Source: Thermotoga sp. (GTDB lineage: Bacteria > Thermotogota > Thermotogae > Mesoaciditogales > Mesoaciditogaceae). From it: a stretch of DNA of 64,000 nucleotides. The position numbers were made by a program, and so were the translations under genes. Shown here piece after piece: positions 1 through 64,000 of this stretch (positions are counted from its first letter, which is position 1; each line of letters opens with the position of its first letter). Below the pieces are notes generated by a model. It had not been told where the DNA came from, did not search any database, and saw nothing but the letters and a program-made list of their open reading frames with translations. The DNA is taken from contig DYLQ01000005.1 of assembly GCA_020722015.1 (NCBI GenBank), positions 8,453 to 72,452 of the forward strand. The letters are read 5' to 3'.

Positions 1-429
1 GTGACGGCCATGATCATCTATGTGCCTGTTGCTTATCTGGCAGACAAGCACACAAAAAAACCTTTTGTCGTTATAACTTTTGCATTTTTCACGCTCTTTC
101 CGCTTGTGCTTCTGTTTTCCAGAAGTTTCGAATTCCTTGCCTTGGCTTTCATAATAAGAGGCCTTAAAGAATTCGGTGAGCCGACGAGAAAATCATTGAT
201 AATGGATTTTTCTCCCGAAGGACAGAAAGCAGGCACTTTCGGTGCGTATTATCTCGTAAGAGACGGTATAGTATCCGTGATGGCTTTTCTTGGTGCTTTT
301 TTATGGATTGTTTCACCTTCGGCTAATTTTCTGACGGCTTTTGCATTCGGACTGATCGGGACTGTGCTTTTCTGGATATTCGGAAGATCTGTTCCGAACA
401 ATCAAATTGCCGGTAAGGAGTTATCTTGA
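1..429 (+). CDS. MFS transporter, C-terminal part (truncated by window edge)
   Basis: Several hydrophobic helices; GTFGAYYLVRDG-type MFS loop; open at position 1. Confidence 0.75.
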   Translation: MTAMIIYVPVAYLADKHTKKPFVVITFAFFTLFPLVLLFSRSFEFLALAFIIRGLKEFGEPTRKSLIMDFSPEGQKAGTFGAYYLVRDGIVSVMAFLGAFLWIVSPSANFLTAFAFGLIGTVLFWIFGRSVPNNQIAGKELS

Positions 430-1364
430 AAGTAACAGATGCAGTACAAAAAAGGCGCATACTTTCTCTCGAAATTCTGCCTCCTGACAGAGGTCAGGAA
501 ATAGATGAAATTTTTTCCACGATAGATGAACTTATGAGATTTTCGCCTGCTTTTATAAATATAACGAGGCATGCCTCAGAAACAAGTTACATCGAGTTTG
601 ACGATCGAATAATAAAGGTTCCGAATGTAAAAAAACCCGGGACCGTTGGCGTAAGCGCAGCCATAAAAAATAGATATAACGTTGATGTTGTACCACACGT
701 GCTTTGCATGGGAATGAACAAGTTTGAAATAGAAGACATGCTTATAGATTTGAAATACCTCAATATAGAAAATGTTTTTGTCATAAGAGGAGAAATCGAA
801 AATAAAAGAGAAATCGATCCTGAAAAGGACAATTATCATCACGCCAATGAATTGGTTGAACAAATTTCCAACATGAATAAAGGTGTGTATATATACCCGG
901 TCAATAATCCGAAACCCACGAATTTTTGTATAGGAGTCGCAGGTTATCCGGAGAAACATTATGAGGCTTTGAACTTCGAAGAAGATATGAAAAATTTAAA
1001 GAAAAAAGTCGATGCCGGAGCTAATTACATCATAACACAGATGTTTTTCGATTTCTACGTATACAAAAACTTCGTTGAGAAAGCAAGAGATTACGGAATA
1101 AATATTCCCATAATTCCTGGAATAAAACCAATAGTACAGACTAAATCGATGTTGAAAATACCAAGCACCTTTTTCATCAATATTCCCAACGATCTCGTAG
1201 TGGCCATGCAAGAAGCAAGGACCCCCAAGGAAGAATTCGAAGTCGGTACGAAATACATGGCAAAGCTTGTAAAAGAGTTGTTCGATTACGGAGCTCCCGG
1301 AATACACGTTTTTACGATGGGAAAAGGTAAATCGACAAAAGCATTGCTTGAAAGAATTTTTTGA
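426..1364 (+). CDS. metF: 5,10-methylenetetrahydrofolate reductase
   Basis: SLEILPP, VPHVLC, VAGYPEKH, KKKVDAGANYIITQMFFD, GIHVFTM motifs. Confidence 0.93.
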   Translation: MKVTDAVQKRRILSLEILPPDRGQEIDEIFSTIDELMRFSPAFINITRHASETSYIEFDDRIIKVPNVKKPGTVGVSAAIKNRYNVDVVPHVLCMGMNKFEIEDMLIDLKYLNIENVFVIRGEIENKREIDPEKDNYHHANELVEQISNMNKGVYIYPVNNPKPTNFCIGVAGYPEKHYEALNFEEDMKNLKKKVDAGANYIITQMFFDFYVYKNFVEKARDYGINIPIIPGIKPIVQTKSMLKIPSTFFINIPNDLVVAMQEARTPKEEFEVGTKYMAKLVKELFDYGAPGIHVFTMGKGKSTKALLERIF

Positions 1365-1433
1365 AAGATCCTCTTTTTATTCCCGACTTGATCGGGAATC
1401 TCATCCGAATTTTACATATAACTCAGCATGAAC

Positions 1434-1462
1434 TTGACATCTTTATTTTTAAGTGTTATAAT
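1434..1462 (+). promoter_or_regulatory. sigma70-type promoter of the nucleotide-sugar operon
   Basis: TTGACA(1434-1439)-N17-TATAAT(1457-1462) with TGn extension; ACGGAG SD before GTG 1487. Confidence 0.85.
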
Positions 1463-1486
1463 CATAAAGTAAGTTAATTAACGGAG

Positions 1487-2617
1487 GTGAGAATTGTGAA
1501 GATTCCTCTTTTCGATCTGACAAGACAGTACAAGAGTATGCGTGAAGAAATGCTGAAAAAAATAGACGAGACGATATCAAGCGGGGTCGTCATATTGGGT
1601 CAGAACGTGGAAGAAATAGAAGAAAAAGTGGCAAATTACGTTGGAACGAATTACGCCGTAGCGGTTGGTAATGGAAGCGATGCCTTACTTTTGGCCCTAC
1701 AATCGATGGGGATAAAGCAGGGGGATCATGTTCTCACCACACCTTACACTTTTTTCGCAACCGCAAGTGCCATAACAAGACTTGGAGCTGTTCCAATTTT
1801 TGTGGATGTGAATGAGGATTTCAACATAAATGTCGATCTTGTAAAAAAACAAATAGAATCGGATAATTTGATAAAAGCCGTCATACCTGTTCATCTTTTC
1901 GGGAAAAGTGTCAACATGGATGATCTTAAAGCAGTTTGTGATAAGTATGATGTTAAGATACTCGAAGATGCTGCTCAATCAATAGGTTCAGAAGCGATCG
2001 TTGACGGCCGAAAATTTAAAACGGGCTCTATCGGAGATGCAGGTATTCTTTCTTTTTTCCCGACAAAAAATCTCGGCGCTTACGGGGATGCAGGAATGGT
2101 ACTTACCGATTCCGAAGAAATAGCCCAAAAAGTTAAATCTTTAAGGGTACACGGTGCACGTCAGAAGTACGTTCATGAAGAGATTGGATACAATTCCCGA
2201 ATGGATGAGATTCAGGCTGCGATATTGAATGTAAAAATTCCTCATCTTGACGAATGGATAGATGCGAGAATCAAAATTGCAAAAAAATATTCCAATCTTC
2301 TCGGCAATTTTGTAAAATGCCCGGAAGTGCCTGGAGACAGAACATACGTTTTTCATCAATACGTGATAAGGACTGAAAGCCGCGATGATTTAAGAGAATA
2401 TCTGACAAACGAAGGCATTGGCACGGCCATATATTATCCGATTCCTTTGCATCTTCAAAAATGTTTTTCATTTCTTGGATATAAAAAGGGAGATTTCCCG
2501 GTTGCCGAAAAACTTTCTCGAGAATCTCTCGCCATTCCGATCTTTCCAGAAATTAAACCTGATGAGCAAGATTACGTTGTCAATAAAATAAAATCTTACA
2601 TGGAGGTAAGATCATGA
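1487..2617 (+). CDS. DegT/DnrJ/EryC1/StrS PLP sugar aminotransferase (WbpE-like)
   Basis: GNGSDAL, EDAAQSIG, SFFPTKNLGAYGDAG, GYNSRMDEIQAA. Confidence 0.92.
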   Translation: MRIVKIPLFDLTRQYKSMREEMLKKIDETISSGVVILGQNVEEIEEKVANYVGTNYAVAVGNGSDALLLALQSMGIKQGDHVLTTPYTFFATASAITRLGAVPIFVDVNEDFNINVDLVKKQIESDNLIKAVIPVHLFGKSVNMDDLKAVCDKYDVKILEDAAQSIGSEAIVDGRKFKTGSIGDAGILSFFPTKNLGAYGDAGMVLTDSEEIAQKVKSLRVHGARQKYVHEEIGYNSRMDEIQAAILNVKIPHLDEWIDARIKIAKKYSNLLGNFVKCPEVPGDRTYVFHQYVIRTESRDDLREYLTNEGIGTAIYYPIPLHLQKCFSFLGYKKGDFPVAEKLSRESLAIPIFPEIKPDEQDYVVNKIKSYMEVRS

Positions 2618-3927
2618 CTTTATTTGAAAAGATAACTTCAAAAAAGGCAACAGTCGGTGTGATTGGCCTTGGTTACGTTGGATTGCCGTTGGCAGTTGAA
2701 AAGGCCAAAGCGGGTTTCAACGTCGTTGGCTTTGATATTCAAAAAAGCAAAGTTGATATGGTAAATGCTGGTCACAATTACATAGGCGATATCGTGGATT
2801 CAGATCTCGAAAAACTCGTTAAGAATAAGAAATTAAGGGCAACAAATGACTTTGATGAGATAAAAAATTGCGACGTTGTTACCATTTGCGTTCCGACTCC
2901 TCTTGATAAATTCAAACAACCGGATCTGACATACATAATCGACAGCACAAAAGAAATTAAGCCGCGTCTTCACAAGGGAATGCTTGTTACGCTTGAATCC
3001 ACAACATATCCGGGTACTACAAATGAAGTTGTGCTTCCGATACTTGAGGAAACCGGTTTGAGAGTCGGAAAAGATTTTTACCTTGCTTTCAGTCCGGAAA
3101 GGGTCGATCCCGGAAATTTGATTTACAAAACGAAAAATACTCCTAAAATAGTTGGCGGTGTAACCCAAGAGTGCACAAAACATGCAAAAGCCATGTATGA
3201 AGCCATATTGGAAGCACCTGTTAAGATTGTGTCTTCTCCGAGAGAAGCTGAAATGGCTAAAATACTTGAAAATACTTTTAGAATAGTCAACATAGCCCTT
3301 GCAAATGAAATGGCACTCGTCTCGAATAGAATGGGAATAAATTACTGGGAAGTCGTAGATGCGGCCGCAACAAAGCCGTTTGGATTCATGCCATTTTATC
3401 CCGGTCCAGGCGTCGGAGGACATTGTATACCGATAGATCCGTTTTATCTTACTTACAAAGCAAGAGAATACGATTATCACACGAGGCTCATAGAACTTGC
3501 CGGAGAGATAAACGATTCTATGTCTGAGTATGTCGTCGAAAGGTTTTCCGATCTTTTAAACAAGAAGAAAAAATGTTTAAACGGTTCTAAAATTCTAATT
3601 ATGGGAGTTGCTTACAAAGGTGATATCGATGACATAAGAGAATCGCCAGCACTCAAGGTTATCGAGCATCTCGAGAAAAAGGGTGCTATCGTGGTTTATC
3701 ATGATCCATACATTCCGCAGTTTACTCATAACGATAAAACTTACAAAAGTGTTGAAATTACGAAGGACCTTTTGAGTTCTGTCGATGGGGTATTGATAAC
3801 GACGGCACATAAAAAACACGTTGATTATAAATTTTTGCTCGACAACGCGCCTCTCGTTTTTGACACGAAAAATGTCACGAAGGAATTATCCGCCGAGCAT
3901 AAATATCTTAATATTGAGGTGATTTGA
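2614..3927 (+). CDS. UDP-N-acetylglucosamine 6-dehydrogenase (WbpA/WecC-like)
   Basis: GLGYVGLP, ICVPTP, ESTTYPGTT, FSPER, GGHCIPIDP, GVAYKGDIDDIRESPA. Confidence 0.92.
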   Translation: MTLFEKITSKKATVGVIGLGYVGLPLAVEKAKAGFNVVGFDIQKSKVDMVNAGHNYIGDIVDSDLEKLVKNKKLRATNDFDEIKNCDVVTICVPTPLDKFKQPDLTYIIDSTKEIKPRLHKGMLVTLESTTYPGTTNEVVLPILEETGLRVGKDFYLAFSPERVDPGNLIYKTKNTPKIVGGVTQECTKHAKAMYEAILEAPVKIVSSPREAEMAKILENTFRIVNIALANEMALVSNRMGINYWEVVDAAATKPFGFMPFYPGPGVGGHCIPIDPFYLTYKAREYDYHTRLIELAGEINDSMSEYVVERFSDLLNKKKKCLNGSKILIMGVAYKGDIDDIRESPALKVIEHLEKKGAIVVYHDPYIPQFTHNDKTYKSVEITKDLLSSVDGVLITTAHKKHVDYKFLLDNAPLVFDTKNVTKELSAEHKYLNIEVI

Positions 3928-5003
3928 TGAAATTAAAGGCCGGGCTTATAGGTTGTGGAAGAATAGGAACGCAAAAACATCTTGAATCTGCCATAAAAAA
4001 TTCGGATATCTTTGAGTTTAGCTCCGTTTGCGATCCAATAAAAGAAAGGGCCGAAAATGCTGCCCTGATACTCGAAAAAGCGGGACTGAAGAGGCCCGAG
4101 ATTTATACTGATCATAAAAAGATGCTTGAAAAAAAATTAGATTTTGTTGCCATAGCGACGGAATCGGGTAAGCACAAAGATATAACGATCGATGCTTTGA
4201 GATCGGGGAAGCACGTGCTTGTTGAAAAACCCATGGCGCTGTCTACAAAAGATGCCAAAGATATGTGTGATACGGCCAAAGAGATGAAATTGAACTTTGC
4301 GGTGTGTTTCCAAAACAGATTTAATCCAGCAGTTCAGGAGTTGAGAAAGAAAATAGAATCTAACGCTTTCGGGAAAATCTTTCACGCTCATATAGCGGTT
4401 AGATGGAATAGAAACAAGGCTTACTACGATCAAGCTCCATGGCGTGGCACATGGGCCATGGACGGCGGTGTGCTTTCGAATCAATCGACCCACGGCATCG
4501 ATTTACTCCAGTGGATGCTCGGTGGAGAGATGAAAGAAGTTTACGGTTATATAACCAATCTTAACCATTCTTACATAGAGGCTGAAGATCTTGGAACAGG
4601 CATAGTTAAATTTTCAAACGGTTCGGTTGGTATTATCGAGGGTACATCAAATGTTTATCCGAAAAATCTTGAAGAGGTTTTTTCGATTTTCGGTGAACAC
4701 GGTACCGTCGTGATAGGTGGTTTGGCCACAAATAGAATTTTGACATGGAGATTTGAAAACGAAGACAAACATCCATTCATGGATTTACCTGATCCTGAAA
4801 CGGTTTACGGTTCAGGACATGTTCCGCTTTACAGAGATTTCGTTGATTCTATAAAAAATGGACATCCTCCTTACATTACCGGTGAAGAGGGAATGAAGGC
4901 ACTTGAGATAATACTCGGTATCTATCAATCCTCTCTTTATGGGCGACCGGTACAATTCCCCATTGATTTTTCAACATCTTCTATGTTCCCCCTTCGAAAG
5001 TGA
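3924..5003 (+). CDS. Gfo/Idh/MocA oxidoreductase (WbpB-like)
   Basis: GCGRIG, HVLVEKPMA, QNRFNP, WRGTWAMDGGVLSNQSTHGID. Confidence 0.88.
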   Translation: MMKLKAGLIGCGRIGTQKHLESAIKNSDIFEFSSVCDPIKERAENAALILEKAGLKRPEIYTDHKKMLEKKLDFVAIATESGKHKDITIDALRSGKHVLVEKPMALSTKDAKDMCDTAKEMKLNFAVCFQNRFNPAVQELRKKIESNAFGKIFHAHIAVRWNRNKAYYDQAPWRGTWAMDGGVLSNQSTHGIDLLQWMLGGEMKEVYGYITNLNHSYIEAEDLGTGIVKFSNGSVGIIEGTSNVYPKNLEEVFSIFGEHGTVVIGGLATNRILTWRFENEDKHPFMDLPDPETVYGSGHVPLYRDFVDSIKNGHPPYITGEEGMKALEIILGIYQSSLYGRPVQFPIDFSTSSMFPLRK

Positions 5004-5031
5004 GAAGCACGGAATTCCGTGCTTCTTTTTT
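5003..5031 (+). terminator. intrinsic terminator
   Basis: AGAAGCACGG-aatt-CCGTGCTTCT perfect stem followed by a T tract. Confidence 0.9.
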
Positions 5032-5313
5032 GATCAAAACATAATCGTATAGAATGACAGCGCAAATAAGTTTTTTATATATATTGTGTTTATAATATGT
5101 TTTGTTGTAATTACATTCATCACTTTTGTTAATTATTTGATCCGTTCGTTCTATCCCTTGTGGAACAGTCATTTCCGTCATTTCGCTCCAAAATCACCAC
5201 ATTTTCACTTTTGGACATGCTTTGGTATAAAACACTCACCCACATTTTTTATACCCCTTAAATCGTTGATCTTGAAGATGGATGATTTTCTTACATAATG
5301 CACATTTAAGTTA

Positions 5314-5464
5314 TATACTTAATCAAGTTTAAAAATGAAGTCATTTGACTTCAGCAAATGCCTTTCGGTGTCTGGTCCTCGCTTCGCTGCGGAGGCCACC
5401 TGCAAGGCAATTTGCTCTCCGTCAAATTTAATTATATTTCGATTCTGAAAAAGATTTAGTATAC
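5314..5464. repeat. ~150-bp TATA-bounded palindromic interspersed element, copy A (putative MITE)
   Basis: Reverse complement of copies at 35518 and 40471 with 2 substitutions in the ~94-bp core; ends TATACTTAA... and ...TTTAGTATA. Confidence 0.9.
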
Positions 5465-5509
5465 TTAATCAACTTTAAAAGTTAAGCCAATTCTGTTATA
5501 ATCTGCAAG

Positions 5510-6619
5510 ATGGATAAAAATTTTGATCTTATGGCTTTAACAGCCTTTGGCATTGAAAGTGTCACGAAGATGGAGTTGCAAAAACTTGGGTATGAAACGA
5601 AAGTTGAGGATGGTCGTGTAAACTTTCGCGGCAATTTCGAAGACATAGTACGTTCCAATTTATGGCTAAGGACGGCAAATCGCGTTATGATAAAAGTTGG
5701 AAGTTTTGATGCACGGGATTTCAATACGCTCTTTGATAAGACGTTTGATATCGATTGGGATTATTTTCTTACAAATGACGCAAAATTTCCCATCGAAGTT
5801 TCGTCCGTCAAATCAACGCTTTCGAGTGAACCTGCTTGTCAGTCGATAATAAAGAAAGCCATTGTTGAAAAACTTAAAAAGCGCTATCATGTTGAAATGT
5901 TTCCTGAAGACGGTGCGCTTTACAGGATAAAAGTTTATATACTCAAAGATCACGTTACAATTGGAATCGACACAACCGGTGATAGTTTAAACAGAAGAGG
6001 CTATAGAACTGAAATATCAGAGGCTCCTTTGAAAGAAACGATGGCAGCCGCAATCGTCATGCTGAGTAAATGGAATGGCGATTTGCCGCTTTGGGATGGC
6101 TTCTGTGGTTCTGGTACAATTCCCATCGAAGCCATGATGATGGCCAAAAGAATCGCTCCAGGGATTTTGCGTAAGTTTGCCTATGAGAAATGGAGAAATT
6201 TTCCAAACGACATCATTGCTGATGAAAGGAAAGAGGCAAAAAAGGCCATATCGGAGTCTAATGTAAAAATAATCGGATCAGATGTGGATAACAGAATTAT
6301 AAATTCTGCTGTAAGAAATGCTGGAAGAATGGGCCTTGAAAGGTATATAGATTTTCGCGTTTCGAGCGTTGAAAAATTCACACCCGAAGGTTCAAGAGGA
6401 TTTTTCATATCTAATCTTCCGTACGGCAAAAGAATGGAAATTGATGCGAACATTTACGAGGTGCTAAAAGATAAATTTGATCATCTCAATGGATGGAAAT
6501 TTTTCTTTCTGACGGCAGATAAAGATTTCGAGAGATCCTTTTTGAGAGCTGATGGTAACAGAAAGATGTTCAACGGAAGAATAGAAGTCAGACTTTACAA
6601 ATACGAAAGGAGAGGTTAA
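5510..6619 (+). CDS. THUMP-domain class I SAM-dependent RNA methyltransferase (RlmL/YpsC-like)
   Basis: NLWLRTANRV, DTTGDSLNRRGYR, APLKETMAAA, DGFCGSGTIPIEA, SNLPYG. Confidence 0.9.
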   Translation: MDKNFDLMALTAFGIESVTKMELQKLGYETKVEDGRVNFRGNFEDIVRSNLWLRTANRVMIKVGSFDARDFNTLFDKTFDIDWDYFLTNDAKFPIEVSSVKSTLSSEPACQSIIKKAIVEKLKKRYHVEMFPEDGALYRIKVYILKDHVTIGIDTTGDSLNRRGYRTEISEAPLKETMAAAIVMLSKWNGDLPLWDGFCGSGTIPIEAMMMAKRIAPGILRKFAYEKWRNFPNDIIADERKEAKKAISESNVKIIGSDVDNRIINSAVRNAGRMGLERYIDFRVSSVEKFTPEGSRGFFISNLPYGKRMEIDANIYEVLKDKFDHLNGWKFFFLTADKDFERSFLRADGNRKMFNGRIEVRLYKYERRG

Positions 6620-6621
6620 AA

Positions 6622-7542
6622 TTGATCTTCACACTGACTATGAATCCAAGTCTTGATAGGTATCTTTACATCGATGAGTTAATTCCGGATGATTCCATAA
6701 GGGTAAAAGAGACACAGGAATACGCCGCCGGAAAAGGTATAGATGTTTCACGCGTTATAAAAGAAATAGGCGGAACATCGATAGCAATATGTCCTTTGGG
6801 AGGATCGAATGGCGAAAGAATGGAATTCATGTTGGATAACGAAAGGGTACTTTATGCCGCGGTAAGGATAAAACATGAAACAAGAATGAACATCATAGTC
6901 CAAAGTCGCAAAAACCAATACAGACTTAATTTGCCGGGTAAAGCTTTGAGTGAAAGCGAATATGAAATGGTAATAGACATGCTCAAAACGATTTTAAGAA
7001 AGGGAGATACGCTTGTCGCATCTGGAAGCTTGCCACCAGGATTACGTCCGTCTGTTTACGGTGATATTGTCAAAATCGCAAAGTCAAAAGACGTAAGAGT
7101 TTACGTGGATACAGACGGAGATAACCTAAAAGAAGCCGTCAAGGAAGGACCATTTGGAATAAAGCCAAACATTCATGAATTATCGCGCCTTATCGGTAAA
7201 GAAATCAAAATAGAAGGAGTCGAAAAGGCCGCTGAGGATGTCGCAAAAAAATATGGAATTTCAAACGTGCTTGTTACCCTTGGCGGAGACGGCTCCATAT
7301 CGTTGATAGAAGGCCATATTTACAGCATGAAACCGATAAAGGTCAAAGTCAAGGGAGGCGTCGGCGCGGGTGATTCATTTTTGGCGGGTTTTGTATCTAA
7401 AAGAGATGAATCAATAGAAGATGCACTTAGATTGGCAAGCGCATGCGGAGCGGCTGCGGTTATGAATGAGGGAACAACGCTTTCAAAGAAGGCCGATGTT
7501 GATAGGTTAATAAAAGAAGTGGAGCTCGTCAAGATAAAATAA
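6622..7542 (+). CDS. 1-phosphofructokinase family hexose kinase (PfkB)
   Basis: TLTMNPSLD, AGKGIDVSR, SGSLPPG, IKPNIHEL, VGAGDSFLAG. Confidence 0.9.
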   Translation: MIFTLTMNPSLDRYLYIDELIPDDSIRVKETQEYAAGKGIDVSRVIKEIGGTSIAICPLGGSNGERMEFMLDNERVLYAAVRIKHETRMNIIVQSRKNQYRLNLPGKALSESEYEMVIDMLKTILRKGDTLVASGSLPPGLRPSVYGDIVKIAKSKDVRVYVDTDGDNLKEAVKEGPFGIKPNIHELSRLIGKEIKIEGVEKAAEDVAKKYGISNVLVTLGGDGSISLIEGHIYSMKPIKVKVKGGVGAGDSFLAGFVSKRDESIEDALRLASACGAAAVMNEGTTLSKKADVDRLIKEVELVKIK

Positions 7543-8633
7543 TGTTAAAACAAATTGCGTCAAAAATATCTCATGAATGGCTTTTTTTGATCTCGGTTTT
7601 GTTTGCGATTCTCACGATAATCGTCGTGAGAAAGAATCCTATCACTTTTATAGGATCAGATCAGATTAGAGTACTCTGGATATTGTTCATCATGATGATC
7701 ATAAATTCAGGGTTGAAAGAGAAAGGTGTTCTCGATTACTGGGGCATTCATTTGATATCAAGATCAAAAGATATACGTATGGTTTCCGTTTTACTTTTGA
7801 TTTTGACCGCTGTACTTGCTCCGCTTGTGACAAATGATGTAACCTTACTCGTCATAGTGCCTCTTACGATAAGCATCGCAAAAAGATCTGATTTCGATCC
7901 CCTTTGGCTTGTAATTCTTGAATCAGTCGTAGCAAATGGAATGAGTTCTTTCACGCCTTTTGGGAACCCTCAAAATATTTACATTTACACCCATTACCAA
8001 TCCCCAACGATAGAGTTCATGCTTTACGTTGCATTATTTTCAATTCTTTCGCTTTTGATTGCCTTGATCACCATTTTTTTCGTAAAAAATAAACCTGTAA
8101 GTCGCGTTTCGAGGATTGTAACGCTTAAAAAACAATGGTGGATGTACTTGTTGCTACTTTTTCTTATGATAGCGTCTATACTGAGATTTGGAGATATCTT
8201 CGTGATAGGAGGTTTTATACTCGCATACGTTATCTTATCAGATAGAAGATTACTTTTCGACGTTGACTATTTTCTACTTGGGACATTTATCGCGTTTTTT
8301 GTTTTATCCGGAGAAATATCCTCTATGTCATGGCTTCAGAATTTACCTGCTTTTTTGAACAACGGAAAAAATGTGTTTTTAACATCGGCATTGCTTTCTC
8401 AAATTATAAGCAACGTACCATCGGCCATCGTTGTTTCAGCTTTTACGAGTCTTTGGAAACCGCTGCTTTTAGGGGTAAGCGTCGGAGGATTTGGAACTTT
8501 GGTCGGATCTTTGGCAAACATAATAGCCTTTTCTATATACAAAAAAGATTTCAAATCCAATTACCTTAAGTATTTTCATCTTTATTCGATACCTTTGTTT
8601 TTGGGAATGCTTGCTTTGTTTTCCTTTGTATGA
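7542..8633 (+). CDS. SLC13/ArsB/CitM-like anion permease (YbiR-like)
   Basis: Polytopic; VTNDVTL, TPFGNPQN, SQIISNVPSA, GTLVGSLAN. Confidence 0.85.
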   Translation: MLKQIASKISHEWLFLISVLFAILTIIVVRKNPITFIGSDQIRVLWILFIMMIINSGLKEKGVLDYWGIHLISRSKDIRMVSVLLLILTAVLAPLVTNDVTLLVIVPLTISIAKRSDFDPLWLVILESVVANGMSSFTPFGNPQNIYIYTHYQSPTIEFMLYVALFSILSLLIALITIFFVKNKPVSRVSRIVTLKKQWWMYLLLLFLMIASILRFGDIFVIGGFILAYVILSDRRLLFDVDYFLLGTFIAFFVLSGEISSMSWLQNLPAFLNNGKNVFLTSALLSQIISNVPSAIVVSAFTSLWKPLLLGVSVGGFGTLVGSLANIIAFSIYKKDFKSNYLKYFHLYSIPLFLGMLALFSFV

Positions 8634-8634
8634 C

Positions 8635-8660
8635 AAAAAGCCGGGTCTTTCGACCCGGTC
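8635..8660. terminator. terminator between convergent genes
   Basis: AAAAAG-CCGGGTC-tttc-GACCCGG; U tract on the minus strand. Confidence 0.75.
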
Positions 8661-8671
8661 ATTCGTTTCTT

Positions 8672-10528
8672 TTATTGGGCGGTGTTGACTGCTTTCACAA
8701 ATCCCTGTTCACCGTAAACATTTTGAATTCCACCGAGCGTGTGCGTGTATGCAAATTCAACCTGATCCGGTCTGTAAGCTTCCATAAGATTAGAAGAGTA
8801 TATCACGACGTATGGTACATCATCTTCTAACATTTGCTCAAGTTTAAACGCATATTCACGCGCTTTTGTCATATCGGTCTGGGCTATGAATTCATGAGCC
8901 AATTCTTCGAATGTCGGATCAACATATCCTGGAGAGTTAAATCCGCCGGGAACATTCTGAGACCTGGCGAAAAATTCTTGAATGTAACTCGGGTACACGG
9001 TAATTCCCCATCCGAGCATGTAAATGTCAAAGTTGAAATTTTCATTAAATACCGCGTTGACTATGTTGTTGAAGCTTGTAAGATTGGCATAAAGCGGTAT
9101 TCCTATGTCATTTGCCCACTTCTCAATCCACAACGCTATCGTTGCCCTTATCGGATCGTATCCTGCGGATGGTGCGAGCATCGTTATCTGTTTTATGAGT
9201 TTTCCGTTTGGACCCATCAATCCTTCTCCGCGTTGGACGAGCTGACCGTTCTTCATCTTTGGAGGTATAAGCCATGTAAATCCTGCCTTTTTAAGTTCGT
9301 TTATCGCAGCTTCATATCTTTGAGCGGTGTCCATACCTTCTCCATAATATTTGAGATTTGGGTCGTACCAGAATTTGTTGCCTGGAGGCACCAAAGATGC
9401 GAGAGGTACTATCGATCCAGGAAGAATTTTGTCTGCGAGCATATGTCTGTCTATCAAATAAGCTATGGCAACTCTGAATCCTTTGATGTTCATCGGGTAT
9501 TTTCTCATGTTGAAGGCTATGTAATCAAAGCCGAGATCCTGATTTTGAACGATTTTAACTTTTGGATTTGTTTGAAGTTCCTGAACGAATCCCTTTTCAA
9601 GTCCGTTAGGACTTAACATGTAACCTATCGTACCCTTCATAAGGGCGGCAACAGCCGCTGTCTGATTCTGATAGATGTCGTAGACTATCGAATCGACGTA
9701 AGGGCCTGTTACGAAATCGTGAAGCACAGTGCCCTCTGGAGTGCCGTAGTAGGTTGCATTTATACCAAGTGCCGGATCAACGTACTGAACCGCACCGTTT
9801 GCGTATTCTATTTCGTGTTCGCCTTTAAAAGAGTAATTTTGAATGCCGGTATCTTTGATAAATGCGCCATGTTGCCATTGAGAAACGGTGATCGGGCCTA
9901 TCGACGGCTCGTCGTAGAGATTCGTATCGTAATTCATCATGTACTGTGACGGATTAGATGTTTTAATCGCGGCTTCGTAGACAGGTTTCCAAAAATTCGC
10001 GTTGACGATTGGAGCCATAAGTGTGTCATATATGAATTCTCCGCTTGGTTGTTTAACGTAAAGATCGACTGTATAATCGTTAACCTTCACGGCTTTGAAA
10101 AATTCGTAAGGTGTTGCCGGATAATCTCCTCCCCAGTTTCCGGGAAGTTGAAGTTCATAAGGCACGTTGTAGGAAAAAACGACATCGTTTGCCGTAAACG
10201 GGTCCCCATTTGACCATTTGACACCCTTAAGAAGTTTAACCGTCGTGACGTAAGCGCTCGTTCCATCAAAGGTCGTCTTTTCAAAAGGAGACCACATTCC
10301 GTCTGCAAGACTGGGAACCAACTGGTTAGTAACATCTGACAAACCGTAGAGTGATCCATACTTGTCGATGGCTGGATAGAAATTCCACGAAGTTGCATTT
10401 GGTCCTAACATAGACCAGATGTTAAGAGATGTGATGTCGGAATACATTCCGAAATTCACAACTCCGCCGGCGAGTGCGGCACCAATGAACATCGTGCCAA
10501 TTAATAATAATACAAGTACTGTTTTCAT
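8672..10528 (-). CDS. ABC transporter substrate-binding protein, family 5 (OppA/DppA-like)
   Basis: Signal peptide; GVKWSNGDPFTANDVVFSY, FRVAIAYLIDR, QMLEDDVPYV; GGAGG SD. Confidence 0.88.
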   Translation of the reverse strand: MKTVLVLLLIGTMFIGAALAGGVVNFGMYSDITSLNIWSMLGPNATSWNFYPAIDKYGSLYGLSDVTNQLVPSLADGMWSPFEKTTFDGTSAYVTTVKLLKGVKWSNGDPFTANDVVFSYNVPYELQLPGNWGGDYPATPYEFFKAVKVNDYTVDLYVKQPSGEFIYDTLMAPIVNANFWKPVYEAAIKTSNPSQYMMNYDTNLYDEPSIGPITVSQWQHGAFIKDTGIQNYSFKGEHEIEYANGAVQYVDPALGINATYYGTPEGTVLHDFVTGPYVDSIVYDIYQNQTAAVAALMKGTIGYMLSPNGLEKGFVQELQTNPKVKIVQNQDLGFDYIAFNMRKYPMNIKGFRVAIAYLIDRHMLADKILPGSIVPLASLVPPGNKFWYDPNLKYYGEGMDTAQRYEAAINELKKAGFTWLIPPKMKNGQLVQRGEGLMGPNGKLIKQITMLAPSAGYDPIRATIALWIEKWANDIGIPLYANLTSFNNIVNAVFNENFNFDIYMLGWGITVYPSYIQEFFARSQNVPGGFNSPGYVDPTFEELAHEFIAQTDMTKAREYAFKLEQMLEDDVPYVVIYSSNLMEAYRPDQVEFAYTHTLGGIQNVYGEQGFVKAVNTAQ

Positions 10529-10676
10529 TGCCGAAACCTCCCTTCAAAATGTAAAGATGCGGTAAAAACCGCCATAATAAACGAAATAAACATAAAAAGA
10601 AACAACGGTGTTGTTTACTTTTATTGACACAATTGTTTAATGTTTATTGCTTAAAAGTACCTACAACTTAATTAAT

Positions 10677-10705
10677 ATCTTAACTCTTAACAAATTAGAT
10701 GTCAA
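10677..10705 (-). promoter_or_regulatory. promoter of the SBP gene with an inverted repeat around the -35
   Basis: Minus-strand TTGACA(10705-10700)-N17-TAAGAT(10682-10677); TAACAAAT/ATTTGTTA IR at 10688-10718. Confidence 0.65.
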
Positions 10706-10761
10706 TTAAGATTTGTTATAAAACAGGTAAAGAAAAAATTACAGCCATGATTGAGAGTATA

Positions 10762-11403
10762 TCAGATTTCGATCAAATTTTCTTTTTCTATTTCCATTTT
10801 ACCTATTTCAACGTATCTGAGCGCGATTTTTTCATGCACAGGTATAAAGAGTTTTATCTTTACAGTTTCACCAAAAACGGGAGGGGATGAGTAAAAATAC
10901 CCTGATTTTCTTAATCGATATCTTACTTTGTCGAATTCGTCGTATTCACATTGAATTTCAACGATTCGCCCTTCGAGAAATCTTTTCTTTTTGGCATTTT
11001 CAAGGACATTTTTTGCGGCATATCCGTAAGCGTCGATTAAACCTCTTATGCCGAGTTTTACACCACCGAAGTATCTTGTCACAACCACAACGATTCTGTC
11101 CAGTTGAAAGGATCTTATCATGTTAAGGATGGGCATGCCGGCAGTTCCGGATGGCTCACCGTTATCGGAGGACAATTCAAATTCTCCAATTTTGTAAGCC
11201 CAACAATTGTGGTTTGCATCTTTGAATTCCTTTGAAATTTTAGATATGAATGATTTGGCATCATCTGTGCTTTTGACGTGTTCTGCCGTTGATATGAAGA
11301 TCGATCTCTGAATCGTTACCCGTTCTCTTCTACCTTCGATCGATGTAAATGAACCAAAGCCTATGTTTTCATCCTTCATAGATGATGGGTTTTCTGAAAG
11401 CAT
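10762..11403 (-). CDS. yigZ: YigZ/IMPACT family protein (start may be ATG 11379)
   Basis: ANHNCWAY, SDNGEPSGTAGMPIL, VVVTRYFGGVKLGIRGL. Confidence 0.9.
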   Translation of the reverse strand: MLSENPSSMKDENIGFGSFTSIEGRRERVTIQRSIFISTAEHVKSTDDAKSFISKISKEFKDANHNCWAYKIGEFELSSDNGEPSGTAGMPILNMIRSFQLDRIVVVVTRYFGGVKLGIRGLIDAYGYAAKNVLENAKKKRFLEGRIVEIQCEYDEFDKVRYRLRKSGYFYSSPPVFGETVKIKLFIPVHEKIALRYVEIGKMEIEKENLIEI

Positions 11404-12598
11404 CTTTACAGATGTTGTCCATGGATTTGAAACGAAGTCTATAAAGATTGGAAGTTTTAAGATCGAAGTTTAACTGTTCCTGTGCAAGCGCGATATCAAC
11501 ATTTCTGTTTTGAATTGCACTTTTGAATTCAGAAAGATTTGAAATCAAAGGTATCGAAGATCTGTCAGAAATAAGTCTGAGAATATGGCTTGAATTTTTT
11601 CTGAAACCTAAAAGTCTTAAGTATTGGGGTCCTGATTCGTTTGATCTCGAAATGAATTCTCTGTCAATTTCAAAAATACCGTACATCATCCTTCTTTTTA
11701 TCCTTGTGAAGGTAAAACGTTTTGTCTTGACAATTTTAAGGAAGGATTTTGAATCTTTTGCGTAACATGCAGCCTTAAAGAACCTTTCGGATAGTCCTTC
11801 ATTGAAGCCGTAGATTTTTTCAAGTCCTTCCCTTCTCAAAAGTATGATCTTTGCACGCAAAAGATCAAAAAAATCATCGAAAAAAACTGGTCCTTTCCCA
11901 TTTGCGAATTCTCTTTGAAGTATTTCGGCCGAAAAATAAGGTAAACTTTCAATTTTTTCTCCCTTAGATATCGCTTTCCTTATAGCCGTTGCGCTCGGAA
12001 TTGAGTTTATATTTTCATCGTTGTAATTCGACCCTATTCTTTTTATGATGTGGGGCTTTATTTTAGACCTCAATTTTTTTAAAGCAACGATATATTCTAT
12101 GCCAAGAATGTTATTTGAATATCTCATTTCTTCCGCTTTTTCATCCAACATCTTTGAAATAGCAAGTCTTCTTGCGTTTGGAAAAGATAATCCTGTCTTA
12201 AGTTTTTCTTTGAGTTCGATTTTGAACTCTTCGGATTCTTCAAAGATCAAAGATGCTATTTTTTCAATATTTTCAATGTCATTACTTTCAGAACCAAAAA
12301 CGAGATCGTCCACTACATTTGTGGCATTTATCATTCCAATAGCGCCCTTGGCAAAACCACTTGCATCTTGAATTGCATAAATGGCGGGAAGTTCAAAAAC
12401 CACGTCCACCCCGGCACGCAAAGCCATTTCTGCCCTTGCAAATTTTTCAACGATGGCAGGTTCTCCTCTTTGAACGAAATCACCGCTCATCACCGCAATC
12501 GTGAAATCTGGTTTTACAAGATCGGTTGCGCTTCTTAAATGGTAGAGATGGCCGGCATGAAACGGATTATATTCAACTATGATACCGAGTACTTTCAT
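11369..12598 (-). CDS. tmcAL: tRNA(Met) cytidine acetate ligase (YlbM/UPF0348 HIGH nucleotidyltransferase)
   Basis: GIIVEYNPFHAGHLYHL, MSGDFVQRGEPA, SNNILGIEY, SATAIR. Confidence 0.88.
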   Translation of the reverse strand: MKVLGIIVEYNPFHAGHLYHLRSATDLVKPDFTIAVMSGDFVQRGEPAIVEKFARAEMALRAGVDVVFELPAIYAIQDASGFAKGAIGMINATNVVDDLVFGSESNDIENIEKIASLIFEESEEFKIELKEKLKTGLSFPNARRLAISKMLDEKAEEMRYSNNILGIEYIVALKKLRSKIKPHIIKRIGSNYNDENINSIPSATAIRKAISKGEKIESLPYFSAEILQREFANGKGPVFFDDFFDLLRAKIILLRREGLEKIYGFNEGLSERFFKAACYAKDSKSFLKIVKTKRFTFTRIKRRMMYGIFEIDREFISRSNESGPQYLRLLGFRKNSSHILRLISDRSSIPLISNLSEFKSAIQNRNVDIALAQEQLNFDLKTSNLYRLRFKSMDNICKDAFRKPIIYEG

Positions 12599-13059
12599 GA
12601 TTCACCAACTGCGTATAAAAGATCGAGCATGGAAATGATGGTCATCAAAACTGTGTAAAGAAAGATCAAGAAACCTATCAAGTAAAGGAAAGAATTGTTT
12701 GTCTGAACTCTAAAAAATTCAAATCCAAACCAGTTCATGCCGTAGAATGTCATTTCAAATGTTTCGAAAATTAAGGCCGCAGAGTTTGCTATAACGGCAA
12801 TGGAAGAAAAGAGATAACCTGTATATCCGTCTGTTAGCCTTTTGACATTTGATATTTGAATTGATATGCCTGCAATTATCATTGAAATCAAAATGGCCAA
12901 AAAAAAGCGGGAAAGGTAAATAGTCGTCCCAAAAAACTGATTCATAGAAAGTGACATCGTGACTATCGTCAGGAAAAGTACAAGAATAGTACCTGCGGCA
13001 AAGATCTCGATCTCAGCCGAAAAAAAATTGATAAATGTCCTAAAAGTCCTCAAATTCAA
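12595..13059 (-). CDS. hypothetical membrane protein (about 4 TM helices)
   Basis: Hydrophobic ORF with 4-nt overlaps to both neighbours. Confidence 0.7.
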   Translation of the reverse strand: MNLRTFRTFINFFSAEIEIFAAGTILVLFLTIVTMSLSMNQFFGTTIYLSRFFLAILISMIIAGISIQISNVKRLTDGYTGYLFSSIAVIANSAALIFETFEMTFYGMNWFGFEFFRVQTNNSFLYLIGFLIFLYTVLMTIISMLDLLYAVGES

Positions 13060-13325
13060 AACACCTCGAAATCATTGTATTCATGAATTGGAGATTCTTC
13101 AAACTCAACGGAATCGACTCTTGAAAAAGTAGAACCTTCATACAGATACTTCTCGAATGTCAGCAAGTTTAGTTCATCTCCCTCAGCAACGACTTTGACA
13201 GATCCATCATCGATATTTTCAACGTATCCTTTTATTTCAAGAGCTTTCGCACGGTTGTAAATGAAAGATCTGAAGCCAACACCTTGGACTATTCCCCTTA
13301 TGATGTAAACTTTCGAAATCATCAT
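13056..13325 (-). CDS. acyP: acylphosphatase
   Basis: GIVQGVGFR, GYVENIDDGSVKVVAEG. Confidence 0.93.
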   Translation of the reverse strand: MMISKVYIIRGIVQGVGFRSFIYNRAKALEIKGYVENIDDGSVKVVAEGDELNLLTFEKYLYEGSTFSRVDSVEFEESPIHEYNDFEVF

Positions 13326-14113
13326 AGCTCACCAATTGATTCAAGATATTTGAGAGATCTAAAAGTGCCCATTCCGTCATCGTTATCGGTTACGTAAGTT
13401 GCCAATTTCCCAAGTTTTTCGTTCCCGGGAACCATTGCAAAACTTATCCCGGATTTTTCAAGCAATTCTGCGTCATTTTCTCCATCTCCGAAAGAGATGA
13501 TATCTTTGAAAGAAAAATTCAATTTCTTGGAAATAAATTCAACCGCAGATTTTTTGTTGACACCCTTTTTTACGAACTCAAGATAAACCTTTGAAGAAGT
13601 GAAAATGTCAATGTTTTTATGGATTGTCTGTTTTGCATTTTCCTTTATGAGATTGATTTTATCTGGAGTGTCAAAAGCAAGAATTTTAAATATACATCCC
13701 AATTTAGCAACGTCATCAAGGCTTTGAACAAGTTGGTATTCAATTTCGGCTTGTTGAGAGTAAGCACGAGAAAATTCGTTCTCTTCTTCAACGTAAAGTA
13801 GATCATCGACGTAAATCTGCCTGTGAACTTTTTCCTTTCTTAAGAAATTCAGGACTTCAATTGCATCATCAAAACCGAGACAAAATTCGTAAAAATCATC
13901 GTTAAGATGGATTAAAGATCCATTGTAAGCGATCTCTATACCTGAAAGATCGTTTTTTTTGAGCAATCGATCCATTGACGAGAACATTCTTCCAGACGCG
14001 AATATAACTGTATGTGATTGTGATAGATTTTTAATTAAATCTCTCAATCTTGGATCTATTTGAGAATCAACGACAATTGTTCCATCAAGATCAAAGATGA
14101 GGATCTTTTTCAT
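13322..14113 (-). CDS. Cof-type HAD-IIB hydrolase
   Basis: FDLDGT, ASGR, NKKSA, FGDGENDAELL; ATG 14113 with GAGG SD chosen over the TTG at 14146. Confidence 0.9.
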   Translation of the reverse strand: MKKILIFDLDGTIVVDSQIDPRLRDLIKNLSQSHTVIFASGRMFSSMDRLLKKNDLSGIEIAYNGSLIHLNDDFYEFCLGFDDAIEVLNFLRKEKVHRQIYVDDLLYVEEENEFSRAYSQQAEIEYQLVQSLDDVAKLGCIFKILAFDTPDKINLIKENAKQTIHKNIDIFTSSKVYLEFVKKGVNKKSAVEFISKKLNFSFKDIISFGDGENDAELLEKSGISFAMVPGNEKLGKLATYVTDNDDGMGTFRSLKYLESIGEL

Positions 14114-14184
14114 GAATAGTCGAACCTCTTTTCCGAAAACATTCAAGTATTATTATATCAGTTCAAGTTCAAATGTGAGATACC

Positions 14185-15300
14185 TCAACTTAGATCTGGA
14201 GATTTTTCGAATACAGCGTAAGTTAAACCTATGACAACGCAAAATATTCCAAAGAAAAGATATCCATTTGCCACTCCAAACGTATTCGAAATCCATCCTC
14301 CCAAAATGTATCCGAACATCATGGCAATTCCACTCGTTGTCATCCAAAAAAGCGCGTGAGCATTGGATCTGTGAAATGGATCTATTTTTGAGTTAACGTA
14401 ATAAAAAACTGCGTAATATATGGCTACCCAGTTGAAGAACTCAAAAGCCTGAAGGGCGACAACGATGTATGGGTTCATGATCAAAAAGGTTAAAATCCAT
14501 CTTATGCCGAAGGCAATAGCACCCAATACAAGCATATTTTTTACACCCAATTTTTTTACTATCTTGTCTGACAAAAAGAAAAAGGGTATTTCGGCTAAAG
14601 CCTGAACTGCTATTGATATACCCGCAAATGAAACGGGATATCCTCTTGATTTCATGAAAATCGGCATAAAATAGAGTCCGAATCCGTTCGAAGAGATGAC
14701 AAGGATTTCAAACAAAAGCATTCTGTAAAATTGCGGCGGTAAATTTTTAAAGGAAAATTTTGTTTTTTGACCTGCGTTGTATCCACGAGTTTTAGGTGTT
14801 AAAAATGAAATGATACCTATAAAAGCAAAGGACAGGGAACCTATGAGAAAAAAGATGAAATCATTCGTAACATATCCGAGGATGAACATCACAATTGCAT
14901 ATCCTAACGATCCCATCATCCTAGCCTTACCGAAAGAAAATCCAAATTTATTCGCGTTATAACTTGCCATTGATTCTGCTACGGGTATGATTGATGTCCA
15001 TAAAAATCCTATTGATATGGAAAATATGAAGATCATCCAAAAACCGTTAGAAATGTAGATAAGCCATAGAGACAATGCGGTGACAAATGAGATAAAAGCA
15101 AGAATGTAATTTTTTATTCTTCTATCCGAAATATGCATCCAGAAAGGGTTTGATATCAAGATGATTATAGAAGTAGCACTCCCGAGAATCCCGTTTTGAA
15201 GATCGGAAAAACCGAGTTGGTTGAAATAATTTCCTATGAATGTGAAAAAAGCCATTGGAATATATATTGAAAACTCAAGAAGCCAGAAAGACCAGATCAT
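14185..15300 (-). CDS. MFS transporter (LacY/nucleoside-symporter-like)
   Basis: About 12 TM; FGKARMMGSLG, LAEIPFF; GGAGG SD. Confidence 0.85.
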   Translation of the reverse strand: MIWSFWLLEFSIYIPMAFFTFIGNYFNQLGFSDLQNGILGSATSIIILISNPFWMHISDRRIKNYILAFISFVTALSLWLIYISNGFWMIFIFSISIGFLWTSIIPVAESMASYNANKFGFSFGKARMMGSLGYAIVMFILGYVTNDFIFFLIGSLSFAFIGIISFLTPKTRGYNAGQKTKFSFKNLPPQFYRMLLFEILVISSNGFGLYFMPIFMKSRGYPVSFAGISIAVQALAEIPFFFLSDKIVKKLGVKNMLVLGAIAFGIRWILTFLIMNPYIVVALQAFEFFNWVAIYYAVFYYVNSKIDPFHRSNAHALFWMTTSGIAMMFGYILGGWISNTFGVANGYLFFGIFCVVIGLTYAVFEKSPDLS

Positions 15301-15327
15301 AAAACCTCCATGAAATATTTAAAAAAT

Positions 15328-15658
15328 GAGGAAATGGAACTGTAAGCCGGATTCTGTCTTGGATGATCATCTATCTTGGAAATGTGTTTCCACATTCCTC
15401 TAGCGACCTACCAGAGGGATCGGTGGGCCACCTTATAACCCCTCGACTTGGTCTTGCTTCGGGTGGAGGTTACCAGGCCGACCAGTCACCAGGTCGGCGG
15501 TGAGCTCTTACCTCGCCTTTCCATCCTTGCCCTTTCGGGCGGTTTTCGTTTCTATGGCCCTTTTCAAGGATCACTCCTTCCGGGTGTTACCCGGCACCCT
15601 GCCCTTGGAAGTCCGGACTTTCCTCGGCTTTCACCGCGATCATCCGTTCCATTTCCTC
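15328..15658 (-). ncRNA. rnpB: RNase P RNA (bacterial A-type)
   Basis: Minus strand has GAGGAAAGTCCGG near the 5' end and ACAGAATCCGGCTTAC near the 3' end; complementary termini GAGGAAATGGAAC / GTTCCATTTCCTC form P1. Confidence 0.96.
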
Positions 15659-15661
15659 TTT

Positions 15662-16426
15662 TTATGCGTTAAAAAAATTTTCTTTTTTCAAAATTTTCAT
15701 GAATTCCGGATCATTATGAAACAGCGTTACAGGTGTTACAGACACATACCCTTGCTCAACTGCATGGTAATCAGCCTGCGGATCCCTGTCGTCTTCGATG
15801 ATCTCACCTAACATCCAGTAGTACGTGTTTCCAAAAGGATCTTGCCTGGCCTCAAAAAAATCTCTGAATCTTCTCTTCGATTGATGAGTCAATTTGAATC
15901 CCTTGAGATCATCGTAATCGACCGCCGGAATATTCAAATTTATTGCGGAAAATTTCGGAAAATTGGCAAAATCTATATGTTTTATAAGTTCAACAAGTGC
16001 TTTGGTGGCCGACACAAAATTTGGATTACTTGTCGAACAACTTGAAACCGCTATTGACGGTACTTCCATCATAGCTCCTTCAAGTGCTCCAGAAACTGTT
16101 CCAGAATACATAACATCTGTTCCCAGATTTGCCCCTTTGTTTACACCGCTGACAACGAGATCAACTTTTTTATCACCTAAAATAGCCTGGATCCCGAGTT
16201 TAACACAGTCAGCAGGTGTACCGTTAACGGCATATCCAAAGAACTCATTACCGAACTTAATTTCTTTGGCCCACAAGGGATTTCTTATCGTTATCGCATG
16301 CCCAGTGGCACTTCTTTCAATGTCTGGAGCAACAACGTGAACTTCACCTATTTCCGATAATTTTCTGGCAAGAATTATGATTCCTTCTGACATTATACCA
16401 TCATCATTCGTTATGAGTATTCTCAT
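15662..16426 (-). CDS. surE: 5'/3'-nucleotidase SurE
   Basis: MRILITNDDG, VAPDIERSATG, GTPADCV, SGVNKGANLG, YSGTVSGA; GGAGGTGA SD before ATG 16426. Confidence 0.95.
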   Translation of the reverse strand: MRILITNDDGIMSEGIIILARKLSEIGEVHVVAPDIERSATGHAITIRNPLWAKEIKFGNEFFGYAVNGTPADCVKLGIQAILGDKKVDLVVSGVNKGANLGTDVMYSGTVSGALEGAMMEVPSIAVSSCSTSNPNFVSATKALVELIKHIDFANFPKFSAINLNIPAVDYDDLKGFKLTHQSKRRFRDFFEARQDPFGNTYYWMLGEIIEDDRDPQADYHAVEQGYVSVTPVTLFHNDPEFMKILKKENFFNA

Positions 16427-16461
16427 TAGATCACCTCCAAAATTGTTCATCTATTTTACAA

Positions 16462-16492
16462 TAAAAACCCACTCCTTGACAAGAAGTGGGTA
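16462..16492 (-). terminator. terminator after the tRNA cluster
   Basis: Minus strand ACCCACTTC-ttgtcaa-GGAGTGGGT-TTTTA. Confidence 0.75.
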
Positions 16493-16495
16493 ACG

Positions 16496-16572
16496 TGGCG
16501 CGCCTGACAGGAGTTGAACCCGCAACATTCGGATCCGAAGTCCGACGCTCTATCCAATTGAGCTACAGGCGC
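16496..16572 (-). tRNA. tRNA-Arg(TCG)
   Basis: Cloverleaf GCGCCTG/CAGGCGC, anticodon arm TCGGA-cttcgga-TCCGA, encoded CCA. Confidence 0.95.
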
Positions 16573-16577
16573 AACTT

Positions 16578-16654
16578 TGGGGTGGCTGGTGGGGCTTGAA
16601 CCCACAACATTCGGATCCACAGTCCGACACTCTACCAATTGAGCTACAACCACC
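16578..16654 (-). tRNA. tRNA-His(GTG)
   Basis: Encoded G-1, C73, anticodon arm TCGGA-ctgtgga-TCCGA, CCA. Confidence 0.95.
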
Positions 16655-16660
16655 ACGCTA

Positions 16661-16737
<77 letters not shown>

Positions 16738-16748
16738 TTACGTAAAAA

Positions 16749-16777
16749 ATTATATCACATCGTTTTTTTGATTACAA
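16749..16777 (-). promoter_or_regulatory. promoter of the tRNA cluster
   Basis: Minus strand TTGTAA-N17-TATAAT with TGn extension, just upstream of tRNA-Arg(TCT). Confidence 0.75.
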
Positions 16778-17698
16778 GTTCAGCCTGAACTTTTCCGTTA
16801 AATCTTTGGATATAACCTCATCGATTTCGAACATCGTGAGTTTTGCGTTTACTTCTTCGACGGGAACGGATAACAACATTGAAATTTCTTCTGATGTCTT
16901 TGGTCCATCTTTCAAAATGTCAAGTATCGGATCGGAAAGAGATTTTTGGGCTTTACCCGTTCTTACATAACCAAATTCTTCAAGTATATCCTCCGACGAG
17001 GATACACACTTTGCTCCATGCTTTATCAGATTATTTGTTCCTTCGCTTGTTACGGAAAAAATCGATCCCGGAACGGCAAATACTTCTCTTCCCTCTTCAA
17101 GGGCAAAGCGTGCCGTTATTAGAGAACCGCTCTTGTAAGATGCCTCAACGACGACAACACCCATTGAAAGGCCGGCTATAATTCTGTTCCTTTTTGGGAA
17201 AGTCCATTTATTCGGTTGAGTCCCAAGTGGAAATTCACTTACCAGGCATCCCTTCTCCATGACCTGCTGAAAAAGCGCCCTCTTTGATCTCGGATAAACC
17301 ACATCTATCCCTGTTCCCAAAACACCTACCGTAAAACCGTTTTTAACAGCCTCTTCATGCGCTGCGGAATCTATTCCATGAGCCAAACCACTTACTATAA
17401 CAACACCTGCCTTAGAAAGTTCAGTGGATATCTTCCCAGCAACTGCTCTTCCGTAAGAGGTTGCCATTCTTGATCCGACTATGGCTATTGAAAAATTGTT
17501 CATCACACTGATTTCATTCCCCATGACGTAAAGCAACAAGGGCGGATCACTTATGTGCGAAAGTGCGATTGGATATCTTTCATCCCCGATTGGAATGAGA
17601 TTAACTTTAAGCGCTTCACATCTTCGTATTTCTTCCGTTACCGCTTTTGAATACGGATCTTTGTTCAAGAGTTTAGAAACAGCCTCTTCTATTCTCAT
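16772..17698 (-). CDS. dprA: DNA-processing protein DprA
   Basis: YPIALSHISDPP, AIVGSR, VSGLAHGIDSAAH, FPKRNRIIAGLS, SGSLITA; ATG 17698 chosen from the SD. Confidence 0.93.
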   Translation of the reverse strand: MRIEEAVSKLLNKDPYSKAVTEEIRRCEALKVNLIPIGDERYPIALSHISDPPLLLYVMGNEISVMNNFSIAIVGSRMATSYGRAVAGKISTELSKAGVVIVSGLAHGIDSAAHEEAVKNGFTVGVLGTGIDVVYPRSKRALFQQVMEKGCLVSEFPLGTQPNKWTFPKRNRIIAGLSMGVVVVEASYKSGSLITARFALEEGREVFAVPGSIFSVTSEGTNNLIKHGAKCVSSSEDILEEFGYVRTGKAQKSLSDPILDILKDGPKTSEEISMLLSVPVEEVNAKLTMFEIDEVISKDLTEKFRLNL

Positions 17699-17768
17699 GA
17701 TATCCCCCGTGATTTTCCTCTGTATCGATGATATCACAACAAAGGTTTAAATCAAGCATGAGATGGCT

Positions 17769-17917
17769 TATACTAAATCTTTTTTAAAAGCCGGCATAAT
17801 AAATTCAAATTTGGCAGGTTGCAAGTGGCAGGTGGCTTGTGGTCTTTCATTCTCGACTTGAGGGAACCCTATCTGATAAGGTCAAATGACTTCGTTTTTT
17901 AAAGTTGGTTTAGTATA
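17769..17917. repeat. ~150-bp TATA-bounded element, copy D (conserved arms, diverged core)
   Basis: TATACTAAATCTTTTTTAAAAG left arm and GTCAAATGACTTC...TTTTAAAGTTGGTTTAGTATA right arm match copy B; interior only partly alignable. Confidence 0.8.
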
Positions 17918-17956
17918 TGATATAATTTTGTCAGATTTCGATGCGTGGTGATCTGA

Positions 17957-18499
17957 TTGGGAGCGATCAAAGGTCCTGAATTCGTCAACCTTGTATGTGT
18001 TGTTTTTGGAAATGATGTGAATTATAAGATAAAAGATGTAATTGATGCTTTAGAGTGTAGATTTGGAAAGATCGATTTTATATCCAAACCTTTGGATTTC
18101 TCTGAATTCACATCTTACTATGAAAAAGAGATGGGTAAGCCTCTTCAAAGCAGGATATTGAGTTTTGAGATGCTTATTCACCCCTCGGAACTTGCAGATA
18201 TAAAATTGATCACAAATCAAATAGAGATGGACTTTTCGATCGATGAAAAAAGAGTTTTTAACATAGATGCAGGTTATATCTATCATAGCCAATTTGTGCT
18301 TGCAACCACAAAATCATGGGGAAGCAGGATATATCTTAAGAATGGTATATACGCGGAAATAACCTTGCTTTTTCTTAATGGTCATTTTCGTGCCTGGGAA
18401 ATGACCTATCCCAATTACAGAACGCCAGAGTACATCGAAGAACTTGAAAAGATAAGGACTCTTTACATGGAAAAGAAGAGAGATTTGAAAAGGTCATGA
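17957..18499 (+). CDS. DUF4416 family protein
   Basis: FTSYYEKEMG, IHPSELADIKLITNQIE, FNIDAGY, FVLATTK, RIYLKNGIYAE, WTYP-like WEMTYP. Confidence 0.8.
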   Translation: MGAIKGPEFVNLVCVVFGNDVNYKIKDVIDALECRFGKIDFISKPLDFSEFTSYYEKEMGKPLQSRILSFEMLIHPSELADIKLITNQIEMDFSIDEKRVFNIDAGYIYHSQFVLATTKSWGSRIYLKNGIYAEITLLFLNGHFRAWEMTYPNYRTPEYIEELEKIRTLYMEKKRDLKRS

Positions 18500-19776
18500 A
18501 AGTATGGATGGATGTTCTTGGGTGTCCGAAAAACGAGGCCGACTCCGATGTTGTAAAGGCAATACTCACAAGCAATGGGCATGAAATTGTAAGTGATCTT
18601 CAAGATGCAAATGTGGCTATAATAAACACGTGCGCTTTTATATCGGATGCAAAAAAAGAATCAATCGATGAGATATTCGATGTTGTAAGATCCAGAAAGC
18701 GAAAAGACCTCAAGATAATAGTACACGGATGCTTGGTACAGCGTTATTTTAAAGCATTAAAGGCTCAGATACCTGAAGTTGATGCATTTCTTGGTGTTGT
18801 GTCTCCCAAGCGCGTTGCCGATTCTGTCGATAATTTTTCAGACATTCACGGAGAGCCAGAGCCTGTCTATGATTTTTGGGGAAGGACTTCGTTTGGTACG
18901 CCCTACGCCTATGTTAAAATCGGTGATGGATGTGACAGAAAGTGTGCTTTTTGTGCCATACCCTACATAAAGGGTCCTCTGAAAAACAGGAATTACGAAG
19001 ATATTCTCAAAGAAGTTGAGTTTCTCGTTAAAAGCGGCAAAAAAGAGATCATACTCGTTTCGCAGGATTCTACCGGATATGCTTACGGTGATAAAACCTT
19101 AGTCGATCTACTTTTGGATATGGATAATATACCCGGTGATTTTTGGATCCGCTTGCTTTACCTTTATCCGGATGGCGTGGATAAAGCACTTGTTGAGGCC
19201 ATAGCACAATCACGAAAAATTCTTCATTACTTCGATATACCCGTTCAACATGCCTCAGAAAGAATTCTTAAGATGATGAGAAGAAATCCGAATACCGATC
19301 TAAGGAATAAAATTTCTTATGTAAGGCAAATTATCCCAGATTCGATCTTCAGAACATCTTTCATAGTTGGATTTCCATCTGAGACAGATGAAGATTTCGA
19401 AAAAATCATCGAATTGCTTGGAGATGTAAGATTCGACAGGGTAGGAGTTTTTCTTTATTCTGATGAGGAAGGAACTGTGGCACACGATTTAACTCCAAAG
19501 ATCAAAAAGAGTGTTGCCAAGTCAAGATTCGAAAGGATCATGGACTTTCAAAGGGAGATAAATCTCCAAAAAAACGAGAGTTTTATGGGCAAAAAGATGA
19601 AAGTGTTAGTCGAAGAAATTGAAGATGGAATGTATTTAGGGAGAACTTATATGGATGCACCCGAAATAGATGGTGAAGTACATTTCTCTTCAACGAAGAA
19701 AATTGAGATAGGCGAATTTGTAAATGTGGTTGTAAAATCATATGAATTCTACGATCTTGAAGGAGAAGTTGTATGA
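18496..19776 (+). CDS. rimO: ribosomal protein S12 methylthiotransferase
   Basis: LGCPKNEADS, NTCAFI, GCLVQRY, CDRKCAFC radical-SAM motif, APEIDG TRAM domain. Confidence 0.95.
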   Translation: MKVWMDVLGCPKNEADSDVVKAILTSNGHEIVSDLQDANVAIINTCAFISDAKKESIDEIFDVVRSRKRKDLKIIVHGCLVQRYFKALKAQIPEVDAFLGVVSPKRVADSVDNFSDIHGEPEPVYDFWGRTSFGTPYAYVKIGDGCDRKCAFCAIPYIKGPLKNRNYEDILKEVEFLVKSGKKEIILVSQDSTGYAYGDKTLVDLLLDMDNIPGDFWIRLLYLYPDGVDKALVEAIAQSRKILHYFDIPVQHASERILKMMRRNPNTDLRNKISYVRQIIPDSIFRTSFIVGFPSETDEDFEKIIELLGDVRFDRVGVFLYSDEEGTVAHDLTPKIKKSVAKSRFERIMDFQREINLQKNESFMGKKMKVLVEEIEDGMYLGRTYMDAPEIDGEVHFSSTKKIEIGEFVNVVVKSYEFYDLEGEVV

Positions 19777-20312
19777 AAATCACCATTGCAACAAGACTTA
19801 CCATTTTGAGAATTTTGCTTGTCATTCCTTTCATGTATACCGCTTTGAATCATGGTAAAGGTATGGCTATTGCGGCCTTTATATTTTTCATCTCGGCATC
19901 GATAACGGATTTTCTTGATGGAAGAGCTGCAAGGTCCATGAATGAAGTTACAAATCTGGGAAAATTTTTTGATCAAATAGCCGACAAAATACTTGTAGAT
20001 GCGGCCTTACTCGTTTTCCTTCAGATCGGATATGTCGCAAGCTGGTTCGTTATAACGATAATAGCGAGAGATTCGTTTGTCAGTGGTCTCAGGATGATGG
20101 GAGCCGTCAACGGGAAAGTTATATCTGCGAGTTGGTGGGGTAAATTCAAGACAACTTTTCAAATGCTTTTCATAATTTTTGTGCTATTCTACGATATAAA
20201 CCCCATCTTCGGATGGACTTTGAACGTTATCCTGATGTGGATTGCCCTTATTATGACAGTCGTGTCGGGAATAGAATATTTCGTTAAAAATTGGGAGGCA
20301 CTCAAGGATTGA
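19773..20312 (+). CDS. pgsA: CDP-diacylglycerol--glycerol-3-phosphate 3-phosphatidyltransferase
   Basis: TDFLDGRAAR...GKFFDQIADK CDP-alcohol motif; GKFKT. Confidence 0.92.
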   Translation: MKITIATRLTILRILLVIPFMYTALNHGKGMAIAAFIFFISASITDFLDGRAARSMNEVTNLGKFFDQIADKILVDAALLVFLQIGYVASWFVITIIARDSFVSGLRMMGAVNGKVISASWWGKFKTTFQMLFIIFVLFYDINPIFGWTLNVILMWIALIMTVVSGIEYFVKNWEALKD

Positions 20313-20851
20313 GAACATTCATGGCCGTAAGGACAAACACAAAAATAGAAGAGCAGGTAACGAAATTACAGGATTTTCTCAAAGCCAACGGATTTTTTGG
20401 CAGTTGGCCGAAAAAAGAAAATGCCCATCTCACGCTTTTCTTTTTTGGTGAAATAGAAGATCAAAAAATATCCGTTGTTGAAAATCTTATGGACAAAATC
20501 GTTCCGCCTTTTAAACCGTTTTCTTTGAAAGTAAGCGAGATTGGTCTGTTTCCGAATAAAGGTCTTCCCCGTGTTGTTTGGATGAAATGCGAAGGAAACG
20601 AGATTTTGGATCTTTACAAAGATTTGAATGTTGAATTGAAAAAACACGGTTTCTCGTTTGAAGAACGATTCACACCTCATCTCACAGTTGGAAGGTTGAA
20701 GGAAATACCAAAAAACTGGGACGAGACGATTTCCGGCATCACTTACGAGCCTTTGAATTTTGAATGCAATGCTGTCGAACTTTTTTCGTCGATTTTAACT
20801 TACAAAGGCTCGGTGTACAATTCAATTCACAAGAGTATATTTGGAGGTTAA
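20309..20851 (+). CDS. thpR: RNA 2',3'-cyclic phosphodiesterase (2H phosphoesterase)
   Basis: HLTLFF and PHLTVGR 2H motifs; TTG 20309 overlaps the pgsA stop. Confidence 0.9.
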
Positions 20852-20853
20852 AA

Positions 20854-21900
20854 ATGACTGAAGATTTAACTGGAAGGGAAAAGGCTCTTGAAAGTGCTAT
20901 AAAGCAGATAGAAAGAGATTTTGGAAAAGGATCGATAATGATATTAGGTGAAGAGGAGATCGCCAAAAATATCGAAACGATACCAACAGGTTCTTTGTCA
21001 CTCGACATAGCACTTGGAGTGGGTGGATATCCACGTGGCAGAGTTGTAGAGATATATGGTCCTGAATCAAGTGGGAAAACAACTCTTGCGCTTCATGCAA
21101 TTGCTCAGGCCCAAAAACTTGGTGGAACAGTTGCTTTCATAGACGTCGAGCATGCTCTTGATCCATCCTATGCGAAGAATCTTGGCGTTGACGTTGGGAA
21201 ACTCGTGATATCACAGCCAGACGGTGGAGAACAGGCTTTAGAAATAGTCGATACTTTGGTAAGATCAAATGCCATAGACATAGTCGTCATTGACTCTGTC
21301 GCTGCTCTCACGCCAAGGGCTGAAATCGAAGGTGCGATGGGAGATACACAAATAGGTCTTCAAGCCCGTCTCATGTCGCAAGCTTTGAGAAAATTAACTT
21401 CAAATGTCAGCAAGTCAAGGGCTATAGTGTTTTTTACAAACCAGATCAGAATGAAGATAGGTGTTATGTTTGGAAATCCTGAAACAACTTCAGGAGGTAA
21501 TGCTTTAAAATTTTACGCAACTATAAGACTCGATATAAGGCGTGGGGAAGCCATAAAAGAAGGCGACAAGATAATCGGAAATGAAACGAGAGTTAAGGTT
21601 GTTAAAAACAAAGTTGCACCTCCATTCAAAGAAGCACATTTCGACATAATTTACGGAAGGGGCATAGTCAGAGAGAATGAACTCGTCGATCTTGGTACTA
21701 ACGAAGGATTGATATCGAAGAAGGGATCATGGTTCAGCTATACCGGTCTTGACGGTAAAGAGATAAGCTTAGGTCAAGGCAAGAACAACGTAGTTCAATA
21801 TCTTACTGAGAATAAAGCTATTGCAGACGAAATTGAAAAAAGGATAAGAGAGGCCCATGGCCTTCTGAAAGTTTCTAATGGAGAAGGAAAAGAATCTTGA
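20854..21900 (+). CDS. recA: recombinase RecA
   Basis: [38 protein letters not shown]; GGAGG SD before ATG 20854. Confidence 0.98.
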
Positions 21901-22336
21901 AAATGCAAGGAAAGATGCCCTTAGACTTTTGAATTTAAGGGCTCGATCCGAATTGGAAATATTTAACAGGCTTAAAGAAAAAGGATACGATCAAAATACG
22001 GTAAATGCTCTGATTTCAGAGTTTAAGAGTAAAGGTCTCTTAGATGATTTTAAATTTGCGAAACTTTATGCTTCAGATCAGATAGAAATCAAATTTAAGG
22101 GGCCAAAATATGTTGAATACGAATTGAAGGAATTTGGAATTGATAAGGAGATCATCGCGAAGGTAATTGATGAAGTTTTAAATGGCATCGATCTGAAAGA
22201 GATTTTTAAGCGCTTTAAAACAGCGCATCAACGGGATTCTGAAGATAAACTTTTTCAAAAACTTGTAAATAGAGGGTTCGATACTTACACTGTAAAACGA
22301 TTGTTGCGTGAGATCTCCAAAGAAATGGAGGCATAA
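21878..22336 (+). CDS. recX: regulatory protein RecX
   Basis: [37 protein letters not shown]; directly after recA. Confidence 0.88.
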
Positions 22337-22339
22337 TGG

Positions 22340-23884
22340 ATGAATAATGTAATTTTGATGATAATTATCTTGGTTCCGAGTGTTGTACTTGCGGCCTTAA
22401 TAGGATATCAATTTGGAAAAGTAAAAATCTTTAAAGATCAAAAAGCTGCAAAATCAGATTCCGATAGCATCCTTAAGAATGCTCAAGAAGAAGCTCAGAA
22501 GATAAAGAAAGAAATGATCATAGAGGCGAAACAGGAAATAACCGCTTTACGGGAATCATTTTCTAAAGAAATCAAGAAGCAGCAAGACGATCTGAAACAA
22601 ATTGAGGAAAGATCTCTAAGACATGAAGAAGCCATAGCTAAAAGGGAAGAAACACTTTCCAAAAAAGAAGAAAAAATAGAGGATTTAAGGGTAAGCCTTG
22701 AAAAAGAAAGGGAAAAAATAGGACAGCTTGTAAAAGAACAAGAAAACAAGCTGCATGAAATAGCTTCCTTAAGTCAAGAAGAGGCAAGGCAGCTTGTAAT
22801 AAACATGACAAGAGAAGAGATGGAAAAAACGCTTGCGAAAATGTACGCTGAAATAAAGGAAAAATACTCAGAAGAAGCAGAAAATGAATCAAAATGGGTT
22901 ATAAGTACCGCAGTTCAAAGGTATGCCAGCAATTACGTTGGAGACATAACCGTTTCATCCATTGAACTGCCAAACGATGATATGAAAGGAAGAATAATAG
23001 GAAGAGAGGGTCGTAACATAAGAGCCTTTGAAAATCTAACAGGCGTGGATATAATAATCGATGATACTCCCGAAAACGTGGTACTTTCATGTTTCGATCC
23101 GCTAAGAAGGGAAATAGCCAAAATGACCCTTGAAAAACTTATAGAAGATGGCAGGATACATCCAGCCATGATAGAAGAATTTTACGATAAATCGAAAAAA
23201 GAAATCGAAAAGATCATACACGATGAAGGTCAAAAGGCTATATTGACGGTCGGGATATCCAACATGCATCCCGAACTCATAAAATTGCTTGGAAGGTTGA
23301 AATTTAGAACGAGTTTTGGTCAAAATGTGCTTTATCATTCCATCGAAGTTTCTCAAATAGCAGCGATGATGGCGGAAGAAATAGGACTTGATGTTGAAAA
23401 AGTCAAAAGAGGTGCTCTTTTACACGACATAGGTAAAGCGGTAGATCATGAGGTGCAAGGCACACATGCCATGATTGGTGGAGAGCTTGCAAGAAGGTAT
23501 AGGGAGAAAGATGCCGTTGTTAACATAATTCAGGCGCATCATGAAGAAGTCCCGTTCCAAACACCGGAGGCGGTACTTGTCGCTGCTGCCGACTCAATAA
23601 GCGCTTCGAGACCCGGCGCAAGAAGAGAAAGTATAGAGATATACATAAAAAGGCTTCAAAAGCTTGAAGAAATAGCGATGACACACAAAAGTGTGACAAA
23701 AGCTTACGCAATTCAAGCAGGTCGTGAAATCAGAATTATAGTTGAACCTGATAAAATAGATGATCAACTGGCGGATAAAATGGCTTACGACATTGCCAAA
23801 GAAATAGAGTTTTCAATGGAATATCCAGGTCAGATCAAAGTCGTTGTTATAAGAGAAAAAAGAAGTGTCGAGTATGCAAAATGA
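22340..23884 (+). CDS. rny: ribonuclease Y
   Basis: N-terminal TM plus coiled coil; KH domain (KGRIIGREGRNIR); HD domain (LLHDIGKA). Confidence 0.97.
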   Translation: MNNVILMIIILVPSVVLAALIGYQFGKVKIFKDQKAAKSDSDSILKNAQEEAQKIKKEMIIEAKQEITALRESFSKEIKKQQDDLKQIEERSLRHEEAIAKREETLSKKEEKIEDLRVSLEKEREKIGQLVKEQENKLHEIASLSQEEARQLVINMTREEMEKTLAKMYAEIKEKYSEEAENESKWVISTAVQRYASNYVGDITVSSIELPNDDMKGRIIGREGRNIRAFENLTGVDIIIDDTPENVVLSCFDPLRREIAKMTLEKLIEDGRIHPAMIEEFYDKSKKEIEKIIHDEGQKAILTVGISNMHPELIKLLGRLKFRTSFGQNVLYHSIEVSQIAAMMAEEIGLDVEKVKRGALLHDIGKAVDHEVQGTHAMIGGELARRYREKDAVVNIIQAHHEEVPFQTPEAVLVAAADSISASRPGARRESIEIYIKRLQKLEEIAMTHKSVTKAYAIQAGREIRIIVEPDKIDDQLADKMAYDIAKEIEFSMEYPGQIKVVVIREKRSVEYAK

Positions 23885-24002
23885 ATTTTGTTTTCAAAAG
23901 TTGATATACGGTCGGTCTTTGTTCAATCGATGATTCACGGGCGAGACGAAGCCGGTAGAATTAGTTAGACAAAAAGGTGCCGATCTCTAAGGAGGAGATT
24001 AA

Positions 24003-25787
24003 TTGAAAAACGGTTCTTTGATCGTGAAGATCGCCATCGTAATTGTAATGGTTGTCATTGGTTTGCTCGCTACTTTTTATGTAAACGGCTATTTTTCCGT
24101 ATGGTCTTCGAATTTGAAGGTTGACAAAGTCGATGTAACTGTAAAAGTTGATTCAAGTGGAATTGCCCATATATATGAGAGTGATTATTACACCTTTACA
24201 AAACCTTACCACGGTCTCGCCCCTTACACGCAATTTCCGAATGGTGTTTCCATGAGCAATTTCAGATTGTCTGTTGAAGGCGCGACCATCCAAAAGACTG
24301 AAGGGAATGTGAATCAAAACGGATTCGATCTGCTTGTTTATTTGAACAATGGGTATACCGTACCGAAACCAGGCGGTGATAACGTTGTCATGAACCTTTC
24401 TTACGATGTCACCGGTGGATTTCAAAATGGAATTGATTTCTCTCAGTTTTTTTACAAATTTTGGGGTAAAGGCACGCCTTCATGGGTACCGTTGTTGACA
24501 GTTCATTACATATTCCCATCGAATTTCAACGTAGAAAGGATCTTTCCTCATCCACTTGATGTTTCTCATCAGGTGATCATGAATGGAAAGAACGATTTCA
24601 CCGTGATATATCACAATATACCTCCAGACACCTACGCAGAGGCAAGGGTGGTATTTCCGCTTACAAAAGTTGAATATTTTTCTCCCCTTCCCATGACGCT
24701 AAAACAAGTCGAGGGGATCGAAAATGGGTATTCAAATGGCATTTTCTGGCAATGGTTCTGGATAGCGACGTTGATCATCCTGATACCTTTGATTCCTTTG
24801 TTGTTCAGAAGATTGTTCGGAATTGAGCCAAAAGTCGATGTGGCAGAATACGAGCGAGAAATTCCGTTTGATGATCCTCCAGAATTTGTAAATGCCGTCG
24901 TCAAGAGACTTATATCAGCACCTGATTCAGATGGCTTTGCCGCGGCAATGCTTAACCTTGTTGATAAAGGGTACCTCGATTTTTCCGGTGAAAATGCTTT
25001 TAAAGTCTTAGACGGTAAGAAACCTTTGAGTGAAAGCGAAAAGATGCTATTTTACAATGTCGTTAAACCATTTTCCATGGATGGAATTTTCGATCCAAAA
25101 GCCATTGCGGAATCGATGAAAGGAAACATTCAAAAAGCGCAGAAATTCAATAATGCCTTTGTTGATTGGAAAATGAAGGTTTTAACGGACTCAGAAACCA
25201 AAAATTACCTTCTCACTTACGGTAACACGATAACAAAAATAGTAACTGTTTTTGCTTTGATCATTCTTCCAATCGTGTTGGTTTTCTTGAACATTTATAG
25301 CGGCAGAGCCTATCCAAATTTTTTGATGATTCTCAGTTGGGTAACCTTTGCAGATTGGATTACTGCGTGGATAATACTCATGCTTCCACGTGATATCTTT
25401 GGAAGATGGACAAAAGACGGAAGGACTTATTACCTTAGATGGAAACATTTTGAGAAATATCTTATGGATTACTCTTTGATAAAAGAGAAGCCTCCGGAAT
25501 CGATACTCATCTGGAAACAATATCTCGTTTACGGCACCAGTCTTGGGATAGCAAAGCATGTCATTAAAGCCATAAAAGAAATAAATCCACCTGAGATTGT
25601 GGAATCCGATCCATTTTTTCCAGCCTTTACAACTATGCTCTGGTATGATTCTTTGATAATGCTGCCAGAAAGTGCCATGATAAATGCTAACGTTCAGCAG
25701 GTTGGAAATATGGGTAATTTTGGTGGCGGCAGTTTTGGTGGTAACGTGGGTGGTGGCTTTGGCGGCGGCGGAAGGGGAGGTTTCTGA
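24003..25787 (+). CDS. DUF2207 family membrane protein
   Basis: N-terminal TM, periplasmic domain, LVDKGYL, WKQYLVYGTSLGI, Gly-rich tail. Confidence 0.85.
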   Translation: MKNGSLIVKIAIVIVMVVIGLLATFYVNGYFSVWSSNLKVDKVDVTVKVDSSGIAHIYESDYYTFTKPYHGLAPYTQFPNGVSMSNFRLSVEGATIQKTEGNVNQNGFDLLVYLNNGYTVPKPGGDNVVMNLSYDVTGGFQNGIDFSQFFYKFWGKGTPSWVPLLTVHYIFPSNFNVERIFPHPLDVSHQVIMNGKNDFTVIYHNIPPDTYAEARVVFPLTKVEYFSPLPMTLKQVEGIENGYSNGIFWQWFWIATLIILIPLIPLLFRRLFGIEPKVDVAEYEREIPFDDPPEFVNAVVKRLISAPDSDGFAAAMLNLVDKGYLDFSGENAFKVLDGKKPLSESEKMLFYNVVKPFSMDGIFDPKAIAESMKGNIQKAQKFNNAFVDWKMKVLTDSETKNYLLTYGNTITKIVTVFALIILPIVLVFLNIYSGRAYPNFLMILSWVTFADWITAWIILMLPRDIFGRWTKDGRTYYLRWKHFEKYLMDYSLIKEKPPESILIWKQYLVYGTSLGIAKHVIKAIKEINPPEIVESDPFFPAFTTMLWYDSLIMLPESAMINANVQQVGNMGNFGGGSFGGNVGGGFGGGGRGGF

Positions 25788-26902
25788 TGAAAGATTTTGT
25801 TCTCATTGTAGGATCTGGTCTTGCAGGGGCAACTTCGGCAAGAATTATCGCAGAGTCCGGCTTTAGGGTTTTTGTCGTTGAAAAGCTTAACCATATTGCC
25901 GGACATGCTTACGATGAATTCAACGAAGATGGGATTTTAGTTCATACCTATGGCCCACACATTTTTCACACCAAAGATAAATCTGTCTTCGATTTTCTAA
26001 GCAGGTTCACATCGTGGAATTATTACCAGCACAGAGTTTTAAGTTACGTAGACGGTATGTACGTTCCGTTTCCCATCAACAGAGACACGATTTCTCAGAT
26101 ATTTGGAATAAAACTTTCGATAGAAGATGTCGATAATTTCCTCGATAACGAGGTTAAAAATTCAAAATTTGCGAATCCTCCGATCAACTTTGAAGATGCC
26201 GTTGTTTCTCAAATAGGCAGAAGACTTTACGAAAAATTTTTCATGAATTACACAAGAAAACAATGGAACAGAGTACCATCGGAACTTTCTCCCGAAATTG
26301 CGAAGAGAATTCCCACAAGATCCAATCGTGACGGAAGATATTTTTCAGATACTTATCAAGGTCTTCCCCTTCACGGGTACACAAAAATGATTGAAAAAAT
26401 GCTTGATCATCCCAACATATCGGTTTTAACGAATTGCGATTATTTTGAAATAAAACCCGAGTTAAAACCAATTATGACCGTTTACACTGGTAAATTGGAC
26501 GATTTTTTTGGGAAAATTCATGGAGATCTCGAGTACAGATCTCTTAAACTTGATTTTAAAACGTATCGTCAGGAATACTACCAACCCGTTTCGGTTGTGA
26601 ACTATCCGAATGATTATGATTGGACAAGGATAACGGAATTCAAACACATGACTGGGCAGAAATCAGATCTTACAACTGTCTGTTACGAGTACCCAATTGA
26701 TAGCGGTGAACCTTATTACGTTGTTATGACGGAAGAAAATATGAAAAAAAGGGCACTTTACATGAAAGAGGTTGAAAAGATCGAAGAATACGGAGAGCAC
26801 CTATTTATCGGCAGACTTGCCGAATACAAATACTACAACATGGACGAAGTTGTCGCAAGGAGTTTTCAAAAAACAGAAGAATGGCTAAGGAGGAAAAAAT
26901 GA
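25787..26902 (+). CDS. glf: UDP-galactopyranose mutase
   Basis: GSGLAG, HTYGPHIFHT, YTRKQW, RYFSDTYQGLP, GRLAEYKYYNMD. Confidence 0.95.
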   Translation: MKDFVLIVGSGLAGATSARIIAESGFRVFVVEKLNHIAGHAYDEFNEDGILVHTYGPHIFHTKDKSVFDFLSRFTSWNYYQHRVLSYVDGMYVPFPINRDTISQIFGIKLSIEDVDNFLDNEVKNSKFANPPINFEDAVVSQIGRRLYEKFFMNYTRKQWNRVPSELSPEIAKRIPTRSNRDGRYFSDTYQGLPLHGYTKMIEKMLDHPNISVLTNCDYFEIKPELKPIMTVYTGKLDDFFGKIHGDLEYRSLKLDFKTYRQEYYQPVSVVNYPNDYDWTRITEFKHMTGQKSDLTTVCYEYPIDSGEPYYVVMTEENMKKRALYMKEVEKIEEYGEHLFIGRLAEYKYYNMDEVVARSFQKTEEWLRRKK

Positions 26903-27621
26903 GAACTGTAAATTTGAAGAACAAAGGAAAAGTATTCACCATCATAAACAGCACTGGCAAAAATACCCCTGTTGTCGTCATGTTTCACGGCTTTACCGGA
27001 AATCACATAGAAGCGCATTTCATCTTTGCACGGCTTTCAAAGGCTCTTGAGAAAGTTGGCATATCGTCTGTGAGATTCGACTTCAGAGGCTCTGGAAATA
27101 GTGATTGGCCTTTTGAGAAAATGACGCTTTCTTCCGAAATTTCTGATGCACTCAAAGTCATAGAATACACGAGAAGGAACTTCGACAACAAATTAGGAGT
27201 GCTTGGTCTTTCTATGGGTGGAACCATTGCCCTTTTGACGGCTAACCAGATCGATCCCGACGCTCTTTGTCTGTGGGCACCTGCTTCCAAAAACAAAGAG
27301 ATTTTTTCAAAGGGTATTCCATCTGTCCCAAAAGATCTCCGTTTCTTTGATGTGGGAGGAATAAGGGTATCAAAAGAATTCACGAAGGAAGTGCTGACAT
27401 TTGATGCCTTCGGCGAGGCAAAAAAATACAAAAAGCCGACCCTTATAATTCATGGTACATCTGATCAATCCGTTCCATTTGAGCATAGCCAAGATCTCGT
27501 TAAAGAATTCAAAAAGGGAACGCTTCTTCCGATTGAAGGATCGGATCACGTTTTCAGTTCTTACGATTGGTCAGAACTTGTTATATCTGAAACCGTTAAG
27601 TTTTTTGAAAGTAATCTTTAA
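26899..27621 (+). CDS. alpha/beta hydrolase (esterase-like)
   Basis: HGFTG, RFDFRGSG, GLSMGG nucleophile, HGTSD, DH catalytic His. Confidence 0.88.
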   Translation: MRTVNLKNKGKVFTIINSTGKNTPVVVMFHGFTGNHIEAHFIFARLSKALEKVGISSVRFDFRGSGNSDWPFEKMTLSSEISDALKVIEYTRRNFDNKLGVLGLSMGGTIALLTANQIDPDALCLWAPASKNKEIFSKGIPSVPKDLRFFDVGGIRVSKEFTKEVLTFDAFGEAKKYKKPTLIIHGTSDQSVPFEHSQDLVKEFKKGTLLPIEGSDHVFSSYDWSELVISETVKFFESNL

Positions 27622-27624
27622 ATT

Positions 27625-27653
27625 AAAAAAGGCGGAAGATTTTCCGCCTTTTT
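27625..27653. terminator. bidirectional terminator
   Basis: AAAAAA-GGCGGAA-gatt-TTCCGCC-TTTTT between convergent genes. Confidence 0.9.
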
Positions 27654-27659
27654 GATATT

Positions 27660-29825
27660 TCAGACACTTTTGAAATGCATCAGTACACTTTTAAAGTCCC
27701 CAAGTGTGTGTGGGATCGTAATTCCTTCGAAGGTAAGTTCGTCTCCGCCGTAAATTTCATCTGTGCCTTCCAATTTGTAGTTTTTTTCCGTTGATATGCC
27801 TTTGAGTCTTAACCTTGTGCTTTTTGAATTCGGTGTTCCGAGTATTTTGAAGTGATAAAGCAGAAATTCATTCTTTTCTTCATCTATTATCATCCATGCG
27901 GCTTCATTTCCGTCGAAAGGACTTAATAGTCTGTAAAAATTTCCGAATTGGATCAATTTTCTTAATTTCTTGTATTCTGAAATATATGCTTTAATTTTTG
28001 ACTTTTCATCGCTTGAAAGTTTTGTCAGATCAAGTTCAAAACCCATATTTGCACTCATGACAACATGTGCTCTGGCATCTATCGATGTCATTCTCCCTAC
28101 TTGGTGATTCGGAATATCGGATATATGACTTCCCATCATGATTTGCGGATAAACGTAACTTGTCCCGTACTGAATTTTAAGTCTTTCCATGGCATCGGTA
28201 TCGTCACTTGTCCATGTCTGCGGCATGTAATAGAACATGCCGGGATCGAATCTTCCCCCACCTCCTGCGCAACTTTCAAACAGTACATCCGGAAAAGACG
28301 ATGTTATCACATCTATGACATTGTAAAGACCCAAAATATATCTGTGTGCCGTCTCCCTTTGCCTATCGTCAGGCAACAAATCGGATCCTATTTCAGTCAT
28401 ATTCCTGTTCATGTCCCATTTCACATAACTTATGTTTGCGCTTCTCAAAAGTTTCGATATCGTCTCTACCATGTAATCACGCACATCTTGTCTTGAGAAA
28501 TCCAAAACAAGTTGGTTTCTGCTTAAATTTCTTTCTCTTCCTTTTACATGAATACACCAATCCGGATGCAATCTGTAAAGATCGCTATTCGGCGATACCA
28601 TTTCCGGTTCAATCCACAAACCGAATTGAAGTCCGATATCGTTTATCTTTTTGGCAAGGCCATTGAGCCCTTCCGGTAATTTTCTTCTGTCGACAAACCA
28701 ATCGCCGAGAGAAGAATTATCGGCATCTCTCCTTCCGAACCATCCGTCATCAAGAACGAAAAGTTCTATGCCGACTGCCTTTGCTGCTTTTGCGATGTCA
28801 AGTAATTTTTCCTCGTTGAAATTGAAATAAGTTGCTTCCCAATTGTTCACCAATATCGGTCTTACCATATCCCTGTACTTGCCACGTGCAAGTCTTGATC
28901 TGTAGAGTTTATGGTATGTTTGAGACATTCCGTTGAAACCTTCAGATGAATAGGTTATGACAGTTTCAGGAGTCTGAAATGTTTCAAGTGGTTCTAAAAG
29001 CCATGAAAAGTCAAATGGATTTATTCCAATAGACACTCTCGCGGTTTCATACTGACCAACTTCAACCTGAGCAAGAAAATTCCCACTGTAAACAAGGCTG
29101 AATCCGTAAACGTCACCTTCTGATTCATTTGTGTCCTTTTTGGCCAGCGCTATAAATGGATTTTGTTGATGACTGCTTGCACCTCTTCGGCTTTCGATGG
29201 ATTGTATTCCAGACACAAGGTGTCTTTTTACGATATGTCTTTCACGTGCCCATGCACCGGAAAGTTGAATCATGACGAAATCATCGTCTTCAAAATCGAC
29301 ACTCGCACTTAATGCCCTTAGTATTCTAATTTTTTGGGGGCTTTCGTTTTTGAATTTTACACTTCTTGTAATAGCTTGGAATTTTTCAAATACGGTATAG
29401 GTTAAAGTTACACCTAACTTTCCAACTACGTCATTCAAATAAATTTCAAGAGTTTGGGCCTCACCGTCACTTTCGACGTAAGTTGCCGGCATTCCGTCTA
29501 ATTTTGGTTTTCCGTTGTAAATTTTGTGGCCTGTGTACTTCAGATCCGAAACTGTAGAACCATCTTCGAATTGCACCTGATAAGCAGGCGCTCTGAAATC
29601 GGTTGCACCGTAAGCGGGATATTCTTGAGGAAGAAGTTCAAGAGAAAGATTCGGACCATAGGCCATTTTGTATAAATCGGTGATATGATCGATCTTCAAT
29701 CCTTTTATCTTTCTACCCCAATAGGCATGGCATAACCTGTCATTTTTATCTATGTACATCGTGTACTGCATATCTCTTGAAAAAAGGTTAAAGGTCTTTG
29801 TGGATTCATCAAAATATATCGGCAT
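27660..29825 (-). CDS. alpha-galactosidase, GH36
   Basis: NNWEATYFNF, LFVLDDGWFG, FGLWIEPEMV, YVKWDMNR, ESCAGGGGRFD, WTSDDTD; GAGGAG SD before ATG 29825. Confidence 0.95.
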   Translation of the reverse strand: MPIYFDESTKTFNLFSRDMQYTMYIDKNDRLCHAYWGRKIKGLKIDHITDLYKMAYGPNLSLELLPQEYPAYGATDFRAPAYQVQFEDGSTVSDLKYTGHKIYNGKPKLDGMPATYVESDGEAQTLEIYLNDVVGKLGVTLTYTVFEKFQAITRSVKFKNESPQKIRILRALSASVDFEDDDFVMIQLSGAWARERHIVKRHLVSGIQSIESRRGASSHQQNPFIALAKKDTNESEGDVYGFSLVYSGNFLAQVEVGQYETARVSIGINPFDFSWLLEPLETFQTPETVITYSSEGFNGMSQTYHKLYRSRLARGKYRDMVRPILVNNWEATYFNFNEEKLLDIAKAAKAVGIELFVLDDGWFGRRDADNSSLGDWFVDRRKLPEGLNGLAKKINDIGLQFGLWIEPEMVSPNSDLYRLHPDWCIHVKGRERNLSRNQLVLDFSRQDVRDYMVETISKLLRSANISYVKWDMNRNMTEIGSDLLPDDRQRETAHRYILGLYNVIDVITSSFPDVLFESCAGGGGRFDPGMFYYMPQTWTSDDTDAMERLKIQYGTSYVYPQIMMGSHISDIPNHQVGRMTSIDARAHVVMSANMGFELDLTKLSSDEKSKIKAYISEYKKLRKLIQFGNFYRLLSPFDGNEAAWMIIDEEKNEFLLYHFKILGTPNSKSTRLRLKGISTEKNYKLEGTDEIYGGDELTFEGITIPHTLGDFKSVLMHFKSV

Positions 29826-29827
29826 AT

Positions 29828-30721
29828 TCACTCCTCGAACTTGACTTTAAAAACTTCAGGTGGGAAAACACTTCTTCTGTAATGACAATACGGGACTTTG
29901 TGAGTTTTATCGTAATAATCCTGATGATAATCTTCCGCAAGCCAAAAATCAGCGGCTTTTCGTATTTCCGTCGCAACAACTCTTCCCATTTGTTGTAGTT
30001 CCTTTTTAACCGATTCTGCAATTTGTCTTTGATCTTCATCCGTATAAAAGATGACGCTTTTGTATTGTTCGCCTATATCTGGCCCTTGACCGTCAAACTG
30101 CGAAAAATCATGAATTTCAAAGAAAAATCTCACAAGATTTGCGTAATCGACCATGGATGTGTTGTATATCACCTCTGCCGTTTCGAAATGTCCTGTGGTA
30201 CCGGTACACACTTGCTGATAGGTGGGATTTTTTGTCTTACCTCCCATGTAACCAACTCTTGTATCAAGAACTCCGTTGAATTTTTTGAACATGTACTCAG
30301 TACCCCAGAAGCATCCTGCGGCAAAAAATGCCCTGTTTCTCTGAATTTTCTGTCCATTTGGTACGAATTCCATCGATACGGAATTAACACAGTGCCTCAC
30401 GTTTTTTGAAGTGTAACCTTCTCCTTCAAAAACATGGCCTAAATGTGCTCCGCAGTAAGCGCATGTTATTTCCGTTCTTTGACCGTCAGCGTCTGATTGT
30501 CGTCTCACGGCACCTGGTATCTCTTCATCGAAACTTGGCCACCCACAATCAGATTTGAATTTACTGCTTGATTTGTAAAGCGGTAATCCACATCTCTTAC
30601 AAACATAGGTACCATTTTCATAGAAATCGTTGTATTTGCCCGTGAAAGGCTTTTCCGTTCCTTTGTTGATTATAACGAATTCTTCGTATGGATCGAGTTT
30701 CTTAAGAATGTCTTTTTTCAT
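29828..30721 (-). CDS. msrAB: peptide-methionine sulfoxide reductase MsrB-MsrA fusion
   Basis: MsrB: GWPSF, HLGHVF, RHCVNS; MsrA: AAGCFWG, AEDYHQDY. Confidence 0.95.
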   Translation of the reverse strand: MKKDILKKLDPYEEFVIINKGTEKPFTGKYNDFYENGTYVCKRCGLPLYKSSSKFKSDCGWPSFDEEIPGAVRRQSDADGQRTEITCAYCGAHLGHVFEGEGYTSKNVRHCVNSVSMEFVPNGQKIQRNRAFFAAGCFWGTEYMFKKFNGVLDTRVGYMGGKTKNPTYQQVCTGTTGHFETAEVIYNTSMVDYANLVRFFFEIHDFSQFDGQGPDIGEQYKSVIFYTDEDQRQIAESVKKELQQMGRVVATEIRKAADFWLAEDYHQDYYDKTHKVPYCHYRRSVFPPEVFKVKFEE

Positions 30722-30923
30722 TTTTCTTCCGACGTGTATATCGCATCCTCTGTATGGTAAGAAGAAACGCCGGCCTCCCTTCTGTTAAGAACATTAGAAT
30801 CGAATCTTCTTTATTATATAATAAAACAATGCTTAAAGTTTGTCTCAGGCTTTAGGAAGCGAGGGGAAGAATCCTCCCAATTTCAATGGGGAGTAGTTCA
30901 CGATACTGAATAAGGAGGGGTAA

Positions 30924-31706
30924 ATGAAAATAGGAGTTATAGGCGTTGGAAATATAGGAACGATAATAGCGGATGCCTTCAGTGATGGCAAGCACGATCT
31001 CGTACTTGTGAACAGAAGAACGGCAAAATTAAGAAAATTTGAAGGAAAAGCTCTTATTTTCTCGAAAATAGAAGAAATGCCGGATGTGGATGTGTTGTTT
31101 TTTTGCGTAAAACCGCAAGATGCACCGAATGCCCTCAAAAGGATCAAAAAATCAAAGGATATGATAACGATAAGTACCGTGACCGGTTTAAATATATCCA
31201 CCATGAAAGCTCATCTTAACGGTGAAGTCGTTAGAATCATGCCCAATATCCCCATATCCATAGGAAAGGGCGTTGTCGGCATTGCGTATTCCGAAGGATT
31301 TACCGACGAGAAAAAACAAATGGTTAGATCTCTACTTTCAGGTTTTGGAGTACTTGTGGACATAGATGAAAAAGATTTTGCGGCTGTAACGGCTTTAAGC
31401 GGTAGTGGGCCTGCATTCATTTTCGTCATAATAGAAGCACTTGTTGATGCGGGCATGAAACTTGGCCTTTCTTACGATACATCCATGGAACTTGTCGTAG
31501 AAACGATAAAGGGATCGGCAGAGTTACTTCAAAGGGAAGGAAAACATCCCGGAGAATTTCGCCATCTTGTGACATCTCCTGGAGGAACGACGATAGAGGG
31601 AATATATTCTCTTGAACGTGAAGGATTGAGGGGAATACTCATGAAGATGATCTTTGATACTTACAAAAAAGCGATAGAATTGCAAGGTGATTCACGTGAA
31701 AATTGA
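30924..31706 (+). CDS. proC: pyrroline-5-carboxylate reductase
   Basis: GVGNIG, VKPQ, RIMPN, ALSGSGPAF, VTSPGGTT. Confidence 0.95.
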   Translation: MKIGVIGVGNIGTIIADAFSDGKHDLVLVNRRTAKLRKFEGKALIFSKIEEMPDVDVLFFCVKPQDAPNALKRIKKSKDMITISTVTGLNISTMKAHLNGEVVRIMPNIPISIGKGVVGIAYSEGFTDEKKQMVRSLLSGFGVLVDIDEKDFAAVTALSGSGPAFIFVIIEALVDAGMKLGLSYDTSMELVVETIKGSAELLQREGKHPGEFRHLVTSPGGTTIEGIYSLEREGLRGILMKMIFDTYKKAIELQGDSREN

Positions 31707-32940
31707 AGAACTTGCGAAAAAAGTTTCGGAAGCGAAAACAAAAGTTGGACTTCAGAGTACTCAAAAGAAAAATGACGCTTTACGATCTATTGGCGTTGCC
31801 ATCGACAAAAACAGGAAATTTATCCTTGATAATAACAAAGCGGATGTTGAAGCTGCCCGAGAAAAAGGATTTCAGGAATCCATCATTGATAGATTGCTCT
31901 TAAACGACAAGAGAATCGATTCAATGATAGAATCTATAGATAAAGTCATCGATCTCGATGATCCCGTTGGCAAGATTGAAAACGGGTGGACACTTTCAAA
32001 TGGTTTGATGATAACCAAGATAAAAGTTCCGATAGGCGCTATTGGCATGATATACGAAGGAAGGCCTAACGTAACGGTCGATTCAACGATTTTGTGTTTA
32101 AAAAGCGGAAACACGGTGCTTCTGAAAGGCAGCAGTTCGGCTCAAAATAGCAATAAAGCGCTTGTTGATGTTATAAAATCAGGCCTCAAGTCGGCAGACT
32201 TCCCACAAAATGCCGTTGAACTCATTGAAGATACATCTCATGATGCCGTCAGTGAGATGATAAAGATGAAAGCGTATCTTGATCTTGTGATTCCAAGGGG
32301 AGGAAGATCTTTGATAGATTTTGTCGTTCAAAATGCCACAGTTCCAACTCTTGAAACAGGCACCGGGAATTGTCACATCTTTGTCGACGAATCGGCCAAT
32401 TTTGAAATGGCACTGAAGATAATAGAAAACGCTAAGGTTCAGAGGCCTGGAACATGCAATGCCGCAGAAAAAGTTCTGATCCACCAAAAAATCGCTAAAA
32501 TCTTCCTTCCAATGCTTTACGACAAACTCAAAAGGTCAGATGTCGAAATGAGAGGATGCGACGAGTCTTTGAAAATCGTTCCATCTATGAAAAAAGCCAC
32601 ACAGGAAGATTGGTCGACGGAATATCTCGATCTCATACTCGGAATAAAGATCGTAAAAGATGTCGACGAAGCAATTGAGCACATATCAAAATATGGAACT
32701 GGACATTCAGAATCAATAATAACAAACGATTACAATCATGCTTTGAAATTCACGCGTAGTGTGGATGCTGCCGCGGTGTATGTTAACGCATCTACGAGAT
32801 TTACAGACGGCGGAGAATTCGGATTTGGAGCTGAAATAGGAATAAGTACTCAAAAACTTCATGCCCGCGGTCCCGTAGGCTTAAACGAACTCACATCTTA
32901 CAAATACGTCATTTACGGCGAAGGGCAGGTAAGATCGTGA
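31696..32940 (+). CDS. proA: gamma-glutamyl phosphate reductase
   Basis: IYEGRPNVT, PRGGRSLI, GNCHIFVD, CNAAE, NASTRFTDGGEFGFGAEIGISTQKLHARGP. Confidence 0.96.
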   Translation: MKIEELAKKVSEAKTKVGLQSTQKKNDALRSIGVAIDKNRKFILDNNKADVEAAREKGFQESIIDRLLLNDKRIDSMIESIDKVIDLDDPVGKIENGWTLSNGLMITKIKVPIGAIGMIYEGRPNVTVDSTILCLKSGNTVLLKGSSSAQNSNKALVDVIKSGLKSADFPQNAVELIEDTSHDAVSEMIKMKAYLDLVIPRGGRSLIDFVVQNATVPTLETGTGNCHIFVDESANFEMALKIIENAKVQRPGTCNAAEKVLIHQKIAKIFLPMLYDKLKRSDVEMRGCDESLKIVPSMKKATQEDWSTEYLDLILGIKIVKDVDEAIEHISKYGTGHSESIITNDYNHALKFTRSVDAAAVYVNASTRFTDGGEFGFGAEIGISTQKLHARGPVGLNELTSYKYVIYGEGQVRS

Positions 32941-33962
32941 AATGCGTTGTTAAGTTCGGAAGCAATCTTCTCGTTGGAAAAGACGGTAAAATAGACAGAG
33001 CTTTTGTAAGAAAAGTGGCATTTGAGGTTTCGAAAGCGATAGACCAAGGCCATGAAATTTTCATAGTTTCTTCCGGGGCAAAAGCGGGCGGATATGGAAT
33101 ACTAAAATCAAAAGGTGTGAAGCTTTCTGAGAAACAAGCACTTTGTGCCGTTGGTCAAATAGAGCTCATGAAGATTTATTCAGAAGAGTTTCAAAAATTC
33201 GATAAAGCAGTGGCGCAATTACTTTTAACAAGAGAAGACTTTGCAAACAGAAAAAGATTTTTGAACATCATGAACACGATAAATTCTCTGAAGCATTTTG
33301 GTGTTATTCCCATAGTGAATGAAAATGATACGGTCGCAACTGAAGAGATCAAAGTTGGAGATAACGATACGCTCTCTGCCTATCTATCAATCGGACTTAA
33401 GGCCGATATGCTCGTGCTTTTTTCCGTTGTGGATGGTGTTCTTGACGAGAACGGAAATGTGATCGGTGAATTTGATAATCGCAGAAATATAGCAAAACTT
33501 GGAAATACAAATTGGGGAAGTGGAGGGATATCCACAAAGATAAAGGCTGGTAAAATGGCTGCAGATGCGGGCGTTACAGCGATCATAACGAATGGAAAAA
33601 AGATGAATTTGATACAGATGTTGAACGGAAATACAGAAGGAACGATCTTCAGACCGTCGAAGAAATTGAACGCAAAAAAGGCATGGATTGGTTTTGTTAC
33701 CCGACCTAAGGGGAAGATTTACGTAGATGACGGTGCCAAAGAGGCTATTTTCAGAGGGAAAAGTCTCTTACCGGTAGGATCTACATCTTGCGAGGGTATC
33801 TTTTCCAAGGATGATACCGTCGAGATAATCAACGGAGATCAAGTCATCGCCATAGGAATTGTCAATTATTCCAGTCGCACGATAGAAAAAATGATTAACG
33901 AAAAGACAAGAGACCTTGATGAACTTTGTCATGCCGATAAAATCATGGTATTGATAAAATGA
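32937..33962 (+). CDS. proB: glutamate 5-kinase with PUA domain
   Basis: VVKFGSN, VSSGA, IVNENDTV, GDNDTLSA, GGISTKIKA. Confidence 0.95.
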   Translation: MKCVVKFGSNLLVGKDGKIDRAFVRKVAFEVSKAIDQGHEIFIVSSGAKAGGYGILKSKGVKLSEKQALCAVGQIELMKIYSEEFQKFDKAVAQLLLTREDFANRKRFLNIMNTINSLKHFGVIPIVNENDTVATEEIKVGDNDTLSAYLSIGLKADMLVLFSVVDGVLDENGNVIGEFDNRRNIAKLGNTNWGSGGISTKIKAGKMAADAGVTAIITNGKKMNLIQMLNGNTEGTIFRPSKKLNAKKAWIGFVTRPKGKIYVDDGAKEAIFRGKSLLPVGSTSCEGIFSKDDTVEIINGDQVIAIGIVNYSSRTIEKMINEKTRDLDELCHADKIMVLIK

Positions 33963-34927
33963 GAAAAATGCTTCTGCTTTTTAACTTTTTGACTTTTGCG
34001 TTGTCGGCCTTTTCGTGGGAGGTCTTTTTTAACGCACCTCCGGATCCGATCCGGCTTAAACACTCTGTAATTGAGCTCATAGATTCAGCTCGTAAGTCCG
34101 TTCATGTCTCCATTTACAGTCTTGACGATGAAGATGTGATCTCACTCTTGAGGGTAAAATCCCTTGAAGGGCTTGATGTAAAGATCGTCATGGAAGGCGA
34201 AAATTACGTTGAAAACATCAAAATGCTTCATGATCTTGATATCGTCGCAGATCCTTTGGACAACGGTCTTATGCACTCAAAATACATCTTAGTGGATGGT
34301 CGATACGTATGGTTCGGCTCCACGAATTTGACAGATTCGGGGTTTTACCATGATTTTAACAATTCCATGATCTTTGAATCGTCGGAGCTCGCTGATATTT
34401 TTGAAAAAGATTTTCAAAAGATGAGAGACGGATACTTTGAAAGCTCAAAAGATGATGAATCTGCAACCGTATTGGCCGATAACGTGATGATGAAAGTGTG
34501 TTTTTCACCGTCTGAAGAAACATTTGAATCAGTCCTAGAAATGCTCAAAGGCGCTAAATCGGAAGTCGATGTTGCCATCTATTCCTTTTCGGATCCAAGA
34601 ATTGCACTTGTGCTTACCGCCCTTGATCAAAAAGGAATTAAAGTGAGAATAGTTTCGGATGAAAGCTGGAATTCATCTTCTTACAGTTTTATCCCCGAGA
34701 TGAAAGAATTTTCTTTCATCAAAAACATTAAAGTCAAAGGCGGACTCCTTCATCACAAGTACATCATAATAGATCCGCACGGTAAAAAGCCGATTGTCAT
34801 AACCGGATCTTACAATCTGACTCTTTCGGCAGAAAGAAAAAATGACGAAGATGTCGTCGTTATTTTTTCAAAAGATGTTGCGTTAAAATATCTTGAAAAT
34901 TTCGAAACACTTTACAAAATGGATTAA
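33959..34927 (+). CDS. exported phospholipase D-superfamily protein
   Basis: Signal peptide; two HxKxxxxD motifs (HSKYILVD, HHKYIIID) with GSTN/GSYN. Confidence 0.88.
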   Translation: MRKMLLLFNFLTFALSAFSWEVFFNAPPDPIRLKHSVIELIDSARKSVHVSIYSLDDEDVISLLRVKSLEGLDVKIVMEGENYVENIKMLHDLDIVADPLDNGLMHSKYILVDGRYVWFGSTNLTDSGFYHDFNNSMIFESSELADIFEKDFQKMRDGYFESSKDDESATVLADNVMMKVCFSPSEETFESVLEMLKGAKSEVDVAIYSFSDPRIALVLTALDQKGIKVRIVSDESWNSSSYSFIPEMKEFSFIKNIKVKGGLLHHKYIIIDPHGKKPIVITGSYNLTLSAERKNDEDVVVIFSKDVALKYLENFETLYKMD

Positions 34928-34939
34928 AGATGTTATAAT
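34911..34939 (+). promoter_or_regulatory. promoter of the 34971 gene
   Basis: TTTACA-N17-TATAAT with TGn extension. Confidence 0.65.
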
Positions 34940-34970
34940 TTCATAAATTTAAATAAGGGGGGATTGGGAT

Positions 34971-35432
34971 ATGAGAATTTTTCTTGCTGTTTTGCTGATG
35001 GTTCTTGTAGCAGGCATTATGAGTTTTGCGTTGATGATCGGATTTACGGATGGGGTAGTTTCTTATGCAATTTCTGTTGGAATGGAATTAACTCCTTCTA
35101 CTTTTGCTTACGCCGGCTTTTCTTTTCCTCTTGGAGCGATGATCGGTGGTGGAATGAAACTCGGAGATCTTTACAACTTCGATTTCGGTAAAGCCACAAA
35201 TGGTCAGGAAATAGGCACTTTGAACATCGGATATGGTGCCATTGCTGATGCTGAACTTGACGCTTTTTACGGTTTTTCCCCTGCCATTTTTGTTGGCCCG
35301 GGCATAATCTTAAGCGCTAATTTGCCTGTTGTAAGCAGTAGAATGCTTTCCTACACGGCAATAGGATTAGGATGGCCTTTGGGACACTTACCGAGGTTCA
35401 GCTGGACAACAGGTTGGTTCTACGTTTTTTAA
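34971..35432 (+). CDS. hypothetical exported protein, possible small beta-barrel
   Basis: Signal peptide, Gly/aromatic-rich, ends GWFYVF; own promoter and terminator. Confidence 0.65.
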   Translation: MRIFLAVLLMVLVAGIMSFALMIGFTDGVVSYAISVGMELTPSTFAYAGFSFPLGAMIGGGMKLGDLYNFDFGKATNGQEIGTLNIGYGAIADAELDAFYGFSPAIFVGPGIILSANLPVVSSRMLSYTAIGLGWPLGHLPRFSWTTGWFYVF

Positions 35433-35447
35433 ATTGATTCTGATCAT

Positions 35448-35476
35448 AAAAGTCCTCTCAAAAGAGAGGACTTTTT
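35448..35476 (+). terminator. intrinsic terminator
   Basis: AAAAGTCCTCT...AGAGGACTTTT followed by T. Confidence 0.85.
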
Positions 35477-35517
35477 ATATGCCGTATCTTTTGATTCGGA
35501 ATTTGAGTATAATTGAG

Positions 35518-35671
35518 TATATTCTAAATCTTTTTTAAAGCCAACATGTAAATTCAAATTTGACGGAGAGCAAATTGCCTTGCAGGTGGCCTCCGCAGCG
35601 AAGCGAGGACCAGACACCGAAAGGTAATTGCTGAAGTCAAATGACTTCACTTTTAAAGTTGGTTCAGTATA
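35518..35671. repeat. ~150-bp TATA-bounded element, copy B
   Basis: 35556-35649 identical to 40506-40599. Confidence 0.92.
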
Positions 35672-35694
35672 TAATCGATCGAAGAGGTGATCGG

Positions 35695-36333
35695 ATGAAA
35701 AAAGTGATGTTGCTTTTTATTTTGATCTTTTCAATTCTCTCGATCTCAATTTTCGCAAGCGGTCAAATCGTCGTTGATAAAGTTTTGACAGGTAAGACCA
35801 TAGTTTTGGATCCCGGAAATGGGGGTACGGATCCCGGTGCGATAGGTCCGACGGGCTTGCTTGAGAAAGGCATAAATTTAAAGGTTGCCCTTGATCTTGC
35901 TCAGTTGTTGAAAATTCAAGGGGCAAATGTCATTCTGACACGTGCTACGGATACTTATGTGCCTCTCAAACAGAGAGTAGATATAGCCAACCAGGCAAGT
36001 GCAGATCTTTTCATATCGATCGCTCACAATTCCATTCAAGGTGCTCCGAGCGTCGACAGACCTCAGATTTTCTACTGGAGCACATCCAACTCTTCCAAAC
36101 TCGCTGCCGACATATTCCTCAAAGCATTTGAAAGATTTTTTGGCACAAATGGTGATCTGATAAGAGAAGAATTCACAATTCTAAGATATGCCACGGTTCC
36201 GGCTATTCTTGTCGAACCGTGTTTTATGTCCAATCCGTCAAGAGAGATATGGTTAAAGAGCGCCAAAAATCTCTGGCGCGAGGCCGTGATTTACGATATG
36301 GCGGTGCTTGAATATTTCGAGAGTCAATCATAA
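35695..36333 (+). CDS. N-acetylmuramoyl-L-alanine amidase (Amidase_3) homolog with altered Zn ligands
   Basis: Signal peptide; IVLDPGNGG, EKGINL, LTRATD, SIAHNS, ILVEPCFMSN; AGAGGTGA SD before ATG 35695. Confidence 0.82.
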   Translation: MKKVMLLFILIFSILSISIFASGQIVVDKVLTGKTIVLDPGNGGTDPGAIGPTGLLEKGINLKVALDLAQLLKIQGANVILTRATDTYVPLKQRVDIANQASADLFISIAHNSIQGAPSVDRPQIFYWSTSNSSKLAADIFLKAFERFFGTNGDLIREEFTILRYATVPAILVEPCFMSNPSREIWLKSAKNLWREAVIYDMAVLEYFESQS

Positions 36334-36906
36334 TCCTATGGTGAATTTTCTTGTGCCGGGCTTGACTAACGGAACTTTATCTTTGCATAAGGGACATTCT
36401 TCTGCTTTGTAATTGTTCAAAGGTAATTCGATGAGCGTTTTTATGGGAAATCCGTTTATTTCGTTTAAATTTCCCCTGTTTGCGATTGAAGCGGTACAAA
36501 CTGTCGGAGCACCGTATTCATGAAGCAGTTCCATCACCTCTTTCGTTGACTTTCCGGTTGTTATCACATCTTCGACTATCGCGATTCTTTTAAATTGTGA
36601 CGGATCAAAATCTCTTCTGAATCTCATCGTACCGTCGTCGGTCCTTTCGGCAAAAAGAAATGGAACGTTGAGATGTTTCGATACTTCGTATCCTATTATG
36701 ATTCCTCCTATTGCCGGCGAAACTACACAATCGGGATTGTAAGCAGAAATTTTAACAGAAATTCCATAACCCAATTCTTCAGCGTACCAAGGAAATTTCA
36801 ATGCTTTTGCACATTGTATGTATGAGTCCGAATGCAAGCCTGATGATAACAAAAAGTGCCCATGGATCAAAGCATCCGTGTCTTCAAGAATTTTTTTGTA
36901 GTCCAT
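36328..36906 (-). CDS. pyrE: orotate phosphoribosyltransferase
   Basis: GHFLLSSGLHSDSYIQC, IAIVEDVITTGKS. Confidence 0.95.
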   Translation of the reverse strand: MDYKKILEDTDALIHGHFLLSSGLHSDSYIQCAKALKFPWYAEELGYGISVKISAYNPDCVVSPAIGGIIIGYEVSKHLNVPFLFAERTDDGTMRFRRDFDPSQFKRIAIVEDVITTGKSTKEVMELLHEYGAPTVCTASIANRGNLNEINGFPIKTLIELPLNNYKAEECPLCKDKVPLVKPGTRKFTIGL

Positions 36907-36914
36907 ATTTCACC

Positions 36915-37679
36915 TCACAAAGCCAACATTTTGGAATATTCATACGCAGATTTCGACGGATCTTCCGAAAAAATTACGGCTCTTGAAATGTTCACGAGAA
37001 TTCTGTCATGTGCGATTGAATTCATGACGATTTCAACATCTCCGCCTTGTGTACCTATTCCCGGAATCAGGATAAGGCTCTCTTTTGATATTTGAGATAT
37101 CTCAGAAAGTTTTTCGGCGACAGTTGCACCAACGACAAGGCCGCAATTTCCATACTTTTTATTTTTATCATCGACAAATTCAGCGACTTTAGCGTAAAGC
37201 GGAGGTGTTCCGTGATATTCGAAATCAACGGCACTTTTATTGGATGAAAGACATACGACAAAAACATACCTGTCTTCATAGGCAAGAAATGGATCTATAG
37301 CATCCTCTCCCATGTATGGAGAAAGCGTTATGGCGTCGAAGTTGAAAAAGTCAAATGCTGCTTTCGCGTAAGCTCCGGCCGTTGATTCTATATCTCCGCG
37401 TTTAGCATCGTATATGACCGGAATGTCACCTATAAGATCGCGCGTCTTCAAAAGTGTATTCATTCCTTCAGAACCGAGAGCTTCGTAAAATGCGGAGTTG
37501 ATCTTATACGCACACGTCATATCTTTTGTTTTTTCGATGATCGATCTGTTGAACTCGTATACGCCTTGAGCATCTTTTGAAAATCCTTTCGGCAATTTTT
37601 CAACATCCGAATCAAGACCTATGGTTAAAACATTTCCAACCAGACGCATTCTGTTTCTTATCTTTTCTGTGAATTTCAT
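36915..37679 (-). CDS. pyrF: orotidine-5'-phosphate decarboxylase
   Basis: IGLD, YKINSAFYE, DAKRGDIEST, LIPGIGTQGG, NISRAV. Confidence 0.95.
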   Translation of the reverse strand: MKFTEKIRNRMRLVGNVLTIGLDSDVEKLPKGFSKDAQGVYEFNRSIIEKTKDMTCAYKINSAFYEALGSEGMNTLLKTRDLIGDIPVIYDAKRGDIESTAGAYAKAAFDFFNFDAITLSPYMGEDAIDPFLAYEDRYVFVVCLSSNKSAVDFEYHGTPPLYAKVAEFVDDKNKKYGNCGLVVGATVAEKLSEISQISKESLILIPGIGTQGGDVEIVMNSIAHDRILVNISRAVIFSEDPSKSAYEYSKMLAL

Positions 37680-38578
37680 CTGAAGCCCCCTCTGTGTGAT
37701 GCGCCTATGATCTCTTTAATATCGAGTTTAAGTGCTTCAAGAATTTTTTTGAGATCTTCAATTATCTTTTGAATGGATTTCGGATCTATCATGGCTTGTG
37801 TTCCAATCTCGATAAGCGATGCACCGGCAACTATGTATTCTACGACATCCTCAGCTTTTTCGACCCCGCCGAGCCCTATTATCGTAAGCTCAGGAAATGC
37901 TTGCTTTACCTGATAAACTTTCCATAAAGCGATTGGCATGAAGGCGGGACCGCTCAATCCACCCCTTACATTTTTCAAAAACGGCTTGCCTGTTTTCACG
38001 TTGAACCTTGCTCCTTGGATTGAATTTCCGATGTTCACGATCTTTATACCGGACTCCATCGCAATTTGAGATTGCCATACGGTATCGAGATCGAGCGATA
38101 ACTTTGCTATCAAAGGTTTTTTTGTCGTCATTTTGCAAGCCGACAATATCTCTTTTGTCAATTTAGAATCGGAGGCTATGACACTTCCGCCAACATTCGG
38201 GCATGAAAGATTTACCTCTATCATATCCGCAAATTTCTCGACTTTTTTTGTTACATTTGCAAAATCTTCAGGACTTTCTCCTCCGACTGAAATTATTCTG
38301 ACGCATGTTTGGGGAAGAGATGGTGCGATCTTTTGGATGAAAAAATCAACTCCCGGGTTTTGAAGACCTATGGAATTCAGAAGACCGTTTTGAAGGTAAA
38401 CAAGCCGAGGAGGTATATTGCCCGTTATCGGATAAGGTGTCACCGTTTTTGAAGTGAATCCGCCTATGGTATCGGAAGACGTGTATTTGAAAAATTCATC
38501 TCCGAATCCCAAAGGGCCGGAGGCCGTTACAATCGGATTTTTAAAATGAATTCCTTCTATTTCTATCGATAAGTCCAT
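37676..38578 (-). CDS. pyrD: dihydroorotate dehydrogenase 1B catalytic subunit
   Basis: NSIGLQNPG, EVNLSCPN, GGLSGPAF. Confidence 0.95.
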   Translation of the reverse strand: MDLSIEIEGIHFKNPIVTASGPLGFGDEFFKYTSSDTIGGFTSKTVTPYPITGNIPPRLVYLQNGLLNSIGLQNPGVDFFIQKIAPSLPQTCVRIISVGGESPEDFANVTKKVEKFADMIEVNLSCPNVGGSVIASDSKLTKEILSACKMTTKKPLIAKLSLDLDTVWQSQIAMESGIKIVNIGNSIQGARFNVKTGKPFLKNVRGGLSGPAFMPIALWKVYQVKQAFPELTIIGLGGVEKAEDVVEYIVAGASLIEIGTQAMIDPKSIQKIIEDLKKILEALKLDIKEIIGASHRGGFR

Positions 38579-39225
38579 TCGAGATCAACCTCCGAAACGT
38601 TAAAAGTCGGTCCGTCTTTGCAAACGAATTTAACCCCGTCTTTTGTCATAACGGCGCATCCTTCGCACATGCCACGAGCACATGCCATCTTCTCTTCCAT
38701 CACGGCATAAATCGTACTTTCCGGGAAAGCACCTTTGATATCTTTTATCATTTCGTTAGGGCCACAGGCTAAGATATTTTCCAAAGGTGATAATTTTGCC
38801 ACATCCGTCGGGGTCGTAGGATCTACAACGCATATGCAATGATCCGGTATGTCCACAAAATCAAAAAGTTCGTCATCGGGCATACCTACTATCATCTCTT
38901 CAAAATCATATGTGGAAGCATAAAAATGAATGGGGGCATATCCTACTCCTCCTGCCATTAAAAGTACATCGTCTATTTTTGGAATTGCGTTTCCGAACGG
39001 TCCATCAACGATCAAATCTCCGTTTAGAAATTTTTCTGTTTCTCCTTTGGATTTGATGAGAAATTTTAAATTGCCGTCTTTTAGATCGTAGACGCTGAAA
39101 GGTCTTGGAATATAAGGACCTGCCTGGGTTTTTATCGTGAAAAACTGACCCGGCATTGCCTTACCACTGTATGGCAATTCAAGCAAGATGTAAGACCCTT
39201 TTTTCGAGACTTTCAACATTTCCAT
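38563..39225 (-). CDS. pyrK: dihydroorotate dehydrogenase electron-transfer subunit
   Basis: PGQF, RPFSV, GPFGN, AGGVG, MACARGMCEGC...VCKDGP 2Fe-2S motif. Confidence 0.92.
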   Translation of the reverse strand: MEMLKVSKKGSYILLELPYSGKAMPGQFFTIKTQAGPYIPRPFSVYDLKDGNLKFLIKSKGETEKFLNGDLIVDGPFGNAIPKIDDVLLMAGGVGYAPIHFYASTYDFEEMIVGMPDDELFDFVDIPDHCICVVDPTTPTDVAKLSPLENILACGPNEMIKDIKGAFPESTIYAVMEEKMACARGMCEGCAVMTKDGVKFVCKDGPTFNVSEVDLEWTYR

Positions 39226-40444
39226 ACACCTGCCTTCCGTTAACGTACGTCGCTATAACCTTGCCGTTCAAATTCTTGTTTAAAAATGGTGTGTTTGAAG
39301 ATTTCGATAGAATCGTATTTCTCGAGACATTCCACTTTTGATTTGGATCGAAGATGACGAAATTTGCCGGCAATCCTTTTTCTATTCGTCCTTCGTTCAA
39401 CTTGTATAATTTTGCCGGATCTGATGTAACCTTTTTTAAAAGTAACTCGGTTTTCACGCCTCTTTGAGAGACGATGAGGATCTCGTTCAGAAGTGTTTCG
39501 AATCCAATGATTCCGAATGGAGCAGATTGAAATTCCACTTCTTTTTCTTCAGACGTGTAAGGTGCATGATCCGTTATTATCGCATCTATTGTTCCATCTT
39601 CAAGACCTTCATAAAGTGCGATCTGATCTTCTGCCGTCGGGAAAGGAGGATTTATCTTTTTCGAGGTATCGTAGTCGTTAAGATCCTTGTCTGTAAAGAC
39701 AAGATGATGAATGCACACATCACATGTGATCTTTATCCCGTCTTTTTTTGCCTGTCTTATGAGTTTTACGGATCTCGCCGTTGATACATGGGCTATATGC
39801 ACATGAGCCTTCGTCAGGTAAGACAGCTCTATTTCTCTCGATACCGCTATCGATTCTGCGACATCCGGCATGGCATATATTCCGTAAAGTGTCGAATACC
39901 ATCCTTCTCTCATATGGCCTGTTCCGAGATCTTTATCCTGACAGTGAGAAATTATCGGAAGATCAAGCTCATACGCGTATTCCATTGCATGACGGGCAAG
40001 AAAAGCGTCCGTCAGGAAATTCCCATCGTCTGAAAATCCAACAACTCCTGCACGTGCCATTCTGTGCATTTCTGTAAGTTCTTTCCCTTCTCTTCCTTTC
40101 GTTATTGCACCGACAATTTTAACGTTTGCCTTTGCGTATTTTGCTTTTTCTTTCACGTATAGAACCATTGTTTCGTTGTCTATTGCCGGATTCGTGTTCG
40201 GCATGGCAAAAACAGTCGTTATACCGCCGTGAACCGCAGATTGTGTGCCGGAGAGGAGATCTTCCCTTTTCGTTTGACCCGGATCTCTCAGGTGTGCGTG
40301 TGTGTCTATAAGACCGGGCAATACCCAAAGACCGTCGAGGTTTAATTTTCCCCCATCTTCTTGTGCTTCAAAACGTTCGTTAAAGGCAAAAGATCCGTTG
40401 TAAAATCTTTCTCCATCGAAAATATTTGCGTTATCAAAGATCAT
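39179..40444 (-). CDS. pyrC: dihydroorotase (type I)
   Basis: PGLIDTHAHLRDPG, MPNTNP, FSDDG, HIAHVST, TDHAP, SKSSNTPF. Confidence 0.95.
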   Translation of the reverse strand: MIFDNANIFDGERFYNGSFAFNERFEAQEDGGKLNLDGLWVLPGLIDTHAHLRDPGQTKREDLLSGTQSAVHGGITTVFAMPNTNPAIDNETMVLYVKEKAKYAKANVKIVGAITKGREGKELTEMHRMARAGVVGFSDDGNFLTDAFLARHAMEYAYELDLPIISHCQDKDLGTGHMREGWYSTLYGIYAMPDVAESIAVSREIELSYLTKAHVHIAHVSTARSVKLIRQAKKDGIKITCDVCIHHLVFTDKDLNDYDTSKKINPPFPTAEDQIALYEGLEDGTIDAIITDHAPYTSEEKEVEFQSAPFGIIGFETLLNEILIVSQRGVKTELLLKKVTSDPAKLYKLNEGRIEKGLPANFVIFDPNQKWNVSRNTILSKSSNTPFLNKNLNGKVIATYVNGRQVYGNVESLEKRVLHLA

Positions 40445-40470
40445 TCATAAACACCTCCGAGCATTTGATT

Positions 40471-40621
40471 TATACTAAACACTTTTCAAAATTGAAATAT
40501 AATTTAAATTTGACGGAGAGCAAATTGCCTTGCAGGTGGCCTCCGCAGCGAAGCGAGGACCAGACACCGAAAGGTAATTGCTGAAGTCAAATGACTTCAT
40601 TTTTAAAGTTGATTAGGTATA
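40471..40621. repeat. ~150-bp TATA-bounded element, copy C, overlapping the last codons of pyrB
   Basis: TATACTAAAC...GATTAGGTATA; core identical to copy B; arms closest to copy A. Confidence 0.92.
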
Positions 40622-41510
40622 ACAAAGCCATTCTTACGAATACACCGTTTGTTACTTGTTCTTCAACGGTCGAAGCATCTGAGTCTGAGACAGAGTCGAT
40701 CACCTCTACGCCTCTGTTCATCGGACCGGGATGCATGAAAATGGAGTTTTCCTTTGCAAAACTCATGGTTTTCGGGGTTATTCCGTAAAATTCATTGTAC
40801 TCATCCAAAGAGGAGAAAAATCCTGTTGTTTGCCTTTCAAGCTGCATTCTAAGTCCCATTATCACGTCGGCATCGTTAACAGCATCTTCAATATCGTTGG
40901 ATAATCTTATGCCGTATTGTTCCGCACCCATAGGCATTAATGCATTTGGCCCGACAAAAGTTACATCCGCTCCCAACATCGTAAGAAGTTTTGCATTCGA
41001 TCTTGCGACTCGGCTGTGGAGTATATCTCCTACGATTGCGATTTTAAGCCCTTCTATTTTTCCAAAACGTTCCCAGATCGTGTACGCGTCTAAAATTGCC
41101 TGAGTCGGATGTGCCCGAATTCCGTCTCCGGCGTTTATCACAAGAGCCTTTGTGTATTTTTTAAGCATCATAGGACTTCCAGGTTCGGTATGCCTTATAA
41201 CGTAAAGATCTATTCCCATCGCATCAAGAGTTTTGACGGTGTCTTTGAATGATTCTCCTTTGTTGAGAGAACTCGTTGAGGCTGTGAAATTTACAACGTC
41301 GGCTCCAAGCCTTTTTGCAGCAATTTCAAAAGAAATCCTCGTTCTTGTCGAGGATTCGAAAAAAAGTGTACATATCGTTTTGCCCTTTAAAGAAGTCCAT
41401 TTCTTCGCAAAACCGGCCTCCTTGAATCTTTGTGCCGTTTCGAATATCAATAGAACGTCGTTTAAAGTTAAATCGTCGACATCGAAAAGATCCATTCCGA
41501 AGATACTCAT
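40587..41510 (-). CDS. pyrB: aspartate carbamoyltransferase catalytic subunit
   Basis: FFESSTRT, HPTQAILD, VGDILHSRVARSN, MHPGPMNRG, QVTNGVFVRMA; AGGAG SD before ATG 41510. Confidence 0.97.
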   Translation of the reverse strand: MSIFGMDLFDVDDLTLNDVLLIFETAQRFKEAGFAKKWTSLKGKTICTLFFESSTRTRISFEIAAKRLGADVVNFTASTSSLNKGESFKDTVKTLDAMGIDLYVIRHTEPGSPMMLKKYTKALVINAGDGIRAHPTQAILDAYTIWERFGKIEGLKIAIVGDILHSRVARSNAKLLTMLGADVTFVGPNALMPMGAEQYGIRLSNDIEDAVNDADVIMGLRMQLERQTTGFFSSLDEYNEFYGITPKTMSFAKENSIFMHPGPMNRGVEVIDSVSDSDASTVEEQVTNGVFVRMALLYLINFKNEVI

Positions 41511-41554
41511 ATCCCTTCTCCTTTCGTTGTGTGCTAAACAAAAATCATTTGACT

Positions 41555-41698
41555 TCATTTAATGTAAAAAAAAAAGACGCCCTTTAAAGGCGTCCTGTTT
41601 ATGTCAAAAATTGAAAGTCGATCGAAAAAGAAGGAAAATCCACCGCACTCTCCGTAACGGAGAAAAATGGGGAGCTTGATTTTTTCCGGCGATATCAT
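41555..41698 (-). CDS. putative pyr operon leader peptide (47 aa, PyrL-like)
   Basis: AGGAGG (41718-41713), then in-frame TTG 41701/ATG 41698; MISPEKIKLPIFLRYGECGGFSFFFDRLSIFDINRTPLKGVFFFYIK reads through the terminator. Confidence 0.6.
   Translation of the reverse strand: MISPEKIKLPIFLRYGECGGFSFFFDRLSIFDINRTPLKGVFFFYIK
41566..41594 (-). terminator. attenuator-type terminator in the pyrB leader
   Basis: Minus strand GACGCCTT-taa-AGGGCGTC followed by T10, between the promoter and pyrB. Confidence 0.88.
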
Positions 41699-41737
41699 CA
41701 AATTAACCAATTCCTCCTTTTGAAATTTTCAAAGGAA

Positions 41738-41766
41738 AGTATACTCCAAAAAAACCATAATGTCAA
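41738..41766 (-). promoter_or_regulatory. pyr operon promoter
   Basis: Minus strand TTGACA(41766-41761)-N17-TATACT(41743-41738). Confidence 0.85.
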
Positions 41767-41770
41767 CTGC

Positions 41771-41800
41771 TTGACAATTTATTTCAATATGTTGTAGAAT
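41771..41800 (+). promoter_or_regulatory. promoter of the tRNA-rpmG-secE-nusG unit, back-to-back with the pyr promoter
   Basis: TTGACA(41771-41776)-N18-TAGAAT(41795-41800). Confidence 0.75.
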
Positions 41801-41811
41801 ACGCAAGGAGT

Positions 41812-41884
41812 GCCAGCGTAGCTCAGTTGGTAGAGCAACTGATTTGTAATCAGTCGGTCGGGGGTTCAAGTCCCTTCGCTGGCT
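41812..41884 (+). tRNA. tRNA-Thr(TGT), CCA not encoded
   Basis: GCCAGCG/CGCTGGC acceptor, CTGAT-ttgtaa-TCAG anticodon arm, GGTTCAAGTCC. Confidence 0.95.
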
Positions 41885-41892
41885 GTTAAAAA

Positions 41893-41979
41893 GGAGAGAT
41901 GCCCGAGTGGCCAATGGGGACGGACTGTAAATCCGTTGGCGGATCGCCTTCGATGGTTCAAATCCATCTCTCTCCACCA
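41893..41979 (+). tRNA. tRNA-Tyr(GTA)
   Basis: GGAGAGA/TCTCTCC acceptor, ACGGA-ctgtaaa-TCCGT, long variable arm, CCA. Confidence 0.95.
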
Positions 41980-41993
41980 TCAAGAGGTGTAAA

Positions 41994-42152
41994 ATGGCTA
42001 AAAATACTAAGAATTTCGTTTCTTTGGAATGTGTGGAATGCAAATCGAGAAATTACGTTGTGAAAAAAAGTAAAGGGCAAAAAGAGAAATTAGAGTTAAA
42101 AAAATATTGTCCAAAGTGTAAAAAGCATACTGTTCACAAGGAAGTTAAGTGA
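41994..42152 (+). CDS. rpmG: 50S ribosomal protein L33, Zn-ribbon form (52 aa; below the ORF-track cutoff)
   Basis: [21 protein letters not shown]...[21 protein letters not shown]; GAGGTG SD. Confidence 0.95.
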
Positions 42153-42157
42153 AAAGT

Positions 42158-42233
42158 AGGCCCGTAGCTCAATTGGCAGAGCACCGGTCTCCAAAACCGG
42201 GGGTTGTGGGTTCGATCCCTACCGGGCCTGCCA
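42158..42233 (+). tRNA. tRNA-Trp(CCA)
   Basis: AGGCCCG/CGGGCCT acceptor, CCGGT-ctccaaa-ACCGG, CCA; canonical position before secE. Confidence 0.95.
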
Positions 42234-42254
42234 TGTTTTTGCGAGGTGAATGAG

Positions 42255-42452
42255 ATGGCAGATGTAGGTAAATTTGTAAGAGAAGTTAAGAGTGAGGCTC
42301 AAAAAACCAACTGGCCAACAAGGGCTAAGTTGTTTTCTTCTGCTGGAATAGTACTTTTGATCTTGATCGTGACCGGAGTTTATTTCTGGGTTCTTGATCT
42401 TGGATTTTCGAGTTTAACAACTTGGTTACTTTCTGCCCTTGGCATAAGGTAA
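42255..42452 (+). CDS. secE: preprotein translocase subunit SecE
   Basis: FVREVKSEAQKTNWPT plus one TM helix; between tRNA-Trp and nusG. Confidence 0.92.
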   Translation: MADVGKFVREVKSEAQKTNWPTRAKLFSSAGIVLLILIVTGVYFWVLDLGFSSLTTWLLSALGIR

Positions 42453-42533
42453 AGGTAATGGGATTCGAAGATATTTTGAATCTAAATCAAGGAGTGATCT
42501 TATCACTCTAAAAATCTGTTTTTTGGAGTTAAA

Positions 42534-43601
42534 ATGAAAAAATTATGGTATATAGTTCAAACTTACGCCGGTCTGGAAGAAACGGTAAAAGAATCAATAG
42601 AACAAAAAAGAGATCAAATGAATCTTTTCGATTTCGTAGGCAGGGTCTTTATACCACAAGAAAAAGTTGTGGATATGAAAAGTGGTCCCGTTGAAAAGAT
42701 AAGAGTTCCTTCGACGGCCAAGTTTCATGTTAATTCAGGTGAAGATATTGTCAAGGATCAGATGATAGCAGAACTTTCTGAAGTTCATGTAAAGCATGGT
42801 GGAAAGGTCATCGAAGTTAAGAACATGAGAAAACTTGTTATAGAGTCCATCGATCGAAAAAATAGCAGAACTTATTACATTCCCGCTGCTACGGGTATAG
42901 AAAGCGGCATAAGATTGGGTGCCAAATTGATTGAGGGAATGCCGATTGCAAAAGATAAATCTATTTTTTGTGAGATTGATGGTAAGGTTGTTCAAAACGA
43001 TCGTATCAAAAAAGTTGTAGTCCATCCAGAAGATGGTGAAGAAGATGACTTTTATTTTGTCCCACTTGAGTGCTTTAACAGATCCGTAAAAGTCAACAAA
43101 TCAATACATGCTGGAGATAAAATAGCGGATAAAAAGATATTCACATCTCCGACTTCGGGTATAGTTGAGATAGACGTCTTCGGTGCTTACAAAGAAATTA
43201 AAATATCCAAAGTTATATCCAAGAGGCTTTTCCCAGGTTATGTTTTTGTTGAAATGTTCATGAATGAGGAAAGTTGGGAAATAATTAAAAATACCGAACA
43301 TGTGATAAATTTCGTTTCAAATGCCGGACAACCTATTCCTCTCAAGGCGAAAGATGAAAAATTGATCTCGAGTTTGATGATTGAGAAAAAGAGTTCTAAG
43401 ACTACAGAAGAGGTAAAAGTTAACATAAACCTTGAAATCGGAGAACGTGTTAAAATAAAAAGCGGGCCTTTTGAAGGTTTTGCAGGTACAGTTAAAGAGG
43501 TAAGACCTGATAAAAAAGAGGTAACCGTTATGGTTACGATCTTCGGAAGAGAAACTCCCGTAGTTTTAAATGTTTCCGAAGTTGAGAAAGCAGTTTCATA
43601 A
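42534..43601 (+). CDS. nusG: transcription factor NusG with a large central insertion
   Basis: WYIVQTYAGLE, LFPGYVFVEM, KOW GERVKIKSGPFEGF, VTIFGRETPV. Confidence 0.95.
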   Translation: MKKLWYIVQTYAGLEETVKESIEQKRDQMNLFDFVGRVFIPQEKVVDMKSGPVEKIRVPSTAKFHVNSGEDIVKDQMIAELSEVHVKHGGKVIEVKNMRKLVIESIDRKNSRTYYIPAATGIESGIRLGAKLIEGMPIAKDKSIFCEIDGKVVQNDRIKKVVVHPEDGEEDDFYFVPLECFNRSVKVNKSIHAGDKIADKKIFTSPTSGIVEIDVFGAYKEIKISKVISKRLFPGYVFVEMFMNEESWEIIKNTEHVINFVSNAGQPIPLKAKDEKLISSLMIEKKSSKTTEEVKVNINLEIGERVKIKSGPFEGFAGTVKEVRPDKKEVTVMVTIFGRETPVVLNVSEVEKAVS

Positions 43602-43606
43602 AATCA

Positions 43607-43633
43607 GTGGGAGGGCATACCCGAAAATACCAC
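43607..43633 (+). promoter_or_regulatory. probable L1-binding leader of rplK-rplA
   Basis: GTGGGAGGG...ACCAC motif just before the rplK SD. Confidence 0.6.
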
Positions 43634-43646
43634 AAGGAGGTTTTTT

Positions 43647-44075
43647 ATGGCTTCAAAAAAATTGATAAGGCAAGTAAAACTTCAAATTGCCGCCGGTAAA
43701 GCAACGCCGGCTCCACCGGTGGGACCAGCCTTAGGACAGCATGGCGTGAATATAATGGCTTTTTGCAAACAATTCAACGCCGAAACGGCAAAGCAAACTG
43801 GCATGATTTTGCCGGTGATAATAAATGTTTACGAGGATAGATCGTTCACGTTCATAACGAAGACCCCTCCAGCTTCCATATTGATAAAAAAAGCCGCTGG
43901 AATAGAAAATGGCTCTGGGGAACCCAACAAGAATAAAGTTGGCAAAATAACCAAAGACCAGCTTCTTGAAATAGCAAAGGTTAAAATGCAAGATCTTAAT
44001 GCCAATGATATTGAAGCTGCCGCGCGTATAATTGCCGGGACTGCCAAAAGTATGGGCGTAGAAGTAATAGGGTAA
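43647..44075 (+). CDS. rplK: 50S ribosomal protein L11
   Basis: [29 protein letters not shown]. Confidence 0.98.
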
Positions 44076-44084
44076 GGTGAAAAC

Positions 44085-44783
44085 ATGCCAAGACATTCTA
44101 AAAGATACAACGAAGCAGCTAAAAAAGTTGATAGAGACAAACTTTATTCTCTTGAAGATGCGGTTAAATTGATAAAAGAAACTTCAAATGTCAAATTCAA
44201 TGAGACAATAGAAGTATCGATTAAGACAGGTATAGATCCAAAAAAGAACGAGCAGCAGATTAGAAATACCATAACTCTTCCAAATGGAACCGGTAAAAGC
44301 GTTAAAGTGCTTGTTTTTGCCGTGGGACCAAACGCAGAGGCTGCAAAGGCAGCAGGAGCAGATTACGTTGGCGGTGAAGAGTTGGCTCAGAAAATAACAT
44401 CCGAAGGATTCCTTGATTTTGATGTCGCCATAGCCTCTCCGGATACCATGAGCTTTGTCGGTAAGCTTGGTAAAGTACTTGGGCCAAGAGGTCTTATGCC
44501 ATCCCCAAAGTCCGGTACCGTTACTCCTAACATCGGCGAAGCTGTTAAATCTTTTAAAGCTGGCAGGGTTGAAGTGAGAAACGATAAGACCGGCAATCTC
44601 CATTTACCTGTTGGGAAAAAAGAATTCGAACATGATAAACTAAGCGAGAACATAAAATCAGCCGTCCAGCAGATAAACGCGTTGAGGCCGCAAGGTGTTA
44701 AGGGAAGATTTTTACAGAAATTAGTTGTAAGTTCTACCATGGGACCTGGTATAAAGTTAGATCTCAGTCAATTTGAAGACTGA
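44085..44783 (+). CDS. rplA: 50S ribosomal protein L1
   Basis: [30 protein letters not shown]. Confidence 0.98.
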
Positions 44784-44785
44784 TT

Positions 44786-44895
44786 CACAGCCAAAGAAGC
44801 GGGATTTTAAAGGTTGATTCCTTCCCACGGAGGCACGTGATCTTTTTAGTTTTAACAAAGTTGAAGATCAACGGCCTTAAATAGGCCGTTTTTTT
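44786..44895 (+). promoter_or_regulatory. L10 leader-like RNA with terminator-like hairpin
   Basis: GCCAAAGAAGCGGGA...TTCCCACGGAGGC, then AACGGCC-ttaaata-GGCCGTT-TTTTT before rplJ. Confidence 0.7.
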
Positions 44896-44909
44896 GAAGG
44901 AGGTATACC

Positions 44910-45437
44910 ATGCAAAAGCAACAAAAGGCTATGATAATCGACGAACTTGCCGATTCCCTTTACCAGTCTAAATTGGTACTTTTCACGGATTATAAAGGTA
45001 TGAGTGTTGAAACGATAAGCAAGTTGAGAGAAGAACTCTCAAAGGTTGATGCACGATACAGAGTTGTAAAAAACACATTGTTGAAAATATCCTTGAAAAA
45101 AATCAACCTCTATCCAGATGAGATTGAAAACCATCTTCAGGGTACGACGGCAATAATGTATTCTTTAGGAGATCCTGTTTTGGCTCTCAAGTCGCTTTAC
45201 AATTTTCTTAATGAAAATAAAAATGCTCTTGCCATCAAGTCAGGTTTGTTCGAAGGAAAATTCATAACTTCCCAACAGGCAAAAGAATTTTCTAATTTGC
45301 CTCCGAGAGATGTGCTCATTGCCCAACTTGTCGGTCAAATTCAAGCACCGATATATTCTTTACATGTTGTACTTTCAGGTACACTTAGAAAGTTGCTTTA
45401 CGCTTTGAAAGAAATAGAAAATAAAAAATCAAATTGA
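44910..45437 (+). CDS. rplJ: 50S ribosomal protein L10
   Basis: [32 protein letters not shown]. Confidence 0.96.
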
Positions 45438-45465
45438 TCTTAGAATATCATGGAGGTGTTTTAAA

Positions 45466-45855
45466 ATGACAAATGAAGAGATAATAAAGGCAATCGAAGA
45501 AATGAGCGTAGGTGATCTTGCAAAGCTCATAAAATCACTTGAAGAAAAATTTGGTGTTAGTGCTGCTGCCCCGGTTGCCGTCGCCGCTGCTCCAGTTGCT
45601 GCGGATAGTAAAGCGAAGGCAAAGGAAGAAGAAAAAACATCCTTTAACGTCATGCTTAAGGAATCTGGAGACAAAAAGTTGCAAGTTATAAAAGTCGTTA
45701 GGGAAATAACAAACCTTGGACTTAAAGAAGCAAAGGATCTCGTTGATAAGGCCGGTAGCCCAGAGGCTATGATCAAACAGAATGCGACAAAAGAAGATGC
45801 GGATCAAATAAAGGCAAAACTTGAAGAAGCAGGGGCCGTTGTAGAGTTAAAGTAA
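45466..45855 (+). CDS. rplL: 50S ribosomal protein L7/L12
   Basis: [37 protein letters not shown]. Confidence 0.98.
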
Positions 45856-45993
45856 TTTGATCTAATTTTTTCGTACAAAAATCATATTCAAATTGAAACT
45901 CAACTTCATCGGAATTGTAAAGATTCTGATGGGGTATTTTTGCTTAAATATAGTGAGAGGTATTTTCATTTAACAGAAAGGCATGGTGAAAAG

Positions 45994-48900
45994 GTGGAAA
46001 AACGGGAAAGGTACTCTTATGGAAAGATGAAAGATGCCATTGATGTCCCAAACCTTATATCCGTACAAACTGATTCTTACAAAGAATTCGTTGAAAAAGG
46101 CATAATGGAGGTGTTGAGGAAATTTTCTCCAATAGAATCAAAACCGCATAAAGCCGATGTTAAAAAAGGAGAAAAAGGTTTTAAACTCGAATTTGTAAGT
46201 TCAAGAACAGGCCAATCGAAGTATACCGAAGAAGAATGCAAACTTAAAGACACCACTTACAGTGTCCCGCTTTACATAACTATAAGAGTAAAAGATATCC
46301 ATTCAAATGAAATAAAAGAAGATGAAGCCCTTTTCGGTTATCTTCCGATCATGACAGAACGTGGCACCTTCATAATAAACGGTGCCGAAAGAGTTGTCGT
46401 TCATCAACTTGTTAGATCTCCGGGTATTTATTTTATTCAGGAATTTGAAGGGTCTGAGAGAGTTCCAACTTTTTTTGCACATTTTTTGCCTGAAAAAGGA
46501 GCATGGCTTGAGATTTTATTGAACGTCAAAAAAGGCATACTTCAGGCGAGGATCGACAGGAAGAAAAAGATAAAATTGCCCCTTTTGCTTAAAATTTTTG
46601 ACTATATTACGCCTATGGACATGATGAAAATATATCCCGTTACGATCGCAGCAGATGAAGATGAACTCGTTTTTCGCAGGGGTTCTATATTGCTTAAAGA
46701 TATAAAGGATGGAAACGGAAATGTTTTGATAAAAGCCGGTGAAAAAATCGAAGAAGGAATGATCTCTTCAATACTTGAAGCCAAAGTTGAAGAAATAACC
46801 ATAGCACATCCTTACATGCAAAAAACAGTTGAGAATCTTGATGATGCCGAAAAGGACATGACTTCTGAAGATGCATATATAGAATTCTTCAGGAAATTGA
46901 GACCTGGAGAGATTCCAAGGATAAACATCGCTAAAAGTTATTTTAACAGTTTGTACTTCGATCCGGAACATTACGATCTTACCAAAATAGGAAGGGCAAA
47001 GATAAACGCAAAACTCGGCTTAAGCGGCGATTCCATGGTGCTTACGAAAGAAGATATAATCTCATCTATCAAGTATCTGCTTGACATAGAGAATCATGAA
47101 GAAAGGCTTGATACCAAAGATCACCTTGGAAACAAAAGGGTAAGAACCGCTGGAGAACTCATGAAACTCGAATTTGAACGCGGCTTTTCAAAAGTTCAAA
47201 AGATGATAGAAGACAAATTGAACATGTACAATTCACTTGACAAGATAAACATTCAAAGTCTTATAAACGTAAGAGCGGTAATGTCGACACTACAACAATT
47301 TTTCGCTTCAAGCCAACTTTCGCAATTCATGGATCAGGTTAACATTCTCGCCGAATTAACCCACAAAAGAAGGATATCTGCTCTTGGACCGGGTGGATTG
47401 AGGCGCGAAAGGGCAAGGTTTGAAGTGCGCGATGTTCATCACTCTCATTATGGACGCATGTGTCCGATAGAAACGCCGGAAGGAGCTAATATAGGTCTCA
47501 TAACTTCTATGGCCATATTTGCGCAGATCGATGAATACGGATTTCTTAGAACTCCTTACAGAAAAGTTGATAATGGAAAGATAACTGATAAGATAGATTA
47601 TCTTATGGCTGATGAAGAAGGAAATTACAACATAGCTCCGGTAAATGTCAAGATAAATCCGGATAACACTTTGGCGGATGAAAGGGTAACCGTAAGATTC
47701 ATGGAGAGCTATCGCTACGTTAACAAAGTAGAAGTTGACTACATAGATGTTTCTTCAAAGCAGATTGTAAGTGTATCAGCTGCTTTGATACCATTTCTTG
47801 AAAATGATGATGCCAACAGGGCTTTAATGGGGTCTAACATGCAAAGACAAGCTGTCCCTCTTGTGAGTCCTCAAGCGCCCATGATAGGGACCGGAATGGA
47901 AAAGTACGTTGCGAGAGATTCTGGATTGATAGTCATGGCAAAGCATGCCGGCAAAGTGAAAAAAGTTTCTTCGAATGAAATTATCGTTGAAAAAGACGAT
48001 GGTTCTGGAGAGGATGTTTACACGCTCATAAAATATTCACGGACAAATCAGGATACATGTATAAATCAAATTCCGATAGTTGATGTTGATGATCACGTTG
48101 ACGTTGGAAATTGCATAGCAGATGGACCAGCCATGGATATGGGAGAACTTGCTTTAGGGCGAAACGTGCTCGTTGCTTTCATGTCGTGGGAAGGATATAA
48201 CTTTGAGGATGCCATTGTCGTCAATCAGTCTTTGATTGAAGATGATGCTTTCACATCGGTACATGTCGAGGTTTACGAAACTTACGCCCGCGAAACGAGA
48301 CTTGGACCTGAGGAAATAACTTCTGACATACCGAATGCTTCAAAAGATTTGTTGAAAAATCTTGATGAAAATGGGATAGTAAGAGTTGGCTCGCTCGTTC
48401 ATCCTAAAGATATTCTCGTTGGTAAGGTAACTCCAAAAGGAGACAGTGAGTTAACGGCCGAAGAGAAGATCATGAGATCGATCTTTGGAGAGAGAGGAAG
48501 AGATGTTAAAGATACATCTCTCAAATTGCCGCACGGAGTTGACGGTAGAGTTATAGGAGTCCACATTTTCGAAAAAGGAGACATATCCGAGCTGGATTCA
48601 AGCGTCAACAAGATGGTGAAAGTTTACGTTGCAACGAGGAAACCTCTTGCCGTTGGAGATAAATTAGCCGGGCGCCACGGAAACAAAGGTGTCGTTTCCA
48701 GAATCGTTGCCAAAGAAGATATGCCGTTTTTACCTGACGGCACACCCATCGAAATGATATTGAGCCCTCTTGGAGTTCCGTCCAGGATGAACATAGGACA
48801 GGTACTTGAAACGCATCTTGGATGGCTTGCAATGTTAAAGGGCATGTATTTTTCGACGCCTGTTTTCAATGGTGCCACAGAAAGCGATATTTTCAAACCT

Positions 48901-49395
48901 CTTTACGAAGAGCGTGCTAAGCATGGTTTGACAGATGGAGATGATCTAAATTATCCGAGCGGCAAAGTTGTGCTCAGAGACGGAAGAACAGGTGATGTGT
49001 TTAACAGCCCTGTGGTAGTCGGTGTGATGTACATGATGAAGCTCATTCATATAGCACAGGATAAAATTCACGCCAGATCAATAGGACCATATTCTCTGAT
49101 ACATCAGCAACCGCTTGGCGGAAAAGCTCAATTCGGAGGTCAGAGATTCGGGGAAATGGAGGTTTGGGCACTTGAGGCACACGGCGCAGCCCATACACTT
49201 CAGGAAATGCTTACGATAAAATCGGACGACATTGAAGGAAGAAATGAAGCTTATAAGGCGATAATGCGCGGGAAAAATATTCCAATTTCTAATCTTCCAG
49301 AAAGCTTTAAGGTGCTTGTCAAAGAATTACAGGGTTTAGCCCTTAATGTTAAAATTTACGATGATAACGGTAACGAAATTAAATTGGATCGTTAA
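45994..49395 (+). CDS. rpoB: RNA polymerase beta subunit
   Basis: [49 protein letters not shown]; GTG 45994 with GGTGA SD preferred over TTG 45940. Confidence 0.97.
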
Positions 49396-49406
49396 GGAGG
49401 GGTAAA

Positions 49407-52400
49407 ATGGCAGAAAGTAACCCCAAGATAATCTTAAACTCTTCTCAGAATAAGATAGGAAGGATCGAAATAGGACTTGCATCGCCCGACACGATTTTGA
49501 AATGGTCAAAAGGCGAGGTGAAGAAACCAGAAACCATAAATTACAGAACTTTTAAGCCTGAAGCTGACGGCCTTTTCAGTGAACAAATCTTTGGCCCTGT
49601 CAAAGATTACGAATGTGCTTGCGGACGATACAAGGGAAAGAAATATGAAGGTACAACATGCGAAAGATGTGGTGTCACCGTTGAATCCAAAACGGCACGC
49701 AGAAGAAGAATGGGGCACATAGCTCTTGCCGTGCCTGTCGTTCACATATGGTACCTGAAAAACATTCCGAATTACATATCTACTTTACTTGATATAGCTC
49801 CAAAGGATATAGAACAGATAATATATTTTGGATCGAGAAGAACCGTTGAAACGTCTTACATGGTCGTAAATCCCAAAAATACGCACTTTGACATTGGAGA
49901 TAAACTTTATATCACGGAATACAACATATACAAAACGAAATTTGATTTTGACGTTGAAAAATCCGTAAAAATAAAAGCTCCGCATGGTCCTGTGAGATCA
50001 GAAATAGATGGCGTGGCATCTATAAAAACAGAAAAAACAGAAACCGGAAGGGTTATCACGTGGGTGAATGTTTATCAATCAATAAAATCAGAAAATTCAA
50101 AGAGTGTCGAATATACAATTTACCGCGGAATGGAATTGGTTGCTGAAGAAGGAAAGCAAGTTAAATCCGGAGATATCATAGCAAATGAAATCAAAGTCGA
50201 GCCTTTCAAAGCTCCTTTCGACGGAACATTTGAAATAGATGAGGTAACCTCCACCATAAAAATGCTTCCGCTTCCGACATCCAAATTCCAGCCTGTAAAT
50301 TACACCCTTCCGTATGGATCCAAAGCCGTAGTTCAAAATGGTCAAAAAGTTAAGAAGGGAAGAATTCTAACCACAGGGACTCACGTGGAAGCTGTGCGTG
50401 CCACGATCAATGGAACGGTATTTTACGGAAAAAGTCTTTCCGTGATCCAAAGAGAAGATGGCAAAATCGTCGCTAACTCTACTGACAAAATAAGTATCGT
50501 AGAGAATGGGCAATTACAAAAGGTGGAAAGATCATATCCCCTTTTCGAAGGCATCACGCCTTACGTTGAAGACGGTCAAGAAATAAAAGCAGGAGATTAC
50601 ATAGCAGACAGGTTTGTTTACGAGGATGAGGATCTAACCGTTAAAGAACTTGAGGTATTCGAAAAATATTATCCGGGATTGTTCGATAAAGAATTCGAAA
50701 TAGAAAATGACAGAACGGTCGTAATGATAACGGAAATAGATGAATCTGTGGCGCAAGAAATAGGCAAAAAGATCGGAGATGTTATTCTTGACAACGAATA
50801 CGATGCTTACAAAGAAATCTACGGAGACAAGATAAATGCCGATGTTGGAGCCTCTGCGATCAAAAAATTACTTGAGAAAATAGATCTTGTTAAATTGGAA
50901 AGCAAACTCGAAGCCGAACTCAAAAATATTCCGGAATCATCTTCAAACAAGAAAATGAAAATTTTCAAGCGTCTTCATGTGGTGAGAAGTCTTGTCGAAA
51001 GCGATCAAAGGCCTGAATGGATGACTCTTGACATCATACCCGTCATTCCGCCGGATCTAAGACCTATGATTCAGATCGATGGAGGTCGTTTTGCCACAAC
51101 TGATTTGAATGATCTTTACAGAAGAGTCATAAACAGAAACAACAGGCTGAAAAAACTGCTTGAATTGAGCGCGCCGGACATAATCGTCAGAAACGAAAAG
51201 CGTATGCTCCAGGAAGCGGTTGACTCTTTGATAGCAAATGGAAAACGTGGCAAATCGGTCATGGACAAATCTAACAGACCTTTGAAATCTTTGACAGATC
51301 TGCTTAAAGGGAAAAGAGGAAGATTCAGAAGAAATTTGCTCGGAAAACGTGTCGATTATTCCGGTCGTGCCGTTATAGTCGTTGGCCCTAATTTGAGAAT
51401 AGATCAATGCGGTATTCCGAAAAAAATGGCCATGGAGTTGTTCAAACCATTTGTACTTCAAAAACTCGTCAAAAGTGATCCTGACAAGTCAGCAAGAAAA
51501 TGGGGTCGTATGATGATAGAGCGTGAAGTACCGGAGGCATGGGAAGTACTTGAAGATGTCATAAAAGGACATCCTGTTTTACTCAACAGGGCGCCAACGC
51601 TTCATAGGATCAGCATTCAGGCATTTGAACCCAAGCTAATAGAAGGAGATGCAATTCAACTTCATCCGCTTGTGTGTGCTCCATTCAACGCCGATTTTGA
51701 CGGAGATCAGATGGCAGTTCACATACCACTTTCGGCATCGGCACAGGCTGAAGCAAAGTTTCTTATGCTTTCCAAGTACAATACCATCAGTCCTGCTCAT
51801 GGTCAGCCGCTTTCTATGCCGGGCAAGGACATCATATTGGGAATGTACTATTTAACGATGAAAAACGATAAACTTCAAAAGCCGAAAACAGTCTTTTCAT
51901 CTGCGGAAGAAGCAATGCTGGCATATAGCAGTGGTTACATAACTTTGCATACACCTATTGATGTGATGTTGCAATTCTCTACGGGAGAAAAACTTGTAAA
52001 AGACACAACAGTTGGTCGTGTTATATTCAACGACGGTCTATTTGAAGAACTTTTAGATTACACAAAAACTTACGATAAAAAAGAGATAAAAAACATCGTT
52101 TCTAAAGCTTTCAAAACCTTTGATATAGACGCAACGGCAGATGTGCTTGACAGAATAAAAGATTTTGGATTTAAGTATGCCACGATTTCGGGTGTTACCA
52201 TTTCCGTCAGAGACGTGCTCATATCCGAAAAAAAGCCAGAAATAATAAATCAATCTCAGCAGAAAATAGACAAAGTTGAAGATGCATTTTTAAACGGTCT
52301 GATAAGCCAGCAACAAAGATATGAGCAGATAGTCAGAATTTGGGAAGACGCCACCAAAGCAATTCAGGATGTTACGTACGATGAGCTGTCAAAAGACATG

Positions 52401-54413
52401 TTCAATCCAGTTTTCATGATGGTAAGATCCGGAGCAAGAGGAAGTATTGACCAAATAAAACAAATTGCGGGGATGAGAGGTCTTATGGCAGATCCGTCTG
52501 GCAAAACAATAGAAGTTCCAATACTTTCGAATTTCAGAGAAGGACTCAACGTTATGGAATATTTCATATCAACGCATGGAGCCAGAAAGGGATCGGCAGA
52601 TACGGCCTTGAGAACATCCAATTCCGGTTATCTTACCAGAAGGCTTGTTGACGTCGCACAATCGATGACGATAAAAGAAACAGACTGTGGAACCAAAAAT
52701 GGCGTAGAACTCAAAACTTTAAGAGATGACGACGTTGTGATAGAAAAATTGGAAGATTCACTCTTTGGACGCGTACTTTCTGAAGACATAGTTAATCCAA
52801 AAACGAAAGAAGTTATCTACGAACGCGATACGATGATGGAAGAAGATGACGCACATAAAGCCGTCGGTACAATAGAAGAAGTTCAGGTTCATATGGCAGA
52901 AGATGTCAGGATTGATTCGATAAACGATCTTAAAGATTATGCCGAAATATTTGAAGATATTTACGATGATGATAAAGGGACATTCTCAGGAGTGCCGTTC
53001 AAGTTGATCTTCAAAAAAGGAGAACCATTGAGAAATGTTTTGAATGCCGCTAAAAAATTGGGGCTTTCTAAGATAAAAGCGGATATTTATCCATGTGTCG
53101 GCGGTGTAACGGTTTCTCCGATTCTTTCTAAAAACGGTAAAAATGAGGTTGCAACGTACGAAGAAAGGGTTACTCCGGAAATTGCTAAAAAATTCTTTAA
53201 AGAGAATATTGACACAGTTACACTGAGACCTTACATAAAGATAAGATCTCCTATGACCTGCGAGCTATCGAACGGCATTTGTGCGAAGTGTTACGGAATG
53301 GATCTTTCAAACCACAGGATAGTTCATGTTGGCGAAGCAATTGGAATAATAGCAGCGCAATCTATAGGAGAACCTGGAACCCAACTTACCATGAGAACTT
53401 TTCATACCGGAGGAATAGCGACAACTGGAGACATAACTCAAGGTCTTCCAAGGGCTGAAGAATTGTTCGAAGCAAGGAAGAAACTAAGAGATGTCTCAGG
53501 CATATTCAGTCACGTATCTGGTTATGTCAAACAGATAAGTCAGGAAGAAAACAAAACTGTTAAAATATACATCGAAGATGATGAAGGGAATATTCATGAT
53601 TACACAGTTCCTAAGAAAACTCAAATACGTGTAAGAGAAGGACAGCGAATCATAGCCGGTACTCCTTTGACAACGGGAACGATAAGACCAAAAGATTTGC
53701 TTGAAAAAGTTAACACTGAAAGTTCTTTCCAGTATTTGCTTCGCGAAGTTAAAAGAGTTTACGCGGAACAAGGAGTGGACATTCATGATAAGCATTTTGA
53801 GGTCATAATAAAACAGATGTTCAACAAAGTTGAAGTCACAGACGCCGGAGATACCAACATACTTCCTGGTACCTTGTTATCTTTGGAGGAAGCCAAAAGG
53901 ATAAATGAAGATGTAAGGAAAGAAAATTTGAAAATCGATGAAAACAGAAAGAAGATCGTTGGAAAAGAACTTGCTTACGCAGTCATAAGTGCAGATGAAG
54001 TTGAAAAAGAGATTGCCAAGGCGGGAGAAATTCTGACTGAGGAACTCGTTTCGGAAATGGTAAAGATGGGTATAAAGTTTGTCACAATCAGAAATGGAGA
54101 AAAAATGGACAAATACATAATAAACACGCAAAATGAGATCCAATACAAACAGAAACTGCTTAGAATAACGACGGCTTCTCTTGAAAGTGAAGGATTTTTA
54201 AGTGCTGCGTCGTTCCAGCAAACACCGCAAATACTTGCTGAAGCGGCAGTGGAAGGAAGATCTGATTTTCTCAAAGGACTAAAGGAAAATGTCATAATAG
54301 GACAACTTATACCATCCGGTACCGGACTTTCGGTTTACAACAACATTCAAATTGAAGAACATCCTGCTGCAAAAGTATCAAGGGAAGAAATAAGAAAAGA
54401 ACAACAAGCGTAA
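49407..54413 (+). CDS. rpoC: RNA polymerase beta' subunit with lineage-specific insertions
   Basis: CACGRYK..CERC, NADFDGDQM, GEPGTQLTMRTFH, GLKENVIIG. Confidence 0.98.
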   Translation: MAESNPKIILNSSQNKIGRIEIGLASPDTILKWSKGEVKKPETINYRTFKPEADGLFSEQIFGPVKDYECACGRYKGKKYEGTTCERCGVTVESKTARRRRMGHIALAVPVVHIWYLKNIPNYISTLLDIAPKDIEQIIYFGSRRTVETSYMVVNPKNTHFDIGDKLYITEYNIYKTKFDFDVEKSVKIKAPHGPVRSEIDGVASIKTEKTETGRVITWVNVYQSIKSENSKSVEYTIYRGMELVAEEGKQVKSGDIIANEIKVEPFKAPFDGTFEIDEVTSTIKMLPLPTSKFQPVNYTLPYGSKAVVQNGQKVKKGRILTTGTHVEAVRATINGTVFYGKSLSVIQREDGKIVANSTDKISIVENGQLQKVERSYPLFEGITPYVEDGQEIKAGDYIADRFVYEDEDLTVKELEVFEKYYPGLFDKEFEIENDRTVVMITEIDESVAQEIGKKIGDVILDNEYDAYKEIYGDKINADVGASAIKKLLEKIDLVKLESKLEAELKNIPESSSNKKMKIFKRLHVVRSLVESDQRPEWMTLDIIPVIPPDLRPMIQIDGGRFATTDLNDLYRRVINRNNRLKKLLELSAPDIIVRNEKRMLQEAVDSLIANGKRGKSVMDKSNRPLKSLTDLLKGKRGRFRRNLLGKRVDYSGRAVIVVGPNLRIDQCGIPKKMAMELFKPFVLQKLVKSDPDKSARKWGRMMIEREVPEAWEVLEDVIKGHPVLLNRAPTLHRISIQAFEPKLIEGDAIQLHPLVCAPFNADFDGDQMAVHIPLSASAQAEAKFLMLSKYNTISPAHGQPLSMPGKDIILGMYYLTMKNDKLQKPKTVFSSAEEAMLAYSSGYITLHTPIDVMLQFSTGEKLVKDTTVGRVIFNDGLFEELLDYTKTYDKKEIKNIVSKAFKTFDIDATADVLDRIKDFGFKYATISGVTISVRDVLISEKKPEIINQSQQKIDKVEDAFLNGLISQQQRYEQIVRIWEDATKAIQDVTYDELSKDMFNPVFMMVRSGARGSIDQIKQIAGMRGLMADPSGKTIEVPILSNFREGLNVMEYFISTHGARKGSADTALRTSNSGYLTRRLVDVAQSMTIKETDCGTKNGVELKTLRDDDVVIEKLEDSLFGRVLSEDIVNPKTKEVIYERDTMMEEDDAHKAVGTIEEVQVHMAEDVRIDSINDLKDYAEIFEDIYDDDKGTFSGVPFKLIFKKGEPLRNVLNAAKKLGLSKIKADIYPCVGGVTVSPILSKNGKNEVATYEERVTPEIAKKFFKENIDTVTLRPYIKIRSPMTCELSNGICAKCYGMDLSNHRIVHVGEAIGIIAAQSIGEPGTQLTMRTFHTGGIATTGDITQGLPRAEELFEARKKLRDVSGIFSHVSGYVKQISQEENKTVKIYIEDDEGNIHDYTVPKKTQIRVREGQRIIAGTPLTTGTIRPKDLLEKVNTESSFQYLLREVKRVYAEQGVDIHDKHFEVIIKQMFNKVEVTDAGDTNILPGTLLSLEEAKRINEDVRKENLKIDENRKKIVGKELAYAVISADEVEKEIAKAGEILTEELVSEMVKMGIKFVTIRNGEKMDKYIINTQNEIQYKQKLLRITTASLESEGFLSAASFQQTPQILAEAAVEGRSDFLKGLKENVIIGQLIPSGTGLSVYNNIQIEEHPAAKVSREEIRKEQQA

Positions 54414-54431
54414 GGATAAATTCGGTAAATC

Positions 54432-54461
54432 AAGTGGGGCAAATAAATGCCCCACTTTTTT
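54432..54461 (+). terminator. rpoBC terminator
   Basis: AAGTGGGGC-aaataaat-GCCCCACTT-TTTT. Confidence 0.9.
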
Positions 54462-54533
54462 CATTGCCTGTTCATCTGTTCTTACACTATTTTTCACGCG
54501 ATTGAGTATAATAGTAATGGGAGATGAAATGTC

Positions 54534-55298
54534 ATGTCAGAAGACATAGGTAAAGCTCTTGACTTCATGATTAATACCGCAGCAGCTCTTATGAGAACGG
54601 GTTCCCCAACGACGAGAACTGAAATATGGGTTTCCAAAATCGGTCAAAAATTGGGGTTCGAAGTTGATGCCGCCATAATTTACACGGTCATTTACATAAC
54701 GATAAAAGATTCGAACGGGAACGTAATGACAATGACGAAAAGGACTGGGAATCTCTCAAGCGATTTTGACAAATTCATAAAGATAGACGCTCTCGTAAAA
54801 AAATTTGTAGATGGAAAAATAAATCTTTCAGATGCACATTCTGAATTGAAATCCATTGTTAACTCCGATTTCTCATACCCTATTTTCATTCGGTTGATAG
54901 CCGCCGCCCTTGCTTGTGGAGGCTTTGAATACATACTCGTTGGTGGATTGATGAGTGCCATCGCATCGATGATACTTGGAGCCATAGTTTACTCTGCAAC
55001 AAACTACATTAGCTTGCTTGATAACAGGTTTTTTCAACAATTCAGTTCTGGTGTGATCATAGCAATAGGTGCATGGATATTATCGCCGATTTTCAAAGGA
55101 TCGACTTTGAACGGAATTATATCCGGAGCGATAATGTTATTTGTACCAGGCTTGCTTATAACAAACGGTTTTTCGGAAATATCGCAGGGAAGCGTCATAT
55201 CAGGTACTATAAAAGAAAGTGAAGCACTTGCACTGCTTGTGGCCCTTGTTTTTGGAATATCTGCAGGCAGTGTCTTCGTCAGGGGGATGAAATTTTGA
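54534..55298 (+). CDS. ThrE-family threonine/serine exporter, large subunit
   Basis: GSPTTRTE, LFVPGLLITNGFSEI..G..ISG. Confidence 0.85.
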   Translation: MSEDIGKALDFMINTAAALMRTGSPTTRTEIWVSKIGQKLGFEVDAAIIYTVIYITIKDSNGNVMTMTKRTGNLSSDFDKFIKIDALVKKFVDGKINLSDAHSELKSIVNSDFSYPIFIRLIAAALACGGFEYILVGGLMSAIASMILGAIVYSATNYISLLDNRFFQQFSSGVIIAIGAWILSPIFKGSTLNGIISGAIMLFVPGLLITNGFSEISQGSVISGTIKESEALALLVALVFGISAGSVFVRGMKF

Positions 55299-55717
55299 AT
55301 CTCATCGTTCAATCTCTCATAGCAGGTCTTGCAAGTGGAAGTTTTACTTTGCTTTACAACGCTAAGCCGTTCGATGCCATATTGGGTGGAAGCATAGGGT
55401 TTATGGGATGGCTCATTTATTCTCTAACCTTTGGATATGGAATTATAGCATCAACCTTGCTTGCGGCTTTGGGAATTGGATTGGCCGGAAGAATCCTTTC
55501 GCGTATAAGACATATACCATCTCAACCTTTAATAGTCGGCGGAATAGTCGTTTTGGTTCCAGGATTTACAGCATTCAAGGCTATGAATGCCTTTGTAAGT
55601 GGTAATTCGGTTCAGGGTACTACCATGATGTTGAATGCATTTTTGATGGCCGCCTCAATTGGTACGGGTTTGGTTGTTTCTGTGGCAATTACGGCGATAA
55701 TTTTTAGAAAAAAATAG
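55295..55717 (+). CDS. ThrE-family exporter, small subunit
   Basis: GGSIGFMGW, GIVVLVPGF.AFKAM; coupled to the preceding gene. Confidence 0.82.
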   Translation: MNLIVQSLIAGLASGSFTLLYNAKPFDAILGGSIGFMGWLIYSLTFGYGIIASTLLAALGIGLAGRILSRIRHIPSQPLIVGGIVVLVPGFTAFKAMNAFVSGNSVQGTTMMLNAFLMAASIGTGLVVSVAITAIIFRKK

Positions 55718-55727
55718 GAGGCTTGAC

Positions 55728-56330
55728 ATGGAGAAAGTGATTTTTTTCAGTCATGATGGATTGAAAATAGAAGCAGAAATTTTTGGCAAATCGGATCATA
55801 TGATTATCTTAGTGCACGGTAAAGCTTTTGATATGCAAAGTTGGGAATTGCTTGCAAAATATCTTGAGGAACAAGGCTTTTCGACCATGCCTTTTAATTT
55901 TCGTGGTTACGGAAACTCGCAATCGAAAGATTCAAAATATGAATTTGATGTCTTAGGTGCGATAGATTATGCGCTGAAAGATCACAAATACGTTTCTGTT
56001 ATAGGTGCAAGCATGGGTGGTACCGCAACTCTTAGAGCCTTGGAGATAAGCAAGTCGTCAATCGATGGCCTTATTTTACTCTCTCCTGCCGGATTGCCAA
56101 AAAGTTTTTCTGATCTTTCCGGAAAAGCAAAAAAAGCACTTGTCGTTTTTTCAAAGGGGGATTTTGTTTTTGACACGGCCAATGAAATTTCAAAATCACT
56201 CCCAATTGAGACTGAAACCCTTGTTTTTGATGGGAATCTTCATGCTCAAAATCTCTTTAGAAACCAAGACATTGCGAAAGAGCTCAAGAACAAAATAGCA
56301 AATTTCTTAAGATCGATTGAAGGAATTTGA
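55728..56330 (+). CDS. alpha/beta hydrolase
   Basis: LVHG, FNFRGYGNS, GASMGG, H near the C-terminus. Confidence 0.85.
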   Translation: MEKVIFFSHDGLKIEAEIFGKSDHMIILVHGKAFDMQSWELLAKYLEEQGFSTMPFNFRGYGNSQSKDSKYEFDVLGAIDYALKDHKYVSVIGASMGGTATLRALEISKSSIDGLILLSPAGLPKSFSDLSGKAKKALVVFSKGDFVFDTANEISKSLPIETETLVFDGNLHAQNLFRNQDIAKELKNKIANFLRSIEGI

Positions 56331-57754
56331 AGATGAAGGTTAAATTCTCGGACTTCTTGAATGATAGTACAAAGGCAATCGAGGAGATTGTCACTGCCCT
56401 TTCAAAAATTTACGGATATGCCTCGATTCTTGGAAGCGACACTCGTGGAAAAAGATATCTGGTAACTGATCTCGATGTGAACATCGGCGATAGTGGTTGG
56501 AACGAGAGAGGCTTCGTGCTGAGAGTTTTCAACGGGCTAAATTATTCAGAGTTTTCTTTCAACAAAATCGACAAACCTTCTCATTTAATTGATTTTGTGA
56601 GTGAACATCTCATGAAATCATTTGAAGAGATTAAAAATCACGGTGAAGTTTTGAAGTGCCCTCGCGTGATCGAAGAGCCTATCACCGGAACTTTTGAGGG
56701 AGAAGTTGAAATTCTTCCTGAAAATGTTGATCCAGGTACGAAAATAGAAAAGCTTTCCAAGATGAGAGATCATGCCCACGATCTGTCAAAGCAGATCGTG
56801 AATTTTTGGTCAACATACGAGGAAGTGCATGTCAACAAGATCTTCATTTCTTCCAGAAAGTCCCTTCGCCAAAGTTACATCTGGTCACAAGGATACCTTC
56901 AAGCAATTGCACAGAATAAAGAAAAGACAAGGTATTCTTATGAAGGATTCTCTGGCCTGAAGGGAGTCGAAATTCTTGATGAGATGAGTAGCGGCGTTGA
57001 TAAAGTGGTAAAAGCATCCGAGGCGTTGCTCGATTCAGAAAAGATAGAACCGGGCGAATACGATGTCATATGTTCACCGGATGTCGCAGGTGTCATAGCA
57101 CATGAAGCCTTTGGACATGGTGTGGAAATGGACATGTTCGTCAAAGGTAGAGCCAAAGCCATTGAGTATTTAGGTAAAAAAGTTGCATCCGATCTTGTGA
57201 CAATGCACGACGGCGCTGCTGCGGCCAAAGAGGTTTCTTCGTACTTTTTTGATGATGAAGGCACATTGGCAACGGACACAATTGTTATAGATCATGGTAC
57301 ACTTAAAACTGGCATATCAGATCTTTTATCGGCTTTAAGACTTGGTACAAAACCTACGGGAAATGGAAAAAGGGAGTCTTTCGAGAGAAAGGCTTATTCA
57401 AGGATGACGAACACCTTTTTTGCCAGAGGAACTGACAGACTTGAAGACATGATTTTATCTGTCAAACATGGTTATTTTCTCGAAAAGGTTTCAAGCGGAA
57501 TGGAAGATCCTAAAAATTGGGGAATCCAATGTTGGATTCTTTACGGTAGAGAGATAAAAAACGGTAAGATAACAAACAGAATAGTCTCACCAATACTCAT
57601 GACAGGATACGTTCCCGAACTACTTAGTTCTATCTCGATGGTATCAAATGATCTTGAATTGTCAGGCATTGGCAGTTGTGGTAAAGGTCATAAAGAATTC
57701 GTCAAAGTTTCCTCGGGCGGCCCATACATGAAAGCGAGAGCGAGGTTGGGATGA
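56327..57754 (+). CDS. tldD: TldD-family metalloprotease
   Basis: HEAFGHGVE HExxxH, FDDEG, GNGKRES..Y.RMTNT, CGKG...V.SGGP. Confidence 0.92.
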   Translation: MKMKVKFSDFLNDSTKAIEEIVTALSKIYGYASILGSDTRGKRYLVTDLDVNIGDSGWNERGFVLRVFNGLNYSEFSFNKIDKPSHLIDFVSEHLMKSFEEIKNHGEVLKCPRVIEEPITGTFEGEVEILPENVDPGTKIEKLSKMRDHAHDLSKQIVNFWSTYEEVHVNKIFISSRKSLRQSYIWSQGYLQAIAQNKEKTRYSYEGFSGLKGVEILDEMSSGVDKVVKASEALLDSEKIEPGEYDVICSPDVAGVIAHEAFGHGVEMDMFVKGRAKAIEYLGKKVASDLVTMHDGAAAAKEVSSYFFDDEGTLATDTIVIDHGTLKTGISDLLSALRLGTKPTGNGKRESFERKAYSRMTNTFFARGTDRLEDMILSVKHGYFLEKVSSGMEDPKNWGIQCWILYGREIKNGKITNRIVSPILMTGYVPELLSSISMVSNDLELSGIGSCGKGHKEFVKVSSGGPYMKARARLG

Positions 57755-59040
57755 TGATCGATCGAATAATTGATGCTCTTAGATCTCAAAGGGAAGTCGA
57801 CGATTGGAAGATAATAGAAAGAAGAGTCGATGGAAGGGAATTATTTTTCGTCAAAGATGCACTCGACATGAATAGGGCAAAACAAACACAGAAATTTTTT
57901 GTCACAGTGTATCATGATTTCGAAGAAAATGGAAAATTTTACAGGGGTTCATCTGAATTTACAATTCATCCAGGAGAAATCAAAATTGAATCTTTGATAA
58001 AAGAAAATGTCTTTTCATCTAAATTCGTGAAAAATATACCATATCCACTTGTAACATCTTCTGAAAAACGTATAGCCTTCACAAAGGCAATACCAATTGA
58101 TTCCATTAACGAAGTTGCTTACGATATGTACAGTGAAAAATTGGAAAACACATGGATAAATTCTTCAGAGATCTTCATGGATCATGTTGAAGAAAGAATT
58201 GTAAATTCGAAAGGTGTAGATGTCTCAAATGACGTTAGCAGTCTTTACGTTGAATTTGTGACAACATCCCGTTTTGAGAAAACCGAGGTTGAACTTTACT
58301 GGAATTTCAAATTTTCAAAGTTCGAAGATAAAGTTATAAGAGACAAAGTCGTAAATGCCATGAAATTAACAAAAGATAGGGCGCATGCCGTAAGTACTCC
58401 TAATCTTAAGGATATTCCCGTCATCCTTGTCGGTGAATCTGTAAAAGAGTTTTTCAAATACCATCTTTACAAAGTATCCGCAAGATACATCTACCAACAT
58501 CTTTCAAATGCAAAAATAGGTATGGATCTTCATGAAAATAATCAGAAATGCGATGGAATAACGATGTGGATAGATCCATTCTTAGAAGGTTCGGCTTATT
58601 CGGTCGGTTACGATGAAGATGGTTTTCCCCTCATAAAAATAAAGATAATAGATAATTCAAGCGTTAAAAACATATGGGGAGACATAAGATACGCACATTA
58701 CCTTGGAATTGAACCGACAGGTCATATGACAAATTTTACGGTCGAACCCGGAAAAACCAGTGAAGATGATCTCGAAACAGGTAAGTACGTTAAGGTGCTG
58801 TCCTTTTCGGATTTTGGCATGGATCCCATAACGGGAGATTTTGGAGGAGAAATAAGGCTTGGCTGGTATAGTGATGGTAAAAAAACAATACCTATAACAG
58901 GCGGATCTATTTCTGGCAGCATATCCGATCTCTTCGAGATCGTACTTTCAAAAGAGACACAGCAGATCGATAATTTTACAGGTCCCAATAGTTTGAAAAT
59001 CATCGGGGCAAAAATTTCCGGAAGCAAAACAAGCACATAG
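57751..59040 (+). CDS. PmbA/TldE-family partner
   Basis: YDEDG, DPITGDFGGE; no HExxxH; coupled to tldD. Confidence 0.85.
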   Translation: MMIDRIIDALRSQREVDDWKIIERRVDGRELFFVKDALDMNRAKQTQKFFVTVYHDFEENGKFYRGSSEFTIHPGEIKIESLIKENVFSSKFVKNIPYPLVTSSEKRIAFTKAIPIDSINEVAYDMYSEKLENTWINSSEIFMDHVEERIVNSKGVDVSNDVSSLYVEFVTTSRFEKTEVELYWNFKFSKFEDKVIRDKVVNAMKLTKDRAHAVSTPNLKDIPVILVGESVKEFFKYHLYKVSARYIYQHLSNAKIGMDLHENNQKCDGITMWIDPFLEGSAYSVGYDEDGFPLIKIKIIDNSSVKNIWGDIRYAHYLGIEPTGHMTNFTVEPGKTSEDDLETGKYVKVLSFSDFGMDPITGDFGGEIRLGWYSDGKKTIPITGGSISGSISDLFEIVLSKETQQIDNFTGPNSLKIIGAKISGSKTST

Positions 59041-59127
59041 CAGATTTAGAGTTGAATTGGCAATATAATGATATAATTTGTTTAATCAAGTTTAATAGAG
59101 GTTGTGCATAATGAAAGAAGGTAAAAC

Positions 59128-59778
59128 ATGAAGGAAAGCATAATGATACTTGATGCATGCCAGCAAATAACTGATTTAAAACTTGTCTCAAGTACATGGG
59201 GAAATGTATCTATAAGACTTGAAAACGGAAATATAATCATAACTCCAAGTGGCATACCCTACGATGAAATAAGAGAAGAAGATATTGTATTATGTGATAA
59301 AGACGGTAATGTAATTGAAGGAACACTTTTACCGTCAAGTGAATTGAAAATGCATGTTGCCCTATACGCTAAGCGTAGCGATGTAAATGCCATAGTTCAC
59401 ACTCACAGCCTTTACGCCTCGATAGCATCCTCAATTTTCGACGAGGTGCCGATTCTCGTTGAAGATGTTGCCATGGTTATAGGCAGTACCATAAAGGTTA
59501 CAAAATACAAATTGCCCGGCACAGCCGAACTTGCAAATGAAGTTGTGAATATCATAGAAGATGGTAACGCGGTTATAATTTCAAATCATGGGCAAGTTGC
59601 CGTCGGCTCGACAATGGATGATGCCCTGCTTTCCGCGCAAATGTGCGAGAAGGCCGCACAAATGTATGTCATGGCGATTCAAAGCGGAAGGTCTCCGCGT
59701 GCGCTTTCAGACAGAGACATAAATGTGCTTTACGAAAAATACGTCAACTCTTACAAAAAACTCAAGGAGAAAAAATGA
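59128..59778 (+). CDS. class II aldolase/adducin family protein
   Basis: TWGNVS, ITPSG, PSSELKMH, VHTHS, NHG. Confidence 0.92.
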   Translation: MKESIMILDACQQITDLKLVSSTWGNVSIRLENGNIIITPSGIPYDEIREEDIVLCDKDGNVIEGTLLPSSELKMHVALYAKRSDVNAIVHTHSLYASIASSIFDEVPILVEDVAMVIGSTIKVTKYKLPGTAELANEVVNIIEDGNAVIISNHGQVAVGSTMDDALLSAQMCEKAAQMYVMAIQSGRSPRALSDRDINVLYEKYVNSYKKLKEKK

Positions 59779-61025
59779 GCAAAGTTTTGAAAAATGCATT
59801 GGTATTCGGCAATGATTTTTCATTTAAAGAACAAACTCTCTACATAGAAAATGACAGAATAGCGGATTTTGCAATGGGAGAAGTTGAAGATCTCAATGGT
59901 ATGCTTGTCATGCCTGGACTTGTGAATACACATACCCATGCCGCCATGACCATCTTTAGAGGTATTGCCGAAGATGTGGATCTTAACGATTGGCTGTTGA
60001 AATACATCTTTCCAAGAGAAGATAAGTTAACGGAAGAAGACATTTACATCGGAAGCCTTGTGGGATTCATGGAAATGATTAAAAATGGCATAACGACTTT
60101 CGTTGACATGTACTTTTACGAAGATGCGATATACCAAGCCGCAAAAGATCTCGGCATAAGAGGGATCGTGGCGAGAGGTCTTGCCGATACAGATGGTAAG
60201 GGAGAAAAAAAACTGCTTCTTGCTGAAAAATTTGTGAAAAAACACAACGATGACCCACTTGTAAAGGGTGGATTTGGGCCACATGCGATTTACACATGCT
60301 CTATGGATTATTTCAAAGAAGTGGTAAAAGTTTCAAAGAATTACGACCTTACGATTACATTTCATTTACTTGAATCTCCAGACGAAAGAGACAACTTCAA
60401 AAAAGAAAATGGAATTGAGCCAGTTGAATTTCTTGATTCGATAGGAGCATTTGGTAAAAACACGATAATAGCTCATGGAACTCACCTGAACAGCGATGAA
60501 CTTCGCTTGATATCCAAAAGGGGATCAACCATTTCTTACAATCCTACTTCCAATGCTAAACTTGGAAATGGAATAGCTCCTATAAAAGAAGCCATAGAGA
60601 TGGGTGTTAACGTGACATTAGGTACAGATTCTGCTGCTTCTAACAACAGTCTTAATATCTTCAGTGAGATGAAATTTGGTGCTCTTATCCAGAGGGCAAA
60701 ATTTTGCGATCCAAAGATCTTGAAATTGGAAGAGATCGTCAGAATGGGAACATCGAATGCAAGAAAAGTTTTGCCATTCGACATTGGTACTTTGGAAAGT
60801 GGCATGCTTGCAGATCTTATTGTCGTAGATGCCGATAATTTTTCTATGATACCCAAAGAAAATATGCTTGCCAATATCGTTTACGCCTTTGATACTGCTT
60901 CCATAAAACGTGTCATGGTAGGTGGAAAATGGATTTATCATGATGGGGCATTTCTCACCGTAGATGGTAAGAAGGTGATAGAAAACTTTGAAAAAGCATA
61001 CGGCGATCTTAATTCTCGCCTTTGA
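59775..61025 (+). CDS. 5'-methylthioadenosine/SAH deaminase-like amidohydrolase (MtaD-like)
   Basis: PGLVNTHTH, GPHAIYTC, HLLES, AHGTH, NPTSNAKLG, GTDSAASNN; ATG 59775. Confidence 0.88.
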   Translation: MSKVLKNALVFGNDFSFKEQTLYIENDRIADFAMGEVEDLNGMLVMPGLVNTHTHAAMTIFRGIAEDVDLNDWLLKYIFPREDKLTEEDIYIGSLVGFMEMIKNGITTFVDMYFYEDAIYQAAKDLGIRGIVARGLADTDGKGEKKLLLAEKFVKKHNDDPLVKGGFGPHAIYTCSMDYFKEVVKVSKNYDLTITFHLLESPDERDNFKKENGIEPVEFLDSIGAFGKNTIIAHGTHLNSDELRLISKRGSTISYNPTSNAKLGNGIAPIKEAIEMGVNVTLGTDSAASNNSLNIFSEMKFGALIQRAKFCDPKILKLEEIVRMGTSNARKVLPFDIGTLESGMLADLIVVDADNFSMIPKENMLANIVYAFDTASIKRVMVGGKWIYHDGAFLTVDGKKVIENFEKAYGDLNSRL

Positions 61026-61485
61026 GTTGTTATCGCTAACTTTGATCTTGAGTGCTTGCTTTTTGACGAAGTTCAACATAAGTACGCTTAGATCTTTCGT
61101 TCCGGCAGGATATACAGTTAAATTTTATGAGATAAAAGTTAAACCTTCAGAATTCATCGGATACAAGTCTGTAAAAATATTGAGAAGCGTGTTTGCAACT
61201 TACTCCTCTACCGCATCGACGATAGATCTTCACGCAGCGGAATTCGATAGTTCCTTTGATATGCATGATCTTTGGTACAAATTTGCAAAATCGCAGGTTG
61301 GCACTTGGAACGCACTCGACAGCAGCCTCTGGTGGTTTTCCGGCACTTTGAAGACCCCTGAATATCTTGCTTGGTATTCGAATTACACGATCTTCATACT
61401 CAAATCAAGCGAAAATGCCGATCTTGCATCCGTGAAAAAGCAAATTGAAAATTTCATGAATGTTTTTGGGAGTGTTCAAAGTTGA
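60988..61485 (+). CDS. hypothetical protein, possible lipoprotein
   Basis: N-terminal KK plus hydrophobic stretch, LSAC lipobox (Cys24). Confidence 0.6.
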   Translation: MKKHTAILILAFELLSLTLILSACFLTKFNISTLRSFVPAGYTVKFYEIKVKPSEFIGYKSVKILRSVFATYSSTASTIDLHAAEFDSSFDMHDLWYKFAKSQVGTWNALDSSLWWFSGTLKTPEYLAWYSNYTIFILKSSENADLASVKKQIENFMNVFGSVQS

Positions 61486-62468
61486 TTTACAGAGAGTTGG
61501 CACCTTACCTTAAAGAAAAATATGGCGTGCGCGTTCAAAGAATTTCCATATCCTATTTTAAAACGTGTCCCAACCGTGATGGCACAGTTGGCTTTGGCGG
61601 ATGTACCTTTTGTGAAGAAACCGGAAGCGGATTTGCCAACAAATTCAAAAATCTTGAAGTTAAATCCCAGATGATGGAAGGAATGAAAGCGGCTCGCCAA
61701 AAGTACAAAGCAGAGAAATTCATGGCATATTTTCAATCTTTCACTAATACCTATGGCCCCATCGAAGAGCTCGAAAAAGTTTACAACGATGCAATCATCG
61801 ATGATGTTGTTGCGCTTGATATTTCGACAAGGCCTGATGCTTTTTCCGAAGAAACAGCAGAACTTTTAAAAGATATATCCTCCAAAAGAAAAGTAGACAT
61901 ATTCGTTGAATTTGGTCTTGAATCGGTAAACGAAAACACACTTGTTGCGGTTAACCGCGGTCATTCTGTTGGAGAATTCATAGATTCTGTCTTAAGGGCC
62001 AAAGATTATGGATTTGAAACCATTGCGCATGTTATTCTTGATCTTCCTTCAGATACAATAGATGATGAAATTGCATGTGCGAAGATACTTTCAGCGCTCA
62101 AAGTGAACGGTGTCAAAATGCACTCACTTTACATAATTCCAGGAACCAAAATGGGTCAAGATTACATCGCTGGGAAAATAAAGCCTCTGGATGCAAAGGA
62201 ATACATTCGCAGAGCGGCCGTTTTTTTATCTTATCTCGATCCTCAAATTGTCATCCATAGGATAATATCTACCCCACCTAATAACTCCATTTACTCTGTT
62301 GGACTTTCTTCAGCTCAGGCAAAAAAAATCATAGAAGCGGAAATGATGAAAGCTTCCAAATTTCAAGGCAGCGATTTCAATTATCTTAACGGTGGAAGTT
62401 GGCGAAAGAAATTTTTCGAAAGGAGAAATTCGGATGGATTACGTTCAGATGGTCAAAGAGTCGGTTGA
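61482..62468 (+). CDS. TIGR01212 (YhcC/YtqA-like) radical SAM protein
   Basis: TCPNRDGTVGFGGCTFC, YFQSFTNTY, ISTRPD, EFGLES, GVKMH. Confidence 0.92.
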   Translation: MIYRELAPYLKEKYGVRVQRISISYFKTCPNRDGTVGFGGCTFCEETGSGFANKFKNLEVKSQMMEGMKAARQKYKAEKFMAYFQSFTNTYGPIEELEKVYNDAIIDDVVALDISTRPDAFSEETAELLKDISSKRKVDIFVEFGLESVNENTLVAVNRGHSVGEFIDSVLRAKDYGFETIAHVILDLPSDTIDDEIACAKILSALKVNGVKMHSLYIIPGTKMGQDYIAGKIKPLDAKEYIRRAAVFLSYLDPQIVIHRIISTPPNNSIYSVGLSSAQAKKIIEAEMMKASKFQGSDFNYLNGGSWRKKFFERRNSDGLRSDGQRVG

Positions 62469-63267
62469 ATTTTTGAAATCAAAGGTAAAAAGTAAGCCTC
62501 GAATTGCCATAGTACTTGGTTCCGGACTTTCCGTCATAAAAGAAAGCCTGGATGTTGAAACTAAGATAAAATACGCTGAAATACCCCATTTTCCGGTTTC
62601 AACGGCACCAGGCCACGCCGGCGAGATGATTTTCGGCAAATGGAACGACGTTGACGTCGTGCTTATGAACGGACGGTTCCATTTTTACGAAGGTTACTCG
62701 ATGAAAGAAGTCACAATGGCGGTACGCGTTTTTCAACTCATGGAGGTTAAATATCTGTTTATCACGAATGCTGCCGGTGGACTTAATCATTCATTTGAAC
62801 CGGGCCATCCCATGATAATAACGGATCACATAAATTTCATGGGCGATAATCCTTTAATAGGTAAAAACATCGAAGAATGGGGCGTCAGATTTCCCGATAT
62901 GTCGGATGCTTACAATTCTAAACTTGCTTTAATTGCAGAAGAAGTGGCAAAAGAATTGCCTATTGAGTATTACAAGGGAATTTACGTTGCGGTTGCAGGG
63001 CCATCCTTCGAAACTCCGGCGGAATTAAAGATGTTCAGATACCTTGGCGCCGATGCAGTTGGTATGTCAACCGTACCTGAGGTTATAGTTGCGAACCATG
63101 CCGGCATAAAAGTGCTTGCCATATCGGCAATTACCGATCGTGCTATACCGGAGGGCTTAGCACCTTTGACGGCTGAAGAAGTGCTGAAAGTTGCTGAAAA
63201 GACGGGCATTCAGATATCAAAAATATTTGAGGGCGTTATAAAAGAAATCGGAGAGGAACTCAAATGA
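62434..63267 (+). CDS. purine nucleoside phosphorylase, trimeric type, paralog 1 (Asp variant)
   Basis: IVLGSGL, GRFHFYEG, TNAAGG, GPSFETPAE, GMSTVPE, ITDRA; AGGAG SD before ATG 62434. Confidence 0.93.
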   Translation: MDYVQMVKESVEFLKSKVKSKPRIAIVLGSGLSVIKESLDVETKIKYAEIPHFPVSTAPGHAGEMIFGKWNDVDVVLMNGRFHFYEGYSMKEVTMAVRVFQLMEVKYLFITNAAGGLNHSFEPGHPMIITDHINFMGDNPLIGKNIEEWGVRFPDMSDAYNSKLALIAEEVAKELPIEYYKGIYVAVAGPSFETPAELKMFRYLGADAVGMSTVPEVIVANHAGIKVLAISAITDRAIPEGLAPLTAEEVLKVAEKTGIQISKIFEGVIKEIGEELK

Positions 63268-64000
63268 TAGAAGAGACTGTCGAAGTTTTAAAGTCGAAGA
63301 TCGGGAATGTGGATGTTGCGATTGTTTTAGGATCCGGCCTTGGGAGACTTGCAAATGAAGTCAAAGATGCTGTACACATTCGATACTCTGAGATCCCGGG
63401 CTTTCTGAGATCGACGGCACCAGGTCATACCGGCGAGATGGTATACGGTCTCATAAACAAAAAACGTGTTTTGCTGATGAACGGGCGTTTTCACATGTAT
63501 GAAGGTTATTCCCCTAAAGATGTCGCATATCCCGTTGAAGTGATGAAAATGATAGGTGTGAAGAAGTTGATGGTCACAAACGCTGCGGGAGGGATAAAAC
63601 TTTCATTTGTTCCGGGTCAACTCGTCTTCATAAAAGACGTAATCAACTTTGCCTTCAGAAACCCTTTGATTGGTCCAAACGATGAGAAAATTGGCCCTCG
63701 ATTTCCGGATATGTCGCAACCACTTTCTTTAGAATGGATAGAAAAGGCAAATAACGCCATTTATGAAAATATGAAACAAAAATTGGAAATTGGTACCTAC
63801 GCCTTAATGCTTGGTCCAAGTTATGAGACGCCTGCTGAGATAATGATGCTGAGAAAATTAGGCGTAGACATGGTTGGCATGTCGACAGTTCCAGAAATAA
63901 TAAAGGCAAACCATGTTGGATTGGAAATTATGGGCATATCCTGCGTTACGAATATGGCAGCGGGCGTGCTTAAACAACCACTTTCTGAAAAAGAAGTGCT
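63264..64000 (+). CDS. purine nucleoside phosphorylase paralog 2, 3'-truncated by the window edge
   Basis: ATG 63264 overlaps the previous stop; IVLGSGLG, GRFHMYEG, TNAAGG, GPSYETPAE, GMSTVPE, SCVTNMAAG. Confidence 0.92.
   Translation, partial: MIEETVEVLKSKIGNVDVAIVLGSGLGRLANEVKDAVHIRYSEIPGFLRSTAPGHTGEMVYGLINKKRVLLMNGRFHMYEGYSPKDVAYPVEVMKMIGVKKLMVTNAAGGIKLSFVPGQLVFIKDVINFAFRNPLIGPNDEKIGPRFPDMSQPLSLEWIEKANNAIYENMKQKLEIGTYALMLGPSYETPAEIMMLRKLGVDMVGMSTVPEIIKANHVGLEIMGISCVTNMAAGVLKQPLSEKEV

Follow-up and report, generated by a model that had tools for sequence, protein, structure and literature searches.

The four copies of a short, TATA-bounded palindromic repeat found in a 64-kb stretch of DNA (hereafter the window) very probably represent a family of non-autonomous DNA transposons (MITEs) from an uncultured lineage close to Athalassotoga and Mesoaciditoga. 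An origin in Thermotogota is supported by the best named protein relatives, which come from these two genera. A profile built from the copies retrieves all four, here labelled A to D, as full copies (E = 5e-50 to 4e-33) and at the places given by the original prediction, except that the left boundary of copy C is set by homology at 35520 (TATTCT...) instead of 35518. Comparable scores were obtained nowhere else in the 64 kb, apart from a solo right-end fragment abutting copy A. The family combines small size, absence of coding capacity, terminal inverted repeats, a target duplication and polymorphic copies in multiple contexts, as is characteristic of MITEs, and its strict TA target with a 2-bp TA duplication is that of MITEs dependent on IS630/Tc1-mariner transposases. 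The positions of the individual features are given in table 1.

Table 1. Features of the repeat family in the window (positions counted from the first nucleotide of the 64 kb).
Feature	Position	Strand	Remarks
Copy A	5314-5464	-	151 bp including TA at each end; element proper 5316-5462; E = 4.8e-48
Core hairpin, copy A	5344..5425	-	apex CTCCGCAGCGAAGCGAGGACCAG; covariance model 89 bits, E = 2e-21
Side hairpin, copy A	5331-5353	-	equivalent of the copy D feature
Solo terminal-repeat fragment TATACTTAATCAACTTTAAAAG	5460..5482	+	22-30 bp, within 5460-5491; profile search
Copy B	17769-17917	+	149 bp
Promoter-like hybrid, copy B	17898..17926	+	consensus match only
Copy C	35520-35671	+	152 bp; profile match
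Core hairpin, copy C	35560..35641	+	covariance model 86.9 bits
Copy D	40471-40621	+	151 bp
Core hairpin, copy D	40510..40591	+	covariance model 86.9 bits; fold prediction
Side hairpin, copy D	40582..40604	+	competes with base of core hairpin
pyrB reading frame	40587..41558	-	last 35 nt inside copy D

The element itself measures ~147 bp and is accompanied by a duplicated TA target, the copies spanning 149-154 bp overall. The predicted TATA at both ends and imperfect terminal inverted repeats of ~21 bp were indeed seen: repeats of 21-26 bp, of the form TA-TACTNAAYC..CTTTAAA, are present at both ends of every copy, and matches to the end profile occur as plus/minus pairs 150-320 bp apart. The cores of A, C and D are 95-98% identical. 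Copy B, whose terminal repeats are the best paired of all, has both ends and the subterminal parts in common with the other three and differs in its core, which is devoid of the apex motif described below. Copy C is a mosaic, with a left arm resembling that of B and a core and right arm resembling those of D. The solo fragment and the end of copy A have a TATA in common, the remainder of that older element being absent. Longer variants of 250-530 bp contain two to three cores together with arrays of 7-mers (L014:5027-5560, L085:637-957). Open reading frames across the elements are spurious only. The side hairpin noted earlier, TGAAGTCA-AA-TGACTTCA, is present and is followed by TTTTT, which makes it terminator-like on the consensus strand of the element. 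Single-strand folding is stronger than that of shuffled sequence in copy D (z = -3.9 on both strands) and in copy B (z = -2.3).

The presence of the element differs between related genomes. The interpretation of the repeats as a mobile, non-autonomous family is borne out by empty orthologous sites for three of the four copies. Site D reads GCTTTGT-TA-AATCAAATGCT in relatives with 75-89% PyrC identity and GCTTTGT-TA-[TACC...AGTA]-TA-AATCAAATGCT in the window; site C is empty in L015 (GCGG-TA-TAATCGATC), and site B in L143, L144 and L145 (AATGGAAT-TA-TGATATAAT). Empty sites thus have a single TA, whereas copies D, C and B, like the elements of L145, have one on either side. There are reciprocal cases as well: between pyrF and pyrE, which are 8 nt apart in the window, L015 carries a family member, and two members occupy L145:13739-14056 (CAGA-TA-...-TA-CTTAT), with none in the window or L143. 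One might instead regard the copies as fixed regulatory motifs, given that they adjoin gene starts and that their ends align with -10 boxes; however, this idea, to which we assign practically no probability, is already refuted by the empty sites with their single TA, and also conflicts with the unrelated flanks of all copies and with the interruption of an overlapping gene pair by one of them.

The preferred targets are TA dinucleotides in AT-rich intergenic DNA, in many cases within or beside -10 boxes and the ends of genes. Copy A is situated between a GFO/IDH/MocA oxidoreductase gene (3924-5003, +) and a gene for an RlmL-like THUMP methyltransferase (5510-6619, +), and the TTTAAA of the adjacent solo fragment lies 17 nt 5' of a TG-TATAAT box (5474-5502) ahead of the latter gene. 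Copy B separates dprA (16772-17737, -) from the DUF4416/rimO genes (17957 onward, +), having used the TA directly upstream of TGATATAAT; a promoter-like hybrid is formed here by TTTAAA in the right terminal repeat, a 17-nt spacer and TG-TATAAT in the flank, with the DUF4416 gene 30 nt further on. Copy C has the terminator of a small membrane-protein gene on one side and an Amidase_3 gene (35695-36333, +) on the other, its target being the TA of a TATAAT box. Copy D separates pyrB from pyrC, two genes with an ATGA overlap in every relative examined, and is bordered by the TA duplicated at 40471-40472 and 40620-40621. It changed the C-terminus of PyrB by replacing the last nine residues, the ancestral ...ALLNQMLGGVYE-stop having become ...ALLYLINFKNEVI-stop. 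The effects on the host thus include the uncoupling of pyrB from pyrC, an altered protein end and, in two genes, the replacement of the sequence upstream of a -10 box by an element end.

Recent multiplication of the family is evident in at least one other genome, the distant MAG CAJXLN01, which was the one genome matched in a GTDB scan. It harbours 10 full copies and an eleventh truncated at a contig end, every one of them TATA-bounded. Eight of the 10 full copies are 100% identical to each other and the flanks are unrelated in all copies, which testifies to the recent activity that had been suspected from the window. The elements of the window and CAJXLN01 are 90-92% identical, and the amidohydrolase gene region shared by the two is 65.6% identical at the DNA level. 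The density extrapolated from the window, more than one copy per 20 kb, finds no support in this MAG, the whole of which contains only 11 exact right-end matches. The original prediction had not recognised the family from Thermotogota; consistent with this, Rfam (release 15) gave no match on any copy at the gathering score, permissive Rfam scans of copy D, an array contig and a tRNA-linked hairpin gave chance-level matches only (E >= 1), no match to the element was obtained in plasmid and phage records, and none of the papers searched describes it.

The element would be moved in trans by a DDE transposase recognising the terminal repeats, most likely an enzyme of the Tc1/mariner/IS630 type encoded outside the window. 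Strict duplication of TA characterises that family, and we infer the transposase family from the 2-bp TA duplication alone, since searches of the window, of 148 loci (~1 Mb) and of IMG/VR revealed no autonomous insertion sequence whose ends match. As predicted, the window contains no transposase: all Pfam-scanned open reading frames of at least 180 aa are housekeeping genes, and the pyr, rpoB/rpoC, nusG and rplA genes, which lay outside that scan, were identified separately. Nor does a transposase occur beside the ~60 element ends in the ~1 Mb of loci, so the predicted link to an IS630-type enzyme has gained no partner there or in the window. A regular-expression search for the IS630-like SPxLNPxE signature likewise gave no match in any frame of the ~1 Mb of carrier-genome loci, which leaves some room for another DDE family giving 2-bp duplications, namely the IS427 group of IS5 or IS30. 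Duplications measure 2-4 bp in the IS427 group and 2-3 bp in IS30 (ISfinder family tables), and both ranges include the length seen here. We nevertheless regard such a partner as rather improbable, because TA borders every one of the ~30 copies inspected and no target consensus extends beyond it, the pattern of IS630/Tc1-mariner, and because the sole DDE insertion sequence encountered in a carrier genome, L006:3617-4791, duplicates 9 bp and is unrelated in its ends.

While the kind of element is ordinary, its central hairpin is unusually conserved and undescribed. In A, C and D the core forms a hairpin of ~83 nt whose stems covary and whose apex, CTCCGCAGC-N2-5-GCGAGGACCAG, is invariant; copy B has no match to the core covariance model (E > 10). 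An 85-bp fold-back with GCGAAGC and GGTG/CACC, as originally proposed, is thus correct for A, C and D and wrong for B. The proposed ACC-GAAA-GGT loop finds no support in the comparison, in which CACC pairs with GGTG and AAGG with CCTT. The two substitutions of copy A (GGCATTTGC vs GGTAATTGC in C and D) do keep the stem paired, as read from the alignment. Comparison lends no weight to d(GCGAAGC) as such, pointed out originally as an unusually stable mini-hairpin of single-stranded DNA: the loop varies, although its two closing pairs covary.

An RNAalifold analysis of 25 diverse cores yielded 22 pairs, 12 of them changed on both sides. Among 147 distinct cores, 96.8% of cells pair, the corresponding figures being 87.4 +/- 0.4 for shuffles and 31-45% for slid partners, and both sides are changed in 339 cells vs 110 in shuffles, counts from rows that are not independent and to which inheritance within a few subfamilies may contribute. 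The apical pair covaries too (GC..GC in ~100 rows, AC..GT in 29, mixed in 3). Non-Watson-Crick pairs on the consensus strand comprise 204 G.T vs 49 A.C, an excess that comes down to about six independent fixed states (roughly p = 0.02-0.03), all six mismatch states fixed in at least 12 rows being G.T. Tetraloops are all GNYA and never GNRA, and the foot of the core is mostly GGAG or GAAG, some cores beginning with GGCGTAG (GTAG). Covariation could arise without any function of the hairpin, through template-switch correction of quasi-palindromes, concerted evolution of two arms that share a binding protein or the said inheritance within subfamilies.

More than 200 related elements and internal arrays contain the core hairpin. 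GC-rich bacteria have it too, the apex being found there without TATA ends: inside dnaE2, as a ~55-residue insert with two apex motifs, and in a tRNA operon, in a conserved position and antisense to the tRNAs. Since copy B and other members have these ends without it, the core would be a passenger or cis module dispensable for end recognition. Selection operating on the element may maintain its fold on the consensus strand, most likely as a hairpin of single-stranded DNA or RNA to which a protein binds.

It is conceivable, if doubtful, that the element serves mainly to carry a functional structured RNA. The core would then be a small RNA, or an RNA module acting in cis as a terminator, stabiliser or processing site, and would spread via transposon ends while selection acts on the RNA. 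The conserved apex, the covarying stems, the tolerance of G.U-type mismatches on one strand only and the constant position of the apex in the tRNA operon all fit such a role, as does the right end, which always puts a T-run just past the fold-back. In copy D, moreover, a promoter-like TAAACA-16-TATAAT stops 7 nt before the core hairpin, with a hairpin and T5 after it. However, this promoter-like site shows no conservation among copies and is absent from copy A and other subfamilies; the tRNA-operon motif is antisense; the tetraloop type favoured in RNA, GNRA, is the one never encountered; Rfam has no match; and apex-less members such as copy B have inserted too. In addition, the elements are not preferentially oriented with respect to co-directional genes on their flanks (17 same, 11 opposite), which argues against a role dependent on host transcripts.

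Far less probable still is an HUH/Y1 single-strand element akin to IS200/IS605-PATE or REP/REPIN-RAYT, with hairpins recognised on one strand and TA as a cleavage or target motif, not a duplication. It could account for the strand bias of mismatches, the subterminal hairpin 22 nt from the right end, the apices without TATA ends in GC-rich bacteria, the GTAG-like start of some cores and the GNA and GNNA loops, which are typical of stable DNA mini-hairpins. Yet the element has clear terminal inverted repeats and a 2-bp duplication, both lacking in IS200/IS605 elements and REPs, and its target is TA only, not a motif of 4-5 nt. These points speak against a PATE derived from IS200/IS605, only TA being kept in the flank, as does the left-end hairpin, which is not conserved; a RAYT-mobilised REP/REPIN is made unlikely by the duplication, the varying foot (GGAG/GAAG/GTAG, mostly the first two) and the lack of any open reading frame with an HUH...Y motif in the ~1 Mb of loci.

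As a TA-targeting MITE family, the repeats are comparable to several known systems. Correia/NEMIS elements of Neisseria are likewise ~100-155 bp long and TATA-bounded; they duplicate a TA, end in inverted repeats and fold back over their whole length. Their insertions lie near genes, to which the ends can lend parts of a promoter, and are co-transcribed as hairpins. They belong to another phylum, and their ends (TATAG(C/T)GGATTAA...) seem unlike those described here, where in addition an invariant asymmetric apex is common to subfamilies and modules form internal arrays. RUP of S. pneumoniae and the eukaryotic Stowaway MITEs are also non-autonomous, duplicate a TA target and have terminal repeats mimicking a DDE transposon supplied in trans; their partner family is known, whereas membership of the present family in the IS630-dependent class is inferred only. 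BOX of S. pneumoniae is similar as a modular small repeat with an internal module in variable tandem number, but is unrelated in sequence and has neither a TA duplication nor comparable terminal repeats. REPIN/REP-RAYT systems and GTAG/CGTC-tagged palindromes, the CGTC-tagged ones having been reported in Thermotogae (PMC3733652), are long imperfect hairpins scattered in intergenic DNA as well; REPs, however, have a conserved 5' tag and no terminal inverted repeats or target duplication, whereas the present family has a demonstrated TA duplication and a variable sequence at the tag position (GGAG, GAAG, GTAG). Finally, Rickettsia palindromic elements are tolerated in-frame in genes, a behaviour paralleled by the altered PyrB end and the dnaE2 insert, but they differ in sequence and hosts and are without TA-bounded terminal repeats.

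The four TATA-bounded palindromic repeats of about 150 bp that the original prediction had read as a putative MITE family are indeed where it placed them, and a profile built from these four copies (A to D in the table) recovers all of them, with E values of 5e-50, 5e-48, 1e-47 and 4e-33. The sole noteworthy match beyond them in the 64 kb is a right-end fragment (E = 0.04 with the whole-element profile; 21 of 21-23 bases matching by BLAST), the first TATA of which is the last TATA of copy A. When aligned with MAFFT, C, D and the reverse strand of A are near-identical across the right arm and the central hairpin of about 83 nt, here called the core, and B has both ends and the subterminal parts in common with them. 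The left arm of C is B-like and its core and right arm are D-like, so that C is a mosaic. The G+C content of the cores is 54-55%, compared with 39.6% for the window, and copy D folds on both strands better than all 200 shuffled versions (z = -3.9), the fold of B being weaker (z = -2.3). The window also contains an RNase P RNA and two tRNA clusters, located at some distance from copies B and D. Directly left of C lies a near-tandem duplication (GAGTATAAT-TGAGTATA) of a -10-box region that is single in L015, a locus from a close relative; it could have been left by an element that once inserted there and was excised, or have arisen by replication slippage.

Positions of the elements and other features in the window and in loci (L handles) fetched from relatives, metagenomes and other bacteria
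Feature	Sequence	Position (strand)	Detail
Copy A	window	5314-5464 (-)	
Copy B	window	17769-17917 (+)	
Copy C	window	35520-35671 (+)	start by homology
Copy D	window	40471-40621 (+)	
Solo right end	window	5460-5491	
Site of the L145 tandem pair	window	27621-27660	no element
Near-tandem duplication	window	35491-35521	
RNase P RNA, class A	window	15327-15655 (-)	282 bits
tRNA cluster Arg-His-Arg	window	16496-16737 (-)	copy B about 1 kb away
tRNA cluster Thr-Tyr-Trp	window	41812-42233 (+)	copy D about 1.2 kb away
Tandem pair of members	L145	13739-14056	
Long member, multi-core	L014	5027-5560	
Long member, multi-core	L084	3392-3692	
Long member, multi-core	L085	637-957	
Long member, multi-core	L086	4501-4750	
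Long member, multi-core	L133	1431-1691	
Array	L014	5027-5750	
Array	L030	whole contig	
Array	L035	5016-5592	
IS4/IS5-like IS	L006	3617-4791	16-bp perfect terminal repeats (GTAGACTGTCCAAAAA), 9-bp duplication (GTTATTGAT)
IS110-family (DEDD) transposase	L015	7042-7375	contig end
Apex inverted pair	L023	2190-2350	same sequence in L039
Apex inverted pair	L023	4816-4967	same sequence in L039
Long apex hairpin	L121	1203-1287	between tRNA-Val(CAC) and tRNA-Gly(CCC)
Long apex hairpin	L131	558-642	between tRNA-Val(CAC) and tRNA-Gly(CCC)
Long apex hairpin	L070	2692-2776	between tRNA-Val(CAC) and tRNA-Gly(CCC)
recA called as two ORFs	L148	3707-4515	49 and 213 aa

For PyrC and RimO of the window, the best named relatives are found in Athalassotoga saccharophila (75% and 62% identity, respectively), 'Athalassotoga sp.' and Mesoaciditoga MAGs. 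Across 11.7 kb the window is 99.1% identical to a JGI metagenome contig (L012), which has copies C and D; identity reaches 100% with a Logan contig (L013), which ends within copy D, 55 nt from pyrC. The MAG GCA_013285365.1 is a close relative, given that its RimO is 83% identical to that of the window; the split recA call in a locus from this MAG (L148) reflects either a frameshift or an assembly error.

Empty TA sites at orthologous loci, which the original prediction had proposed to look for, are present for D, C and B, each with a single TA. At site D, pyrB and pyrC overlap by ATGA in the loci L014, L015-L020 and L021 (PyrC 89%, 87% and 75% identical, respectively), the junction being GCTTTGT-TA-AATCAAATGCT, and the window has GCTTTGT-TA-(TACCTAATC...GTTTAGTA)-TA-AATCAAATGCT; comparison of the empty and filled sites thus defines the insert as 147 bp and an additional TA. 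Site C is empty in L015 (...GCGG-TA-TAATCGATC...), where the amidase gene and its upstream neighbour have no element between them, and site B reads AATGGAAT-TA-TGATATAAT in L143, L144 and L145 (RimO 81-82% identical) and GATGGCT-TA-(B)-TA-TGATATAAT in the window. Reciprocal cases exist as well: a family member lies between pyrF and pyrE in L015, where the window has an 8-nt gap, and L145 has two members at CAGA-TA-...-TA-CTTAT, a site at which the window and L143 have none. The two members in L145 stand in tandem, separated by a 20-nt spacer (GAATATGTGCATTCATGAAA) that resembles an inverted copy of the right flank (CTTATAAAGTGCATC).

A scan of GTDB (one genome per species) with a pattern for the right end matched a single genome, CAJXLN01, a MAG of a distant 'uncultured Thermotogae'. 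Ten of its copies are full and an eleventh is truncated at the end of a contig; eight are identical, and all are TATA-bounded and have unrelated flanks. These copies are 90-92% identical to those in the window, whereas the sole gene region common to the window and the fetched CAJXLN01 loci shows 65.6% DNA identity, a disparity that points to one of two causes, horizontal spread or strong constraint. Together, the empty sites and the CAJXLN01 copies show a mobile family with TA duplication and recent activity, and the elements are very likely MITEs that insert at TA with its duplication. The mobile MITE family of the original prediction is thus upheld by empty sites and recent copies; the IS630-type transposase that it envisaged and its extrapolated density (well over one element per 20 kb) are unproven.

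Members that share this kind of end measure 113 to about 530 bp. The longer of them, most of which come from the assemblies JABEBX01 and JABEBW01, one being the close relative GCA_013285365.1, hold two or three cores in direct orientation, separated by spacers of 7-mer runs (GATTAGA/GGGATTAG, telomere-like), TATAGC-like repeats and GTGACGCGTAACG-like repeats, and in some elements the arms of different subfamilies are recombined. Different lineages have repeatedly acquired insertions in two intergenic regions, the one preceding dprA and the one preceding the amidase gene. Close relatives of the window organism also carry arrays of up to about 0.5-1 kb, in which cores alternate with runs of these three types; some of the arrays are bounded by the terminal repeats of the family.

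No transposase is encoded in the window, in agreement with the original prediction: the ORFs of at least 180 aa scanned with Pfam are all housekeeping, those outside the scan being the pyr genes, rpoB, rpoC, nusG and rplA. Clustering of ORFs of at least 180 aa from 141 loci yielded housekeeping families only and no recurrent partner protein, and inspection of 1.8 kb inward from 26 unpaired ends revealed in all cases long or truncated MITE variants beside ordinary genes. A matching autonomous element was found neither in the window nor in about 1 Mb of loci nor in IMG/VR. Regular expressions for transposase motifs, applied to all six frames of the roughly 1 Mb of loci, gave a single match, an IS4/IS5-like element located 400 bp from a MITE copy in L006, a locus from CAJXLN01. 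Its transposase comprises 324 aa with a Y-R-E-K signature, and no other DDE insertion sequence turned up in a carrier genome; we rejected it as the partner because of its unrelated ends and longer target duplication. An IS110-family transposase from a close relative was also rejected, its upstream non-coding region being unrelated to the MITE. Strict TA duplication has an established link with the IS630/Tc1-mariner family, and by this analogy, which is the only basis of the assignment, the mobilising enzyme would on balance be of that type, the alternatives being that it belongs to IS5 (IS427 group) or to IS30.

The insertion of D parted pyrB and pyrC, which overlap in every relative examined, and replaced the last nine residues of PyrB, NQMLGGVYE, by YLINFKNEVI. 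The ribosome-binding site of pyrC was left intact, and the orientation of D keeps the hairpin-plus-T5 off the pyr mRNA strand. B and C are inserted at the TA of, or beside, -10 boxes. The TTTAAA of the right terminal repeat of B lies 17 nt upstream of TG-TATAAT in the flank, as it does at the solo right end adjoining A, and at copy C TTCACT lies 18 nt upstream of TATAAT; judged from sequence, these features match promoter consensus sequences in AT-rich DNA and are not evidence of function. There is no orientation preference with respect to co-directional neighbouring genes (17 same, 11 opposite). The idea of an internal small-RNA promoter was dropped, since the promoter-like site preceding the hairpin matches well in D alone, with no conservation in A or other subfamilies.

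A metagenome scan with a pattern for the apex, the conserved tip of the core (CTCCGCAGC-N2-5-GCGAGGACCAG), gave at least 120 stretches, and those folded among the matches listed have one architecture. At the base is a closing stem; inward of it come an internal loop with GGAG facing GAA, then a stem of 12-13 bp, a second, GA-rich internal loop (GA/GA, GCA/GA or GGA/GGA) and a helix of 4-5 bp (GGTG/CACC, GATG/CATC, GAAAT/ATTTC, GGAAG/CTTCC or GCGAG/CTCGC). The tip holds an asymmetric loop with a conserved ACCAG(A) 3' side, a CCUC/GAGG stem and a small apical hairpin. The covariance analysis suggested in the original prediction was run with RNAalifold on 25 diverse cores and predicted 22 pairs, 12 of them changed on both sides. 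A covariance model from the same cores matches A, C and D in the window, not B; across 86 loci its matches number 216, and about 90 of these do not fit the exact apex pattern. Among the best 150 of the 216 (147 distinct), in an alignment fitted to this model, paired cells amount to 96.8%, compared with 87.4 +/- 0.4 in shuffles and 31-45% with slid partners, and 339 cells are changed on both sides, compared with 110 in shuffles.

At the apex both pairs covary (about 100 rows have GC...GC, 29 have AC...GT and three are mixed), and covariation favours this two-pair mini-hairpin over a hexaloop version of the apex, which we rejected; it also favours GGTG/CACC over the ACC-GAAA-GGT hairpin drawn in the original prediction. 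The apical loops are GNA (GAA 44, GCA 25), ANA (18) and GNYA tetraloops (about 40), with GNRA absent (0). Mismatches on the consensus strand comprise 204 G.T versus 49 A.C, and all six states present in at least 12 rows are G.T; this one-sidedness points to folding of one particular strand, the rows being related, so that about six independent states, and no more, stand behind it. The invariance of the apex is partly built in by the search pattern, and 51 rows outside the pattern keep the apex with one or two changes. Selection probably acts on the core to keep it folding on one strand. Intact ends without an apex occur in copy B and several relatives, and an empty site exists for B too, so that insertion does not obviously require the apex.

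At the gathering score, Rfam has no match to the elements in the whole window, and permissive Rfam scans of copy D, an array contig and a tRNA-linked hairpin (see below) stayed at chance level. Copy D had no BLAST match in plasmid and phage collections, and the end pattern gave 0 matches in IMG/VR; a single IMG/VR match to the core pattern, inside a GC-rich coding region without a hairpin, was rejected as chance. The papers searched for Thermotogae MITEs, the apex 11-mer and Mesoaciditoga/Athalassotoga repeats gave no description of this family; besides unrelated primer matches, they yielded a REP survey that reports CGTC repeats in Thermotogae (PMC3733652).

Most of the GC-rich matches to the apex pattern, among the matches listed, are chance occurrences in coding regions without a hairpin, and a few belong to long hairpins whose inner architecture is the same. 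In one GC-rich organism (L023, L039), the 23-nt apex forms inverted pairs about 60-70 nt apart: one pair, with one copy degenerate, is an in-frame insert of about 55 residues in dnaE2 (error-prone polymerase), and the second lies between dnaE2 and an imuB-like ORF upstream. The tRNA-linked hairpin occurs in an orthologous Gly-Val-Gly-Gly tRNA cluster of three GC-rich contigs; the differences in its stem, which extends into the 3' end of tRNA-Val, are compensatory, and the motif is antisense to the tRNAs. The outer stems are unrelated between these sites, and the 23-nt apex is common to them. On this common apex we base a tentative and rather unlikely reading, in which the core (about 45-85 nt) would be a structured module of its own, folding on one strand and recognised by a protein, captured and amplified by the MITEs and also existing or moving independently in GC-rich bacteria. 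Such a module would consist of the (G/A)C-GNA/GNYA-G(C/T) mini-hairpin, the CCUC/GAGG stem, conserved unpaired CGCA and ACCAG(A), the covarying 4-5-bp helix and the GA-rich internal loop, and it would represent a cross-phylum mobile or functional hairpin absent from Rfam.

The invariant asymmetric apex, covarying, tolerant of mismatches on one strand and common to unrelated GC-rich bacteria, is the more interesting lead: if it is a DNA or RNA signal recognised by a protein, it would count as a new structured motif, through which the acquisition and amplification of passenger modules by MITEs could be studied. The elements themselves break assemblies of uncultured carrier genomes, since several contigs end inside them, and they could be used as strain markers. 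They add a recently active, well-documented MITE family for Mesoaciditogaceae-like Thermotogota, a phylum for which almost none are described in the literature found: the filled and empty sites are clean, the TA duplication is defined, and effects on genes are visible in the uncoupling of pyrB from pyrC and in the replacement of sequence upstream of promoters. They are a genuine, previously undescribed family of a known kind of element.

Follow-up and report, generated by a model that had tools for sequence, protein, structure and literature searches.

A nonautonomous, IS630-derived MITE has very probably inserted, recently and in this lineage only, into the TTA codon for Leu297 of pyrB; the insertion was most likely tolerated and would have left the downstream gene, pyrC, to be initiated independently. 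The site lies in a 64,000-nucleotide stretch of DNA (the window, to which positions refer unless a contig is named) from a 1.93-Mb draft genome of 166 contigs. The copy at pyrB is designated copy C. The original prediction held that an insertion at a coding TA had replaced the native tail of PyrB, and the empty sites of relatives show this directly. The features of the junction and the other copies of the element in the window are collected in Table 1.

PyrB orthologues were located in 30 relatives, and seven genomes were then chosen for alignment of the pyrB 3' end and the DNA downstream of it. The compared relatives were Athalassotoga (Mesoaciditogaceae, Thermotogota), as judged by the organism names on the matched contigs. 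An exact 149-column gap was present at the TA site of pyrB in all seven of these genomes of the same genus or family, and the same gap was also seen in alignments to the sequences L068, L002, and L003. L068 is a Logan contig from a closer relative, reached via a protein database, with a PyrB that is 89% identical; its site is empty, and its called pyrB and pyrC genes overlap by 4 nt. A scan of metagenomes for the joined flanks returned no empty allele of the same species and only two contigs, both from other species (∼80% identity) and both with an empty site. At least nine related sequences lack exactly the 149 bp at the site of copy C.

The empty sites read GCTTTGT-TA-AATCAAATGCT.GGAGGTG...GAATGATC; in the seven genomes, GCTTTGT-TA-AATCAAATGCTTGGAGGTGTTGTCGAATGATC is translated as R-M-A-L-L-N-Q-M-L-G-G-V-V-E-stop. 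Comparison of empty and filled sites revealed a target duplication, with TTGT-TA-AATC in the former and TTGT-TA-[147 bp, TAC...GTA]-TA-AATC in the latter, and the net gain at pyrB was 149 bp including the duplicated TA. Joining the flanks of copy C gave a perfect match to the empty-site orthologue with a single TA (alignment to L068, L002, and L003). Copy C very probably transposed into the TA of the TTA codon, 30 nt before the native stop. A 100% identical twin of copy C is present elsewhere in the genome (C30:56998-57148), and because of this identity and because the remains of the native tail can still be read as an unbroken frame, the insertion appears to be recent.

The same insertion junction was found in a JGI metagenome contig (3300000227; L067), which shows 3 differences from the window in 6,924 bp and encodes an identical 307-aa PyrB. 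Two of the three differences (window positions 40546 and 40566) fall in the core of copy C and could be due to population variation or to consensus bleed-through from other copies during assembly. This contig provides a second assembly of the allele; however, it may have been drawn from the same sample as the genome and would then give no independent proof against misassembly. Both junctions of copy C are continuous in the two assemblies, with unique sequence on either side.

Table 1. Positions of the pyrB-pyrC junction features and of the MITE copies in the window
Feature	Position	Strand	Basis or remark
pyrC, type I dihydroorotase, 421 aa	39179..40444	-	TIGR00857, 388 bits; ATG formerly overlapped pyrB TGA (ATGA)
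Relic of native pyrB 3' end, AAT CAA ATG CTC GGA GGT GTT TAT GAA TGA = NQMLGGVYE*	40441..40470	-	Alignment to relatives
MITE copy C, 151 bp with both flanking TA (net insertion, 149 bp)	40471..40621	-	Gap versus relatives
TA duplication, downstream copy	40471..40472	-	Empty/filled alignments
Copy C right arm/TIR (...TTTCAATTTTGAAAAGTGTTTAGTATA)	40471..40511	-	Alignment with other copies and IS630 end
77-nt G+C-rich core fold-back (GACTTCAGC...GGTCCTCGC-TTCGCT-GCGGAGGCC...CTCCGTC)	40512..40588	-	Folding
pyrB, aspartate carbamoyltransferase catalytic chain, 307 aa	40587..41510	-	NF002032, 380 bits; start as in homologues
New pyrB stop TGA	40587..40589	-	Inside small arm hairpin TGAAGTCA-TT-TGACTTCA (40582-40599)
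Element-encoded tail YLINFKNEVI, residues 298-307 of 307	40590..40619	-	Left arm/TIR; translation
TA duplication, upstream copy, inside pyrB codon TTA	40620..40621	-	Empty/filled alignments
MITE copy A, 93% identical to C	5314..5463	+	Alignment
MITE copy D, same arms, different core	17769..17917	-	TIR matches C54:26221-26241 and 26333-26369
MITE copy B, left arm and core 96% identical to C, right arm diverged	35518..35671	-	Alignment

Next, the consequences for PyrB were examined. The protein scored well above the cutoff of the NCBIfam equivalog model NF002032 (263 bits), with profile positions 2 to 296 of 297 matched to residues 23 to 316 of the long open reading frame; by comparison with homologues, the true start is M17 of that frame. 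On the minus strand, the gene ends ...AGA ATG GCT TTG TTA TAC CTA ATC AAC TTT AAA AAT GAA GTC ATT TGA. The TATAC of the element starts at 40621, with T40621 and A40620 as bases 2 and 3 of the TTA codon (40622-40620). The reading proposed from the window, with the terminal TATA in the codons TTA-TAC and a tail of YLINFKNEVI closed by a stop at 40587, was confirmed. PyrB of the window therefore ends ...RMALL-YLINFKNEVI, compared with ...RMALL-NQMLGGVVE and 306 aa in relatives. It lacks the LGG motif and is of near-native length, and its tail by chance begins with the YL that is typical of the family. Native family tails consist of RMALL(N/H/D)(Q/H/L)(M/I)LGG plus three residues, the last being E or N; the tail consensus among 47 homologues is LLYLxLGG, and the LGG motif is conserved across Thermotogota. 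The tails of element-less relatives were NQMLGGVVE and LGG variants, not NFKNEVI. The native 3' end persists as an untranslated relic that holds the pyrC Shine-Dalgarno sequence (SD), GGAGGTG (40452-40458). Read-through back into the native tail was rejected, since the 149 nt are not divisible by 3 and the arm stops every sense frame within 35 nt.

An AlphaFold2 model of PyrB (47 homologues) had a mean pLDDT of 91, with a last helix spanning residues 282 to 301. YLIN was modeled as a continuation of this helix, and only residues 304 to 307 had a pLDDT below 50. In solved structures, the chain continues after the aligned ...RMA(L/V)(L/I) for 5 residues in the Aquifex ATCase (3d6n_B) and for ∼18 residues in Bacillus subtilis PyrB. 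The PyrB tail looks tolerant of change because these homologues differ in tail length. As modeled, the new tail would extend the last helix by ∼4 residues before becoming disordered, and PyrB would probably remain functional. Loss of an LGG motif that is conserved throughout Thermotogota may still carry some cost to the enzyme.

Copy C belongs to a repeat family. Copies A, B, and C align over their whole length, and the window has three occurrences of an 80-nt core at no more than 2 mismatches, compared with 0 in 100 shuffles. A blastn search of the genome yielded 69 matches, 15 of them full length; all 15 are bounded by TATAC...GTATA, and their flanks are unrelated. The element is noncoding, with stops in the three sense frames within 35 nt, and most copies are situated in gaps of a few to ∼100 nt between codirectional open reading frames. 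Immediately upstream of the window, a second open reading frame (C54:7057-7509, 150 codons) runs on into a MITE copy (C54:7502-7652) and ends ...TTA TAC TAA (...LY-stop), so that the MITE supplies its last residue(s) and stop. At window positions 5460 to 5492, a solo left arm abuts copy A and shares the terminal TATA with it, either as a nested or tandem insertion or as the remnant of a second copy. The repeat extends to another genus of Mesoaciditogaceae, represented by the uncultured Thermotogae genome SRR4023291_bin.3 (G013), with at least 10 full-length copies (for example, L035:176-328) that are ∼89 to 91% identical to those of the genome studied here; nine of them have the same score, whereas PyrB of that genome is only 73% identical. 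This contrast suggests recent bursts of the element and, possibly, horizontal spread. Copies at 71 to 78% identity are present in other members of the family Mesoaciditogaceae.

A likely parent was found in the complete genome of A. saccharophila by a Pfam DDE_3 search of relatives followed by an inverted-repeat scan. It is a 1,163-bp IS630-family IS (L070:1367-2529) encoding a 362-aa DDE_3 transposase (91 bits to PF13358), and its ends are TATACTAGTTCAAATTTAAAAGTGAA and (reverse complement) TATACTAAATCTCTTTTAAAAGTGAA. The MITE arms read TATAC(T/C)(T/A)AA(T/C)CAACTTTAAAA(A/G)TGAAG and (reverse complement) TATACTAAATCTTTTTCA(A/G)AAT, and alignment of the arm (TATACTAAACCAACTTTAAAAGTGAAG) with the IS terminus (TATACTAGTTCAAATTTAAAAGTGAA) showed a match over ∼25 to 29 nt. 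On three counts taken together (TA duplication, small size, and absence of an open reading frame), the family is classed as an IS630-derived MITE. In the draft assembly of the genome itself, which may hide one, no intact autonomous IS with ends matching the MITE was found. An internally deleted relic of the parent IS is present at C83:1248-1474 (IS nt 499-609 and 1114-1159; 81 to 83%), with a transposase remnant at 78% over 37 aa, and a left-end fragment of a parent-type IS runs off the contig end at C115:1497-1604. These pieces may represent steps on the way from IS to MITE, or they may point to an intact copy that was not assembled. Since the twin copies are identical, mobilization was probably recent, and an intact source probably exists or existed until recently. 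A complete IS630-family IS makes up the whole of the 1,059-bp contig C9, with its transposase split into open reading frames of 176 and 169 codons; it was rejected as the parent because its TIRs (TATAGTATCTCACCCTAAATCTTGGACAT) differ from the MITE arms.

The insertion also altered the relationship between pyrB and pyrC. In all compared relatives, the pyrB TGA overlaps the pyrC ATG (ATGA) and the pyrC SD lies inside pyrB. In contrast to this arrangement, which the coupled pyrB-pyrC pairs of Mesoaciditogaceae retain, the overlap in the window has been destroyed, and the pyrB stop has moved to a position 142 nt before the pyrC ATG. Copy C ends ...GTTTAGTATA at 40471, followed 12 nt on by GGAGGTG (40458-40452) and 7 nt further by the pyrC ATG (40444-40442); the SD, its spacing, and the start codon were unchanged by the insertion. 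A signal scan detected neither a sigma-70-like promoter nor an intrinsic terminator on the sense (minus) strand of copy C; its sole terminator-like hairpin (40582-40599) lies antisense to the operon, on the plus strand. Because the element carries neither terminator nor promoter on the sense strand, pyrB and pyrC are probably still cotranscribed. The next genes in the operon are pyrK, pyrD, and pyrF. Judging from the sequence of the junction, translation of pyrC probably begins by independent (de novo) initiation and no longer by termination-reinitiation coupling.

Accessibility of the pyrC SD was predicted with ViennaRNA. The SD was largely paired in both the filled and the joined-flank mRNAs, with an unpaired probability of 0.02 versus 0.07, respectively, at 37°C and of 0.2 both with and without the element at 55°C. 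Masking of the SD by the CUCUCCG of the element was therefore dropped as an explanation, given the equal values at 55°C. Loss of unwinding by ribosomes terminating on pyrB could, on this modeling, lower pyrC output. Among solved structures, PyrC is nearest to 3d6n_A, the DHOase chain of the Aquifex DHOase-ATCase complex; because of this closeness, by analogy, a stoichiometric PyrB-PyrC complex is plausible and coupling may be relevant. PyrB and PyrC of the window are both closest to chains of 3d6n. Also present in the window, on the plus strand (42534-43601), is a 355-aa NusG in which a 172-position profile was matched across residues 5 to 352; this spread implies that a large domain has been inserted, and the identical JGI gene carries the Pfam domain NusG_add.

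Could the filled site be something other than a recent, tolerated insertion? An element that is ancestral at this position and was precisely lost from the relatives is very improbable, as is a junction created by misassembly of a multicopy repeat. All other lineages examined, from several genera, have an empty site with an LGG tail shared with distant Thermotogota, and an ancestral element would thus require many independent, perfectly precise excisions. Misassembly is suggested by the fragmentation of the draft, by the frequency with which repeats give misjoins, and by the two JGI differences inside the element. However, the junctions are unbroken in two assemblies, the flanks are unique, and they join to a perfect single-TA empty-site orthologue. 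The presence of the same allele in a second assembly also speaks against a harmful insertion, whether polar on pyrC (and on pyrK, pyrD, and pyrF) or crippling to PyrB or the PyrB-PyrC complex, in an operon that is decaying. We regard this as unlikely, although the ATGA coupling and the conserved LGG are gone, the pyrC SD is mostly paired in the predicted folds, and balanced synthesis may matter if, like their nearest solved homologues (3d6n), the two proteins form a stoichiometric DHOase-ATCase complex. The flanking and downstream genes pyrB, pyrC, pyrK, pyrD, and pyrF are all intact and matched their profiles over the full length, predicted SD accessibility is equal with and without the element, and ATCase tails are naturally variable in length. 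The recent insertion was probably neutral or slightly harmful and not adaptive.

The folding of the element raises the question of a role in RNA. In Correia elements, the long TIR-TIR stem is a substrate of RNase III. By analogy with Correia and ERIC elements, the hairpin of copy C might form a boundary of mRNA processing or stability, through RNase III or RNase Y cleavage or protection of a 3' end, that uncouples the pyrB and pyrC message levels; we consider this quite improbable. Cleavage of Correia-containing transcripts by RNase III and ERIC-dependent mRNA decay are documented (reviewed in PMC10969869), and the whole element folds as one long imperfect fold-back, far better than shuffled sequences (z = −3.9). 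However, the opposite strand folds equally well, as expected of any palindromic DNA element, and the predicted fold-back is most simply a by-product of this palindromic build. In addition, ribosomes finishing pyrB read 35 nt into the left arm and should therefore melt the outer TIR-TIR stem, so that no more than the inner core hairpin could persist in the spacer. The core itself is 80 to 90% conserved in several genera and contexts, and two compensatory changes of stem pairs distinguish MITE-type from mosaic-type cores (A-U/G-C at 24:22 and A-U/U-A at 25:21), although these are no more than two events. One subfamily, moreover, has uncompensated changes in the 3' half (GCGCAGATCAGC), and the 5' half (TGTCTGGTCCTCGC) hardly varies; this pattern points to a sequence-specific site at least as much as to a stem. 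Relative to codirectional flanking genes, cores in the genome that contains the window were in the sense orientation 14 times and antisense 5 times (P = 0.06), a bias that was reversed in the loci of relatives (3 sense and 13 antisense; P = 0.02, with loci that are not fully independent). There is no coherent signal of an orientation-dependent RNA role. A covariance search of the region against Rfam 15 gave only chance-level matches (E = 3), far below the gathering scores.

Sister species (FK4.bin83, Athalassotoga sp. KM4364-07, and others) carry dozens of cores that lack the MITE arms and lie within mosaic intergenic repeats of short reiterated motifs, some of them in tandem units of ∼190 to 230 bp. 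Such arm-less loci include L031 (G001:C31:41800-42450), L061:1975-2280, L065:3768-4032, and ∼20 more. The motifs of the mosaic repeats are GTTAC/GTCAC, GCCAT/GCTAT, CTAAT, and GCTAC, together with a second hairpin (TTCCAGTCGAAGAACTGGAA). It is conceivable, and in our judgment unlikely, that the 77-nt core (TTCGGTGTCTGGTCCTCGC...GCGGAGGCCACCT) is an independent REP-like module, a protein-binding site or an RNA hairpin, that modulates mRNA decay or processing or the relative expression of cistrons. If so, the MITE would have brought a module that it shares with the mosaic repeats of Mesoaciditogaceae to operon junctions, pyrB-pyrC among them.

Bacterial IS630-type MITEs with TA duplications are well known and include the Correia elements of Neisseria, RUP of Streptococcus pneumoniae, and MITEEc1. 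The family described here resembles IS630/Tc1-mariner-derived MITEs in its size (∼150 bp), TA duplication, TATA-type termini, imperfect TIRs, and lack of an open reading frame; in its copy number (tens) and its usual location, in short gaps between the genes of operons; in its capacity for cotranscription and, as predicted, for folding back as RNA; and in the likeness of the copy C arms to those of a congeneric IS630-family IS. Unlike those elements, it is unrelated in sequence to Correia, RUP, and MITEEc1, and its central 77 nt form a separately conserved hairpin that is found without arms in sister species. Also described are repeat elements by which protein genes are lengthened at the 3' end, among them the enterobacterial RU/ERIC, pneumococcal repeats, and Rickettsia RPEs (reviewed in Delihas 2011, PMC3184786). 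The ending of a second open reading frame (C54:7057-7509) inside a MITE copy parallels those cases. In contrast to them, the pyrB tail was replaced at near-equal length rather than merely extended, and the same event separated a gene pair with overlapping stop and start codons. A literature search found no description of a MITE in Mesoaciditogales or Mesoaciditogaceae.

The kind of event is thus already known and involves no new mechanism. What the junction offers is a clean and datable case in which a MITE rewrote the C-terminus of a housekeeping enzyme and broke a stop/start overlap in one step, with the ancestral pyrB-pyrC state preserved in many relatives. For a thermoacidophilic lineage that branches deeply within Thermotogota, it also documents a previously undescribed family of IS630-type MITEs and the probable parent IS. 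For the ATCase-DHOase pair, the insertion is a natural test of how much weight translational coupling and the conserved LGG tail carry.

Follow-up and report, generated by a model that had tools for sequence, protein, structure and literature searches.

How is a pyrimidine biosynthetic operon that has no pyrR gene controlled, when its transcript opens with a short translated leader containing an intrinsic terminator? The question is raised by the operon pyrBCKDFE in a 64-kb stretch of DNA (the whole of the stretch analysed, hereafter the window) from a heat-loving bacterium of the Mesoaciditogaceae (Thermotogota), Athalassotoga branch. Attenuation of the pyrBI type has so far been an enterobacterial speciality, and for the majority of other bacteria in which the pyr operon has a leader, control is attributed to PyrR. 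A sequence-only reading of the window had proposed a leader-peptide attenuator without PyrR upstream of pyrB, and every feature that it listed was found in place on the minus strand (Table 1). On the evidence set out below, we give a probability of about 60% to the reading that this leader is a ribosome-coupled, pyrBI-like transcription attenuator of pyrBCKDFE that has survived the loss of PyrR.

Table 1. Features of the pyr leader and operon, in window positions.
Feature	Position	Strand	Remarks
-35 box of the pyr operon promoter, TTGACA	41761..41766	-	17-nt spacer to the -10 box
-10 box, TATACT	41738..41743	-	promoter is an 11/12 match and the top promoter-like site on the minus strand of the region
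Leader Shine-Dalgarno (SD) sequence, AGGAGG	41713..41718	-	14 nt ahead of the ATG; ~5-7 nt in relatives
Leader ORF, 47 codons	41555..41698	-	ATG 41698 to TGA 41557-41555; spans hairpin, pyrimidine tract and terminator
Two-part hairpin	41640..41670	-	lower stem CCAUU/GGUGG, upper stem UUCUCC(G)/(C)GGAGAG, loop UUA; core UCUCCG-UUA-CGGAGA 41663-41649
Pyrimidine/U tract, UUUUCCUUCUUUUUC	41624..41638	-	leader ORF nt 61-75; candidate region for NTP-sensitive pausing
Additional U runs, CUUUC and UUUUU	41606..41617	-	between tract and terminator
Intrinsic terminator (attenuator), stem AGGACGCCUU/AAGGGCGUCU(U) plus U10	41566..41596	-	stem 41596-41574, U10 to 41566; inside the leader ORF
pyrB ribosome-binding site (RBS), AAGGAG	41518..41523	-	SD GGAG 41521-41518; kept in relatives; pyrB ATG 41510
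pyrB (aspartate carbamoyltransferase), 307 aa	40587..41510	-	Pfam OTCace_N and OTCace
Remaining operon genes pyrC, pyrK, pyrD, pyrF and pyrE	36328..40444	-	no pyrR; assigned by Pfam

Transcription likely starts at the G at about position 41730; a G lies 7 to 8 nt 3' of the -10 box in all relatives, and in 18 of 19 relatives the promoter TTGAC(A/T)-N17-TATAAT is equally far from the start codon of the leader. A T-run directly following the start site is required for reiterative transcription (PMC6524683). We rejected a UTP-sensitive form of such initiation as a feature of the family, the window reading GAAAAUUUC at this point and its relatives GGCUUAAGG and similar sequences. The spacing between SD and ATG is longer in the window because of an insertion of 9 to 10 nt, TTGGTTAATT, relative to the relatives, and at 14 nt it should make ribosome loading, the step on which the proposed mechanism depends, weaker or slower. 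Taken by themselves, promoter-like sites were not enriched (6 observed, 4.5 expected) and terminator-like sites were (8 observed, 1.6 expected). Coincidence is disfavored chiefly because the whole layout recurs at 18 other loci.

Our comparison covered 19 distinct homologous pyr leaders, drawn from Mesoaciditogaceae and a single lineage that is more distant. Each of them has the promoter, the SD sequence and a start codon, which is ATG except for GTG in L142. Their ORFs range from 28 to 88 codons, and the stop codons of all 19 fall between 13 nt ahead of the terminator stem and well past it. From the start codon to the terminator, the ORF frame contains a single stop across the 19 leaders, whereas the two remaining frames contain 35 and 31, and an indel within one sub-clade is exactly 3 nt. 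All three reading frames are used across the terminator, and the amino acids are not conserved among leaders. Judged from these counts, the leader frame is held open by selection and the peptide sequence is free. Such a pattern had been anticipated for relatives of the window, and the 19 leaders do keep the SD, the open frame, the tract and the terminator while their amino acids diverge.

In the window the leader peptide is MISPEKIKLPIFLRYGECGGFSFFFDRLSIFDINRTPLKGVFFFYIK (the ORF list places the frame at 41555..41710, from an upstream in-frame TTG). Its Phe runs had been said simply to mirror the U tracts; Phe codons that do so are the only conserved codon run in the 19 leaders. Searches of five leader peptides against Pfam-A and of two against NCBIfam gave no family at E values up to 10. 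Because amino acid conservation is absent, the terminator is crossed in three different frames and no family was matched, we rejected a functional small protein.

In nine leaders the stop codon falls within the region where the next gene starts, and three Athalassotoga MAGs carry a repeat sequence of 210 to 330 nt inserted between the terminator and pyrB, which has not destroyed the locus. For the window, the reported overlap of the leader TGA with an in-frame ATG at 41558 (ATGA) is real, but the use of that ATG as the start of pyrB is very unlikely, since in all relatives PyrB begins at the counterpart of 41510, with the motif MSI.G.D.FDVD, and a conserved SD precedes it. The window PyrB is 82% identical to a PyrB from an Athalassotoga sp. 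For annotation, the 323-aa PyrB gene call from window position 41558 is overlong, and A. saccharophila ATHSA_0200, labelled "hypothetical protein," is a leader peptide.

A terminator is present in 19 of 19 leaders. That of the window has a folding energy of -13.3 kcal/mol (z = -5.35), and changes in the stem are compensatory (GGACGCC/GGCGUCC, GGACACC/GGUGUCC, GGGACGC/GCGUCCC and GGGACAG/CUGUCCC). We searched for an antiterminator as an upstream partner of the terminator 5' arm and found none in any of the 19 leaders: adding the 5' arm to the upstream RNA gained 0 to -5.6 kcal/mol, compared with -11.8 to -18.7 kcal/mol for the terminator itself. With E. coli pyrL as the control, the same 5'-arm test gave a gain of 0.0. 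In experiments, repression of a terminator by a ribosome is nearly complete when the stop codon is a few nucleotides away and is lost beyond about 27 to 30 nt (PMC4824070). The stop codons of all 19 leaders lie within range for direct repression of this kind.

Between the hairpin and the terminator, U makes up 49% of the sequence, against 16% between the ATG and the hairpin. Positions +4 to +14 past the hairpin are 71 to 92% pyrimidine in 14 independent leaders, and only 0.26% of 22-nt stretches of the window's own sequence are as pyrimidine-rich as its tract. The tracts that had been described after the hairpin are present, but they are not purely U-rich; they consist of U and C, with C at the level expected of a generic pyrimidine or anti-SD-like element.

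Because the tract is complementary to SD sequences, pausing is not its sole possible role. It could instead act mainly as an anti-Shine-Dalgarno element, pairing with the leader SD and so closing the ribosome-loading window, or pairing with the pyrB or pyrR RBS and so tying translation of the first gene to translation of the leader. Minimum-free-energy folds pair the tract with the pyrB RBS (about 14 bp) or with the leader SD (11 bp), the same tract-SD pairing occurs in E. coli pyrL, and several leaders contain long perfect matches (14 bp in L061 and 11 bp in L005). The overlap of leader stop and downstream start region in nine leaders would also suit such a role. Cognate pairs, however, were no better than non-cognate pairs, either for the leader SD (P = 0.18) or for the downstream RBS (P = 0.27), and pairing is poor in L004, L006, L010 and L012. 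This comparison makes the complementarity a generic one, of a pyrimidine tract to a purine-rich SD, and on its strength we rejected a specific long-range helix of the tract with the pyrB/pyrR RBS or with the leader SD, attractive as it looks in single folds. A mainly anti-SD tract, which could coexist with ribosome-coupled attenuation, seems to us quite improbable.

We then asked what relation this leader has to PyrR. Pfam assigned only pyrB, pyrC, pyrK, pyrD, pyrF and pyrE in the operon, in keeping with the reported absence of pyrR. A tblastn search of the 64-kb window with two Mesoaciditoga PyrR proteins returned nothing except the PRTase motif in pyrE, and no pyrR was found in the pyrR-less relative loci. 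The same leader precedes pyrR-pyrB in the sister clade (L005, L008-L011, L059, L139, L142, L144 and L067), and the pyrR-less loci, including the window, form one monophyletic clade in the PyrB tree. On this distribution, a single loss of pyrR took place, in the clade to which the window belongs, and the PyrR-free state of the window is derived, since the sister clade bears the same leader ahead of pyrR-pyrB. For the UMP-synthesis genes of Mesoaciditogales, a recent history shared with Petrotogales has been reported (PMC10476701). The sequence-only reading had supposed that the mechanism arose, or was kept, in a Thermotogota-like lineage; the attenuator layout stands, but the element's history is not simply one of origin or persistence by itself, given the leaders ahead of pyrR-pyrB.

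These leaders bring up a second alternative, in which the hairpin binds a trans-acting protein, either a PyrR encoded elsewhere (of less than 50% identity) or another RNA-binding protein, that together with UMP or UTP would block the leading ribosome or stabilize the hairpin and so lead to the terminator. A model of this kind was reportedly proposed for Thermus ZO5. The shared leader of the sister clade speaks for it, and so do the hairpins of that clade. A hairpin is present at the equivalent position in all 19 leaders, and that of the window (41670-41640; -11.7 kcal/mol, z = -2.0) is only moderately better than shuffles, 9 of 200 of which fold equally well. As the MAFFT alignment of the hairpins was not structure-consistent, we dropped a column-wise covariation count in favor of an arm-swap test. 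Cognate arms folded at -15.7 kcal/mol and non-cognate arms at -10.6 kcal/mol, and none of 20,000 permutations reached the observed value. Where pyrR is present, hairpin stability is far greater (-13 to -24 kcal/mol) than in the pyrR-less clade, and the arms clearly co-vary, with ranks of 1 to 3 of 13 in seven of eight leaders and rank 5 in L005. Cognate arms hardly beat non-cognate ones in the pyrR-less clade (ranks 3 to 11 of 13), where the hairpin may be partly a relic. The element that had been called a pause hairpin may thus have descended from a protein-binding hairpin, since it is far stronger, with co-varying arms, where PyrR is present. A loop/3' motif, YAAGCGGRG, is furthermore common to five of six Mesoaciditoga leaders (all but L005), and the hairpin of L009 and a canonical PyrR box in L017 have identical 5' halves (ACCCUUUAAACCGC).

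Signs of a canonical PyrR box were otherwise few. The sequence-only reading had seen no PyrR-binding loop in the window, and neither Rfam RF00515, nor a consensus scan, nor our own covariance model R1 detected one there. The Rfam searches covered the window leader and L009 with permissive thresholds and 11 relatives with gathering thresholds, and they yielded tRNAs and noise only; a weak PyrR match in L009 (15.5 bits, E = 6) was not recovered in a narrower search. The best match to the PyrR-box consensus ARUCCAGAGAGGYU (PMC7430163) had 5 to 7 mismatches, no better than shuffles in any leader. Model R1 was built from 22 canonical PyrR boxes of other phyla and recovered seven boxes outside the seed alignment at 27 to 44 bits. 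Among the leaders it matched only L009, weakly but at the right place (13.6 bits, E = 1.8); another match, L066 624-667 (15.4 bits), lies within a coding region and was rejected as being at chance level. Both Rfam and R1 do detect canonical boxes in pyrR-pyrB loci of other phyla, and the window hairpin contains neither CCUUUAA nor the CNGNGA hexaloop that characterize such boxes, whose generalised form is CCUUUAA...YC-CNGNGA-G...AAGG.

Other evidence also counts against a trans-acting protein. Among the listed matches, PyrR relatives form a group of 13 at 68 to 99% identity, the next listed being at most 52% identical, and those group members whose genomic context was looked up are all in pyrR-pyrB operons. 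They include four PyrR relatives of at least 68% identity beyond the loci of the PyrB scan (P0010, P0012, P0013 and, via L064, P0001). The database searched includes the complete A. saccharophila proteome, and no listed PyrR above 52% identity falls outside the group linked to pyrR-pyrB. Within the pyrR-less clade, moreover, the hairpin loops vary freely (UUA, GCA, UGAUGU, CGAUUC and GCG); since the loss of pyrR, the stems, tract and terminator have been constrained while the loops drift. We therefore regard control of the window leader by such a protein as unlikely.

A third alternative is that after the loss of pyrR the leader became a regulatory relic that sets a constant, unregulated level of read-through, its ORF being translated just to pass a terminator that can no longer be controlled. 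The hairpins of the pyrR-less clade, which are weaker and show no specificity beyond that of non-cognate arms, would fit this, as would the SD-ATG spacing of the window, drifted to 14 nt, and the repeat insertions tolerated in the three Athalassotoga MAGs. A useless terminator should decay, yet terminator, ORF, tract and hairpin stems persist in four of four pyrR-less sub-lineages, whose PyrB proteins are 74 to 82% identical. The compensatory terminator changes, the indel in a multiple of 3 and a tract located where E. coli pyrL has its pause region are likewise hard to square with a relic, which we consider improbable.

Ribosome-coupled attenuation is favored in addition by the likeness of the window to E. 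coli K-12 pyrL (b4246). The pyrBI terminator is located inside a 135-bp leader gene, and pause sites couple translation to transcription (PMC4824070). Both leaders have a promoter-proximal SD and an ORF (44 codons in E. coli; peptides of 44 and 47 aa) that runs through an intrinsic terminator just 5' of pyrB, and both place a hairpin, a pyrimidine/U tract and the terminator in that order, with no antiterminator. Counted from the leader AUG, the hairpin 3' arm occupies nt 45-50 in both, the tract nt 61-74 in E. coli (UUUUUCUUCCCGUU) and nt 61-75 in the window, and the terminator stem nt 91-106 and nt 105-123, respectively. The stop codon is 3' of the terminator stem and FFF is encoded at the tract in both. 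The two belong to different phyla and share no sequence homology; they also differ in the operon served (pyrBI in E. coli, pyrBCKDFE in the window), in the distance from stop codon to pyrB (3 nt and 44 nt, respectively) and in history, the leader family of the window having a past with PyrR. An open frame reaching the terminator in the 19 leaders, the lack of an antiterminator and a geometry close to that of E. coli pyrL together uphold the pyrBI-type architecture first proposed for this locus.

Two further known systems bear comparison. Like the Bacillus-type PyrR attenuator (RF00515), the element in the window is a 5' leader of a pyr operon, serving the same pathway, with a hairpin and then an intrinsic terminator, but it lacks the binding loop, antiterminator, anti-antiterminator and pyrR and has a leader ORF predicted to be translated. 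With the trp, his and leu attenuators it shares a short leader ORF whose ribosome is proposed to decide the fate of a downstream intrinsic terminator. It has no regulatory codon run and no 2:3 antiterminator, and its family's stop codons lie at most 13 nt from the terminator stem or past it, whereas in amino acid attenuators the terminator lies more than 20 nt past the leader stop (PMC4824070).

A precedent for the sister clade is the pyr operon leader of Thermus strain ZO5. As reportedly described by Van de Casteele et al. in 1997, a leader ORF there overlaps a terminator 5' of pyrR-pyrB, and PyrR is said to have been proposed to act on leader translation and not via an antiterminator. Such an arrangement is that of the sister clade, whereas the clade of the window is without pyrR. 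In this comparison with the Thermus ZO5 type, a canonical PyrR box is found in none of the 19 leaders, while in the Deinococcota loci L037 and L048 a canonical box covers the pyrR RBS and a leader ORF is absent.

Under ribosome-coupled attenuation, transcription would begin about 30 nt 5' of the short leader ORF, and RNA polymerase would then make the hairpin and next the pyrimidine-rich tract UUUUCCUUCUUUUUC; some 30 nt past the tract it would meet the strong intrinsic terminator within the ORF. With no alternative RNA structure to oppose that terminator, only a ribosome that translates the leader close behind the polymerase could mask the 5' arm, so that transcription continues into pyrB. 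At low levels of UTP, and perhaps of CTP, the polymerase would linger at the hairpin and tract, the first ribosome would catch up, and termination would be suppressed. When pyrimidine nucleotides are plentiful, the polymerase would run ahead, the terminator would form, and the operon would be attenuated. From the conserved hairpin and pyrimidine tract we infer UTP (and CTP) as the signal; we likewise infer pausing, NTP sensitivity and dependence on the ribosome.

More tentatively, and with rather less than even odds, the family may record a transition between the two textbook modes of control of pyrimidine synthesis. Its ancestor would have used PyrR together with a protein-bound hairpin in a translated leader that lacked an antiterminator. 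PyrR would then have been lost in the Athalassotoga clade, leaving a purely kinetic sensor, in which UTP/CTP is read directly by the first ribosome and by an RNA polymerase slowed on the pyrimidine tract, convergent on pyrL down to the nucleotide positions of hairpin and tract. If this is so, one of the deepest branches of the Thermotogota would have functional coupling of transcription and translation, and in both lineages the tract may serve additionally as an anti-SD timer.

The main hypothesis is directly testable because A. saccharophila NAS-01 is available in culture and its genome sequence is complete (PMC7163026). Sister clades that carry the same leader with and without PyrR also amount to a natural experiment, one that shows what the leader is capable of without the protein. 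If our reading is true, ribosome-coupled sensing of pyrimidine nucleotides would extend to a deep-branching thermophilic phylum. Not all bacteria couple transcription and translation so closely that a terminator can be controlled by a ribosome, and Thermotogota would then be among those that do.

Upstream of pyrB in the window, the layout that the sequence-only reading interpreted as a PyrL-like, UTP-sensing leader-peptide attenuator was confirmed at its coordinates, from promoter to pyrB start codon (see table). The leader is followed by pyrB, pyrC, pyrK, pyrD, pyrF, and pyrE (Pfam), and three divergent tRNA genes lie upstream of the operon. The leader TGA does overlap an in-frame ATG at 41558 as claimed, but that ATG is very unlikely to be the pyrB start: in all relatives, PyrB begins at the counterpart of 41510, preceded by a conserved SD. 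NCBI places the start of the window PyrB at ATG 41558, just 3' of the terminator U-run (323 amino acids; protein match P0122), whereas JGI uses 41510 (307 amino acids), as do all relatives. The 323-amino-acid call is very probably wrong.

Features of the pyr leader region (window coordinates) and MITE-like inserts in related loci
Feature	Position	Strand	Remarks
pyr promoter	TTGACA 41766-41761, 17-nt spacer, TATACT 41743-41738	minus	11/12 match, regional best on strand
Leader SD AGGAGG	41718-41713	minus	
Leader ORF, 47 codons	ATG 41698 to TGA 41555	minus	
Two-part hairpin, core UCUCCG-UUA-CGGAGA	41670-41640	minus	-11.7 kcal/mol, z = -2.0
Pyrimidine tract UUUUCCUUCUUUUUC	41638-41624	minus	further U runs after tract
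Intrinsic terminator with ten U, within leader ORF	41596-41566	minus	-13.3 kcal/mol, z = -5.35
pyrB SD, then pyrB ATG	ATG 41510	minus	
tRNA-Thr/Tyr/Trp promoter	TTGACA-18-TAGAAT 41771-41800	plus	
MITE-like insert, locus L002	3690-4000		
MITE-like insert, locus L070	2800-3000		
MITE-like insert, locus L060	1-240		

The leader SD and ATG are 14 nt apart in the window versus about 5-7 nt in relatives owing to 9-10 inserted nucleotides (TTGGTTAATT), a spacing that should slow ribosome loading. In this spacer (41699-41712), AAUU-GGUU-AAUU could fold into a small hairpin that would draw the SD nearer the start codon, and an in-frame TTG at 41701 offers an alternative leader start. The pyr promoter and the divergent tRNA promoter have -35 boxes that together form a palindrome, TTGTCAAGCAGTTGACA (41761-41777), which also occurs in the related loci L002, L070, L012, and L061 and is absent from L004. 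It could be read as an operator; probably it is merely two back-to-back promoters.

By PyrB, the window is nearest to Athalassotoga (77-82% identity), followed by Mesoaciditoga (70-76%), both members of the family Mesoaciditogaceae, a deep Thermotogota branch. One reference-genome scan, one metagenome scan, and three PyrR-contig look-ups gave 19 distinct leaders. Nine stand before pyrB (the window, L002, L003, L070, L004, L006, L066, L012, and L061), L004 coming from the A. saccharophila type strain NAS-01, whose genome is complete. Ten stand before pyrR and pyrB (L005, L008, L009, L010, L011, L059, L139, L142, L144, and the more distant L067); the upstream gene in L009 is PyrR by NCBIfam equivalog NF003549 (178 bits versus a cut-off of 138). 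GenBank lists the NAS-01 leader ORF (L004 3852-4001, AP019551.1; 49 codons) as hypothetical protein ATHSA_0200 (BBJ27332.1); the ORF's TGA overlaps the pyrB ATG (ATGA). Three Athalassotoga sp. MAGs carry a GC-rich, repeated, MITE-like insert of 210-330 nt that separates the attenuator terminator from the pyrB RBS. In L002 it is present in two copies, containing ...CGCAGCGCAGCGAGGAC...CTGCCGGAGCTAATATTTTGAATCTAAACCAGTTT..., and in both L002 and L070 it leaves a long gap from the end of the leader ORF to pyrB.

As the sequence-only reading would predict, SD, open frame, U/pyrimidine tract, and terminator are kept across the 19 leaders while the peptides diverge freely. All 19 combine a strong SD with a start codon (ATG; GTG in L142) placed at a constant distance from the promoter. 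The ORFs span 28-88 codons and stop anywhere from 13 nt before the terminator stem to well past the terminator. Summed over the 19 leaders, the stretch from start codon to terminator holds 1 stop in the ORF frame and 35 and 31 in the other frames, and the indel within one sub-clade is exactly 3 nt. The peptides match no Pfam or NCBIfam family and are unrelated to one another, with all three frames across the terminator in use (RTPLKGV..., KDAFKRRP..., EGRL*). An ORF kept open for unrelated peptides is the signature of a leader under selection for its translation and not for its product.

The terminator is present in all 19 leaders with compensatory changes, including, in one sub-clade, a G-U intermediate (GGACGCC/GGUGUCC, alongside GGACACC/GGUGUCC and GGACGCC/GGCGUCC). 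Extending the complete upstream RNA by the terminator 5' arm gains 0 to -5.6 kcal/mol in folds at 37 C (at 55 C, 0 to -2.6 kcal/mol), versus -11.8 to -18.7 kcal/mol for the terminator hairpin alone, and therefore the leaders contain no antiterminator. The E. coli pyrL control likewise gave a gain of 0.0. In an E. coli reporter, a ribosome almost fully represses a terminator a few nucleotides after the stop codon, and this repression is lost past about 27-30 nt (PMC4824070). Terminators of amino-acid attenuators lie >20 nt downstream of the leader stop, and that of pyrBI lies within the 135-bp leader gene, with coupling via pause sites (PMC4824070). The 19 leaders belong to the pyrBI class.

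We compared the annotated K-12 pyrL-pyrB region with the window leader, both measured from the AUG. The E. coli and window values, respectively, are 44 and 47 amino acids for the peptide, nt 33-50 and 29-59 (upper stem 36-50) for the hairpin, nt 61-74 (UUUUUCUUCCCGUU) and 61-75 for the pyrimidine tract, nt 91-106 and 105-123 for the terminator stem, and nt 135 and 144 for the end of the stop codon. Both tracts encode Phe-Phe-Phe. This shared geometry without any sequence homology points to convergence on one design.

In all of the leaders, a hairpin lies 25-57 nt past the start codon. When arms were swapped among 13 independent leaders, cognate pairs averaged -15.7 versus -10.6 kcal/mol, and 0 of 20000 permutations reached the observed value. 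The signal comes mainly from pyrR-containing leaders (ranks 1-3 of 13 in 7/8), L009 having the strongest hairpin (up to -24 kcal/mol, z = -5.2). Hairpins of the pyrR-less clade are weaker and less specific (window rank 3, three others ranks 7-11), and that of the window is only moderately stable; within pyrR-less sub-clades, stems are invariant and loops and internal loops drift. Positions +4 to +14 after the hairpin are 71-92% pyrimidine and 35-78% U in 14 independent leaders, against a window background of about 49% and 29%. In E. coli as in this family, the tract shows generic complementarity to SDs, whether that of the leader itself or that of the RBS downstream. Neither tract-SD nor tract-RBS co-variation was found in the leader set (p = 0.18 and 0.27); an anti-SD role is conceivable, but the data do not support it. 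In minimum-free-energy folds of E. coli pyrL (L146 1060-1134) and the window (41624-41720), the tract pairs with the leader SD over 8 and 11 bp, respectively, enclosing the hairpin; we know of no description of this pairing in pyrL.

The operon was said to lack both pyrR and a PyrR binding loop, and a window search, Rfam, a consensus, and a covariance model all bore this out. No PyrR is encoded within the 64-kb window. The Rfam PyrR family matches neither the window nor any relative, and it does match pyrR-pyrB loci of other phyla (L016, L026). The published PyrR-box consensus, ARUCCAGAGAGGYU (PMC7430163), scored no better in the leaders than in shuffles. A covariance model seeded with 22 canonical PyrR boxes, all from other phyla, recovered seven boxes outside the seed alignment at 27-44 bits; among the 19 leaders it matched only L009 (13.6 bits, E = 1.8). 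Because of this weak match, and because the 5' half of the L009 hairpin (ACCCUUUAAACCGC) is identical to the 5' half of a canonical box in L017, there is a hint, a lead and not a result, that the family hairpin may descend from a PyrR loop. In two Deinococcota loci (L037 and L048, about 3340-3411), a canonical box, CACCUUUAAUCCGGUCC.GUGAGGCCGGGAAGGAG, lies over the pyrR SD and GTG start, as would be expected if PyrR repressed translation there and did not act by attenuation.

In the PyrB tree, all loci without pyrR group together in a single clade, whose sister is the Mesoaciditoga clade with pyrR; L067, which also has pyrR, falls outside both. For this topology, a single loss of pyrR is the simplest history. 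The leader is conserved across this loss. Among the matches listed from 5.8 billion proteins, Mesoaciditoga PyrR has 13 close relatives (68-99% identical) and nothing else >52%. Four of the 13 did not come from the PyrB scans (P0010, P0012, P0013, and P0001, the last via L064), and all four are in pyrR-pyrB operons. Since the database includes the proteome of A. saccharophila (PyrB entry BBJ27331.1), this complete genome very probably lacks a close PyrR; a distant one may be encoded there. One Mesoaciditogaceae PyrR (L011 2150-2279; also P0008) has a C-terminal triple tandem repeat, GAGSAGGTHNSGIR, which makes the L011 protein 217 amino acids instead of about 175-186.

We propose that hairpin formation would leave RNA polymerase sitting in the pyrimidine tract, for longer when UTP, and possibly CTP, is low. 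The first ribosome would then catch up and cover the terminator 5' arm, allowing read-through into pyrB; with ample nucleotides, polymerase would outrun the ribosome and terminate. NusG-dependent polymerase pausing occurs at TTNTTT motifs in Bacillus. The window NusG (42534-43601) has an extra domain, NusG_add, which could be relevant if tract pausing depends on NusG. Where PyrR is present, in the sister clade, its probable target is the stronger hairpin; there it may hinder the leading ribosome, as was reportedly proposed for Thermus ZO5. Our literature search found no paper on pyr regulation in Mesoaciditogales, and Rfam, Pfam, and NCBIfam hold no family for the leader. The leader is most probably a pyrBI-like leader-peptide attenuator, in a phylum new for the type and derived through the loss of PyrR.
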